A stretch of DNA of 64,000 nt. It comes from Lingula anatina. Taxonomy: Eukaryota > Animalia > Brachiopoda. The translations under genes and the position numbers were made by a program. The stretch's first letter is position 1. The number at the start of each line of letters is the position of its first letter. The notes beneath the pieces are model-generated. The model was given only the letters and a program-made list of their open reading frames with translations, did not search any database and was not told the origin of the DNA. The DNA is taken from the NCBI GenBank assembly GCA_051362555.1, contig CM120647.1, positions 18,328,651 to 18,392,650 of the forward strand. The letters run 5' to 3'. Positions 1 through 64,000 of the stretch are shown here, one piece after another.

Positions 1-18
1 CAAAAACTCGCAACTTAC

Positions 19-50
19 GTCTGCGTCTGCACTAATGCGTTTGGCGCCAT
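19..50 (-). CDS. Probable first coding exon (MAPNALVQTQ...) of a divergently transcribed gene running off the left edge
   Basis: Minus strand reads AAAATAAC-ATGGCG (YY1/Kozak-like context), 10 codons plus 2 nt, then a perfect GTAAGT donor (13-18). It lies in a CpG-rich patch. Too short to identify. Confidence 0.4.
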
Positions 51-146
51 GTTATTTTGGTCTCGAATGAACGCGAGAATCCGCGTGACACCATTACGTC
101 ATTAGCAACGAATGCACTTGTCGACCGGAAAAAAGGCATCGTAAGC
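51..146. promoter_or_regulatory. CpG-rich putative bidirectional promoter / first-exon region
   Basis: CpG-dense against the AT-rich background. Contains CGCGAGA, a CRE-like TTACGTCA and an ETS core CCGGAA. Outward-facing donors lie on both strands (GTAAGT at 18-13 minus, GTAAGC at 141 plus). Confidence 0.45.
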
Positions 147-849
147 CCTATTGACAAGCACAGATTTTAGTTTTCCTACAATAACGGCCGTTTTAGTGGT
201 AAAATACAATAGAATATATTTCCATGCGTTTTTTACAATGTATTTCATGCGGATTTTTGAATCTCAAAGGAAGAGTTATTATTGCTTTAAGAATAAATTC
301 AGATAGGTTGTTTTACTAGATCGGTTGTGTGTATGTCGTATGAAGACATTGAACTTGCATTTGAAAATTTTCATGTTTTGAGTTGTCGACTTGTCGCTCG
401 TTTAAAATTGTGCCCAACTGTTGAATCACTAAATCTACTGATCGTCTGATGTGATGACGGTGTTGTCACTAGTAATAGTATAAACGATAGTTGTACTAGA
501 TCTATGACATGGTTTAAACGTACATCAACAGAATTAAATGCTGAATTAGAGATCAGTAACGTTCTCACTCAGTCACTGGTGTGTGTGTGTGTGTGTCACT
601 GAGTGTGTGTGTGTGTGTGTGTGTGTTACTGTATTATAGTGTATACTGTCAATCAAACTATTCCTACATGTATAGGCCTAGCCTACGTGTGCGTTAAGAT
701 TTTTCTTCGAAAAATCTTTCAGACTTTTTTATCAAAATCAAATCTCATGCCTGATTATGAGGTTCATGACGTTGTTATTGATGTGTATGATAAATGCTCA
801 TAATAATAACTCTTCTTATTAAAAAAAAAAATAATAATAATAATCTCAG

Positions 850-3800
850 GTACCCAGCCAAGATTGTAGAAATAGACCAGAAAGAGGAAGAGGTACTAAT
901 TCATTTTGAAGGATGGAATTCACGGTTCGATGAGTGGCTGGAGATGACCAGCGAGAGACTTCGACCAATCACAAGGCACTCAGAGCGCAAGGACAAACCA
1001 GTTCAGAAGGTTAAGAAGGCGGTAAGTTTGGAAGGAACGTAACACAGATGGCATCTATAATTTTTTTGCACACAGGGCTGTCTGTCTTTTAGGGTCATTC
1101 CACAAAAAAAGCAACCATTTAAATAACATACATAATGCACACATTTTGTGTAATTTTTGATAATCATTTAATTTATATCACTTGTTAAAGCCCCCTTTAC
1201 ACTGGACGGTGTCCTTTCTATGTCCTGTGGTACGGCTTTGTTTGAGAGTAAAAAAAATATATATATATTACGTACTGACAACTGGCTGAACATTGAGCAT
1301 TCATTTCTGCAACCCAAGCAATGCTTGTGCCTTCTTTCAAACAACCACAGCGATAAACTTTCTTGGTCGCACAAATGACCCAGAAAGGACGCTGTCCAGT
1401 GTAAAGGAGGCTTAAGTAGAATAAAATGGCATATCACAATTGGGCAAATTTTGATCAAAATGTGCCCCTTATTGTCCTCATTTGTCACAGCGCAGTGCAC
1501 AATTTACAAATCAAAGCTTCAAATTCTAAAAAAAAAAAAAATTTTAACCAAAGATGTTTTTTACATCTGATTTATTGTATTAACAGAAATACAAAATCAG
1601 CGATGTGGTGTTAGCCAAGTGGTCGGACTGCCGTATGTATCCTGCCAAGGTGACTGACGTCCTTCATGACAACATGTACGAAGTCATGTACTACGATGGT
1701 ATACGGAAAGTGATCCAAAATATCAACATCAGGCCTTTGCCTCCTGAAATGCAAGATCAGGTGAGTTGTGGAAGATGGGACATGTTGATCAATGAGTATC
1801 AAGTTTGTTGTGACACTAGAAGCAATTTAGATTGTGTTGGATGTGACACCAGAAGCAATTGAGATTGTGTTGGATGTGACACCAGAAGCAATTGAGATTT
1901 GTTGGTGTGAATTGAAGCAATTTAGATGTTAAGTGAAATGCTGAAAATTGGTATTTTTGAAAATGCAAACAATCAATGAAAATTGATATCTTGGGCATCA
2001 TGTGTATCTTTGATCATTATCTGTAGGAATTCCACATAGTCCCCCCTGAAGCAACTGTTGTGAACCCCCTTATGCCAACATTGTCAAAAGAAGACAGACG
2101 GCTGCTGAAGAAGAAAGAAAGAAGGGATTTTACCAATAGTCCGGGCTTTAAGAGTGAGTTATCCTGGAATTTATGGGAGAACAACCTTTAGGGATCCTTG
2201 GAAATTCATTTGATAAGATGGCTTTAATCCTATTCAGACCAATAACTATTAAGTATTTTTTTACTGTTTAATTTTTCGACGTGCTGATCAGTCAGCTTCT
2301 TAATTTGCAGTGTTTAACTTAAAAAAAAATCTTTTCAGAAAAATTAAAGCAGCATGGTCATCATGAAAGCACAGAGCCCAAAGAAAGGAAAAGCACAGAG
2401 ACCAAAGAGAAAGAAGGAAAAACGGGTAACCACTTACAAATTATGATTCTTTGGCCACTTTTTTTTATAAGTTAGTAGACAAAGTAGGCTTTTTTAATAA
2501 TAATATTAGGGATGCAGTTTATCAGATTTCAGAGCATTAATTGGGAAAATAAGGTATTATATTACCAATTGATGAACAAAATGTCTCTTTTTTCTTGGCT
2601 TAGTCTCAGTTATTTATATGTTAGAAAATAAAAAAGGCAAAAACACGTCTCCTCTCTCCTGTTTTTAAGCTGGATATTGTGCCTTCCTTATACTGGCCAA
2701 TCAACACTTCAATTTTTGACATTTTTCCCATCCGAAGGAAACTGATTTTCTTTTTCTCATTTTTAGATAACACTATGAAGAGCCATTATGGTGTAGTACA
2801 TGATTTATTTACCTTTAATGAGTTTGTGCAAAATCTTCATCTTGTCTTTAGGGAAGACAGCAGTGAAACAGAAGGATCAGGCATCAGTTAAAAAGACAGT
2901 GAAAGGTATTTATTTATAATTTCACTTTCTCTATTATTTGATTCACAGTTAAAATTATCAACTGAGTTACATGGTGATATTTTTTTCAATACAGAGTCTG
3001 ATACAGGGTGCAGTCAGTGAAAGTTTTTAAAATTATTTATTAGGAGTTTTATGAAAAAAACATACTCAGTCATGATTTTCAGACGTTTTTAGTCCAGAAG
3101 AATCTTTGAAATTTTGAATAATGTATAGGATCGTTAGGATTGTTTGGGTTATGGCTAAAAATTATTCACCAATTTCTTTCAGTGGAGGATAAAGTCTCTC
3201 AGAAGAGAGAAAAACCAGACAAGATAACACAGAGACTTAAAAAGGAAGAAAAGCAAAAGAGGCGAGAGAAGAGAAGAGAGGAGAGACTGAGGGTAAAGAA
3301 GGAAGCTCTGAAAGCCAAGGGCCGGAAAACAGACTATGCAAAGTTTTTGAAGCGAAAGAAGCTTCTGATTGGAGGAACCTTCCAGGCAAAAAGGAAGTTC
3401 CAAGACGTGCAGAAAATGAGGAAGAAAAAGGTTGGCAATTTTGGCCCTGTTTCATTGAAAAAACTTTGAGAAAAAATTTGGTTGTAACATCAAGAATACA
3501 AAATAGTCAGAGAGAAGAAGATTGTTTCACCTGCTTGCTGCTACTGGCTTGTTTTGGAGAGTCTTCAGCAGGATTCTTTAAAATATATAAAAATACATGG
3601 GGTGATAAACCAAAGTTATTTATTAATTTTGATTCAGTTCAGGCTGTTGTGTAATCAAGGTTAAGATGTGAATGGCAATCAGAAACAAAATGCCTTTTAC
3701 CTCAATCGAAATTTCTTTGATTGAAGCCCCACTTGAAATCTTAATTATGGTTTGTGTATGACATTTGCTCCATATTTTTTAACCTAAATTTGCCATTGCA

Positions 3801-6418
3801 GTTGAAAGAAGAGCATCTTAAGAGACAGAAAAAAGAGAAAGTTGTCTCATCAGATGAAGACATTGATTCAGATGGCAACAATGGTAAGGTCAAGGTCACT
3901 GTCAGTCAAGGTCATTTGTTAGAATTAGAATAGCTTTTACTTCTTGCTAGCTTTCTATTTTATCTTCTTAAATATACTTAGTATAAGAAAAATACACAAT
4001 AGTGAAATACATCTCTTTCTTTCCCTATTTCTTTCTTTTTGTCAGTCTTTCTTTCTTAATTTTTCTGTCTGTTTTTTGTCTTAAATCATAAAGAAGAGAG
4101 ATACTGTCTACCTTCCTCCCTATGGCTGAGTAGCTCACTGTAATGTTTCTGATATTGCTTGTAGTTGAACCAAGTAGTTTAGAGCAGAACACTCCCCCTT
4201 TGTCTCCACAATCTAGGAGAATGAACAGTGCAGTCATTGCTAAGAAAAAGGCAAAGCAAGGTAGAAAGTTTCAAATTTATAATTTTGGGGAGTCTGAGTG
4301 TTAGAGCGGGAGCATGCGTTTATTTGTCTATTAGTGTGCTTGTGTGTTTGTGCATGGCTGTGCTGCACAGTACCAAAGTTAAAAAAGAGAGGGATAGAAA
4401 AGTCAATGTTTTGCACATAGCATTCATTTTTTTATCTTTTTTTCAAAGCAGAACATTTTTAAAACTAGTTGACAGTTAAATGAAAAAGAATTGTTAGCTG
4501 TTTACGCATAGAACCAATATCTCGTACAACTTTTGATACTTGATAATTATTTTTATTATTCGAATTGTCGCAGATAATCAGTGAAAAAAAAAAAGAAAAA
4601 AAAAAAAGAAAAAAGATCCAGCAATATCATGAGTTTTCCTTTGCAGCAGTCACTCCCTCTCCCCCAACAAAGAACACACCGCCGGAGACGCCCAAATATC
4701 CTGAAGGTAGTACGCTGAAGCACATGTTAATGCAGTCGCAAAGTGTTGGAATGGCTGATAGCTTATCTCTGCTGCCGTCTCCTGCTAAATTCGCTTCTGC
4801 GTCTGCTTCCTCTGCTTCTTCTGCCAAGAAATCTGGTACAGAAGGTAACTGGCTTTGTGCTTTCTGTCACGTGTTGATAGTAGTATAGATAAGGCTGTGG
4901 TGTTGTTGTGATGTTGCTCTAATATGGCCCAGTGCTAGCTGGGGCAATGTAATTGTGTTAGCTGTGACACCTCCATTGTGTTAGCTGAGACATTGTAATT
5001 GTGTTGGCTGTGACACCTCCATTGTGTTAGCGGAGACATTGTAATTGTGTTGGCTGTGACACCTCCATTGTGTTAGCTGAGACATTGTAATTGTGTTGGC
5101 TGTGACACCTCCATTGTGTTAGCTGAGACTTTGTAATTGTGTTGGCTGTGACACCTCCATTGTGTTAGCTGAGACTTTGTAATTGTGTTGGCTGTGACAC
5201 CTCCATTGTGTTAGCTGAGACTTTGTAATTGTGTTGGCTGTGGCATTTCCATTGCATTAGCTGAGGCAGTGTTATTATGCTGGCTCTCACATGGCCACTA
5301 AGCTGTTTTGTTATGTGATTGTAACATTGCTGTGCTTGTGTCATTGTATTAAAAGATCTAAAAGAATGCAATACTGTAGTCTAACATTGCCATTGTGGTA
5401 TGATTTTGTTGGCTGCGACATTACAAACAAGCTATATATTTTAATTGTTTGTATTGTCTCTGTGTTTGTGAGTGGTGCTTGAGCCAGTTGTGGCATGGTA
5501 ATCACTTTTACCATATATAATGACAGTATAACTGTGGTAGATTGAATGTTGTAAGCATGGCATGATTCACTGCTACTGGGTATGTTCTGTGTGTGCTTTA
5601 AAATGTCATTGAGCTAGCATTTCCTTATTGTGACTTTGTTGGGTGTAGCTGCATAAATGTATTTAATTTAACATTTAAGTACGGGGTGTTTTGGCTTTAG
5701 AACGCATTACATTTACAGAGCAAGCTCTGTTATTTTGTTGGATATGATATTGTAGTTGTGCTGTCAATGTTTTTGAGTTCAAGTATGAAAAAGGGCTGAA
5801 TTTAAATAATAGTAATTTAATTTGCTCATTTGAAGGAAAAGTTAAAAGAAAAGGATTAGGAGAGCAGAAGAAAAGGCGACGAAAGCGCCGCATAGACAGT
5901 AGCCCAGATAGTGCAGGGAAGAAAAAGAAACTGAAATTTTATGCAGAAGGTAAAAAATCTTGGACATTCTATGTATTGACATGATTTGTACTATTTTAAA
6001 ATCTCCTTATGCTTTTCCCCTTATAATTACGGTAAATTATATTTCCAAACCAGTGGACAAAATTATGATTTATCATAAGCTCTATGCCCACAACTGTCCA
6101 AGAACCAGGAAATATACAATATCATAAAAATTTTCTTTTATTCTAATTTATATATTTATTTACTAATTTCCAGTCCTAGTTCCCGCCACTGATCCAGCTC
6201 CCAAAGAATTTGTGGTGAAGAAAGACCACAACCAATACAAGTGCATTTTCACGGATTGTGACAAGAGCTATCGTAAACAAAGTCTTCTGGACTACCATCT
6301 GAAATATTATCACACTGAAGATGGCACTCCAATCCAGCCTCCACCTCCCAGACAGAGGAAGAAAACAATAAGCATGTGTATGTGTAGTTTCTCTCTCTCC
6401 CTCCCTCCCTCCCTCCCT

Positions 6419-6476
<58 letters not shown>

Positions 6477-9400
6477 GATGTATCAGTTTTAAACAGAGGG
6501 TGTCCATATTTCTCCATTTATCATAATCCCCACATGAACATTAAGATGGGGTAGAAAAAGAATCGTGCCTGTGCATGGAACACATTAAAAAACTCTCTCC
6601 CTCTCTGCTCCCCCCCCCCCCCCCAATCTCTTTTCATATTCAGTTTTTCAAAAGATGGTTTAGATTAAGTGTACTTTTCTCGAACTGCTTCTGTCCTTGT
6701 TAGTTAAATATTTCATGTCCTGGTTTAAATTTTAATTTTTTTTTCTTTGGACATGAAATTAAAAAATATATGTATATTTCAGGTTCCAATGAGTCCGAAG
6801 TCTCCATCTTGAGTGACCTGCCCCTGTCAGAATTGGTTTCAAAGCCAGCCAAAAAGAAACGCATGTCGTCTGCTGAGTCAGAACGCAAGCGCCATCTGTC
6901 AGCAATGTCTACAGACAGCAGGGCAACAGTGGAGTACCAGGATGACACGGCTTGTCTTGATACTGCTGAAGGTACCCTGTGATTGTTTTCACTTCATTAC
7001 TTAGGACTTAACACAAAAGTCGGCGATAAATTCATAAACTTATCTCCCTAGAACAAATTTTGTGAAGTTTTCATGAGCTGAAAAAATGTTTCTTAAATTG
7101 TGAAAAGCCTGTAATTATCAAACTGGTTCAGAGCTTTATGCTATCATACTGTATAATACTGAGCTTTCAAATTGTTTAATTTTTATTAACCATTTTTGTA
7201 GTCCTTTGTCAAATTGTTGGGTGTCTCTTCATGCTTCGTGGCTTAAGTTTTGTGCAGCCTGTAAATTCTTTGCTTTTCTGTCAGCAAATTCTCTTAAAAA
7301 GGTAACTAATTTTTCCCTCCTCAGCAGGGTCTGTCCACAGTTTCACAGCAGACCAGGATGGTTTTAAGTCCACAGAGGACACAATGGACATGCTGGACAT
7401 GGAGGATGGCCAGGAAGGGCCGGAGGAGCTTAGCGACGAAGTGGTCAACTGTATCTGCATGCTGAATGAGGAGAATGGACTCATGATCCAGGTATACTGG
7501 ACTGGACTAACTTTTATATTAATGATCATGATGACCAAATGTGAGTCTTTGTAAAAATGACTTACTCAAGCACAGTTTGGTTGAATTGACTTTGGCCAAG
7601 TTCTGCAAAACAACTTGTTGATTGAAAGTAAAAGAAAATAATTGTCTATTTATGAAATGTAAAGCTTAAATGTTTTTCTCCTCCAAGATAACATCAAATA
7701 GTTGTCATCTGCCAAGTTGTTGTTGTCTGATTGATTTTTCGTCTCCTTCACTCTGATTAGTCAAAAATGCTATTTTACATCATTGATTAGAATTGTGTTT
7801 GTGAAAACATCTGATCCAGTGCTCAGCAGCAAGTTTTATGATACATCGAATTCCCAGATAGAATAATCTTTGGCTTTTATGTGATAATATATCTTTATTC
7901 TTTGATAATTATATGACAAAATATTGTATTCTGTGGTCATATTATGTTAATTGTATAATGCTATAATGTTATTTCCAGTGTGAGTGCTGCATGTGCTGGC
8001 AACATGCGGACTGTTTGAATGTGACTGCAGACACTTTACCCAGCAAATATGTCTGCTCCATATGTCAGAACCCAGTGGGTAGGTATTGCACAACTGTCAC
8101 ACCTAACATAATACTGTCACACCTAACACAATACTGTCACACTATTGTCACAACTCTTGCAATACTGCACCCTGAGCTTCAGAGCTAACTTGACACTAAC
8201 CTTTTCACTGTAGCCTATCTTCATCGTGTCAAGTAACCTATGACCAGATTCGATTGCCTCCGCCGCCCGCCAATCAAATTTAAAAGCCCGCACTCAATGA
8301 CTCATTAAACGATCTAGCCAATGAACGCGAACGAGTCAAAGCGCGCTTTGTTCAAATCCGGACCAATTAAAGATAAGGCTGAATATCAGGGACTTGCCGT
8401 AACCTGTGGGCAGCACGCAAATAACATCGTCTCTCAGTAGATAATGATGCAGGGCCTCAAACTGCTAGACCCTATGGTTTCAATTCCGATTTTCTCATAT
8501 TTTGCAAAGAATCAAGAGATAACTTAACACATTCTTTTTCGTAGTCACTCGCCTTGCTTTCTTTGTGTACGGTAATACACTCGGAACTACTCGGATGTCT
8601 CCGCACTCGACAATAACTTTGTTGTTAGTATGGAGCTTGCGGAATCAGCCGAGGATTGCCGATTGACGGTCAACCAATCAGCGTTTTCACCAAACTTTGG
8701 TGAAAAATTTTGAAACATGGATTTGATTGGCTTATATAAACTAGGTCAAACTATTTTTGTCAGAGGTTACTTGACACGATGAAGATAGGCTACAGTGAAG
8801 AGGTTAGTGTCAAGTTAGCTCTGAAGCTCAGGGTGCAATACTGTTACACCTAACACAATATGGTCACACCTAACACAATATGGTCACACCTAACACAATA
8901 CTGTCACACTTGACACAATGCCTCACAAAATATCAGGTGTCTCTTCTTATAAAATTATTCTTGACACATCTGACACATTGCTTTTCCAGAAGGAGAGAGA
9001 GTAGAGAATGTAGATGTCAGAGTAGATTCTCCTCCTTTTCTAGATTTACGCATAGGATTGTAATCATCACAACATTTTTTTTCTGAAGTAAGAAAAATTG
9101 GTTTTAACTCCAACAAAAAAAAATGAAGTAACTGTTACGTTTCAATATCACATGCCCTGTCTTCTTAAAGGCGTCCGTGAGAGTGCTCGCTTCATCTGGG
9201 ACCAGGATATGTTTAAAACAGGCCAGCTTGCCAGGTTTGCCTGTAACTCACTTGTGGACACAGGACGCAAGTCCCCCTTCATGCTGGCCACTAATAACCT
9301 GCTGGGAGACATGCACAACATTAACCTGGTGTTGAAAGGGTTAAAACAAAAGATTAAGTTATTGAAGTAAGTGCTGACACAGAGGTTTGTGTAGAGAATG

Positions 9401-12400
9401 AAGCTAGAAGTTAACACTTGCTTTAAAGGTGCATACAAAGTCAATTTTTTTGTCACAAAAACCAACCAAATGCCAGCATATAGTTTCAAGTAGAATAACT
9501 AAGAGAATTACCAAAGGACATTGTTTAATTTTACCCGAAAATGATGTTTGAACGGATTTTTCTGCTGGCATTCTAAGCTGTATGTCAATGGGGCAGGAAA
9601 GTAGGTAACGAAAGTAGGTTAAATTTACAACCAAAAATTTAAAGAAAGGAGCAGTCTAAAGGTCTTTTATGGCTGATCGAGTGATCTATTCAGTTTATCC
9701 CTTGGCGTGTCGAATTTATTTAAGTCATATAAGAATCTAGTAGAAGTGGTTTACATGTGTTACTGGGAATCCACGCTCCACCGATGCTCGGTTCGTATGT
9801 ACCTTTAAGACCAAAACTTTGAAATAGAATTAGTAGTTCACCAAGACAAGAATATTAGGGCTGTTTTAGAATAAGAAAGAGAAATGTTCAAAATTTTAGA
9901 CTGATAGCTGACACATGAGAAACATATATCCCATAATTTTAGCTCCAAAGATGACCCTGACCTTGACCTTTGGGCCAGAGAGCTGGAAAGAAGGAGAGAG
10001 ATAGAAAAAGAGAGAATGGAGGAAGAGTTGAGACTTGAAGAAGAAACAGGACATTTAGAAGAAGAAGAGGAGTATCCAGAGGAAGGAAATATTTCTCATA
10101 GGTTTATTCAGGGATCAGAGGAGCTTCCTGGACCACTGCATTCTGGGATGCCTCCAAATGACTTGCAAAATGGCGGTGTTGATTTGACAGGTGAAAAAGT
10201 ACACAGATCAGAAAGTGTTGACAAAGAAGTGTCTGTTCCAGAAAAGACAAGTGATTTGGCTTCAGGAAAGCATCAGGTGGGCAATGAGGGAAGTGCTGAA
10301 CAAGTTTCATTGAAGGAAAGAGAAACGGAAGATTTGGCAATCAAACCAAAACCCTCAGACCCACAGGGTGGTAAGTCCACATTACCACTGCCCAGAAGTG
10401 CCAGAAACAACTCCAGTTTAGACTCAAATGAGGAAATTGATGTCATTGGCTTATCACCAACTCAAAAAACTTTCCCTTCGGTACCCAGTTCAACCAGTGT
10501 CTTAAGTGAAGTGGACCAGTTGTCGAATGCTGGTCACTCTCAGCAGACAGAGGAGACATCATCTAGTGATAAGGCTTCAGATGGAGTCTCAAAGGTTGTT
10601 GACAACTCAGCTGCCATCCAGGCAAAAGCAGCAGATAGTGAAGGTGCTGCCAAGGAAAAACTGCCTACAGGTGTCTCCACATCCCAAGACCAGTCTGTGT
10701 CAGCAGTAACAAAGACTGTACCCTCAAAATCAGATGTGATCAGTGTGAGTGCATCATCTTTGCCCACTCCCCAGGCTGGTCTTGGAGAGTACAAACTGTC
10801 TCCAGTGCCCTCTAGGGTTAAGTTGGTTGGGAGCAGTGTCTGGACACCAGTTGCCAAGGTAACCATAGTTCTATAATGGGTATTTTAGAGTAATTCAATA
10901 AATAAAAACTGCTGAAGCTGTCAAAGCATAGTACTGTACTTAATATTTTCAGGGACATATATCATTGCTTCTGGCCGTTCACATAGATAAATTATATACA
11001 TAATTTTTGTGGTGTCTTTATCAGAATCTTACCACTTTGGACAAACCACCAGAAAACAACAGGAACCAACAAGAAAAGAGCCCCCCAGCAGAGACTGGAC
11101 CCCCAGCAGAGCAGGAGGCTCCCTCTGGTGGCAATCAGAAATCTTCAGACACCAGCATAGACTTGGACGTAGAGGAAGACAGACACTTAGTGGCAGAACA
11201 GCGACTGAGAGAACACATTCATCAATTACAAGACCAACTGGAGAAGAAACTTGACAGTGTGGAACAGCAGGTGGATTGTAAGTACAATATATTCTGTAAT
11301 TTTTTTTGTTATAATATTATTATTATTATTATTGTTATTATTATTGTACCACCAGCGTTAGCGCTGGCGGTACACATGGTTTCGGTCCCGTCCGTATCGT
11401 TCCGCCGGCTCCGTTGGCTCCGCCGGCTCCGCCGGACGGCTACCGTTACCGCTTCTTCTCCTAGACGGTAAGGGCCCCCGTACCCATCTCATGGATTTAG
11501 GTCACCTATAATCTCAACTCGTTCCATGTAAAATTTGGGCTTTGTCGGTATTGGGGTCTGGGTGTGGCACTCATTGCAATGCACCCTTGTCTAAAAATGG
11601 CAAAATTAAATGCTAATTATCTACCCTACGGAAGGAGTTATGGGAAAAATTTCTATAGACGGCTTTCCAAAAGTCATATGTGTAGATTTCAAATATACCC
11701 TTGGATTTGACCTTTGACCTCTACTTCAAGGTCAAATGGGCCAAAATTTTCAAAAAAATGAAATTTTTTACGAAAAAAATTTTTTTTGCCCTGTTATTCA
11801 GACACCACACAGACTTAACCAATAATATTATTGGAAAGTGTTACCCTTCAGGTCATCTTTCATTTCCATGAATTTGGGGTCAATCGGTGCATTTTCACGG
11901 GAGTAGCGGCCATAAGATACCGAAACTGAAAACTGTCTCTAATTCGGGAACCGTTAATGCTAGAGACCCATTCTTTTTTGCATTTTGTAGAGCATGTAAA
12001 GCCCAACACTGGAGGTGGTCTCGGTTTTTTTGTATTCCATACGGTTTTCGAGTTACGCTGTATCAAAAAGTACATATTGGTGGTAAAAGCAAAATGTGCA
12101 GTACGGTAATGGATAATAAATTTTGAACTCTGGAAAAATAAAACATAAGGCTTGGCAAAGCAGACAACTTGTGTTCAAAAATGACATTATTTCATCAAAT
12201 TTGAACTTCTGAAACTTCAGAGCACCTCCTATTTCAAGAATTTTGACCAAAATGACATTTTCTTTATTTTAATTAATTTTTTCTGTACGAAATTTAAGGC
12301 ACATTATGGTAACTCCAAAATTATAACATCTAGTCCCTTATATCTCCAAAACTGGCAGAGATAGGTCCATAGTTACTATTGAAGTTGAATAGGAAGTCAT

Positions 12401-15086
12401 ATACTGGCAATCTTACTATGACCTTGATATTGACCTTTATTTTAATTTATTATTTTATTTTAATTAATTTTTTCTGTACGAAATTTAAGGCACATTATGG
12501 TAACTCCAAAATTATAACATCTAGTCCCTTATATCTCCAAAACTGGCAGAGATAGGTCCATAGTTACTATTGAAGTTGAATAGGAAGTCATATACTGGCA
12601 ATCTTACTATGACCTTGATATTGACCTTTATTTTAATTTATTTAAGGCACATTATGGTAACTCCAAAATTATAACATCTAGTCCCTTATATCTCCAAAAC
12701 TGGCAGAGATAGGTCCATAGTTACTATTGAAGTTGAATAGGAAGTCATATACTGGCAATCTTACTATGACCTTGATATTGACCTTTATTTTAATTTATTA
12801 TTTTATTTTAATTAATTTTGTCTGTACGAAATTTAAGGCACATTATGGTAACTCCAAAATTATAACATCTAGTCCCTTATATCTCCAAAACTGGCAGAGA
12901 TAGGTCCATAGTTACTATTGAACTTGAATAGGAAGTTATATACTGGCAATCTAAATGTGACCTTTAAATTGACCTTTGACCTACTTTACACCATGAACTG
13001 AATTTTGCAAATTTTGCTTTTCTTTTATCTCCAAAACTGGCAGAGATAGGTCCGTAGTTACTATTGAACTTGAATAGGAAGTCATATACTGGCAATCTAT
13101 ATGTGACATTAAAATTGACCTTTGACCTTCTTTTCACCATGAACTGAATTTTGCAAATTTTGCTTTCCTTTTATCTCCAAAACTGGCTGAGATAGGTCCG
13201 TAGTTACTATTGAACTTGAATAGGAAGTCATATACTGGCAATCTAAATGTGACCTTAAAATTGACCTTTGACCTACTTTTCACCATAAACTGAACTTTGC
13301 AAATTTTTCTTCCCTTTTATCTCCAAAACTGGCAGAGATAGGTCCGTAGTTACTATTGAAGTTGAATAGGAAGTCATATACTGGCAATGTAAATGTGACC
13401 TTAAAATTGACCTTTGACCTACTTTACACCATGAACTGAATTTTGCAAATTTTGCTTTCCTTTTATCTCCAAAACTGGCTGAGATAGGTCCGTAGTTACT
13501 ATTGAACTTGAATAGGAAGTCATATACTGGCAATCTAAATGTGACCTTAAAATTGACCTTTGACCTACTTTTCACCATAAACTGAACTTTGCAAATTTTG
13601 CTTCCCTTTTATCTCCAAAACTGGCAGAGATAGGTCCATAGTTACTATTGAAGTTGAATAGGAAGTCATATACTGGCAATCTAAATGTGACCTTGAAATT
13701 GACCTTTGACCTACTTTTCACCATGAACTGAACTTTGCAAACTTTTCTTCCCTTTTATCTCCAAAACTGGCTGAGATAGGTCCATAGTTACTATTGAACT
13801 TGAAAAGGAAGTCATATACTGACAATCTAAATGTGACCTTAAAATTGACCTTTGACCTACTTTACACCATGAACTGAATTTTGCAAATTTTGCTTCCCTT
13901 TTATCTCCAAAACTGGCAGAGATAGGTCCATAGTTGCTATTGAACTTGAATAGGAAGTCATATACTGGCAATCTAAATGTGACCTTGAAATTGACCTTTG
14001 ACCTACTTTTCACCATGAACTGAACTTTGCAAACTTTTCTTCCCTTTTATCTCCAAAACTGGCTGAGATAGGTCCATAGTTACTATTGAACTTGAAAAGG
14101 AAGTCATATACTAGCAATCTAAATGTGACCTTAAAATTGACCTTTGACCTACTTTACACCATGAACTGAATTTTGCAAATTTTGCTTTCCTTTTATCTCC
14201 AAAACTGGCTGAGATAGGTCCGTAGTTACTATTGAACTTGAATAGGAAGTCATATACTGGCATTATAAATGTGACATTAAAATTGACCTTTGACCTACTT
14301 TTCACCATGAACTGAATTTTGCAAATTTTGCTTCCCTTTTATCTCCAAAACTGGCTGAGATAGGTCCATAGTTACTGTTGAAGTTGAATAGGAAGTCCTA
14401 TACTGGCAATGTAAGTGTGACCTTGAAATTGACCTTTGACCTACTTTTTATCATGAACTGAACTCTGCTAATTTCTTTCTCTTTTAACTTCAAACTTGAC
14501 AGAGATAGGTCCATAGTTACTCTTGAACTTGAATAGGAAGTCATATACTGGCAATTTACTGTGACCTTGAAATTGACCCTTGACCTACCTTACGAAGAAC
14601 TTAAATTTGATTGTACCATATATATTTTTTGCAATAGTTTAAAAATTCTTGTTGATTGTCTTTTTACAGCTTGTCAAGCACAAAACTGGCGGCTGTGTCC
14701 CTTATTTTGTGTATGTGGGGGTCTATACGAATGCGTTTGCTCCAGCTGGTGGTACAATATTTGGAGGCGGTATCGCCTCTCTGATCCTCTAGTTATTATT
14801 ATTTTTTTTTTTTTGCAGATATTTTGTAAATGCAACTCAACACAGTTTTTGCATGATAACTTTGTTTAGATGAAAATTATCAGAATGGAACAAAACTGGA
14901 TTTAAGTGTAAAATAACATTAAAAATGACAAGTAACATGATTTTTTTTTCAGTTTTGGAGGCAGAAATTATAGGTGGCAGCTCAAGTCAAGATGATCCTC
15001 TTGAAGACGTTGCACAGCTGAAAAAGTCCCTTCATAGTATTCTCTTTGACCTAAGCAAGGTGAAGAGGATGGCCTTATACCACTGA
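850..15086 (+). CDS. PHF20L1: PHD finger protein 20 / PHF20-like 1 (two Tudor domains, Lys-rich region, C2H2 finger, PHD finger, C-terminal coiled coil); ~1169 aa plus an unresolved N-terminus
   Basis: 18 GT-AG exons in continuous frame: 850-1021, 1587-1760, 2027-2153, 2339-2425, 2852-2905, 3183-3430, 3802-3883, 4165-4260, 4647-4844, 5836-5949, 6174-6377, 6783-6971, 7325-7491, 7979-8078, 9171-9366, 9943-10858, 11025-11277, 14953-15086 (TGA). Motifs: Tudor1 [23 protein letters not shown]; Tudor2 [15 protein letters not shown]; [26 protein letters not shown]; [39 protein letters not shown]; C-terminal [12 protein letters not shown]. The small low-complexity middle exons are less certain. Confidence 0.9.
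1805..1910 (+). repeat. ~33-bp minisatellite, about 3 copies
   Basis: TGTGACACCAGAAGCAATTGAGATTGTGTTGGA repeated in an intron. Confidence 0.8.
4945..5270 (+). repeat. 46-bp minisatellite (two ~23-bp subunits), about 7 copies
   Basis: TGTAATTGTGTTGGCTGTGACACCTCCATTGTGTTAGCTGAGACAT at 46-bp spacing (4948, 4994, 5040, 5086, 5132, 5178, 5224). Confidence 0.9.
6390..6476 (+). repeat. (CCCT)n/(CT)n microsatellite
   Basis: Directly visible; explains the spurious poly-SL/ER ORF tails. Confidence 0.9.
8168..8835. mobile_element. Non-autonomous DNA transposon (MITE) with ~75-bp TIRs and an 8-bp TSD
   Basis: TIR CACCCTGAGCTTCAGAGCTAACTTGACACTAACC..TCACTGTAGCCTATCTTCATCGTGTCAAGTAACC is near-perfectly mirrored at ~8765-8835. 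Flanked by CAATACTG at 8160-8167 and 8836-8843. It interrupts a 20-bp minisatellite. Confidence 0.88.
9427..9804. mobile_element. TTAA-flanked MITE (Kolobok-type termini)
   Basis: TTAA|AGGTGCATAC ... GTATGTACCT|TTAA. Confidence 0.7.
11343..14794 (+). mobile_element. Helentron/HINE (DINE-1-like) non-autonomous element carrying a 146-bp satellite array, in the last PHF20 intron
   Basis: 5' hairpin TGTACCACCAGC-GTTAGC-GCTGGCGGTACA, then a (CCGGCTCCG)-like microsatellite and a central tandem array. The 3' end has subterminal IR GCTGGTGGTACAAT, palindrome GAGGCGGTATCGCCTC and a CTAGTT end. Inserted in an (ATT)n tract. A second copy is at 62843-64000. Confidence 0.85.
12262..14590 (+). repeat. Tandem array of 15 core copies (spacings 191, 157, 191, then 11 x 146 bp)
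   Basis: Core GAGATAGGTCC at 12358, 12549, 12706, 12897, 13043 ... 14503. Confidence 0.95.
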
Positions 15087-16524
15087 CACCAGCTCCAGCC
15101 CAGTTTATAGAAATAGGTTGCAATTCACAAAGAATCTGCAGTCAAAAACCATTATTATATCTAAACATAAATTCTGCATTTTGTAAGGGACAAAATTATT
15201 GGACAATCCATTCCCTTTGAGAAATAGAAATTATACAGATGTGCTCTTTTGAGGTGAATGAAGTTTCTGGAGCAGAGGATCCCAGTTGTAATAAAAGAAA
15301 ACAAATGAAAGCTGGTTTTCTGTGTTCATTTTCTGTAAAACTTGTGACTTTGTAGGGTTTTTTTACTTCAAGTAAATGGGGTAACATTAAATTCACTTTC
15401 AACAAAATGATTGACAATTAAGCAACAAGCAGCCCACAATATTTTAATTGTCAATGATACAATGACTAAAAACAATTTTTCTTTTGTGAACTTAGGCCTT
15501 TTCCACATGAATTTCTTCTTTTGCAAAACCCACCAAAAAAAAAAAAAAAATAATAATAATAATAATAAAATAATAATAATAATAAAACAGATATTTCTAA
15601 TTAAAAAATTTGTAAAACTTCACAATGCATTGCAATGCAATTACACAACGTATTGGATGAAAGCAAGCCCTGAGTTTTTTTTTTTTTTAACATAAATTAT
15701 ATTTTACAGAATTATAAATGAACACTCAATAAATGTTTACAGATTAACATTCCTGTACAAGTAAAAGTTCTGGGGTGGAAGCTCAAAATGACATTGCAAT
15801 GAACCTTCACGAAAATGGTGTAAAAAGCATATGGTTACAGCATTCTGACTCTGTTTTCGTCTGTTAAGTGTCATTAATTTCTTATCCCTTTTGACATTAA
15901 TGTCATATATACTAATATTCACAATTCAAAACCCATTTCAATCTGTTACTCGTAACAGAGTCACAATAATGAAGGAATGATAACATATGGCACACAAATA
16001 TTTAGCTTAAGACTCAAGACTCAACTAAAATGGTCACAAGGTGGAAAAAACTACTGGGAAACAAAGCCCTTTATTATCATGGTGTTCTCTCATTATATGT
16101 AATGTAAATGGCATTACTAATGCCACAAAAATAATATATACAAATCTGGATCCAACTTAGCTCTCTCACTCATGCCTTAATAGCTTATTATGGGCATGTT
16201 TTAGCCCATACTTCTTCATATTGTAAATTACTCAATACATATGACAACTAAATTTTGTAGCAATGCCATATAACTGATTAACTTGTTATAATTTATGGGA
16301 TTTTATTTTTTGTTTTTCAAAATTGCCCTTTTCGGACTACAACTCTCAAAACTAAGTGGCTTAATATAAGAAACAAAATTATTATCCAGTAAAACAAAGC
16401 TGATTCTTTGTATGTTTAATAGGCATGTTTAATAGGCTATGTAGCAAAGAATTTAGTCTTTTTTGGGTCACGCAGACCTTTTTATCTGTCCTTGACCTTG
16501 GACTTATTACCAACTGTAAAACAT

Positions 16525-19500
16525 CTAAACTGCAGTCTCTTTTCTAGGCCAGGGGTCACCTTTCAACTCTCTTTCCCTGATACCTGACCTCCAGACTCTG
16601 ACCTTAAAATCGTCACTAACAGTCACCAGCATCTCTCTGTCCACAGGATTGAAGGCAACGCAGTTCACCACGTTGTCGTGAGGGAGTTTGGCCAATTTAC
16701 AATAGTAGTTTCTGTCCCATAGGTATGCATGTTTGTCCTCTGATCCACTAGAATTGAAGGAAGTGAAAAGGTTTATAGTTAGATTTGTACATAACAATTA
16801 TAATTACATTCATCAACAACCACATACCCCAGTACATGCAAAAAAAAAAAAAAATACTGACACATCTAGTATATTTTTCTCATAGTAATAATGTTACAGT
16901 ACTATAAGTATTACCATTAGTTGTTCAAAATTACAAACTGAATAATTATGATTTTTTTAGAAAAAGATTATTACTTCTTCAAAAAAGACTTCTTCACTTC
17001 TCAAAACTGCTAATTTCTGTCAAACAACATGCAAAATATTTCTTATCAATTCATATCTGATATTAAGTATGTCTGCAGGTACATTTACACGCAATTAAAT
17101 ACACATACTGGTATAAACACACAAAAACACATTTATGAACACTGACAAATGCACGCAAAAAACATACATGTAACACACACACGCACGCAGGCACGCGCAC
17201 AGACACACACGCACACCTGCTAATATCCTCTACCAGGGTGACAGATTAATTTTTCACAGTTATGTCTCTAGATAAATAGACAGTCATTTTGGTATGATGT
17301 CGCATCAGCAAAAAAAAGTCCACAATAATAACTGTGGCCCTGGTAGAGGGTACACCTACTAACACATACAGTATACCCGCAAAGATAAACATCTACCCAC
17401 CTAGCTACATATTTATCACAAACATCCAAAAATATGTAAAAGCAGTCTTCACTTGGCGTAAACCCCCGATGACCTTTGTAGAGAACCCCAATGTCCTTCA
17501 TCTTGACAAGGTCAATTACATGCATGTCTATCTCTTCTTTTATTGGTGGTATCCAAGTGTCATCCCTCACCAGGTGGCAGTCTGATCGCCAGGAACGGAT
17601 GTTCACATAAAGAAATCTAGGATAATGGAGAACAATTAATGATATAAGCCTAGAGATAGAAAATCATTATGGTAATAATCAGAGCTCAACATTACCATAA
17701 CCTATTTCACTTGGTTGCTACTGAACGCAACCAGGCTAGGTGGTTTGGCTGCTGTTCCAGATTTAAAACAAAATATTTCTCGAGGAGGGAAGGGGGGGAG
17801 GGGCTTACCAAGCATGCAATGAAATACTTATTACTTTCTAACTGATACTCCAGATTCAAAAATAATTCCAAATAGAAAGTAATGCAAGTTCCACTGTTTT
17901 TCTGACAAAATAAAATTTAAGGAAATGTAATATATTATTGCTATCTTATAATCAACACAAACAACTACTGTTCATGTTAACTAAGAGGAGCCAATACCAT
18001 AAAACAGACTGGAAAACATACAATAAAAGAAAATTATTCATAATGGAATCAGTTTCATTGTTGGGCAATTGCATGGGTGAAAGTTGTAAATTTAAAACTA
18101 AAATTCCAAAAACATAGCTTGGAATTCCTTATCACATTTGGATCATTAAAAAAAAAAAAAAAAAAAAACCTATCAAAACAGTGACTGAAAATCCCAAAAT
18201 CAGGCATAATCCTGAAAACCTTCACCCATGAGCTCTATGTCTTCAGTGAAACTGGCCCCATGGCTCCTTGTTGATCCTTACCTTTGGTCTGGAGATAAAC
18301 AAAGTCCTATAATCTGTCCCTTCATTTGGAACATGTAATCAGGAGAGGAATCTTCCTCCAAGAAGTGAATTAGCTCCCCGTCCAAGTACAATCCCGTCTC
18401 GACTCCAACGTCTATTTTCTTTATACCAATTTGATGCGGCACAAACCCCTGCGTCCCAGCTGTGAAGATCAGATATTTTTGATTACTTTTCATAGCATCT
18501 CTCCGCTGCCAGTACAGCCTGGCCAGCTCATCTTGTGTCAGTTCATCTATAGAGCTGTTGTCCGAGTCCTCACGTTCCAAACAGCCAAGAAAATCCTGTT
18601 CTGAACCCAAATGCTGCCTTATGTCTTCTCCGTTAATTTTAACATCTTTTTCCACAGCCTGCCTCTGGTCTAACTGTGACCCTGCAAGGCCATACTGATT
18701 AATGGATGAGTCTGTTTGGGCATCATGACTGACCTCCGATACTGATGGATCAGATGGGCCTTCTGTACACGCTGGCATGTAATTTCCCCAATCTGTGTCA
18801 TGAACATCACCACAAGATGGCGGCACTGTCTGGACCACATCCCTTTCCCATCCGCTGCCACCAGAAGGATTGCTCACCTCTCTGTTAAGTTGAGATGTGG
18901 ATTCATCAATTTGGGATGCATCTTTATTTCCATGCTCTTCTTGAAAATATAAATGAAATAGGTAATTTCTGTTATCCTCTCCTAAATCAGCACCCTCTTT
19001 TGCCAATTCCTGCCTATTATCAACCGAAACAAGGTCAACCTGTCCTGAATGAAGGTCACATTGCCCTGAATTTGGGTCACTGTGTCCTGAATGTGAGTCA
19101 ATCTGAGTTGGATCTAGGTCCGCATGACCTGCATTGTTTTCAAAGTGACTCAGATAAAAGGAATTGCCCCCAACAGCTTGCAGCTGCTCATCTCCTGTGT
19201 GTAAATGTATATGAATATCCTTAAAGTCTACTTCCGGTCCCAGCCTCTGTTTCCTGTTACTATGGTGATCACGAGATGCAGCCATGTTGCACGATGCATC
19301 TAGGGAACTTTCTGTTTCTTGTTTGGATTTCTTTGAGGCAGCTTCATCTTCATGACAATCGGCAAACATCAGATACCTAGTAAATAAGACCATTGGTTGA
19401 AGTTATAAAAATAAATTTAGCTCGGATTCAGTTTCATGTTGAAAGCATTACCTGATATTGTATGAAAAGCTCAATTTACAAAAATGGGTGACGATGGCCA

Positions 19501-21044
19501 CGACAGAGGCAGGTGACGGCTATATGTACAGACACATCTGACAAAATGTTAGAATACCTTACAGCAATACTGTGGAGCAGGCATTTGGCTGTATATCATT
19601 CTCATGCCAAACTATCTTATTATCAATTTGTTATTTCAAAAATTTACACAGTAAATAAGTTAACATAAAACACCACATGTTGAATCTTTTATGTATTTAC
19701 AATAATTCCTAGAGTTTTTTTACCGCCTCTCATTTTACCTGGAGGCAAAACCTTCACTGTAGCAGAACATCACTCTCCTCTGCTGCCAGTCCGACATTTC
19801 AAAGTCAAACTTTTCATCTTTATTCACCTAAAAAAGTAGTATACATGTTATTTTTTTAACATTTTGCTCCAAACTGTTTTAAGACTTTAATTTATTAGCT
19901 AATGACATTATCCTATCACTTGATGTGCAATACGTATTTTAGATATTATTCATTTCAGGAAATTCCATATGTAAAACCTATTCAAAACTGTCAATATTAA
20001 ACGAAAGGATGGTAAATAAATAAGCCTTTTTGGCCTATTAAATTGTAATAAAATAAATTGATTAATACATTTTGAATACTTCATCTTTACTAATTTTTTT
20101 ATCATTGTGATCAGAAATTATAATCACATGGCAAAAATTACTCTTAGACTCAGTGAGAAACTATGAAAAAAACTTGTAATCAATTAATCAGAAACAGACT
20201 ACTTTCTAATACCTTGGCCACAAAGACCTGTGAGGAGTTATTGGCTGACCACCCAAGTTCCCCTGTTAACATAAACTCCTGGTCCAAGTATGGAGACAGA
20301 TAGAAGTCACCATACATGTCAAATGGAGAGTTGGGATAGAACCACACCAACTGGGGTACTTGTAGATGATCACCAGCTGAAATGGCAGTTAGAGGTATAT
20401 GAGACAGAGGATCTCACTGGTCAAAAATATTGTTAAAATTTTTTACTTTATATGAGAAAGAATATTTCACTGGTGGAGATTTGAAAAGATGGAAATTCAG
20501 AAACTAAAGATTATTCCATTGGCAGAAAAATCTGAATTATGAAAATATGAGAGATAATCTTTCAATGCCATAAAATTTGGACATCTTTTCATTGGTTTAT
20601 ACCAAATGTCTTCCCAAATGGACACAATGACACTTGAACATTCTTCTGATGCCTAATTATGTGGAGTTACCTGCTTTTATATTATAGACCACAATAATCC
20701 CATCAAATTCGTTGGACTGTGGTCCCACAGCGAGTATTAAGCTGTCATCGTGGTTGAACTTGGAGAACTGCGGAAATTTCATGGTTGTGTCGCGCACATT
20801 GATGCTATATTTCAAAGAGATGGGGTATTCAGCGCTCCAAACCTAAGGAAATAATGGAATACGATATATTGTCACATATTGGCCTTATATTTCAAAGAAA
20901 CTGGGCAACCTGTTGAATACGTCTTTGGAATGTAGGGTTTATTGTACAAGCATATTGATTTTTTGTTCAAAAGAGATAGGGTACCCCATGCTTCAAGCCA
21001 AATAAAGCAGTGGATATAATAAACATCTCTTGTATATAAAACCG

Positions 21045-21076
<32 letters not shown>

Positions 21077-22336
21077 TTTAAAAATAGGTATTATTATCTA
21101 AAAACTCAAAGAAAAAAACCTACGTGATCCAAATCTCAGTAATTTATGTACACTTTTATATAGCAATATAATAATTAATTTTTATGGAAATTTCAAGATC
21201 TTTCATTTAATCACAAACTTGGGTTCACCAATACCACTGACATATTCCATAATGGTTATCTTTATAGTATTACCTGTTTTTGAGTTCTAAATCTTAATTA
21301 TTGTCTAGCTCTTGTAATGGACATACACAGGACATATACAGTATATCTTCAGAACCTTTATCTTATTATAATTTTTTCTCTGAGAAGTGAAATTGACACT
21401 GATCAGAAATCAACTTACCTTAACGTGCCCGTCTTTTGAAGAGGTGGCAAAAAATTTTCCGCAGTGAGCAAAAGAGACATAGAGCACCTCATCGGTGTGT
21501 TGGGTGAGCTCTTCACTCAAAATGTCAGGAACATGATAGAACAGCCGGCGATACTCATCCTTCCAGGAGGGGATGCCCTCTGGTAGTGAGGGACTCCTGG
21601 GTAGAAATAAATGCATTTTTTTAATCATTGATATTTGAACTTTTTGGAGGATTTTTAATATCAGGGGCAGATCCAGAGATATTTTCTGACAGTCTTCCAA
21701 ATTATCTTTGTTGATCTATCCTCTATTTTTTAGTCTTCTGATGGAAAAAATTAGATACCCATCAATGTACTCATCCAGAAGATGGCCTCAATCTGCCCCT
21801 GAATATTCAATATTCTTTTGCATCATATTGAATTACTATAAAATTATACTGTAGTACTTAGTATTCTCCTGATAATATTGCAGATTTCTTTGAGAGTTAT
21901 AAAGACTTAGAAAATTAATAAAGAATATCATTTAAAAAAAAATGATAATAAAGGACTAAGTTCTGAAATGGACATAAGTCTTTTTTGGAAGTGACTAAAA
22001 TTGGGATAATTTTTAAAAAGTGAAATAACAGCAAAGTATGTGAATATATCTAATCTCAAAATAATACTGTTTAAGAATAATTAAAACAACAAATAGCCAT
22101 AAATTACAATAATAAGGAAAAAATAAGACTCCCTAAAAAAATTAATTGAGTAGAAATATTTTGCCTTACCCTTTGACATTCCATTTACAACATACAATCT
22201 CTCTCCATAAGAATTCATCCTGCGAGATTTTATACCAGTCTTTACAGACTAGCCCAGCTTGTATGATATCTAGACCAGGGAGGTAGGAAAATATGTGCAG
22301 CAGCACACCATGCGGGATTCTTTTCCAAATGCTCAT
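16525..22336 (-). CDS. FBXW5: F-box/WD repeat-containing protein 5, ~767 aa, 8 coding exons
   Basis: Exons 22336-22170, 21596-21419, 20842-20671, 20376-20213, 19827-19739, 19376-18282, 17616-17401, 16747-16525 (2304 nt, in frame). Motifs: F-box IPHGVLLHIFSYL..AGLVCKDWYKISQDEFLWR; SWKDEYRRLFYHVP..HTDEVLYVSFAH..FATSSKD; PHQIGIK; IIGLCLSPDQRFLYVNIRSW; GHRGFTP..CFYIFLDV; SGSEDKHAYLWDR..HDNVVNCVAFNP..VSDDFKVRVWRS. Confidence 0.93.
19490..19541 (-). mobile_element. Short relic of the Helentron-like family found at 60399-62322
   Basis: CGACAGAGGCAGGTGACGGCTATATGTACAGACACATCTG matches 62267-62306 CGACAGACGCAGGTGATGGCAATATGTACAGACACATCTG. Confidence 0.65.
21662..21801. mobile_element. Small MITE with CAGGGGC(A/G)GATCC termini (hAT-like)
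   Basis: CAGGGGCAGATCC ... ATCTGCCCCTG; related 5' ends at 37565 and 62432; TSD not clean. Confidence 0.55.
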
Positions 22337-22406
22337 ACTACACTGAAATCGACAGGCAACAAAATCCTTTTAGAAGCAGTCTGTTCATCAAGCAAACCTT
22401 AGTTAA

Positions 22407-22786
22407 AGGGATACCAACTGTTTGTTTTGGCCAAAAAATGAATTTTCCTGTGGTAAGCAACAATTTTCCCCAAATTACCAATGCTTAAAGAATGATCAAT
22501 CCATTCTGAAATTTACACCTTTTTTTCCCCAAAAAGTTTGGTTTTTGTAATAATCTCTTCAGAGATTATTACAGAGGGTAGTCATCTATGGAGAGCTTGT
22601 GATCTGATGGAACTTGATCTGATGACAAAAACATATTTCAGAATAATTGTGATAATTAACTGCTGTTTTGGTGGTAAAAGTCAATTTATTACATTTCTAT
22701 TAGTTGTTTACAATTTATTACATTTCTATTAGTTGTTTACAATGTATTTATGTGAAATATGCATCTTAAAGAGTTGCTATGATCCC
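22407..22786 (-). mobile_element. TTAA-flanked MITE, same family as 34644-34979 and 38545-38871, reverse orientation
   Basis: TTAA|AGGGATACCAACTGTTTGTTTTGGCCAAAAAATGAATTTTCCTG is the reverse complement of the right end of the 38545 copy; ends GATCCC|TTAA. Confidence 0.75.
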
Positions 22787-23649
22787 TTAAATTTTTTCAG
22801 AGCCTACTGGAAATTGATCTCTTTTATATCGAAGCATAGTTTCATTTTCCAAATGTTCACAATAAAACTTCGCCCAACCCTCTTTTGGATCAATTGATAA
22901 AATGTTGCAAACATTCAGACCAATGAACCTTCGGACTATCACAACGGATTAACCCTTATATTATCCCACTCAATCTGCTGTTTACCAGAAAAGGGAGAGC
23001 CATGTTGATAATAGAGCTGTATGCTGTCATTTCTGAACCTAAGGATGCCTTCAGGGTTTGTTTCAAGTCACAGGAGTCATATGAGGCATTGCTTTAATAG
23101 TGTATTAAAAAAGCGAAAACATAAACGAGGCTGTGCATATTTATGTCATGAAGTCATGAAGGATAAAATAAACTACATTTTGGTGAATTCTCTCCAATTT
23201 CTAAACCTACCTCGTTCTTGTAACAGTAGAATTATCAGGACAGGATGGAGCTGTCAGTTGTGTTTCAATCCTCGCGTCAAACTGAAGTAAATTGATAAAT
23301 AATATAATGTGAATATCGACATCCAAATTGTACAGGCCAAAGCACGACTCGAATACATCAAATCAGATGAGTATTGGTCAGATATCTGACCATCTACGAT
23401 GGTACCCTTAATCTGAGACACATGCTGGCAGTACCGCGTGCTGGTTAATCCTTCTTTTATTCTAAGTTCATGCGCGTTCTTTCCTTCCTGGGTCAGGTCC
23501 AAAGTCAAGCTATAATTTTGCAAATACCTTAGTTATCATTAAACTTTAATATTCAGAAAGCAATCTTATGGATAGACTGAATTGTGTTTTGTTATATTAC
23601 TTTTAAAATATTGTCTATAATTCCCTCAAACAAATCACATACTGACTTA

Positions 23650-24260
23650 CGAAAAAGACAGTCAGAAGTGGCAATCCCCACACCTGGAGGCAGACATCTT
23701 GAAAATATCCCGGATGTCAGTTTCGCATTGGAACACTTTCAAGTAGACAGTCTCTTAATTTTTCACTTTTGTTTTTCATGGGATGAATGTTTAAGTTATA
23801 CTCGAATATTATGGACTGTATTACTGAATGATCATCAATTGACCAAGAATAAAGTGAGCCCGTCTGGGTCAGAGAACCTGTAAGATACATCGACGTACAT
23901 TTAAACTTCCGGTACACGCAAAATAAAAAAAATAATATGACTTGTTCACAGTGACTGGCGACAGCACAGATATTTTTTAGGGTGTGCATTTATTCTGTGC
24001 CCAAACTTGAACGAGATGATAACTTCTGTTGTTACTAGAAACGTAAGTTTATATTGGTTAGTAATACTGTTAATTTACAAGCGTAAGATCGCATTCACAA
24101 CGAGTTGAGCCAGGCTTTACAAAATATGGCGGTCGTACATGAAAGAAAAACCGCCTAATCTTTTAATAGTCTCTCCGCCTCTCACACGCCTCCCCACACG
24201 TCGTCCCTGCGGGGGGACAGTCATTAAATCTCTCCTCCATTGGGACGACACAACTCGTTG
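23650..24260. promoter_or_regulatory. Bidirectional promoter region shared by FBXW5 (-) and TMEM241 (+)
   Basis: Head-to-head genes. ETS site ACTTCCGGT at 23905-23913, YY1-like AAATATGGCGG at ~24122, CpG enrichment. GTAAGT donors of non-coding exons at 23650-23645 (minus) and 24043 (plus). Confidence 0.6.
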
Positions 24261-24508
24261 TGAATGCGATCTAAGTGAATGATAAGGCCAGTCTATAATT
24301 TTCACTGCATATGTTTAAATTTAGCGGAAAATGATTGTGTCTTTTACTTTCATTTCATTTTTATTAAGCCCTGTATGTGTTTACAATTCCAGGCCAGCAA
24401 AATGTAGTGGCAATACAAGAGGAAAATGTGCATGGCAAAGACCCCATTAAGCAGACCTTGACCCTGTTGTGCATGACCTTGACTGACCTTGACCTGTAAT
24501 TTGGCCAG

Positions 24509-26897
24509 ATGTTGACAGTCCTGTGGTCCTGGAACTATCTATTCCTCTACATAGTGCTGTTCTCTGCTACAACATATGTCAACAAAGTGAGTGTGTTATA
24601 AACATAGTAACTATTGGTCAAGGTGAATAATTAGGTCAAGGTGAATCATAAGGTCATTGTGAATAATTAGGTCAATGTAAACTAGTACTGGTAAGATTTA
24701 TATCTATTCATATATATCTACAATTTGTCTTTTGCCATATAACATAAAAATGATGATATGCACAATTGAGCATGTGAAGAAATTGAATTGAATATTGATT
24801 GAATTGATTCATTTTGTTTCCATTAATTAAATAAATATTATGTGTTGTTTTATTTCAGTATGTGCTGTCAGTGTTGACCTTTCAGTATCCCACTATATTT
24901 CAGGGGTGAGTTACTTTTTAATAATAAATAATAATAAAAGTATGGAAAAAGGGGTTTTCATAACCACATAAGTGCAAGCAACTTCTTATGGTTTAGGATA
25001 GGTACGTTACATTTCCCTTTCCGTTGAGGCACAAAGTCACCATTCACATAATTAAAGTCTCTAGATGGTGGATCAAAATGTAGTTTGACTCGTTAATTTT
25101 TCAAGTTCCACTACTGCCCCTTAACACGAGTCTCAAGGGTTAAACAATCTGATGGCCAAAATCAGAACTAGTGGAACAAATTTCCACAATTTGATAGACC
25201 AGGTTTAACTTAACTGGTACAATGTATTTGGCATGCAAGCAGTGTTAATGTCACATCTGTCATATTTAAGTATCTGATACTTCTTCCACCATTCATTGCA
25301 TGTCATTAACTTGACAATTTACAAAAATGACCTTCTTTTTGCATGGCAAGATGGCAGACTCTGGTTGGGGCAGTGTCCTTAAGACTTCTCAGTCTGAAAA
25401 TAGATATTGGGACAGCAGATTTGAACAGGTAAGATATATAGATGTGTGTAGATAAAGTTTTTAATTAAAGTCTATTTCTGGACTTACAGTATAATCTAAT
25501 TGATGACATTGCATCCCTCTTGCAGACTTCTAAGAATACTGGTGAAATAATTTTCATGTTTATTATGTAATCTATACCAAGATGTTTGATGGCCCAGTCC
25601 CCCCTATATATATATATAATGTAAAGAGAGTAATTTTTTGTGATCAAAATAATTATAATAATTATATATACAATAATTGTTAGTGTTTGATTTCCAGTTT
25701 GATTTATTATAATTTTCTTTCTACTGTAAAAAAAATTTAAGAACTTTGAGAAGGTCTCCTTCCCGGTGAGTATAGGTGGATGTTATCAGGTTTACAGTGG
25801 TTTTCACATGCTTGTTACTAAAGAGTTTTTTTAAACAGTAGTACTTGGTATTTTGTTGGTAAAATAAGGTTTACAGAAATGTATTTTTTTTAGATGTATG
25901 TAGTCTAGGATTTTTGGGAATTTGATCATTTAAAACATTTAATCTTTAAATTTGATGGGTTGAAATTCACCATGATAAATTTGAATGCTAGTATTCAAAT
26001 TCAAGGCACACAGTGTGTGTAGACTTTAAAAAAGACCAGTTGATTTTCCTCGTAGTTTTAGCAGTTTTCCCTTGAGTGCCAAGGTGTACCACATCCAAAA
26101 CCATTGACCCAGGTACAAACTACTGGTACAAAGCATTTTTCGATTTTCTAAATTTCTAATTCCTACCAACCAGGTGAAATTTGCTTCACGCTGAGAGTGC
26201 TTCAATTTTAACTAAATCTAAGAATTCAAAAACAAGTTTAAGGAGGTAAATGTTAAGAATAATTTTGGATATTTTGTAGGTTTTTGAATTGGTGAAAAAA
26301 TTTAATTTTTGCCACACAAATGTCTAGCACCTGTTGTGTGACTTCAGTATAGTAACTGTTGTCTCTAAATGGTGGTATTGGGCAAATTTCCTTGAAGTAG
26401 ATATTTTTCAGTGTTTTATATAATGCGTAAGTTTCTTAGAGGAACTTCTTTTCAGTGTGCAAAAGGATTAATTTCAGATTGGTTATACAGCACTGACAAC
26501 AATTTTATTTATTTTTTATCATAAGTGGTGGTCAGGGGAGATTATTTTTTTAAATTGTGGTTATGGTGTGACTTTGAATGTTAAGATAAATAAAAATATT
26601 AAATGTTTTGTTAATCAAATTTTCAGTAGACTGTTTGATGGGTATGATATTTATCTTTATGCCATAACTGTTCGATATTCTGTTTGATTATGAAATTGGT
26701 GTAAATATTATAATAATCTCAACTTAGCAACAAAAGAGTTGCAGCAGCAGTGCTTTCAAATCAGGGGTTAAACATAGTTTTCCCTGCTGCACCTGTATCC
26801 ATACCCTTTTAACAAAAGTAGTGGGAATTTATTTCAGGACCTTGAACATTAGATATAAAGATTTACAATATCATGTGATTTTAGTTAATGCTTAACT

Positions 26898-26948
<51 letters not shown>

Positions 26949-29900
26949 CAGAGGTAATGTGAAAAAGATCCCAACTTAAGTCTTTGATAATTACTTGTAT
27001 AGTACATATTTGTTATTGGGGACAAAATTTTAGTGATTAATAATAAGTTGCCAGTCTTTCACCCTGGGTTTGATAGCTTACTGGAAACCCTCTTTTGTTA
27101 TCACTATTATTTTGCCATTTCCATTGATACCCTGTGAGTTTAAGCAGCCACTCAATTATTATATCTTTATTATTTCTTCTAACTGGAAACATCAGCCAGG
27201 AGCATGCTGATTATAGTCTCAGGTGTTTTTTCTTTTACATCTGAAAATTGGGGGTCACCAATTTAGTGTCTTTTATATACGTATGTACATGTACCCTCAA
27301 AAATGTTCCTGTAATAAACCCATGCACTCCATATATTTTCAGGAGAGAAGTTCTCAAATGGTCTCCTGGGTTGGTGCTTTTTGTGATCAGCATCTATTCT
27401 GGCTCCAAGGCTCTGTCAAAAATAGTAAACAAACCTTGTTATATAGTTCATTGCTGTTCAATTTTGATTGTATTAATTCATGATTTAATTGTGTCTTTGT
27501 AGCGAAGGTTATTTATCATTTCATAATCAAATTCACTTGATCTCCAGCTACCTTTATTATTCTTTACACTTTACCATGATAATAAATTATTTCATCCACT
27601 GTAATTGCATATTGAGACACATTTCAGATAATAAATTAAGATATTGATACCAAAGTGGTGAAAATTCATCACTGACAGCATACTTTCTTTACTTTCAGCC
27701 CATTCCAATATTTTTAGCCTTACATAATCTAACAGATTTTAGTCACGTTATCACAGACACCATTATACATAGAAGGGTGAGTCATTCAGTCTCCCCCCTC
27801 CCTCCCTCCCTCTCTCTCTCTTAAACACACACACACACACACACACACCACACAGACACACACTGTTAAAGCAACTTGTAAAATTTTGTTACACATGATG
27901 TTTCTTCTAAGGTTACCAATTAGATCTGTGGTTACAACAGTATAGGAGAAACTTCTACTTGGATTTGGCTGATTCTGATTGGTTCTATTCTAGGCTGTTC
28001 CTTACATTTGATTTTTAGAAATTTTAAGGGTTTGGGAACTTGTTTGAAACACCTTCAGAATTGTGCAGATACAAAATAGAAAAATAGATAACAAATGATG
28101 ATGGAACAAAAATAAATTATAATTTCAAGATTTTAATATTTTCCAGACAGTGACCCTGGGCCGATATGTGTCCTTGATGTACATCGCGGGGTCCTCCATT
28201 ATGATCAGCTGGACTGATCCACAGGTACACTGAGTTAATTAAAAAATTCTGTCCTGTTTCACAAGAGAAAATTGATTTTTTTTTTCACTTGAAAATTGGT
28301 TGAAACTTGTAGACAAAAAATTTGATTTAAATTTTCATGGTACTTACTCAGTCTTTTCAAAGGGCAAAAATTATCAAACTTTCAGATACATAATTTTATA
28401 AGCACAAAAATAATTATATTTCTATACAGCATTTGTGGTGCTTTTAATGCACAGAATAGAACTATAGAGTAGCCTGCCTTTTAATTTTGTTGCTACCACT
28501 AAATAGGAATGTTCTAATTTTAAGAAATTATTATTTAAAAAATGCATTATCTGTAAAATGCACAATTTTCTCCCATCGAAAAGATTAAATAAATATGGTT
28601 ATGTTTAAGTGTCAGTAAACACTTGAGAAAAATATATTATTTATAAAATAGAAGTATGCTACATTTTGTTCTTATCACAAGAGCCTCGTAATAAAAAATA
28701 AAGACAATGTAGAAACAGATCCAACTGGAAAAGATATGACATGGTTATACTTACTGTCAGTTTTACTTGTTAAATGATAATAAAATAGTAATCATAACAA
28801 ATCTTCATAATAAATTGAAGCGATTTCAACAGAGCAACTACAAGTATGTAATTAGGTATAGAATTGGTTAATTTGTAATAATGTGTATTTAGATATAAGT
28901 ATATAACATACTAGCATTTATAAAGAGACTAAGTCTTATGTATTTTCAGTTCCACGAGGCGGGGTACTTGTGGATGATGGTACATATATTATCCACTGGG
29001 GCACTTGCAATGTACAGCAAAATGACAAAACATTTCCATCTTATACAGCTTGGGTAGGTAGTTTTTCATTTTCTGTCAAACCATTTATTTCCTAGCTGTC
29101 CCACAATACATTGATATTTCTACCTTATTTCTACATCTGTCTCATTTTGTTTAAAGGTATCGATATCTGCAGTGACTTCTGTATCTAAACATGGGGCAAC
29201 ATCTGTTTGAAAAAACCTTCTGTTCAGCTAGATATTTTGCAGACAGTTCATGGATGTTTACATTTATCATCCAGCATCATTAAGTCTTTTAAATTACAAA
29301 ATTGTTTGACAGTGTGTTCTTCCTGATCAAATGGTAGCTAGATGTTTATCATTTGAATTGAGTATTTTTATTTTATTTTTATTTTCAGAGATACTGGTAG
29401 ACTATATTACAATTATTTATATAGGTAAGTCTGAATTGTGTCTTGAATTGCAGAAGAACTGTTGCCTGTTATTGATTATTGATGATAGTCTGTGAAAATA
29501 AGATAAAGTAAGGAATATTCTTAGAACACAAACTATCACCAAGAAAAGAAGCAATTACTGAAAGGGATGACAACTATTGAGAGACCCAGATACACTTGAA
29601 ATTGTAATTATTTTTCTTTTTTAAGAATAACAATCTCTCTTGAGTATTTCATCGAAATTTGCAAAGGACTTTTTGAGGTATTTTGCCTCTAACAAACAGA
29701 TAGACTGAGGCATATAATATATTTTCTTTTAAATTAGTTTTTATATTTTCAATCAATGTGAAGGATTTTCTTATTCTGTGTTCCCTGCAAGTTTGATCGG
29801 CAGGATGAACACCCACTTTCTAATTGAACTTTTTATAGATCTCCTTTGATATTTTGTTCAATTGTTCATTTCAGCTTCATAATATTGGCACCTTCAAGTT

Positions 29901-31843
29901 ACTTCATAGGTAGGTTTATACACTAGATTTGCACTGAATTGTATTTTCAGTGCAAAAAAATGCTATGAACAACCATTTTTACCACAAACAGGCAGCCACT
30001 TTGTCCTGTTTCAAGCTCAAGTATACTGCAAGTTACAGTACATATTTGTCACCTTTAAGATTATGAACTCTGCCTTTTGCTTGACTCAAACGGATAAGTC
30101 ACAAACTTTCCTTTAACTTGCATTAAGCATTTTGTTATTCTTCTAGTAGAGGAATGGAAACATATTTAAATTCTTTATTTGTTCCATTTTCTCCTTTTAC
30201 TGTTTTTAGGTGATGCCCTAGCAGCAAGGGAATTCCCATTTTTCTACTTATATAAATTTTACGTTGGATGTGTGTCAAGGTAAGCCAGGTCCGGTTCTGG
30301 GAGAGGTTCTTGTAATAAATCCTTTAATATATTTTGTTATATTTTTGTTAACTTTTCAACCAACTTTACCAGTCTTCATTGATGTAAGCCATGCATGCCA
30401 GTTAGCCAGTGACATTTGGGCCAGTAGTCAAAAAGAAAGTTGCTGGACCTTTTTTTTTCTAGACTGACTGTAAATTCAATAAGAGAGCTCTTAAAATTGT
30501 TACCAGTCTCTTTGATCGACTGATTCAGAACACAATTTTTTACCAGTTTGTTAAAGTTTTATCTGTATTGACAAGTAGGCGAGGATTGACCATTTGTGTC
30601 GTTTCAGCCTGCTACACATCTCAGTTCATGAAGCCAATTTGCACATTTCCTCACTTGTAACACTTTTCCTACCCACTGTCTTCTTGCATCTTTAATTCAA
30701 TGACCCACTTTCATTTTCAGTGACCTTTTTTCACTTTCACTTTCAGTGGAGTTTTTGGTGTGATACTGAGCCTGATTGTGATCAAATATAAAGAGGAATA
30801 CCACACCTCATTCAGAGCCACGGCCGCTGTCGCAAAGGTGAGGTGAATATCAGTGCAATAAGATAATACCTAAGTTTGTACCAGTAAATTAATTATTATT
30901 TATTAAATCCGCCAAGGAGGTTATGTTTTTGGTTCCTTTAGTTTGTCTGTCTGTCTTTTAACAACATTACAGAAAAAGTTATGGAGCAATTTTGATGAAA
31001 TTTTCTGGGACTGTCAGAAGGAACAGATGATTAGTTTTTGGTGGTGATGCGGATCATTAATCAATCAATAATCAATAATCAAAATCAAAAAACTAAATCA
31101 TTATAGAATGAAAATTTCAGGGTGAAACGGCATTGGGTGGAGACTTTGCTGCATTGGCGGAGGTCTGCGCTCTCCGAGTGCTTTTCTAGTTTCATATCTG
31201 GAAATAAAGTTAAAGCTGAGATGATCAAAGGCTTTCAATATTTAACTTCAAATGAACAAATGTTGAACAGTTTTTCTTTTATTTCAGGTTGCCGCTTCCC
31301 TTGTGTCCTTGAGTTTATTTGATTTCATTATTACGGCAAGTAACTCATTCTGGTAAGTGTTAATTAATTAATTTATTTTTGTGAGTGTCTGCACCCAAAA
31401 TTCAGAGATAACTTATCAAACTTGATCATCAGTGTTTAATTAAAATGTTTTGTCTTAAATGACTGGCCAGTCATATAAAATACCATGGCTTCCTGTACAT
31501 TTCAGAAAGAACCTTCAAAGTCTGTTACTTTTATTTTAGGGGTTTTATCTTTTTTTTTAAGGTCAGAATTGAAAAAGTAGCTTTGCAGAATATGTAGACC
31601 TAGAAAATATGACTTTGGGACATTTTAAAAATGTGTACAGTGTGCCAGAAATCAAGGAATTTGTTCTCTTTATTGTATTGTATTGCATTGTATTGTCATT
31701 GAAGGGTATGTTCCAACCAGCTAGCCAGCGTGGCCATCAGCCTTTTAGAACAACTGGACCCCATACCAAGAGAGATGGAAGAAAGTGACCTGAAAACCAA
31801 GCAGAACGGTGTGTCAGAAGCCACAGGGTCTGCCATTGTCTGA
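24509..31843 (+). CDS. TMEM241: Transmembrane protein 241 (SLC35D4, nucleotide-sugar transporter family), ~326 aa, 13 coding exons
   Basis: Exons 24509-24586, 24859-24905, 25351-25428, 27343-27424, 27699-27776, 28147-28224, 28950-29053, 29389-29424, 29875-29909, 30210-30279, 30747-30837, 31288-31352, 31705-31843 (981 nt, in frame). Family motifs: VNKYVLSVLTFQYPTIFQGWQTLVG, IYSGSKALSKIPIPIFLALHN, DPQFHEAGYLWMMVH, YYNYLYS, GDALAAREFPFFYLYKFYVGCVSSG. Confidence 0.93.
26900..26946 (+). repeat. (CA)n microsatellite
   Basis: Directly visible. Confidence 0.9.
30901..31171 (+). mobile_element. Short Helentron/HINE (DINE-1-like) element
   Basis: 5' ATTAAATCCGCCAAGGAGGTTATGTTTT, (TGTC)n microsatellite, 3' subterminal IR TGGCGGAGGT, hairpin GCGCTCTCCGAGTGC and a CTAGTT end. 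Confidence 0.8.

Positions 31844-31885
<42 letters not shown>
31842..31885 (+). repeat. (GA)n microsatellite starting at the TMEM241 stop codon
   Basis: TGA runs directly into GAGAGA... Confidence 0.85.
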
Positions 31886-31889
<4 letters not shown>

Positions 31890-33498
31890 ATGAGTTGTGT
31901 GAGAGAGAGTGATATATACTAAGGTTGAGTAAATTCAAGCAAAAAGACGCTGAGCCTCATAGGTCACCTAGTGCTACTACAAACAGTGCCATTAAAGATT
32001 GGTACTATTCCCCTGACATATGTGAGCCTGAATCAAAGTCAACATTAGAGCAATGAACTACCAAAAGAACAATCCAAAAAAACAGAATGATACAGAGAAA
32101 CCACAGGATGAGTGAGGGAAAACAGAAAGTGGTACACCTTTGGAAAGATTTATAAAAATTCCAGTTCCTACATGACTATTCTTGAGACACACTAAATGAC
32201 ATTAAAAGACATTCAAAGTCATATAATATGGACAAAATATTAATGTTGGAATCAGGGAGCATACTTCCCACAGAATGCTCAAGTGCAAAAAAAAATCTAC
32301 TTCCATTTTAATTTAAAAAATATTTTAGGGAGAACTGTGCTGGTGGATATGTCCATTGAGTCTCTTGTATTATAAATCATAAAATATGCATAATATGATA
32401 TAAAAACAGATAATGTTTGCTGTACAACAAATAGTGGTTTACTGGTTGCTTACGTATAAAATATTTCCAAATCCTTAAGTCATATAGAGTCACTAGAATT
32501 TTTTTAAATTATTTTTTAACAAGTTTGTTTCTTGTTTGGTCAGAAGTAGCTGTACTGAGTGTAAGGCTCACAACTGGTGATTCTTAATCTTAATAGAGAG
32601 GCTATTGAGTTGTCAATCTTTAAAAATGTACCAGTACAGATGGTATCAGTAAAGTAAAGGTAAGATTATGGAAGGAATGCCAAGAGCTTTGCTGGAGGCA
32701 GTTTATTGATGTTTACAACTACTTAGCACACAAATGGATAAATTTGTGTCTTATCCAACAGTTTAATTTATAACAATATTTTTATTCAGTCAAAGTAAGA
32801 AACCCCACAGCGGGTAGAGAATATTTGTTATTTGCATTTTATGCACACTGGTGATAGGAAATATACTAATATATGTTATATTTGAATGACTTTTGTTTAC
32901 TTAATATTAAATTCATATGCTACACTCCCTTCCCAGAACACTGTTTCATATGTGACAAGGTTAATGCAGAGCCAGGATGAAAAAGTTAATATATTATTTG
33001 TAACATGTTGAAAATTTCATGTGTACATTTTGAGTTCTTTTAATTTGGCAAGTTTGGTTACACAGGCTGAAATGTCTATACAAGACATTTCTCCATCTAT
33101 TTGAAAATATTAAATCTCACATTATTTTTCATTGAAGTGCTTTCAACTCATTGGAGGATAAATTTTAGGTTGGTTGCAAACTTAGTTAATAAAGAGCCTA
33201 AGCATGTCAAAAAACTTCTAAAAACCGGTCAGTTGTCTTGGGCTTTTTAGTTCAAGTAGATAAGAGAGGAAAAACATAACATGAAAGAGAATTTTCATCC
33301 TTAAGTTGCATTAGATCATTTTTCTGATGGTGCTAAAAGTTGTAAAATTTTGGCAAAGTCAGTTTTTGTGGATGCAATAGATAGCAAAGATTGCAAGGTC
33401 AAGGTCAGCAGAACAAAGTGAAGGTCACCCATTGATTATTATGAGGTGGTGTTTGATCCCGGAAAGATAACATATGTATAAGAAAAGACAAACAGATG

Positions 33499-33526
33499 AA
33501 TAAAAGTGTACAACAGGGCTTTTATT
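33499..33526. terminator. Candidate face-to-face polyadenylation signals for TMEM241 (+) and the LCCL gene (-)
   Basis: AATAAA (+) at 33499-33504 and AATAAA (-) at 33526-33521, between convergent stop codons. Confidence 0.4.
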
Positions 33527-34062
33527 GTTTCTAGCATGTAATGCAGTAAAAGTGTTTTTTTTTTCAGCAGAAATGTACTTTATTTATAATATCATAAAAT
33601 GTCACAATCTGAAGGAAGTTCGTCGTTAAAAGAAAAAAATATAATAGCATGTCATCGTCATAAGAAGAAAATATACTAAGAAAATATACTATAAGTTTGA
33701 CTTGCTTACTCAAAATAGAGACATTTTCCATAAAAACTTGTAGGTCAAAACTACAATGAAAAATGACAGAATTTGTCCATAACTAATGTGCACTTCTTTT
33801 GTAATGTTCCGTTTTACATTGACTTCAAGATAAGCAATGACCAAAATTTCACTGAAACTTTAACTTACATCTTTGAATTGTTATCTTCCCAATTAAGTTC
33901 TCACTAACTAAGAACTCCATTCAAAATTATGAGCAAGACAGTCAAGATATTTCATTACTTCTAACAAGTTGCCCTTTGGTTAAAATTCCCAGAAAAAATC
34001 TACTTTGGAAAATAGCTGTATGCCGTGTTTTATTCCCAATTAAAGAGACACAGGTGCTGTGT

Positions 34063-37000
34063 CTACTTCGCCACTACTTGTACAATGAAGGTTTCTTCTT
34101 GAGCACCGGCACTAAAATAACAATAAAACAAGGTGTTATCCTATTGTTTATAATATTAATTCTGTCAGTGTAAATGCTATATAGGAGGAAAACCGTGGTA
34201 TGAAAAACTGAGGCCAAATTTGTAATTTTGTTTTTTCTTCGCACAAGGCTTGGGATGAATTTTTCCCAATTTTGTGTTTTTCCAAGGAAGAGTTATTTTT
34301 GTATAAAGGTCATTCATTAAATATCTATCAAATATGACTAATTTTGGTAAATAAAGTATATGCCATCTAGAGTAAAGAGAAAGAGAGAGAGAGAGTGGGG
34401 GGGGAGAACTTACTTATATGATGTTATTCCATTCCTTGCTGAACCTGTAAGGGAGGATTTCTCTTCTCCAGCTACGAACGTTACCAGACCACCATCTTGC
34501 CCGTTCACATGACGACCAGCTGGACAGATGCCAGAATACTGGAAAAAACACGCATTTTGGTAAATTTCTTCCAATTCTAATATACATTACACAAAACACA
34601 TAAGTATGTATATTTACATTAAAAACAAAATACTATTTCTTAAAGGGATAATAACTCTTCGTATAAGATCTATATTTCACCATAAAATCATTGTTAACAA
34701 CTCATAGAGATATAATATATTCTGTTTTACTGCAAAAACGGCAGTTATAGTTATTATTCTGATATCTGAGCTTGTCTTTAGACCACGTGACCTCCACTGA
34801 CAGCTATACTGTTATAATCTGTTAGGAGATTATAACAAAAAAAAAAACACTTTATAGAAAAAAATCAGGGAGTAACGTTGAATGTATAAATGGATTCATT
34901 AACCATTGGTAAGTATGGGAAAATTGTTGTTTACTCCAGGAAATTTCATTTTTGGCCAAAACGAAAAGTTATTATCCCTTTAATTTGTTTGAAAACGGAG
35001 CACAGGAAACAGAATTAGTGAATACAGAAAAATGTATTTTGTTAATAATAACATTCATTATAGTTCAATAAAAATTCCAAAATGATGTTAGAAATGAATG
35101 TGCATTTGTATTGTTTCCACTTCAATATTTTATTGAAGTTCCTTTTCCAAACAAACAAGATCAATTGATTGAATAAAACATTCAGATACTAACATTTAGA
35201 ACTCATAAATCATAGAAATTCTTAATCTACTTACACTTATTTATCTGTCTTATTTTAATTTCATTTTTATCAAATTAAATGTTTTGCTTTGATAACTTAC
35301 CGGAGCATAAAAGTCGGTACCATATACCCTGCTACCACGAGTGCATCCACTTCGACACCAGACTCTGAAAATATAGTACGTTTTTAAACTCTATCTCACC
35401 TATTCTTTTTTCTTTTAAATTTCAAATAAAATCAGTACTTTTTATTGGACAAAGAGGCGTTTTTTTGTTGATATTGGGTATTTAGAATTTTTTCCTCCCA
35501 AAAGTTTTTTTTTCTGAAATATGTCAATTTTAAGCAAAATTACTGTCACTGACACCAAAATAACATCCATTTTCTGCAGTACTTTTGTTTTCTGTGTAAA
35601 TTGTCTATGATCTTATGTTTCTCTTAGATGCCAGTAAAAAAATTTAAAAAAAACAATTTTTTAAAATAATTAAATGTATAAAAAATCACCCACTGGACAA
35701 ATGCAGCAATCCCTATAAAAAAATAATAAAACACGAAGAAGAAAATAAAATGAAATAAAAAAAATACTGACCTGCAAGGTTCTGTGCCAAAACGATGCTT
35801 ACAAGTCTTTGACCAATGTGAGTAGCAGTCCAGCTCGTAAACACAACCCATGTTACCGCCACCGAGGTCTTTACACGTCTGGAAGGACTGACAACCTTCA
35901 CAACCAGCCGTGGTCTCAACGAAACTGAATGCCGACGGCCATGATCGGTGGAACCTGAGCATAAACAACATGAAATGTAATTCTTATCTTTTTTTAAGGT
36001 AATTAGTCGAATTATTTATAATTGGGGCGGTTGTTTCATTGTAAGTATTACAGTTCTGAATAAATCAAAACAAATAAATTAATAAAAAAATAAAAGACAA
36101 TATAGAGACAAGATAAATAAAATAAAAAAATAAATAAATATGATAACGCCTACCCGTGTGAAGTGATAGAGTTTCTGACGGTTCCTGCAAACGAGACTTG
36201 ATTGCCTTCGCCTTTCGCTGTCACTACCCCTCCTTCGGATACTTCCGGTATGGCGTGGGCTGCTGCTCGGCAGACGGCAGAATTCTGGGTGTGAAAGTTT
36301 AAACATTTCAGGTGCATTTTGACTTTGCAATCCATAAATGAATTTCACATTTTTAAAACCATTTAATAATATGGCTGAAATATTAGTATAACAGTTGGTC
36401 TGGCCTTATCTGTGAGCGTAAATCAAAAACCAGAACCACAGCAAAAAATGTCAATCATTGATAATTTTGCAAACGGCTTTTGATATGATGTACATAGGAG
36501 ATTAATGCAAAGATGGTCCAGTTTTCAGAAAAATTATCATTTTCAATATTATTATCAATTCATTAATTTTGTTTTTGAAGTTGGTCTTACGCACACTGCT
36601 TGGTTTTAAATATTCTTCGTGAAATGGAAAACGGGCTAAATTGATACAATGTCCTTGCATGGTTGCCATAAAAGTTCAGATTTATAAGCCAAGTTTACCA
36701 GCAGTACTACAAAAGGTAGAGTTGGCGAAGCACATGTGAAATAACTTACATTGTGGTAAATGTCCGTTCCCCAAATGCTTCCTCCACGCGCACATCCTGC
36801 TCGGCAATTCACTCTGAATAAAAATTATTAATATTTGCTTACTTCAAGATAGAATTTACATTTAATTGATTTTTGTTGGTTTCATATGGTCATCAACAGT
36901 TAAATCCACAATTCAAGTTTGTGAACTCCATTTCATTCATAATCAAATACTAATTTGTTTGTTATTCATACTTCCTTTTCCATCATATTTTCCACCAAGG

Positions 37001-37618
37001 GGACTATATTTTGCCTTTGTTAATTTGTTGGTTTGCTAGTTATCCTGAAAATTATGGGCCAATATTGATTCAATTTTCGAGATCGATCTACACTGGGATA
37101 ACCTAGAACAGTTCAGAATTCAATGATTAATCACGAAATAATATGAGAATTGAGGTGCCTTCTTTTTAAGTGTATTTCAAATGTTCCTTACTTGCACTCA
37201 TCGTTACCAAATCGATGTTCGCATGTGTCGGCCCACTTAATGTAGCAATCCAGGTCCAGAGCGCATCCCAACTGTCCCTCAGTGACGTTAACACAGGTCT
37301 GGTATGGTTCACACTTAATGCCGGCAGCGGCGCATTCGTCGTTGGCCTCGGCAAAGCTGAATGATTCTGGATAACGCCTATGGTATCTGTCCACAGAATA
37401 ATTAAGTTGTTAAGACAGATTGATTACACCACTGATCGTTACAAAATGGATCGTGACTGTCAGTGTCAAGAAGAAAAATTTAACCATGATATCAGGTTCA
37501 TTCGTTCGTTCATGCTTTCCGTCTCCCTTTGTCTCTCTATGCGAAAAACCTCCTGGTAAATATACAGGGGCGGATCCAGGATTATTAGAAGGGGGGCCCG
37601 TAGATGCGAGGACGACCC

Positions 37619-37650
<32 letters not shown>

Positions 37651-40488
37651 ACACACACACCTACCCTCCAGTAGAAACTCCATTCCTCACAGTTCCAGAA
37701 AATGCACGTTGTTCGCCTTGAGAAAGCGCCGTTACAACGCCGCCTTTTTGGATGCCCCCCATGCTGTGAACAGCAGCCCGGCAAACGGCGGAATTCTGTA
37801 GGACAAAGAATAGAAATAGTGTGTTAATGTGTGATTGTGACGATGTTAATAATCCTAGACGTTTACACGGTTGCGAATATGTGTGCATAGCACGTGTGTA
37901 TGCTAATGCAAGCCCGTTCGCGGGCGCGTAGTCCTTTTAAATTTGCTTAAACATTGCTTACGTTGTAGAAAAAAAAACACCCTGTTTAGTGTAGGCGCAT
38001 TGGTTAAGATATGTGACTGTGTGTAACAAAAGAACGAAATATTTTCAATGTAGTGAATTCTAGGTATAGACTTCCACAATGAAAAAGTAATTTTAAATTA
38101 ATAGTTCTACTTGTTCATTGTAACTTACATTATGGTACATTGCAGAACCCCAGACGCCACCGCCACGTGCACAACCCGACCGACACTGCACCCTGAAAAT
38201 CACAAAACATTGTTATTTGATAGATGAGTTAACCGAAATATTGCAGTCTGATCGAATTGCTCTTTCTCCAAAAACTAAGAAAGAGAGGGAGTTTTTTTGT
38301 GGATGATTAAAAGTTATAAGGGAACTCCTCTTAATTATCTTTATATACTTATCAAATACTAATTTCTTTTATTCATTATTCCTTTTCCATCATTTCTTCC
38401 ACCACGTGGATTATGTTTTTGCTTTTGTTAATTTGTTGGTTTGCTAGTTACCTTAAAACTACGAGTCGATTTTGATTAAGTTTTCAGGATAGGACTGAAA
38501 TGGGGATAATCTACACGTGCAATCGATCAGACTTCATTGATTAAAGGGATAATAACTTTTCGTATGAGATCTATATTTCACAATAAATATATTGTAAACA
38601 ACTCTAGAAAAACATAATATATTCTTTTTTGCCACAAAAACGGCAGTTGTAGCAACAAATCTGAAATATATGCTTGCCATCGGACCACGTGACCTCCATT
38701 GTCTCTGTTAAGAGATTATTACCAAAAAAAAACTTTTTAGAAAAAAAAAAAAAAAACAGGGACTAACTTTGAACGTAGAAATGGATTCATTAACCACTGG
38801 TAAATATGAGAAAATTGCTGTTTACACCAGGAAAATTCATTTTTTGGCCAAAATGAACAGTTGGTATCCTTTTAATCACGAAATAATCCTAGAAATGAGG
38901 TGCCTTGGCGGAGGTCTCTGCACCTCGGAGTTCTTCTTAAGTTTATTTAAAATTTTCCTTACTTGCATTCGTCGTTCCCAAATCGATGTTTACATGTGTC
39001 GGCCCATTTTACGTGGCAATCAAGGTCCAGAGCGCATCCCAACTGGCCCTCAGTGACGTTAACACAGGTCTGGTATGGCTCACACTTAATACCGGCAGCG
39101 GCGCATGCGTCATTGGCCTCGGCAAAGCTGAATGATTCTGCATGACGCCTATGGTATCTGTCCACAGAATAATAAAGTTTTTAGGACAGATTGATTACAA
39201 CAATGACGTTACAAAATGGATCAAGGCTGTCATAAAAGAATATTTCTAACGATAATATATAGGGTTAATTTGTTCGTGATGCCGTCCGAACCCCTCTCTA
39301 TGCAAAAAACCTCCTGGCAAATATGGTGCAATCCGGTAAAGATCTGATAAAACCAACTGCACATAAATGCTCTTAAATATGAGTAATACTTTTTAAAAAA
39401 TTATATCTTCTTACCTTTATTTTATAAGATCATAAGACTACCCGACTTATTTTCGGGTACAGATGTAGGGGAGATTTTGGGGCGATGGTTAGTTGGAGTG
39501 AAATCAAACCCTCTTCCGAAATCATGGATCTATCCCAGGTCTTGAATAAACTTTGTCTCAAATCACTCTGTAATTTATAAGCAATAATATACCTACCCTC
39601 CAGAGGAAACTCCATTCCTCACAGTGCCAGCAAAAGTAAGTTGTTCTCCTTGAGAAAGCGCCGTTACAACGCCGCCATTTTGGATGCTCCCTATGCTGTG
39701 GACAGCAGCCCGGCAAACGGAGGAATGCTGTAGGTCAGAGAATAGAAATAGTTTGTATTAACATATTAAAATATGTGTGAATGTGTCAGTGCTAAAAACC
39801 TATTTGTTTACACGGTTGAGAATATGTATGTGCCTTTGCTTGTATTCATGCTAATGGAAGCCAGTGCTTGGGCCCATTTTTGATTTAATATTGTTTACGT
39901 CGTAGGAAAAAACACCATGTCTATTGTAGACCTACACTTTCTTGATAATTTATGTGGCTGTGTAAAAAAATAACAAAAATATTTTTAATGTGGTGAGTTT
40001 TAGGTATAGGCTTTGACAATTAAAAAAGGTACTCTAAAATTGGCAGTCCTACTTGTTAATTGTAACTTACATTATGGTACATTGCAGATCCCCAGACGCT
40101 ACCGCCACGTGCACAACCCGGGCGACACTGCACACTAAAATTATTACATAAAAAATTCTAACTAAACAGATTAATTAATCGAAATATTGCATTCTGGACA
40201 GATTGCCGTGTTTCTCAATCGCTTTTAGAAAGAGGGGGGAGTTTTCGTTAATGATTCAAAGTGAAAAGTAAACTCCCCATAATTAAATATAATAACATAA
40301 ATTGAGAGAGAGAGAGGTCGCATTCAGAACAGTGGACTAACTAGTCCGCGGGTCAAATATGGCGACCCGCTTAAAAGCTTGCCGTCTAATCCCCTAATAG
40401 ACACTGAACAGGTTCCCCGTGGGGAAGTATTCAAGTGGGTCGTTCATATTTGACCCTCGGACTAGTTAGTCCACTGTTCTGAATGTGG

Positions 40489-40540
<52 letters not shown>

Positions 40541-43500
40541 TTTTGGAGAAGGACATGTGCTCTATCAACTCACCTGCACGGCTCATCTCCAAAACGGTGT
40601 TTACAGGTTTCGGCCCAGCGGACGTGGCAATCCAGAGCAATCACACAGCCCAACTTCCCCTCGCTAACCTCCACACAGGACTGGTAGGGTGCGCACTTGA
40701 TTCCAGCATCAGCGCATGCCTTGCCCGCCTCGGCAAAGCTGAACGACTTGGGCCAACGTCGATGATATCTGAGAATGGATAAATAAATATGTTGATTTTC
40801 CTTCGTGTGAACTATTTACCCTTCTTTTTTGCTCGTTATCTGTTCATGTATGACACTTTTAACTTCATTTTGACCGATTTCTTGTTCTAAATTTTGTTTA
40901 TGTAGATATCTTCAAGTTTGTTTCGCTATTTAATGAAACGTGAATCCACAAAATACACTTTTCCCTGTTTGAATATTTGCACCAACTTCATAAAGCAATA
41001 GTCTAAACCAATACATTTTCACTTCAAAAGGCATAAAATTTAAAAAGAAGACATAAAACCTACCCGCCTGAGCCGACGCCATTTCTCTCTATCCCTGGGA
41101 AGTTGAGTTGTTCACCTTGAGGCAGAGCTGTTACGACGCCGCCTTCTGACATGGTAGAGATAGCATGGACAGCAGCTCGGCAAACGGACGAGGTCTGGAG
41201 GTAAATATGACAAATTTAAAGAAACGATATTTATCAGCAGATCACAGAGAATTCTCTTCACTAGATATTCATTGAAATTTCTCCTATGCGATAGATTTCG
41301 CATGTCTGTATTGTTAAACTGCGATGACTTCTGCACAAAAATAGCGTCATCATCCAACTGGTCTCTGTTATGAGTAACAAATTTAATCATCTTACAAAAT
41401 ATTAAGAATAAATTTTGTTTGCACACGTGCGCACTTTTGTGTGTGTGTGTGTGAGCGCATGTGCGTGTACGTGTGGGAGAGTGACAAGAAAATTTTCACT
41501 GTATGCATATGTATGGAGCGTTAATATTCATGTTTGTGTGCGTGTACAGCAAAAAAACTCACGTTAAAGTAAACGTCAGCGCCGACAACACCTCCTCCAC
41601 GACTACAACCCTCTGGGCACATCACCCTATAAGTAAAATAATGAAACTTAAATGAAAATTTATGAAAAACGAAATTTAATCAGATCCCCATGATGGATTT
41701 TTCAACTTAGGCCTACTTGATATGAATTAATATTTTGATGTTTCAAAATGTTACGGTGTCTATAATCATCTGTTATTATTTAATTATTTTTGTAGCTATT
41801 GTTTTTTCCTTTTTTAATACCACTGATGTTAAGTGCATCAAGATTTTCATCACTTAAGGGTTTAAATGGCGGGAATCACGTAAATTTCCATTAAATCCAC
41901 GTTCACTGAAAGCACGTATTTAGTTAATGTGACCTGATTCTGGGGACATCCTATGGAGAAACCGTAAATAATTTGTCCTAAAATGCAGTGACATACTTGC
42001 AAGCTTCAGCTCCAAAATTATGTTCACAGATCTGGCCCCAATTACTGTAACAATCAGTTGCCAAGGCACAGGCAAGTTTTCCGTCTCCGACATCGGCGCA
42101 AGTTTGGAAAGGCTCGCATTTGAGGCCAGCCTCTGCGCATGCGCTGGTGGTCTCCAGGAAACGGAAGGTTTCTCCCCATCCTCTGTGATTTCTGGAAATG
42201 GTTCAATTGAAATGCGTTTATTAAACTTATCTTGAAGGTGGGCGAATTTTTGGTATCAAATATAGAGCTTGGCTAATTGAAAATTTTTAATTGACTTTAT
42301 AGATATTGAAATATTGATACAACTTATTTTGAAGAGAATTCTACGGTCCTGGAAATGAATTGATATACCGGCGTTTAAGAGCACAGCAGGTGAATTATTT
42401 GTCCAAAATCAATTTCATTTTATAACTAAGAACCGAATTAAACCTAAACATACATTATTTCAAAGAGGAGAGAGAGAGAGAGAGAAACGAACCTTCCAGA
42501 GCCGGCGCCATTTCTAACTAGGCCAGCGAGGTAGTTTGTCGCCCCTTGGGGCACCGCCGTCACTACGCCGCCCTCGTTCTGGCTAGCAATGGCGTGCACC
42601 GCGGCCCGGCAAACAGCTGATCCCTACAGAAAAACAATAATATTCACTTTTATAGAACTTATTATTGTATGGATGCATATCAACAGACGGGCAGACAGTC
42701 AGACAGGCAAACAGACAGAGAAACGGACTACCAGCGGAACATGCGTAAACATTTAAACGCATGCGTGCATAAATTAGAACAAATATTACCAGATTAAAAA
42801 AGTATGGCATACTTTTTGACAGGTGGGGTACGAGTTCATGTAGTCTTATAAATACAGAGGTTAAGAAAACTCACATTGTGGTACACATCTGCTCCATATA
42901 TGCCACCGCCTCTAGAGCACCCTGCTTGGCACAACACTCTGAAATAAAGCAAACATATTTGTTTTATATTTTAACAATCAAATAGATTTTTTAAAAATCA
43001 AAATTACTTACATCGCCATGGTTAGCCAGTTGTGACAAAAATTGGTACTTCTACCAGAGGCACAGATTTTTTTTTTTTTTACTAAATACATTTACGTTGT
43101 TTCTTATGCTATCTATTCATAACCAGTTTAAAATTGACGCCATGAACTAGTTGAGTCCCTATTAGTGAGTAAAAAGCTGTGAAAGTGGCCAGAGAGTACG
43201 TGTTACTAGTAACAGCTCAGTGCCAAAGTGTTCCACGGCAGACTCACTTGCATTCTCCTTGTCCGAAGTGATACTTGCAGGTGTCTGTCCACTTGGCATA
43301 ACAATCTAGCTGCATAGCGCAGCCCAGTTTGCCGTCTTTGTCTTCAGCACAGGTCTGGAAAGGTTCGCACTTAATACCGGCAGCGTCACAGGCGCTCGCG
43401 GTTTCGGCAAAACTGAAGGTTTCGGGCCATCTTCTGTGGAACCTGTCGAAACATAAATATTTTAGATTAGTTTAAATCATGGCGATTGTTAATAAATGAA

Positions 43501-46345
43501 GTGATTATGTATACAATTATCTTTAAGTCTATATCTTGGCATCATCCATGAATAAATCAGTAGCATACACAAAAGGAAATATCGGTAGGCATATTCTCTG
43601 AATAGCCTGAGAGGCTGTCGTTTTCACGTCAACAATATTAAAAGAGTAGTATTATATTTTTTAGTGTTTTTATGAGGTTATAGTGTATAGCCAACAATAC
43701 TTTCATCCAATTCTACAGAAACAAAATGGTATTTGCAATAAAAAACGTGATGATTATTCATCTGGATGGATCGTACATAAAAGGAAAAATAGATGGCAAA
43801 TTTCTCGCAGAAACTACCCTATTTCGTCTTACCATTCTAGTGGCTTTAATACGCCATTTTTGCGATTTTCGCCATTTTCCACAAGTTCCAATAATGTTCA
43901 GGTTGCAATAATTAATTATATTAATAGCAACGTTCTTGTGGAAAGAAAAGGGGGGGCTGAAAAGCGACCTACCTCCCAGAGCTAACGCCATTTTTAGCCA
44001 TCCCGGACAAATAAAGTTGTTCGCCTTGAGGAAGTGCGGTCACAACACCGCCTTCTTTCATGTCTGCGATTGCATGTATGGCAGCACGGCAGACAGCAGA
44101 ATTCTGTAATGAAAGAAATGCAATGAATTGTGAAAGTTACCTTTTTTAATTGTTCTTATTCGGTACGACAAGGAGAAATTTACAAAGTGCGATCGATGCA
44201 ACAAACGCAAAAATCGTCTCCAGAAACACACTCGAAGCAATTTAAATAGTACTTGGGGTACATCAACTATCTGCCACGTCACATATTTTCTAATTGTTAC
44301 GAAATTTAATGAAAGTGCACTTTTGCAACAACTACAAGATCTCTGGTATAGAGTAGGACAGGCCTTAAGTTTTCAATGAAACAAACACCACTTACATTGT
44401 GATAAACATCCGTTCCCCAAACGCCTCCGCCGCGTGTGCATCCTGAGGGACATTTCACTCTGTCAGAAAGAAACGAACATAATCAACATCTTAGTTTTGC
44501 TGCGAAATTCAGATCGAAAATATGTTCTAAAAATCTTAGGCCTGAATTTCAGTCTAATTTGGGCCATGACACCATCGTTCTACGAAGACCTATCAAACTC
44601 TGGGACTCTTGCTGAATGCAATCAGAGGAACCATGGACAAAATTTCGAAATTTTATCCTTGGATTAACAGAATAACACGCCTCATCCTAACGTCGAGTTA
44701 AATACAGGAAACTGTTTATCACACGATTAAGTTGGAAGTAAGAGGAATCGTGTTAAAAAGAGTATCAAAAAATCTGCAAATGAATATTTCGAAATCAGTA
44801 TTACTATTATACAACTAAACCACCTTCGATTATACTTATGAACAAAGCATGTCATTTGAGTATTAAATTCAAAATATGTTCTGAAATCAAAATAACATCT
44901 TACGGGCAAGGTTTATCGCCGTAAAGATGTTTGCAGGTATCAGCCCATTTCACCCAACAATCCAACTGCATGGCGCACACAGGAGGTTCTTTCTCTCCCA
45001 TTTCAACACACGTCTCGTGAGGGGCGCATGTCAAGCCGGCAGCCGCGCAAGCGCTAGTTGTCTCCACGAAAGCGAAGGATTCATCCCATTTTCTGTGGAA
45101 GCTGTAAAGAAAAGATTTATTTATTTATTTATTCAATCATTTATATATTTATAAAATTAGATGAAATAAAATTAATTACAGTGTTATTTAAAAATGGAAT
45201 AAAGCCTGTGGCCATATTTCAATAAAGGCTAAGGAACAGCATTTTCAATAATAACAAACCATTCTGGCCTAACTCCTTGGGAACTGTTATTAAGTGCTAC
45301 AAATTATTAAAATTCACACATTTGGCGTTTTAAATACGAATTTTAAAAACAGAAGTTGCTCTTTCCACGTGAACCTGTACTCAACAAAAAGAGGAAGAAC
45401 TCCAAACGTACGGGCTTTTTCCATCAACAGCATGTAATGCAAATGAGATATAAATTCATGAAATAAAGAAAATCCTGAAACATAAAAGACATTTTGAACG
45501 TAGAACCTATTAATATAAAATATAAAATAAATGACTTACTTTCCGGAACTGACGTCGTTTCTAACAGAGCCAGGGAAAGTGAGCCGTCCTCCTTGAGCCG
45601 TTGCCGTGACAAGGCCCCCAGTTTTCATTCCTGAGATCGCATGGACAGCTGCTCTACACACTGCCGAGGTCTAGACATTGGAAACAAAATTAACAGTTCT
45701 TTTTTCTGATTCTTTATTGATTATTAATAAACAGAAGCGCGTTTTCATTAGTATAATAGCATTTACCAGCGATATCAAAAAGGAAAAGGCATAACTGTTT
45801 TTTTTTCTCTTTTCCTTTTTTTTCGGTTAAAATTACATATGTATTTACACATTCAGTTCAGGAGACAAATACAGGTTCTTTAATACTATTACTGGGACTG
45901 TAGAGTTGAAACGAAGGCGATTTTTCCCTCTGTGACCAGTCAAAGTCCTTGTGATAATTCCAGTAAAAGCTGATAAATATACAGACACCATGCCGCAGTG
46001 CAATAAAAATTACAATAAAAAATTGTGATAAGGACATTACGTTCTGTGCGTCGTCTGCGTACTTCCAGTAAAAGGTGGCAAATATACAGACAACATGCAG
46101 CGATGCAATATAATATGTTCTAGAAATTAATAAATGAAATGGAAAATGTGTTAATTAATAAAAGCATCTTAACAAACTATCTCAACTTGATTTATATATT
46201 TATCTTCATAAAAATAAAAACGTATCCTTACATTGGTGTAGACGTCACTTCCGTGGACCGAGCCTCCTTTGACACACCCAGCTGGACACTGAACTCTGGA
46301 GGGAGAAATTAACAGTCTTAACTGGGAGAATATCTTTTATATTTA

Positions 46346-46390
<45 letters not shown>

Positions 46391-47418
46391 AGTGTGTGTG
46401 TGTGAATATTATCATCAGGTAGAACTACTAGACTTAGGGATACGATAGATCAGACAGACTTCGCCTTTCTTGACTATAGAACTGGAGCAACCGAGGCTAT
46501 AAAAAAAGCTATTATGATGCGAATGGGAAATCCTACATGCATCGTTGAAAAACAGGTCAGGAGTTTTTTAGGCGAGGCAATGGAAACTATTCCTACCCAT
46601 ATGGCTCTAAAATGAGGGGACCAGTCGATCCAAACCTGGTGAAATGAATTCATTACTACGCAAGTTCCAGAACTTAGTTTATAAATGTTCACAGCAATAA
46701 ATATAGCGGAAATAGTTTTTCAAACATTTAATAAGGCTTCTTCCAATAAAACGTGTTTAGGACGACGTTCATCCACGTGATTATCACGGAAATCTTAAGA
46801 AAAAAACTTTGTAATAACGCTTTTGCCACGTGGTAGTCGCAACTGCCACGTGGTAGTCATGTGACCTTCACGTGGCATGCTTGGTTCGTTTGAGTGGATT
46901 TTAAAACATGTTAACTAGGGAATAAGGCTTTACATGACTGAGGTTGACACACTAATTGTCAAGGTGGGCAATGAATTACTAAAAAGGAAAGACCAGTTTT
47001 GCTGTTGCTTGAACGAAGATATTTACCTGCAGTTATCCTCTCCATGCTGAAATTTGCAAGTGTCCGACCAACGGGAGTAGCAGTCGACGGCCATGACACA
47101 GCTCTTTTTCCCATCCTCGTGTACGTGACAGGTTTGGTGAGGTTCGCAATTGAGTCCGGCCTCCTTGCAAGCGCTGGTGGCTTCCGCGAAGCTGAAAGTT
47201 TCTGGCCAACGCTTGAACATCCTGTTTAAAAAATAGGGATGATTTTTAGTTTAATAGAGGTGCGCAAAAGGTGGTCATAACAATTGCTATGTTTTGCATA
47301 GATAACTAGATGGTGTTGATGGGTAGCCATTGCATATCCCCGCACTTCCTCGTATTGTAAAGAGTAGCTCTCCCTCAGGGACCCCATTCCCGTGATACCT
47401 ATTACAATGCCTGGGTCC

Positions 47419-47457
<39 letters not shown>

Positions 47458-50400
47458 GGTATTTCAAATTTTCAACTAAACTAAACTAATACAAACCTTC
47501 CTGTGGTCACTTCATTTCTGACAGTGGAGGCAAAGTGCACCTGTTCTCCCTGAGGAAGTGCTGTTACCACGCCTCCTTCATTGAGATCAGGTACTGCATG
47601 GACAGCAGCACGACACACGGCGGACACCTACAGAGGACAGATGAGAATGTCGTTCTCATGATATTTTAAATTTTGATTTAAATTTTTAAGCCCTTAATTT
47701 TACTGGTTATTTTCTTTCAAAATTTGTCAATTTAAAACACAAAGAAAAAATTTGGTAACTTACTTTTCAAAACGTTACGAACCAATTTTTTTTTTTTATG
47801 AAAATGTACTTTGGCGGATTTTGTAACTCAGATTTCTCAAAACTGTTGAGCACTCATCATATGCTAGGGTCAGCACTTTTCCAGTTTTCTAGACTAGCTT
47901 TCATGTGCCAAAAAGGCAAATTTTTAAATATTTGGAACCCTAACGTAAAAATATTTTTAAAAGCATTTAAAAAAACTTACATTGCTATAAATGTCAGTTC
48001 CCCATACACCTCCTCCGCTTTTACATCCGGAAGGGCAAATGACTCTGAAAAAGTACAGATTTTGTTATTAACGTCTTCTTTCTTTTACATCGGGCCATAG
48101 CCTTGGTCACATTTAAAACACATTCTCATGTTGATTTTTTTTCCTTTATAGATAATATAGAGAACATTAAATCTCATACTGGACTATAGATCGCGGTTTA
48201 AAGGTGCACACCGCGGGATTTCCTGATATAAAGAAATTTTAGGGGTTCTCTTCAAGCGTCTGAAAATCCCCCAGCCATATATGTGTTCTGTAAAGCTTCT
48301 TATATTTCTTATTTTAGACGCTTATGACTATCAAACCCTTTAAATAAAAGTTCATCAGAAGCGCACCTAGTGCTGTTATTATTTTTTCAGCATTCTCAGG
48401 TAGCCATTGCCAGCTTGTAACGTTTGTCTTATACAAAGTGCCGCGTTACAAACAAGGCAATGCGCGTGGCGGCAGATGTCTTTCTATTTGACCAGCCAGT
48501 CATTTAAAACATAGGTGTTTAATTAAATTGGAACAACAAATCTAAGTGCAGGATCGGGTCAAGCAAAAAATGGAAAATTCATTTTGGCGAAAAAAATCCC
48601 GTGGAGAGCATCTTTAACCTGTAACAACTTAGTCCTTAGTCTTAATCCTACACACCTGCAGGGACCGTCGCCATAGTGAGATTTACACGTTATGCCCCAG
48701 TATATTCTGCAGTCCAGCTGCAACACACAGCCCAGTTTTCCGTCACCGACATCTTGGCAGGTTTGTTCAGGGCCACAGGGTGTGCCTGCAGTTGCGCATG
48801 CGCTGGTGGTCTCCACGAAACTGAAGGTCTCCGGTTTCGGCTTGTAATACCTGAATTATGATGAGTGAAAATGAGTAGAGAATTTAAGAGTTTAATCAAC
48901 ACCACTGATATTGATATTTATTATTTCTATTAATTTCACCATCATTAAAAATATCATAAAGGGGCATAATTAATACTTGTTACTGCGTCGTAATATTTAT
49001 TTTAAAATGTAACATTTACATATATAAGCCCTTTAATATTTCTGTAGCAAAACTTTTTTACTTAAAAAATCTTCAGTTAAATATTTCTCAAAAAGTAATG
49101 ACAAAAAAGGGACAAAGACGCATGGGGCGAATGGTTTTGACGGAAAGCGCAAGGCAATAACAATTTCAATTCTTATGATCTACAACACTGCATATACATC
49201 ATTAATGATGAAATAAAAGGTCAATACATACGCTCCTGAACCAATTTCGTTCCTGACGGTGCCGGCGAAGCCTTGTTGTTGTCCTTGACTGAGTACATTG
49301 ACAACGCCGCCATTTTTCATGTCTGGAATGGCGTGCGCCGCAGCACGACAAACTGCCGAGTTCTGGAACATATATTTTGTTCAGTAAAAAAGTTGATTGA
49401 CCAAGAGATTAAACTAAATTAATTGATTAATTAATGGTAAATTAAACGTTTTATTTAATTCTTAATTTATTAGGCACACATTTATTGAATAGACATTGTA
49501 TTGCCCATACGTGTTTATAACACTGACAACAGTTAGTAATCGTCAGTAATCTTATGTATTGGCCAATGACTTACGCTTGTGTAGATATCAGAGCCATAAA
49601 TTCCTCCTCCGTTTTTACAACCCTCAGGGCATAATACTCTGAAAAGAATACATCAGGAAAGATGATTGATCTTGAAGGATATGTAGACTAAAAAAACTTT
49701 AAAAAAAAACATAACTTTGGGGAATTTTCAAACGCAGACAGCATACCTTTGAGAACAGCACAACAGAGTTTATCTATTCAGTCATTTACACTGAAACCCT
49801 CACCTGCACTTTTCCTGACCGTAGCGTACTTTACAGCTGTCCTCCCACGTCTGTCTGCAGTCCAAGGACAGGACACAGCCAAACTGACCGTCACCAAGAT
49901 CCTGACAGGTCTCGAACGCCTCACATCCTCCGCATGCCTCAGAAGAACGCGCGATGCTGAAGCTTTGATCTATGTCACCGTAATGACTTAACAAATAGAA
50001 CAAATTCGGTTATACAAAATTTGAAATGACTCAAACAGCGCAGACCTCCCCCCCCCCCCCCCAAAAAAAAAAAGAAAGACGATGTAATCCATCGGGAATA
50101 TTGGGATACCCGAGTTCAGTTTAAACTTGTAATCATTTCTAACCCTGTATACTCTAAAATCGATTCAATAAAATTTATGAAGAACTGTTTGAGAAATTAT
50201 ATCCATTTACAAACAGGCAAACCATCGCCGTTGAAAATGTACCCTCTTTCGTTGGGTTGGTAATGAAAAAAAAAAGAAGGAAAAGATTTGTATATGTGAA
50301 ACACCCACCCCATAGTACCAACACCATTCCTGTGTGTTCCAGCTAGTGAAGCCTGTTCTCCCTGAGCGACGACGGTGACGATTCCACCCTTGGCGAGATC

Positions 50401-53400
50401 GGCATTGGAGTGAACGGCTGCACGGCAAATAGAAGATGCCTATGATGAAAGAAATGATACGATTAAAGACATTGATAGCAAAAAAAGATAATGAGGAAAA
50501 GACACGAATGCTTGGCTGGTTTTTGTTGTACTTATCTTAGGCCTCATCCCCAATGACACCGTCGGTCCACCTTGATCGATCCAACTCTACGAGGACTCTT
50601 GCTGAATGCAATCAGTTGAACAGATTAACACGCCTCCTCCTGGCGTTAGGTGGAGTACAGAAAAGCTGGTGATTACACGAGTATGTGGGAAATAAGGGGG
50701 AGCTGTCATTCAGTTAAGCTGATTGCACTTAACGAAGAGCTGGGTCGAGCCACGTAGACCGACGGTGTCTATTCGAACGTGGTCTTAGGCTGTATTCTCA
50801 GAGGTTTTAGATCGATCTATCCCCGCGGGGAGTCTCACTAGATTACTGTCAGATAATCCGACTTAAATGTCCGTCCCGCCTACTACAAGCTGTAAGGGGG
50901 TAATTAACTTTCGTGTCCGCTCGGCTGACAGCTATTTAGCGTGAACCCCCAGGGAGTTAGGTCGATCTAAAGTAGATCGATCTAATCTCTGGAAATGGGG
51001 TCTTACAGATTACTGATCCCGATTGTAGACGTGTGAAAGTATGAAACCTAAAAATGACTGCTTTCTTTTGTTTTCTTTTGTGTGATCTTGAATGGAATTC
51101 GGTTAATCTGTCATGAAATAAATTACTCACAGTGCGGTATATATCAGTCCCCCACACCGAACTACCTCTCGTACACCCGGCTGGACACATCACACTAGAT
51201 TAAGAAAATATAACAAAAATGAGGTCCTACACTCTTTGCGAGAGTTCAGTGCTTGCAAATTACACCTAGGTTATGAGAAAAATTAAATCTAATACTGGAT
51301 GTTACGACGCAAATAACACCTAGATTCAATTAACACAGTACATACTCCACGCTTTTTCTACATGAATATTTTATGTAATTAATTTATTCATTTACTGCAA
51401 TAATTTCGATAATATTTTGGTACAGATGCGCAATGACATAATTCTACGTATTATACGTACAGGCATGTTCCGTTCCTGTTGTAATCCTCACAAGAGTTGT
51501 CCCAATTCGCATTGCAGTCAAGCGGAAGTACACACGCCTTTTTGCCCTCCCCGACGTCGGTGCAGATTTCTCCAAGTTGACAGCCACCGCATTCATTCTC
51601 TTCCTCCAGAAAGGCAAAGGACGTCGATCTGGCTCCGGTGCTGAAGGATAGAAACAGGTTTGGTATATTATGTAATTTGTTTTTAGCTTCTAACAAGAAA
51701 ATTTCTCGATTTCTATACTGTTTTGTAAAGTTCGAAACTCAGGTTAGTCGGTGCCTGTTTTAATAGCATCATTTGTTATATATAGTGGCGCAATAGCTGA
51801 TGGTGCACTGAAAGTTATTAACAGAATCTGTTATTATGCTGTATATTACCTTAAACTTCACGTGATTTAGCACGTGTTTGGAATAAGATTTGGTGGAAAC
51901 GCTGGTCTCGTTACATTATGCATTTAACGGGTGTTTGAAAATAGGATTTTCATTACTTAATGGAACCTTAGGCAGGGAGTTGGAATGGGTTTGAAAGCAC
52001 ATTTTTTGGTGGGAAAATGTCCGCCCTGAGTCAAGATTTGATTTACATACTATGCCATTTCTAAAGTTTGGTCAAATAAGGGCATATGCAGATTCACCCC
52101 CCCCCCCCCAAAAAAAAAAAAAAAAAAATATGCCGGGTACAGGCCAGTTAATGTACGTAAACTGTGACCTGGTACAAAACATTATGTGATAATACAAAGA
52201 AGTAATTATCTATACTTCCTTGGTATATGCAACCGCTTGTTTTTTCCAACCAAGAATTATATGTTTCATTGAAACGGATATTTACCTAAATTTAAGAGGA
52301 AAAGACTTATATTCATTTCCCTTTAAATGCTTGTTATTTCCAAGCCATGATGGTACGTTACACCGTGTCCACCATGTTTAAATCAGACCCTTTTCATGCC
52401 AATCAAATTACACCATTAAAACGGGATTGAACACTATTTAAGGGAAGGTAAATTATCCATTTCACATGAAATGCCCATAATTGCTGTCCTCTGGTATAAG
52501 ACATGTAGGTGGTGATGGTCCGCCTGATTGCAACATTTAGTTAGGCGGGTGGTGAATGGTTTCGGTAGTAGGAGATGATGACTTATTATGTAAATTACAG
52601 AAAATAAGAACTGTGTTTGGTTATAGAGTCATATATTGGTAGTAATACGGATGGGGTGCGATCTTTCTGATCTCAAAAGGACGGGAAAACGGCCGGACTG
52701 ACTGACTGATGGAGAGAAAAAAAGAATGAATGAAGAAAGGAAGATTGACAGACAAACAAACAGAAAAGTAAATTGGTGATCTTGTTACGTTGAGAACTTA
52801 AAAACATCACAATTTAAAGATAAAGCAAGTAATTTCCGAAAATTGGGGTCAATTTGTTGATAAGTGGGAGACGCGGGTGATGATGGAAGCAATAATTTGT
52901 CCAGAAATCTTCTCATTGAATGCCAGTATACGGGTTTATGACATGATGAATTGTAGAAGAAGCCGTTAATTGTTGAAACAGATGTAGTTGAAACAGGATA
53001 CAATACAATACAGCCTACGCCATGAAAATTTCTCATCCACAAAAGAGGATCAATTCCTCAGAAAATATTTTGAAATCATTATGCTTTTCACGAACTCCCG
53101 TTCACATCTGTGAGATATGGAGAAAACGAAACTCAAAATTCCAAATTCACTTACGATTCTGAGCTGATCCCGTTCAGTGAGCTTCCAATGAAAAAACGTT
53201 TGTCCTCCGTACCCATAGCTGCGACAAAACCACCATCGGTGCCTGTGGCGTGTACATAGGCTCGGCAGATGGCGGAGTCCTGAGAAAAAAGAATAATATG
53301 GTTTAATTAGCCAATTCAATATGGAGGAAGACTGGGATGATCTGATTCACCACGTGGGACCCAATTGGTGGCGGATAGATCAAGACAGAAACAGGTGGTT

Positions 53401-56400
53401 TAGCTCCAAGGAGGGTTTCCTCAGTGCGCGGTTCTTCCTTTATTGATGTATTGATTGATTGATAATACAGATGAAGGGTCATCTATTGTCATAAAAATAA
53501 AATGGCAAAAAATAAAAAGAAATATTTTAAATGGAAGAAACTGTTGGGGAATTATATAACGAAAAGGATGTGACTGTGAAAATATTTCAGACAAGCTGTT
53601 TCGACACAATGGCATGGAATGTGTTACACAAGGATAAACAAAATGTGGCGAGTGTGTTAGTTGTGCCAGTGATGTGTTAGTTGTGCCAGTGATGTGTTAG
53701 TTGTGCCAGTGGTGTGTTAGTTGTGCCAGTGGTGTGTTAGTTGTGCCAGTGGTGTGTTAGTTGTGCCAGTGATGTGTTAGTTGTGCCAGTGGTGTGTTAG
53801 TTGTGCCAGTGGTGTGTTAGTTGTGCCAGTGGTGTGTTAGTTGTGCCAGTGATGTGTTAGTTGTGACAACGCTGATTGCGTTTGGTGTGATAGAATGAAA
53901 TGGTTGTATAGAACTTCAGACTACTTACGCCAGTGTAGGTCCCCGTACCCCGGATTCTTTCTCCCAGATTGCATCCCTTAGGGCACATCACACTGAATGG
54001 CAAATGATTTGACAAAATTTAATGATAATTATTCAACAATTTCAAAGACATTTTTGTTTGTAAATTTTTAGTCTTTACAATGACGGAATCCAACCTTCAT
54101 CCTTGTCTCAGGATTTTCACAGTCTTCGGTCCTAAGTTTAGAACAGCTTGTTATTAAATTGTCCTAAATATACCAAAGTCCATTTCTGTAACCCTTGCAT
54201 GCCCTGGCATTGACAGTCTGTGTGGTTACGATTGTAAACATATTCCTATGAACATCAAATGAACAAAATGACGATGTCCCTTTACTAAGTGTGCAAAATC
54301 AGTGTATAAACCCCTGACAAGCCATATTAACCCTTAAAATAATTAAGCATATGGCAGACAGGTTCAACGATCTCACTTTTTGGGAGAGTTCAATGTTTAA
54401 TTATTTTATAACCTATAAAATCAGATTGTCGAACTCCTTGATTAAGGACGAAAGCTTTTAAGGCAGCTCGTAGGCTACTTAAATGCAGCAACACACTTTT
54501 AAAATAAAAATAATAACTAAATATACGAACGCTTCGAACCTTATTGAATGTAAAACAGAATGCAACTTTCTGCACGTAAAAATGAACACCATGTGAATTA
54601 ATTGTAAATATCACATCGTATATTGCAATCTACATCGTATTAACTTCGTGTAAAGCTCTACCTACTTGCACAAGCTGCTGGGGAACAATTCTCCGCACAC
54701 TTCCTCCCACTTGGTGAAGCAATCAGCAGGTAACGAACATTGCTCTTCGCACCTATGAAGAGAAAACGTACAGTTTAGAATACATATGTTGCTCATTATG
54801 TTCTCCATGATGATTGACAACACTTTGACGCGTTACGTTCTTTCATTTTGTAATCCGTAGCTTTATCAGACTACTTGTTTATTCGTTCTACTTCATTCCT
54901 TCGTTCATTCCTGTACTAATCAATTAGTTTTTTACTAATCATGATTTGAACATTTATCTGTGCATTCCTTTATTTTATTGAATTTAATGTCAGTTAATTT
55001 ATTGAGTTTTATGTCAATTTGATACTTTTTTTACAAACGACGTTCATATTCCTGAAGACTGGCATAAGAAAATGTCGAATTAAAACACACATACACACAC
55101 ACTCTAACACACACAAACACACTCAAGGTATTGCATGACCATCTCTGTGTGGTGGGATCAACTATATCCGGAAACCATCGGTTGTCTTTGTAACCACAAA
55201 TGAGACACAGAATTAGCCGAAGTTTACGGAAAAGGTGCGACCGATTTTTTCACAAGAATGACCCAACGTAGATGAATATCTTTGTTTCTATTTTACTTTC
55301 ATAAGGCTGGAGAACTCAAACTCTGGCTTATCGTAGAGCTGTTATCTAGGCGCTGATTCATTTTTAATACGGATAAAATGTCAGCAGGCAACAAGTGACA
55401 GTGACCCCCTATACTCACTACCTTGTTCAGTTCCTCCCCAAAAAACATGCATATGCACAACACTGGTGAATGTACAGAGCTACATGTATGTTTTTGTAAT
55501 TCAAAACCAAATGTTGAATTTCGTGTGTATCCGTTGTCAATAAGGGGGTTTGAAACATTATATGCTGGGCACAGGCGAGAGCGATGAAAGCCATGCACGC
55601 GAAATAACGTCTTTGGTAAGCTCTGAAATCATGCCCCGGTTTGACGAAAGTCAGGGCCCATGTAACCATTACATTCACATTGGTTAGGGTTAACATGACG
55701 CAAGTTGGTCATTTTTTAGACGGAGCTTACCCGTACAAATTAATGGAAACCGGAGTTCGTATTTCTCAGTCTCAGTCACGTCACTCCGACCTAAATGTCT
55801 TTATTACTATTTATATCTGCTTAATTTCATTTTACCATTTTACTTTACTTAATTTTACTTCATCTAAGCAAATTTACTTTACTTAACTTGTATTGCCCAC
55901 CCTGGCCACACCGCTAAATGAGGCAAAGATGAACTGATCAATGTGTAATGATTAAAACTGGATTTAAATATCAACGATCATACAGAGACTAACTTACATG
56001 TATTTTCAGTCAACAGGCAGTCGGATTGATTTTACCGACAAAAACGACAATGTCAACAGCAGAAACAATTATAAACTGTAACAATGTGGACAGGTGGCAA
56101 ATATTCATTAGGTAACAGGAGTTGCTGACCGTTACGATGCTGATCGTTATTGTTCCAGTTTTTAACCAGCCCGCCCCTCCGCTGTTGTTTTCGCACCGGT
56201 TTGTCGAGTACGGAGTCCTCAAGATCACAGGTCTGTGATGTCTTAGATGGAAGTTAGTTCTGAGATAAAATCTTTGATACGATCTTTCCTACGCTTTGGT
56301 TAACTTGGTCGCTTCCGCCTAAGACGGGAGTTCCAAGGTGTGTATAATTTGCTTCATCATGATTATTAATCAACTAATGAGGTTTTGCAAAATTTGACTA

Positions 56401-56902
56401 ACACTTTCGCCTGTGTAATCCTTTACATATGTGCGTGATGCGTGGCTATGATTAAACCTGGTACGGGCAAAAAATGTCCTCACTCAAATAAATTGTTTTA
56501 AAATTAATTCTTAATACGTTGAAGATGTTACAGAATAATATTTTCGTATTTATTTAAATGCGCAACGTCAACTTAACCATTCTCATCCATAAAAAGGCGT
56601 GGATTCTAAATGCGTGCAACAAATTTATTTTGTCGTTTTCGTGGTCTTTACCGTTTATATATATATTTTTTCATTTTATAATTTCCCTTTTTATTCTTAA
56701 GAACACGGCGAGGCTTAATGATTTTTTTCTTCATATAAACTAATATTAAACCAATATTAAAAAGTAACTGCGCTTCAGTAAAAATACCTGTCTTGCTTTT
56801 ATAAATATGCTACCGTCTCTTTGTAAATAGTTTTACTTCATCTACTTACCTGGCTCGCAAAATATACACAGCGACGAGCAAAGCGTACGCTATCGCTTTC
56901 AT
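34063..56902 (-). CDS. Secreted poly-LCCL protein: signal peptide, then 12 LCCL domains separated by 11 four-Cys FOLN/EGF-like linkers; ~1541 aa, 38 coding exons
   Basis: Signal exon 56902-56850 (MKAIAYALLVAVYILRA); exon 54752-54666. A/B/C cassettes: 53992-53929/53279-53155/51640-51461; 51194-51131/50439-50309/49986-49804; 49638-49575/49362-49232/48850-48656; 48044-47981/47627-47497/47221-47027; 46295-46232/45670-45540/45101-44904; 44459-44396/44103-43973/43442-43248; 42938-42875/42623-42493/42191-41997; 41626-41563/41194-41064/40768-40574; 40134-40071/39727-39597/39157-38963; 38192-38129/37795-37665/37386-37192; 36813-36750/36284-36154/35954-35772; 35364-35301/34538-34414. Last exon 34111-34063 (TAG). 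All introns GT-AG; 4626 nt with no internal stops. The repeat VxCPxGCxxGGGVWGTDxY-xSAVCRAAVH..GGVV..G..RNGV.S..RW..SFSF matches the LCCL consensus. Confidence 0.9.
34644..34979 (+). mobile_element. TTAA-flanked MITE (Kolobok-type)
   Basis: TTAA|AGGGATAATAACT ... AGTTATTATCCCT|TTAA, a perfect 13-bp TIR. Confidence 0.88.
36940..40280 (-). repeat. Recent tandem duplication of LCCL cassettes 9 and 10, introns included
   Basis: 36940-38340 aligns by eye with 38350-40280 across both exons and introns. Confidence 0.85.
38545..38871 (+). mobile_element. TTAA-flanked MITE, same family as 34644-34979
   Basis: TTAA|AGGGATAATAACT...GGTATCCTT|TTAA. The paralogous intron shows the empty site GATTAATCACGAAATAAT (~37125-37142). 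Confidence 0.9.
40316..40490. mobile_element. 175-bp MITE with ~53-bp TIRs (PIF/Harbinger-like), inserted in (GA)n
   Basis: GGTCGCATTCAGAACAGTGGACTAACTAGTCCGCGGGTCAAATATG is mirrored by CATATTTGACCCTCGGACTAGTTAGTCCACTGTTCTGAATGTGGCC. Confidence 0.85.
44540..44740 (+). mobile_element. Degenerate relative of the 50540-50784 MITE
   Basis: Shares ATGACACC.TCG, GGACTCTTGCTGAATGCAATCAG and AACAG..TAACACGCCTC.TCCT. Confidence 0.6.
48202..48613. mobile_element. TTAA-flanked MITE (Kolobok-type)
   Basis: TTAA|AGGTGCACACCGCGGGATTT ... AAATCCCGTGGAGAGCATCT|TTAA, an imperfect ~20-bp TIR. Confidence 0.65.
50540..50784. mobile_element. PIF/Harbinger-like MITE with TTA TSD
   Basis: TTA|GGCCTCATCCCCAATGACACCGTCGGTCCAC ... 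GTAGACCGACGGTGTCTATTCGAACGTGGTC|TTA. Confidence 0.7.
50788..51002. mobile_element. Second PIF/Harbinger-like MITE abutting the first, TTA TSD
   Basis: TTA|GGCTGTATTCTCAGAGGTTTTAGATCGATCTA ... TAGATCGATCTAATCTCTGGAAATGGGGTC|TTA. Confidence 0.7.
53652..53867 (+). repeat. 20-bp minisatellite, about 10.5 copies
   Basis: G(G/A)TGTGTTAGTTGTGCCAGT repeated. Confidence 0.95.
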
Positions 56903-59900
56903 CCTCTTTCTTCGTTCCTTTACTGGTTTTCGAATCAGTAGTCAGTTTGTGTTGTTCTATCCAACAGAAATCAGCGAAAAGTTGGTTCACAAAGATCAAT
57001 TCTGAAATTTTCTTTGGCAAGTTTTCGGCACAGAAGGTAGTCAGTACTTGGGTGCTACCGCGCCAAACGGAAAATGACCTCTCAAAGCACACTCACTCTC
57101 TTTTCGTTCAGCTATCTACTGGTAAATCAGCGATCGGATGAGCATGCGCAGTCCCGTGTCAGCAATCTACTGACCTCAGGTTTGTGAGTAGTTATCTTTT
57201 CTCTCTTTCTCCTCTGACGTCATCCACGCACTCAATCAGAAGAAATCTTTGTGGTCCGTTTCACAAAGTAAGTTTAGACCGAAACTTCGTCTTAACTTTA
57301 TAAGACCGAAAATCTTGGTACGCTTCTGTTAGGATAAATCTTAGCTCCACTAAACCATTACTTATCATATGAAAAGACTCAAGTTTCCTCAACTTGAACT
57401 ACCCGCACTTCTAATTTACTGGATCAAAGTTTATTGATGATATTTATTTTAAAGTCAAGACCAACATTCGGTCGAACGTTTCTTTGTGGAAACATCCCCC
57501 TATCTTATTGCCATCAGTGACCCGCAAGGATTGTCAACCCACACGTGTCTTCCCGCATCTACTTACTGCCGTTCGCGGAAAACAAGACCCGTTATCTCAT
57601 AGCCGAGTTGGTTGCAACTACCGCGACTTCTTCCTGCTTTCACCGGCCCAGCGACGCGTACCGAACTCGCTGTCCGTAAAAAGTTTTATGTTTGAGACTA
57701 TGGTCATGGTATTACGCTTATGTAAACATAAAAATGTGTAATAAAGAAACAGATAAATTGATAAATAGAAATAGATAGATTGAAATAAAAAAATAGAAAT
57801 TGATGAATAATTCAAGTTTTGCGGTGATTTAAGATAAGATTATATAAAAAATATCAATATTGCAATCTGATTAATGTTTTTAGGTTCACAGATTTGTCGC
57901 AATTTACACAGTACTTGGCAAGGTTCATTTATCAATACATTTTAGTGCACATTTGTTTAAGTTTTTCACACCTATCCGATCACATTGTGTAATTCAAATT
58001 AATTTTGAATTATTATTTTTGTTATTCCCACTCTAATTCATGTTGATATAAACACCATTATTATGAATATATTGTTAAAACAATCAAAAATAATTTTTTT
58101 GCAGCAAAACGGCACTCTATAAAGCATATTCATAACGGCACACCGGTGTCACAGTTAAATCATAATTTCTTTTCACCATAGTGGCTATTATCCACTAATC
58201 TAAGATAATTAACTGCCAGGCGATCTTATTGTCGGTTATCTCAGAGATCTGTTCTACTTGAAAGCCCGTGACGTCATGGTGTTACGTCATCAGCAGGTCT
58301 CCGGTAAGCAGGTACCTTCAGTTTGGTAATTATCCTAATGTGCGTCATTGTCTCAGTACAGTAGAATATAGTGGCATTCCCTGCGTGTTGCATTCGCTGA
58401 ATAAAGAGAGGAAAACAGGTTTTGGAAATTATTGGGCGGGGTGGGTAGGAAGAGGGGGTCATTAATGATACGGGTTTTTCTTCTTCATTGTCACATTTTT
58501 ATGAATGCCCGTTTGATGCGATTTGAATATGAAGCTACAAACACTGGAAATATTGTCGGTAGAAACATCGCTTTATCTTCAAAACATACATGTATGTCAT
58601 ATTTTATCCTAGTGGTGCTTCAAGAGGAGGAGCACACCAATGATTCTGATTCCAGCTGAAGGACCAACTTTCATTTAAAGCTAAGATCTAATATACCGTT
58701 TATTAGATCTTAGTTTAAAGTTATTTCGTGAAACCTGTCTCGTCCCCTGGACTGAGCAGCGTCACGCCGAGTGTGCTGTGACCATATCAACCCTTCACGC
58801 CGCCGCAGTCATGCAGACACTTACCTTTAACCAGGGACGCGTACCATGACACTACTTTATTTAAACAAAACATTCGGCTAAACATCGGCCTATCCCTTTT
58901 AACTTGACGATAAAGTTTATGAAACAGTGCCACAGTAACATTTCCTCAACCAGGGGTCTTCTCATTCTTCTCTAGTTGTTACACAATTAGATGAAGGTCT
59001 TTCGTTCAATTTGGCACATTCAGCAAGACCTCTGGTAAAGTGAATTTGCTGCCCTCCATTCACTGTCGTATCCAAGATGTTGCTTGGGGTGGGACAAAAA
59101 CTGCCTTTCCTAGTTTTTTTTTTTTTGGTAGATATATAATTATATGTCATTACATATTAACAATCACACGTTGGGATCAGGGATGAAAATTGCTTGGGAT
59201 TCTCTTGTTCTTCTTGTTGATATGTTTTTTTTTAATTTTTTTTTTTTGAGGGGGAGGGGCGCCCGTGGCCCACTTTGTCCGCTCTCCAATTTCCCATTGA
59301 TCTACTCTCTTTGAATTGGTTAAAATAAAGTATACAGCAGATACTTCATTTGCAATCTCATCAGTAATAATTAGTAGGCCTTTTGATTAATTCTGACACA
59401 CGGTCTTGTCTTGAGGTACGGCCTTAAGGGCATAAAGGTCTCCAGTAAGCAGTTACCTTCAGTTTGAAGGATTAGTTCATAAACCATCAACGACATTATG
59501 TTTTGGAGCTGCTTTTACTTGAAAATAAAAAGGGTGCCAGATGCTTTAAACACTGGCGCCGTTTTCTGTACACGCGCCCGCTGTTGGCGCAACACAAGAA
59601 CCATTATGTTTCATCAATTTTTTCTTTTATTTATTTATTTATTTATTTATTTGTTTGTTAGTTTCTTTGTTTGTGATTTTTTTTTGCGCTGTACTCAGCA
59701 TTGTTGACGGCGGTAGGGAAATCATAGCAAACTGTCATATCAGATATCCCTTGCCAGGTTATACAGGTGCTAGTGTCCTAATACTTACGTCATGGCACGT
59801 GCGTTATCGTCGCGAAGCACTGGGTTCTGCCACGCGTGGATTGGCGCTGTTCCCGACCACTGACCACCTGGCAGCTTTGGTCTGCTGGACAACAACGCTT

Positions 59901-60398
59901 GACCAACGGCGGGTGCCTCCGATGTCAAAAACAACGAACAACGATAAGTATCTACAACAACAACGACGACTGAAGGAGTTCAAAAACTTGTTTGGCGATA
60001 CTCCGCTTCACTGTTTGTGCTGACGCAGATTGGAGTCCTAGATACATTGCACGTATAATAAGCAATTTTATCAATTAAAAAAGTAGTATTTTATAATATA
60101 CGGTTTCAATCATTTTAATTTATACTCTTTTTCCTACTCATTTTTTTTTGTTCCAAGATCTTGTCCGTTCATAACACTTTAATTACTGAATGTAGATGAT
60201 ATTATGTGGGAGTACTGTGGGCAATATGATAATTACACTCTCTACAATTGAGTTTTTCGTGTTTTAAGCGACATATGCTATTTCTCAACATGTAAAAATT
60301 AAAATTTCGAATTCCCTTCTTTCATTAGAAGATATTTCAAATTCAGAAGTAAACTGCCCTCCCCCGACTCACACTCCCTCTATCCCATTTTAATTTTA

Positions 60399-62322
60399 AA
60401 CAAGGCAGCAAAGCTGTCAAATGTACAGACAAAAAACAGAAAAAATTAAACTGCAAATTCAACATCAAATTTTAATTATGCTCAACAGGTAATACCAATG
60501 TTAGTAAAATGTGAAACAAGCATAAGGCTTCAGGCCCATGGGAGTTCAAGTTCACACTTTGAAAATGTAAAACTTCCAGAAAAAGAAGTCAATTAGACTG
60601 CTTTTCCAACTTAGGCTGCATTTTAGTCCTGTATTTCTTTTTTGAAAGTTTGGCAATCATAAGTAACATGGTTTTCCCATAATGGTCATCATGGCAGCAG
60701 CACCCAAAATTGTGTTTTCTTCTATTCTGATGCAATATTACATAATGGTTAACAGCATAATGACAATCAATTTTTAATAACAAAATATATGTATCATGGA
60801 TTTTCAGAAAATGTGACTAGCCTGGGTCTTCAAGCCTGTGGAACTTCAAAGTCACACCTTGAAAATGCCAATATGTGAAAAATTAAATTTTCACAAAAAA
60901 CTGTTTATCTGGCAGATTGCATTGCCTACTGAAGCTGTATTTTAGTCCCATGTTTCTTTCCTGTAAGTTTGAGAACAGTAAGTGACATGGTTTTTCTTAA
61001 AAGATAATCATGGGAGCAGTGCCCAAAATAGGTTTTTTTCAAATTTTGATGCAATATTACATAATGTTTAACAGCATAATGACCATCAATTTTTAATAAT
61101 AAAATATTAGTATCATGGATATTCAGAAAATGTGACTAGCAAAGGTCTTCAGGCCCATGGAACTTCAAAGTCACAACTTGAAAATGCCAAAATGTAAACA
61201 AGACAGCACTGTTCTGAAATGTTTTTTTCCCTATTTTTAACAATTTTTAACATAAAACAAAATTAACAGTTTACTGCCATTTTTATATGATCAACTAAGA
61301 AAATTGATGAGATGGGAAAAGTATCAATAGAGCAGTGTTAAATGTCCAATTTCTTCCATTCTGAGATTATGAACATAGTGAATGATTGACTCTGACAAAT
61401 TGCAATGATATGAGTTTATTTCCATTTTTGAAACTTTATTACACAATACACAATAACATGTTTACCATCATTTTTACAAAATCAACTAACAATGTTGTAA
61501 AGATGCAGGAAATGTCAAACAAACACTTTAACGTATCTTATTAGTTTAAAAATGAGACTGTTAACATGCCTAAAAATTGAATCTGAGGAAATGTGAAAAA
61601 ACAGCATACCTTCTAAAATAATGGCACGATTATGCTGATTTACGAACTCAACCTGCATTTTAGTAAAATTGACCACTCCTGTGACTTTCATGACAATTGG
61701 CCCGTCTGTTTTTCTTATATTGTGTTTACAGTGTTGCATATATGCTGAAAAGTGTAAAAAACAGCATAACTAGTAAAATGGTGGCCCGATCATGCCGATT
61801 TTCGAACTTGACCTGCGTTTTAGTAAGATTGATTACTCCTGTGACTTTCATGACAACAGGTCTATCGGTTTTCCTTGAAATGTGTTAACAGTGTTGCATA
61901 TATGCTGAAAAGTGAAAAAACAGCATAACTACTAAAATGGTGGCCCGATCATGCCGATTTTCGAACTTGATCTGCGTTTTAGTAAGACTGATTACTCCTG
62001 TGAGTTTCATGACAACAGGCCTATCGGTTTTCCTTGAAATGTGTTAACAGTGTTGCATATATGCTAAAAAGTGAAAAAACAGCATAAATTCTACAATAAT
62101 GGCCCGATCATGCTGATTTTCGAACTTGACCTGCGTTTTATGAATATTAGTCAGCTCTGTAAATATAAAGCCAAAAAGTAAAACTGTCTTCCACTTATGG
62201 TGTTAACGCTGAAAGTGCACGGCGACGGCGACGGCGACGGCGACATGATCGGCGACGGCGACGGCGACGACAGACGCAGGTGATGGCAATATGTACAGAC
62301 ACATCTGTGTCTGTACATAAAA
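60399..62322 (-). mobile_element. Helentron/HINE-like element with two different internal tandem arrays (~300-318 bp x ~2.3; ~159 bp x ~3.5)
   Basis: Minus-strand 5' hairpin ATGTACAGACAC-AGAT-GTGTCTGTACAT, then a (CGTCGC)n microsatellite. The 3' end has subterminal IR TGTCTGTACAT, palindrome CAGCTTTGCTG and a CTTGTT end. AACAGCATA units lie at ~61600, 61760, 61919 and 62078. Confidence 0.8.
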
Positions 62323-62431
62323 AGCTATGGCAGTACATGGGTCAGTTTAGACCTTAAATCCGTTTTTAGCTTATAGCAAGCAGTTGGCTCGCATTTAAGT
62401 TTGCTCACCTACTGCAACTCCCGTCACAGTG

Positions 62432-62752
62432 CAGGGGCGAATCCAGGATTATTTGAAAGGGGTGGGGGGGTCCGCAGATGCGAATCCGACCCCCTCCCCC
62501 CGGTTAATGTGGGTTCGAGGCCCGGTGAAGGGCCCCGATTTTTTTTTTGGGGGGGGGGGGTGGGGGTGGGGGGTGGGGGGGATTTTAGACGGAGAACGGT
62601 GCCATTTGGTAAAGTTTAGTACTTTAGTTAGTCAACTAAAGGTTTAGTACTTCAGCTAGTCAAAATTCTTATTCCAAGAGGGGAATATTAGTGTGATTTT
62701 TTTCAGAAACTGAAGGGGGGGGGGGGGGGGGGAGGGGGTCTGTGCACCCGTA
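62432..62752 (+). mobile_element. Degenerate G-rich CAGGGGCG(A/G)ATCCAG MITE
   Basis: 5' end matches 37565 (CAGGGGCGGATCCAGGATTATT); poly-G interior; 3' TIR degraded. Confidence 0.45.
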
Positions 62753-62842
62753 ATATGAAGTTTGTGGTACACATGATGACAAAAACGTTTATTAGATATG
62801 GAATGGGTTTATTTCATTCTTACTTACAGATGCCCATTTCGG

Positions 62843-64000
62843 ACTAGAGGATCAGAGAGGCGATACCGCCTCCGAATATTGTATCACCATCTGGAGCAAG
62901 CGCATTCGTATAGACCCCCACATACACAAAATAAGGGACACAGCCACCAGTCTTGTGCTTGACAAGCTGTAAACATGCAATCAACAAGAATTTTCAATAT
63001 ATGCAAAAAATATATGAAACTAAAAATGGTACAATCAAATTTGAGTTCATCGTAAGGTAGGTGAAAGGTCATTTTCAAGGTCACAGTAAATTGCCAGTAT
63101 ATGACTTCCTATTCAAGTTCAATAGTAACTATGGACCTATCTCTGCCAGTTTTGGAGATATAAGGGAAGCAAAATTTGCAAAGTTCAGTTCATGGTGAAA
63201 AGTAGGTCAAAGGTCAATTTTAAGGTCACATTTAGATTGCCAGTATATGACTTCCAATTCAAGTTCAATAGTAACTATGGACCTATCTCTGCCAGGTTTG
63301 GAGTTAAAAGAGAAAGAAATTAGCAGAGTTCAGTTCATGATAAAAAGTGGGTCAAAGGTCAATTTCAAGGTCACACTTAGATTGCCAGTATATGACTTCC
63401 TATTCAACTTCAATAGTAACTATGGACCTATCTCTGCCAGTTTTGGAGATATAAGGGAAGCAAAATTTGCAAAGTTCAGTTCATGGTGAAAAGTAGGTCA
63501 AAGGTCAATTTTAAGGTCACATTTAGATTGCCAGTATATGACTTCCTATTCAAGTTCAACAGTAACCATGGACCTATCTCTGCCAGTTTTGGAGATAAAA
63601 GGGAAGCAAAATTTGCAAAGTTCAGTTCATGGTGAAAAGTAGGTCAAAGGTCAATTTTAAGGTCACATTTAGATTGCCAGTATATGACTTCCTATTCAAC
63701 TTCAATAGTAACTATGGACATATCTCTGCCAGTTTTGGAGATAAAAGGGAAGCAAAATTTGCAAAGTTCAGTTCATGGTGAAAAGTAGGTCAAAGGTCAA
63801 TTTCAAGGTCACATTTGGATTGCCAGTATATGACTTCCTATTCAACTTCAATAGTAACTTTGGACCTATCTCTGCCAGTTTTGGAGATATAAGGGACTAA
63901 ATGTTATCATTTTGGAGTTACCATAATGTGCCATAAATTTCCTACAGAAAAGATTAATTAAAATAAAGAAAACATCATTTTGGTCAAAATTCTTAAAATA
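62843..64000 (-). mobile_element. Second copy of the 146-bp-satellite Helentron-like element (reverse orientation, cut by the window end)
   Basis: ACTAGAGGATCAGAGAGGCGATACCGCCTCC is the reverse complement of 14763-14793. Six 146-bp units (CTATCTCTGCCAG at ~63137-63867) are followed by a single junction segment. Confidence 0.92.

Follow-up and report, generated by a model that had tools for sequence, protein, structure and literature searches.

A Lingula anatina (Brachiopoda) gene encoding a protein, likely secreted, with twelve LCCL domains and cysteine-rich spacers between them

In the closest described proteins, LCCL domains stand beside other modules. Cochlin and Akhirin are secreted and combine one LCCL domain with two vWA domains, Plasmodium and other apicomplexan CCp/LAP proteins as well as Limulus factor C are extracellular mosaics with SRCR, lectin, sushi or protease domains and 1-4 LCCL domains, and CRISPLD1/2 (Lgl1) are secreted proteins with a CAP/SCP domain and two tandem LCCL domains of six cysteines each. 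CRISPLD2/Lgl1 is reported to bind lipid A, and the released cochlin LCCL domain to limit bacterial spread, in the sections of a review that treat them (PMC10892792). Also, an Akhirin LCCL peptide is described as binding E. coli and lowering colony formation with growth unchanged (PMC12839204). The link of LCCL domains to sulfated glycans, named in a preliminary description of the locus studied here, is weak, as the isolated cochlin LCCL domain bound no GAGs in the excerpt of PMC9987951 that reports it.

In this study, we analyzed a stretch of 64,000 nucleotides of L. anatina DNA (contig CM120647.1, assembly GCA_051362555.1), below called the window. The preliminary description, made from the letters of the window, had proposed a 38-exon gene with a stop-free frame of 4626 nt. 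An independent rebuild from the window sequence gave the same result. The gene occupies the minus strand, with its ATG at 56902 and its stop at 34063, and comprises 38 exons; the spliced frame of 4626 nt (1541 aa) has a single, terminal stop, and 37/37 introns have GT..AG borders. The exons after exon 1 form twelve triplets, each with the same phases: exon A with 180-198 nt (in unit 1, 87 nt; phase 2-2), exon B with 64 nt (phase 2-0) and exon C with 125-131 nt (phase 0-2). In the direction of transcription, the features are:

56850..57105, minus strand: exon 1 with a 5' UTR of about 200 nt, ATG at 56902 and predicted signal peptide (aa 1-17/18)
53155..54752, minus strand: unit 1, exons 2-4 (54666-54752, 53929-53992, 53155-53279), a short two-cysteine stub and LCCL1 (aa 27-121), the most divergent repeat; rebuild and RNA junctions
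50309..51640, minus strand: unit 2, exons 5-7 (51461-51640, 51131-51194, 50309-50439), spacer 1 (short first loop) and LCCL2; rebuild and RNA junctions
49232..49986, minus strand: unit 3, exons 8-10 (49804-49986, 49575-49638, 49232-49362), spacer 2 (short first loop) and LCCL3; rebuild
47497..48850, minus strand: unit 4, exons 11-13 (48656-48850, 47981-48044, 47497-47627), spacer 3 and LCCL4; rebuild and RNA junctions
45540..47221, minus strand: unit 5, exons 14-16 (47027-47221, 46232-46295, 45540-45670), spacer 4 and LCCL5; introns 13 and 14 in RNA
43973..45101, minus strand: unit 6, exons 17-19 (44904-45101, 44396-44459, 43973-44103), spacer 5 and LCCL6; introns 17 and 18 in RNA
42493..43442, minus strand: unit 7, exons 20-22 (43248-43442, 42875-42938, 42493-42623), spacer 6 and LCCL7; introns 20 and 21 in RNA
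41064..42191, minus strand: unit 8, exons 23-25 (41997-42191, 41563-41626, 41064-41194), spacer 7 and LCCL8; introns 24 and 25 in RNA
39597..40768, minus strand: unit 9, exons 26-28 (40574-40768, 40071-40134, 39597-39727), spacer 8 and LCCL9; introns 27 and 28 in RNA
37665..39157, minus strand: unit 10, exons 29-31 (38963-39157, 38129-38192, 37665-37795), spacer 9 and LCCL10; introns 29 and 30 in RNA
36154..37386, minus strand: unit 11, exons 32-34 (37192-37386, 36750-36813, 36154-36284), spacer 10 and LCCL11; introns 32 and 33 in RNA
34414..35954, minus strand: unit 12, exons 35-37 (35772-35954, 35301-35364, 34414-34538), spacer 11 (short first loop) and divergent LCCL12; introns 36 and 37 in RNA
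33750..34111, minus strand: exon 38 with the last strand of LCCL12, TAG ending at 34063 and 3' UTR; 3' limit approximate

Sense-strand RNA reads spliced at least 28 of the 37 junctions among those listed, namely all of introns 1-13 and at least 15 of introns 14-37 (73 more joints lie beyond these). Spliced reads across the introns exclude a chance origin of the gene model, and the gene is real. RNA molecules end at 57105-57112, and the junction left by intron 1 is seen in 403/517/281 reads of runs X1/X2/X3. Exon 8 uses an AAG acceptor, confirmed by 170/196/105 RNA reads. In the 3' UTR, AATAAA is found at 34034-34029, the X1 read depth, still 464 at 34070, has dropped to 27 by 33756, and molecule ends pile up at 33971.

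The gene is not hidden, as had been supposed, since RefSeq and UniRef already hold it as L. anatina LOC106170475, annotated 'uncharacterized'. Five RefSeq accessions of 1541 aa represent four distinct sequences that differ from each other at three positions only, and by tblastn within the window no extra coding exon was detected except for one intronic match of 22 residues with 36% identity. For these two reasons, the accessions seem to be alleles that the older assembly contained, and mutually exclusive exons were rejected as their source. RefSeq also contains a second locus of 687 aa and an 11-repeat isoform, which might stem from exon skipping, a copy-number allele or an artefact; Lingula paralogs were assessed exclusively through protein databases. 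These two records, the lack of a long read spanning the full transcript and the absence of 9/37 junctions among those listed would fit several small genes, or a repeat inflated by assembly, having been taken for one gene. We regard such an artefact as extremely improbable, because there is a single 5' end and a single signal peptide, RNA junctions between units were seen (introns 4, 7, 10, 13, 25, 28 and 37), the repeats share only 34-76% identity, and the RefSeq model, likewise of 1541 aa, shows five substitutions and no indel relative to the window translation.

Twelve LCCL domains had been claimed, and Pfam PF03815 indeed matches the whole protein in 12 stretches with 548.9 bits (cut-off 22.6; E 7.8e-169). 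The predicted fold agrees, with an LCCL model matching the cochlin LCCL structure 1jbi at E 1.4e-5, TM 0.80 by target length and an rmsd of 1.8 A, and with a model of LCCL6, spacer and LCCL7 reaching pLDDT 93.8 and pTM 0.85. Among the Pfam side matches, Rxt3, an LCCL-like fold, was set aside, as were DUF2671, HEAT_2, UPF0179 and Toxin_24, which lie below their cut-offs. Each LCCL domain of the protein has six cysteines, whereas most relatives found have four. The protein is likely secreted by a predicted N-terminal signal peptide and carries no predicted membrane anchor, as first described: residues 1-19 form the most hydrophobic 19-residue window (mean 1.41), and as no internal window exceeds 1.15, neither a TM segment nor a hydrophobic GPI tail is evident by hydropathy over the whole chain. 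Pfam on the whole protein gave no CAP/SCP match at E<=1 and no vWA match, the 12 units filling the whole chain. Compared with cochlin and Akhirin, the Lingula protein has twelve LCCL domains and no vWA, and adds a cysteine pair per LCCL domain as well as cysteine-rich spacers; compared with CRISPLD1/2, it has 12 LCCL domains instead of two, no CAP and spacers that are likely EGF-derived. CCp/LAP proteins and factor C gave weak matches.

Eleven spacers lie between the twelve LCCL domains. The preliminary description had given their cysteine spacing as x5-x5-x9 with a shorter first loop in three linkers; the three short loops stand, and the spacing itself is C-x6-C-x5-C-x9-C in 7/11, x6-x5-x10 in 1/11 and x2-x5-x9 in 3/11. 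The first LCCL cysteine follows five residues past the fourth spacer cysteine, and the first spacer loop is a helix in the predicted model. A FOLN/EGF-like nature, also proposed, is supported weakly by sequence and fold and more by a paralog. The four cysteines are in register with follistatin FS1, but only at E 9.5. Foldseek with the spacer model (pLDDT 67) placed follistatin at ranks 1-3, 5 and 6 (E 0.53-1.4 at the top ranks) and hevin, Fstl1, BM-40 and SPARC at lower ranks, all FOLN-type matches being below significance (E 0.5-9.5). The Lingula spacer differs from the FOLN module of these proteins in its predicted helical first loop, in the LCCL domain that follows in place of a Kazal module, and in the absence of a Pfam FOLN match on five full spacer exons, the short unit-1 exon and the whole protein. 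It has four cysteines, not the six ending in C-x-C-x8-C of an EGF domain. If it does descend from such a domain, its cysteines would pair as C1-C3 and C2-C4.

The paralog (XP_013388032 / XP_013400311) consists of an EGF-type spacer plus LCCL, twice. Its six-cysteine LCCL domain likewise follows a cysteine-rich spacer, with five residues between the last spacer cysteine and the first LCCL cysteine, and hhalign aligned it to the twelve-LCCL protein with a probability of 96.5 and E 8.9e-10. It has only two units, and its spacer carries the full six cysteines (x4-x5-x9-x1-x8). The spacer of the twelve-LCCL gene lacks exactly the last 11 residues of this longer spacer, and for this reason is likely a truncated EGF (FOLN-like) module. 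The link to the paralog comes from the whole exon A profile, LCCL flanks included; a spacer-only HMM gave nothing above 5 bits among the other proteins compared, the paralog included. The paralog spacer had no Pfam EGF match and a non-significant one to a DLK1 EGF (E 5.6).

The repeats show recent growth of the array through within-gene duplication of a three-exon cassette, the youngest pair being exons 27-29 (first copy) and exons 30-32 (second copy). With dS 0.65 and dN 0.15, units 9 and 10 point to purifying selection on the repeats. LCCL domains had been described as usually occurring in one to a few copies; arrays of 6-11 in amphioxus, frogs and one further record show that larger numbers exist. 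Uncharacterised tandem arrays are found in bacteria, in a tunicate and in frogs as well as in amphioxus, where they comprise 7-11 domains. The chordate proteins (Branchiostoma XP_066301432, XP_035688934 and CAH1238318; Pelobates XP_063284115; Engystomops XP_071984131; Clavelina LOC143453158) resemble the Lingula protein in having 4-11 LCCL domains, little else and, in most, an N-terminal hydrophobic stretch. They differ in their mostly four-cysteine LCCL domains and in linkers with 0-1 cysteine (Pro/Glu-rich in amphioxus), and share 27-29% identity with it. In an unrooted tree of 95 columns, a 99/92 branch separates the 12 Lingula repeats from those of the chordate proteins, and among the LCCL proteins found the cysteine-rich spacer occurs only in Lingula. 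Among the literature matches listed, no description of the twelve-LCCL protein or of animal poly-LCCL arrays was found. The LCCL domain itself is known; its twelve-fold combination with small cysteine-rich spacers is an unstudied design.

Expression was followed in seven of nine runs of the same species (X1-X4 and X7-X9), whose labels are coded, so that no contrast can be assigned to tissue or infection. Three of them (X1-X3) showed strong expression. Over 14 junctions (among those listed), X1 had 4520 reads (12.4 M records), X4 had 0, X7 12 and X9 30; over 13 junctions, 4502/5266/2984 reads were counted in X1/X2/X3 vs 7 in X8, the counts of X7-X9 possibly being lowered because their reads mismatch the window at many places. 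Such on/off expression between sample sets would fit a stage- or gonad-specific gene, and thereby a role in reproduction or in the larva (in the egg coat, in gamete adhesion or at the larval surface) comparable to that of the Plasmodium LCCL adhesins. Fast sequence change is common in gamete-recognition proteins, and no sign of it is seen here, as 9/10 of the X1-X3 read differences listed in coding exons are synonymous; also, the Pfam search returned no ZP or vitelline-type domain. This role appears unlikely, even if Plasmodium LCCL proteins are described as functioning in sexual stages in the relevant part of PMC10892792.

Pfam on the whole protein and hydropathy revealed neither a catalytic nor a signalling or anchoring domain, so that the design lies in the repetition as such. 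We tentatively favor, at somewhat under an even chance, a multivalent agglutinin that would cross-link bacteria or particles in mucus or body fluid. In its favor stand the LCCL identity and fold of the domains, their conserved core, the high and uneven expression, the purifying selection on the repeats and the precedents of CRISPLD2/Lgl1, cochlin and Akhirin. In the model, the last LCCL strand continues straight into the spacer helix and hairpin. Neighbouring domains would therefore be held in a fixed pose, giving a stiff, protease-resistant string of beads. Judged from other LCCL proteins, a single domain may bind weakly to microbial surfaces, and a row of twelve would be avid enough to clump cells. 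By analogy, multivalent binding is reasonable to propose, and the proposed function as a whole is drawn from that domain analogy.

Residue conservation was compared against 253 other LCCL domains. Core residues (Cys, Gly, Tyr, Ser, His and Asn) are kept across the 12 repeats. The Asp of the Y-T-x-D-S site is present in 82% of the other domains and 1/12 Lingula repeats, the Thr of this site in 79% and 3/12, and the Gly after the conserved His-Ala in 84% and 0/12; the cochlin LCCL domain likewise lacks the Asp. In 8/12 repeats (aa 447-1358), the Y-T-x-D-S site is turned into an N-x-S glycosylation sequon, which could cover or alter a putative LCCL site. These losses and the recurrent sequon may count against an agglutinin, as does the lack of GAG binding by the isolated cochlin LCCL domain, and the net acidic chain (K+R-D-E = -19; units -6 to +4) does not favor simple charge binding to LPS.

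The same losses and the sequon at a constant position would suit a close rival of the agglutinin, a stiff, regularly N-glycosylated and disulfide-rich scaffold whose LCCL domains bind matrix partners or each other, not microbes, in cuticle, periostracum, pedicle coat, or burrow-lining or adhesive secretion. We consider such a structural glycoprotein possible, if on the doubtful side. The rigid domain packing of the model and the high expression confined to one sample set agree with it, as do cochlin as an abundant matrix protein (passages of PMC10892792) and an adhesive-organ transcript of a flatworm with an LCCL domain (in an excerpt of PMC6745481). Against it, segments from which a polymer could be built are lacking, be they of collagen, vWD, chitin-binding or Ser/Thr-rich mucin type, and no cysteine is unpaired: all 118 cysteines (12x6 + 11x4 + 2) can, by prediction, pair within the chain, so that no covalent polymer is required. 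A role in the matrix of the phosphate shell is very unlikely. Lingula shell proteins are EGF-rich and EGF shuffling is frequent in the lineage, according to parts of PMC4595640; however, a term search of the 2026 Lingula shell-proteome supplement (PMC13425148), with its 1,126 mentions of XP_0134-type ids, returned neither LCCL nor PF03815 nor the gene's accession, and a term search of the 2015 genome supplement returned no LCCL.

Brachiopods, amphioxus and tunicates are mucus-using suspension feeders, and the frogs with poly-LCCL proteins have filter-feeding tadpoles. Among the matches listed in word-limited searches, every named animal with at least four tandem LCCL domains fits this pattern, and no bivalve match appeared. 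Secreted poly-LCCL proteins, the EGF-spaced brachiopod 12-mer as well as the separately built arrays of amphioxus, tunicate and frogs, might have arisen more than once in such animals as particle- and bacteria-catching strands of feeding mucus, a generalization to which we give little credence.

The gene cleanly documents the making of a repeat protein: a spacer of EGF type probably lost its last loop, tandem copying of the LCCL-spacer cassette followed, and the introns still show the latest copy. The ligand of the old LCCL domain is unsettled, and a natural 12-mer would be avid enough for it to be found by pull-down or array. If the protein is a scaffold only, it would be a lineage-specific matrix protein of modest interest. 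If it does clump microbes, it would add a multivalent effector to the little-known defence or feeding of brachiopods and draw attention to the unstudied poly-LCCL genes of chordates.

Between 34 and 55 kb, a six-frame translation brought out three repeating kinds of coding block on the minus strand, each bounded by a single consistent acceptor and donor in the splice-site scan. Joining the exons by coordinates yielded a spliced model of 4626 nt and 1541 aa, in which the lone stop is the terminal one and 37 of 37 introns are GT..AG; pairwise identity among the repeats is 34–76%. The exon count, length and repeat count of the preliminary description were reproduced exactly by this independent rebuild of the gene.

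Features of the window (coordinates, strand, description)
56902-56850, minus strand: exon 1 of the coordinate-joined model
between exon 1 and the last exon, minus strand: twelve A/B/C exon triplets of this model
34111-34063, minus strand: last exon of this model
794-15086, plus strand: gene split into multiple exons, among them ones for MBT/Tudor-knot, Tudor and PHD, which we take to resemble PHF20/PHF20L1
16525-21715, minus strand: WD40 gene of multiple exons, one of them acidic and 374 codons long, presumably similar to FBXW5
12873-14588: 146-bp satellite, 11.8 copies, within the PHF20-like gene
63036-63896: the same 146-bp satellite, 5.9 copies
34640-34984, 38540-38880, 50800-51005 and 60400-61000: dispersed repeats

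Three of the four dispersed repeats are located in introns 36, 29 and 6, introns 29 and 36 having an element in common of which another copy lies at 22403-22714, and the dispersed repeats draw many RNA reads matching at 90–95% in the runs examined. Intron 3 contains a 20-bp tandem repeat (53652-53865, 10.7 copies) covered by strand-biased RNA reads; since their mismatches recur, these reads probably originate from another transcribed copy.

For transcript analysis, seven of nine same-species RNA runs (X1–X9, with coded sample labels) were used, X1–X3 coming from a single study and having reads on the gene's own strand. Introns 1–13 were all spliced (13/13, 105–763 reads each), and spliced reads confirmed that exon 8 uses an atypical AAG acceptor. 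For introns 14–37, at least 14 were found in the main joint table, beside which there are 73 further joints, and one in a second table, so that at least 28 of the 37 introns are RNA-supported among the joints listed. The transcript starts at about 57105-57112 and its 3′ UTR extends to about 33750; no long read spanning the transcript was found in the RNA runs examined.

Of 1915 longer candidates, a profile built on the 11 spacer exons matched just one, the 'uncharacterized' 1541-aa product of Lingula anatina LOC106170475, which differs from the rebuilt model by five residues and no indels. Its cluster comprises four different sequences of 1541 aa, a shorter form of 1411 aa without one 130-aa unit, and a near-identical 687-aa partial copy at LOC106152716. 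Because the 1541-aa forms show only single-residue differences and a search of the window turned up no unused exon, they are probably alleles. The gene is real, expressed and already annotated in the database, but unstudied: no description of the protein was found among the papers listed for LCCL in Lingula, brachiopod, tandem/invertebrate, mucus, adhesive-gland and amphioxus contexts, and subscription journals and bioRxiv supplements may carry Lingula immune or tissue data on the gene. In the available part of PMC4453069, LCCL occurs only in the naming of a CAP-domain shell protein, and in PMC10672452 only as a component of factor C.

The Pfam check bore out the proposed LCCL domains in 12 stretches (E 7.8e-169), each of 95–99 aa and with six cysteines. 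The 11 spacers of 28–33 aa have four cysteines apiece, spaced x6-x5-x9 (7), x6-x5-x10 (1) or x2-x5-x9 (3). Including two more past the signal region, the cysteines total 118, and as this number is even, no interchain bond would be needed. Residues 1–19 form the sole strongly hydrophobic window by hydropathy, and the net charge of the chain is −19. In the AlphaFold2 model of LCCL6-spacer-LCCL7 (pLDDT 93.8, pTM 0.85), the last LCCL strand continues into the spacer helix, a hairpin and the next LCCL domain, which suggests that adjacent domains are held in a fixed mutual pose. In Foldseek, this model matched the cochlin LCCL domain 1jbi (E 1.4e-5, rmsd 1.8 A), with Rxt3-type chains ranking after it. 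Scored against 253 other LCCL domains, core residues are retained across the repeats, while the H-A-G glycine is absent in 12/12, the last-strand Trp is present in 6/12, and Y-T-x-D-S is changed to Y-x-N-x-S, a glycosylation sequon, in LCCL4–11 (8/12).

The spacers had been likened to the follistatin N-terminal module (FOLN), for which Pfam gave no match; likewise, no Pfam EGF match was obtained on the gene's spacers or protein. With the exon A profile, only two proteins among 1.84 billion representatives were found at E<=0.001, namely the LOC106170475 product and a Lingula paralog (XP_013400311/XP_013388032). In the latter, a spacer with six cysteines (x4-x5-x9-x1-x8), presumably the EGF pattern, followed by a six-cysteine LCCL domain, occurs twice. 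Alignment of gene and paralog (hhalign probability 96.5) left an 11-residue gap on the gene's side, the length of x-C5-x8-C6; the spacer would best be explained as an EGF module minus its last loop. FOLN is likewise an EGF module without the last loop. Independent hints agreeing with an EGF origin, each non-significant, came from follistatin FS1 (four cysteines in register, E 9.5), from the spacer model (pLDDT 67; follistatin at Foldseek ranks 1–3, 5 and 6, E 0.53–1.4), and from DLK1 EGF against the paralog (E 5.6). Failure of a spacer-only HMM to reach the paralog counts against this origin. EGF shuffling in Lingula is described as frequent in the available part of PMC4595640. Exon 2 (54666-54752) encodes a two-cysteine stub ahead of LCCL1; since its position is that of the paralog's last EGF loop, unit 1 may retain the half of the module that other spacers lost.

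Exons 27/28/29 and 30/31/32 share 92/89/91% DNA identity, and introns 26/29, 27/30, 28/31 and 29/32 have stretches of 70–89% in common, so the latest duplication copied a B-C-A cassette with phase-2 introns at its ends; the RefSeq 1411-aa form is short of one such 130-aa step. A tree was built of 92 LCCL domains, taken from 20 of 120 collected proteins (95 columns, midpoint root only; isoforms, most bacterial matches, CRISPLD and cochlin left out). A 99/92 branch sets the 12 repeats together on one side, the paralog adjoins them (84/86), and chordate arrays cluster elsewhere (94/90). In repeat pairs dN is far below dS (0.15 vs 0.65 for units 9/10), most older pairs being at or near saturation, and nine of the ten coding differences listed for X1–X3 are synonymous.

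Shared-word-dependent searches with aa 362-1402 matched 17 of 7992 similar-length and 84 of 7995 shorter candidates.

Tandem LCCL domains in other proteins
Branchiostoma: 7-11
Pelobates and Engystomops (frogs): 6
Clavelina: 4
further array record: 7
bacteria: 3-5, with OmpA domains in some

The component domains are known ones, and arrays of many LCCL domains also exist outside Lingula. In the other arrays most LCCL domains have four cysteines, and the linkers have 0–1. Among the proteins listed (three or more LCCL domains plus selected others), a cysteine-rich spacer between all neighbouring domains is confined to the two Lingula genes. The chordate proteins (stored matches P0007-P0012, P0037 and P0044; amphioxus 7–11, frogs 6, Clavelina 4, one 7-mer; 94/90) form an apparently as yet undescribed group; some are labelled CRISPLD1, yet lack a CAP match, and the Clavelina array has a C-terminal hydrophobic segment. 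The bacterial matches P0038-P0041, among them Siccirubricoccus and Roseomonas, combine 4–5 tandem LCCL domains with an OmpA-type C-terminal domain. Within the reach of these searches, the combination of twelve six-cysteine LCCL domains and probable truncated-EGF spacers was seen in Lingula alone, and this design appears to have arisen there.

Summed over the junctions listed, X1 had 4520 reads (12.4 M records) vs 0 in X4, 12 in X7 and 30 in X9; in a second junction set, X1/X2/X3 had 4502/5266/2984 reads vs 7 in X8, reads of X7–X9 mismatching the window at many positions, which may lower their counts. By these sums the gene is strongly expressed in one coded set of samples and almost silent in the others. 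A shell matrix protein is very improbable, because neither LCCL nor the gene's accessions were found by term searches in the available parts of the 2026 shell-proteome supplement (PMC13425148) and the 2015 supplement; a reproductive role appears unlikely. The altered surface motif, the regularly placed sequons and the acidic net charge would suit a structural glycoprotein, for which an LCCL transcript of the flatworm adhesive organ, in the available part of PMC6745481, is a precedent; we regard this role as possible but less likely than not. As for binding, the available parts of the sources describe that CRISPLD2 binds lipid A and that the released cochlin LCCL domain confines bacteria (PMC10892792), that an Akhirin LCCL peptide binds E. 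coli (PMC12839204), and that the isolated cochlin LCCL domain does not bind GAGs (PMC9987951). Since a probably secreted, abundant chain built solely from twelve LCCL domains would most simply be an avidity device, we tentatively propose, at somewhat below even chance, that the protein may cross-link microbes or particles.
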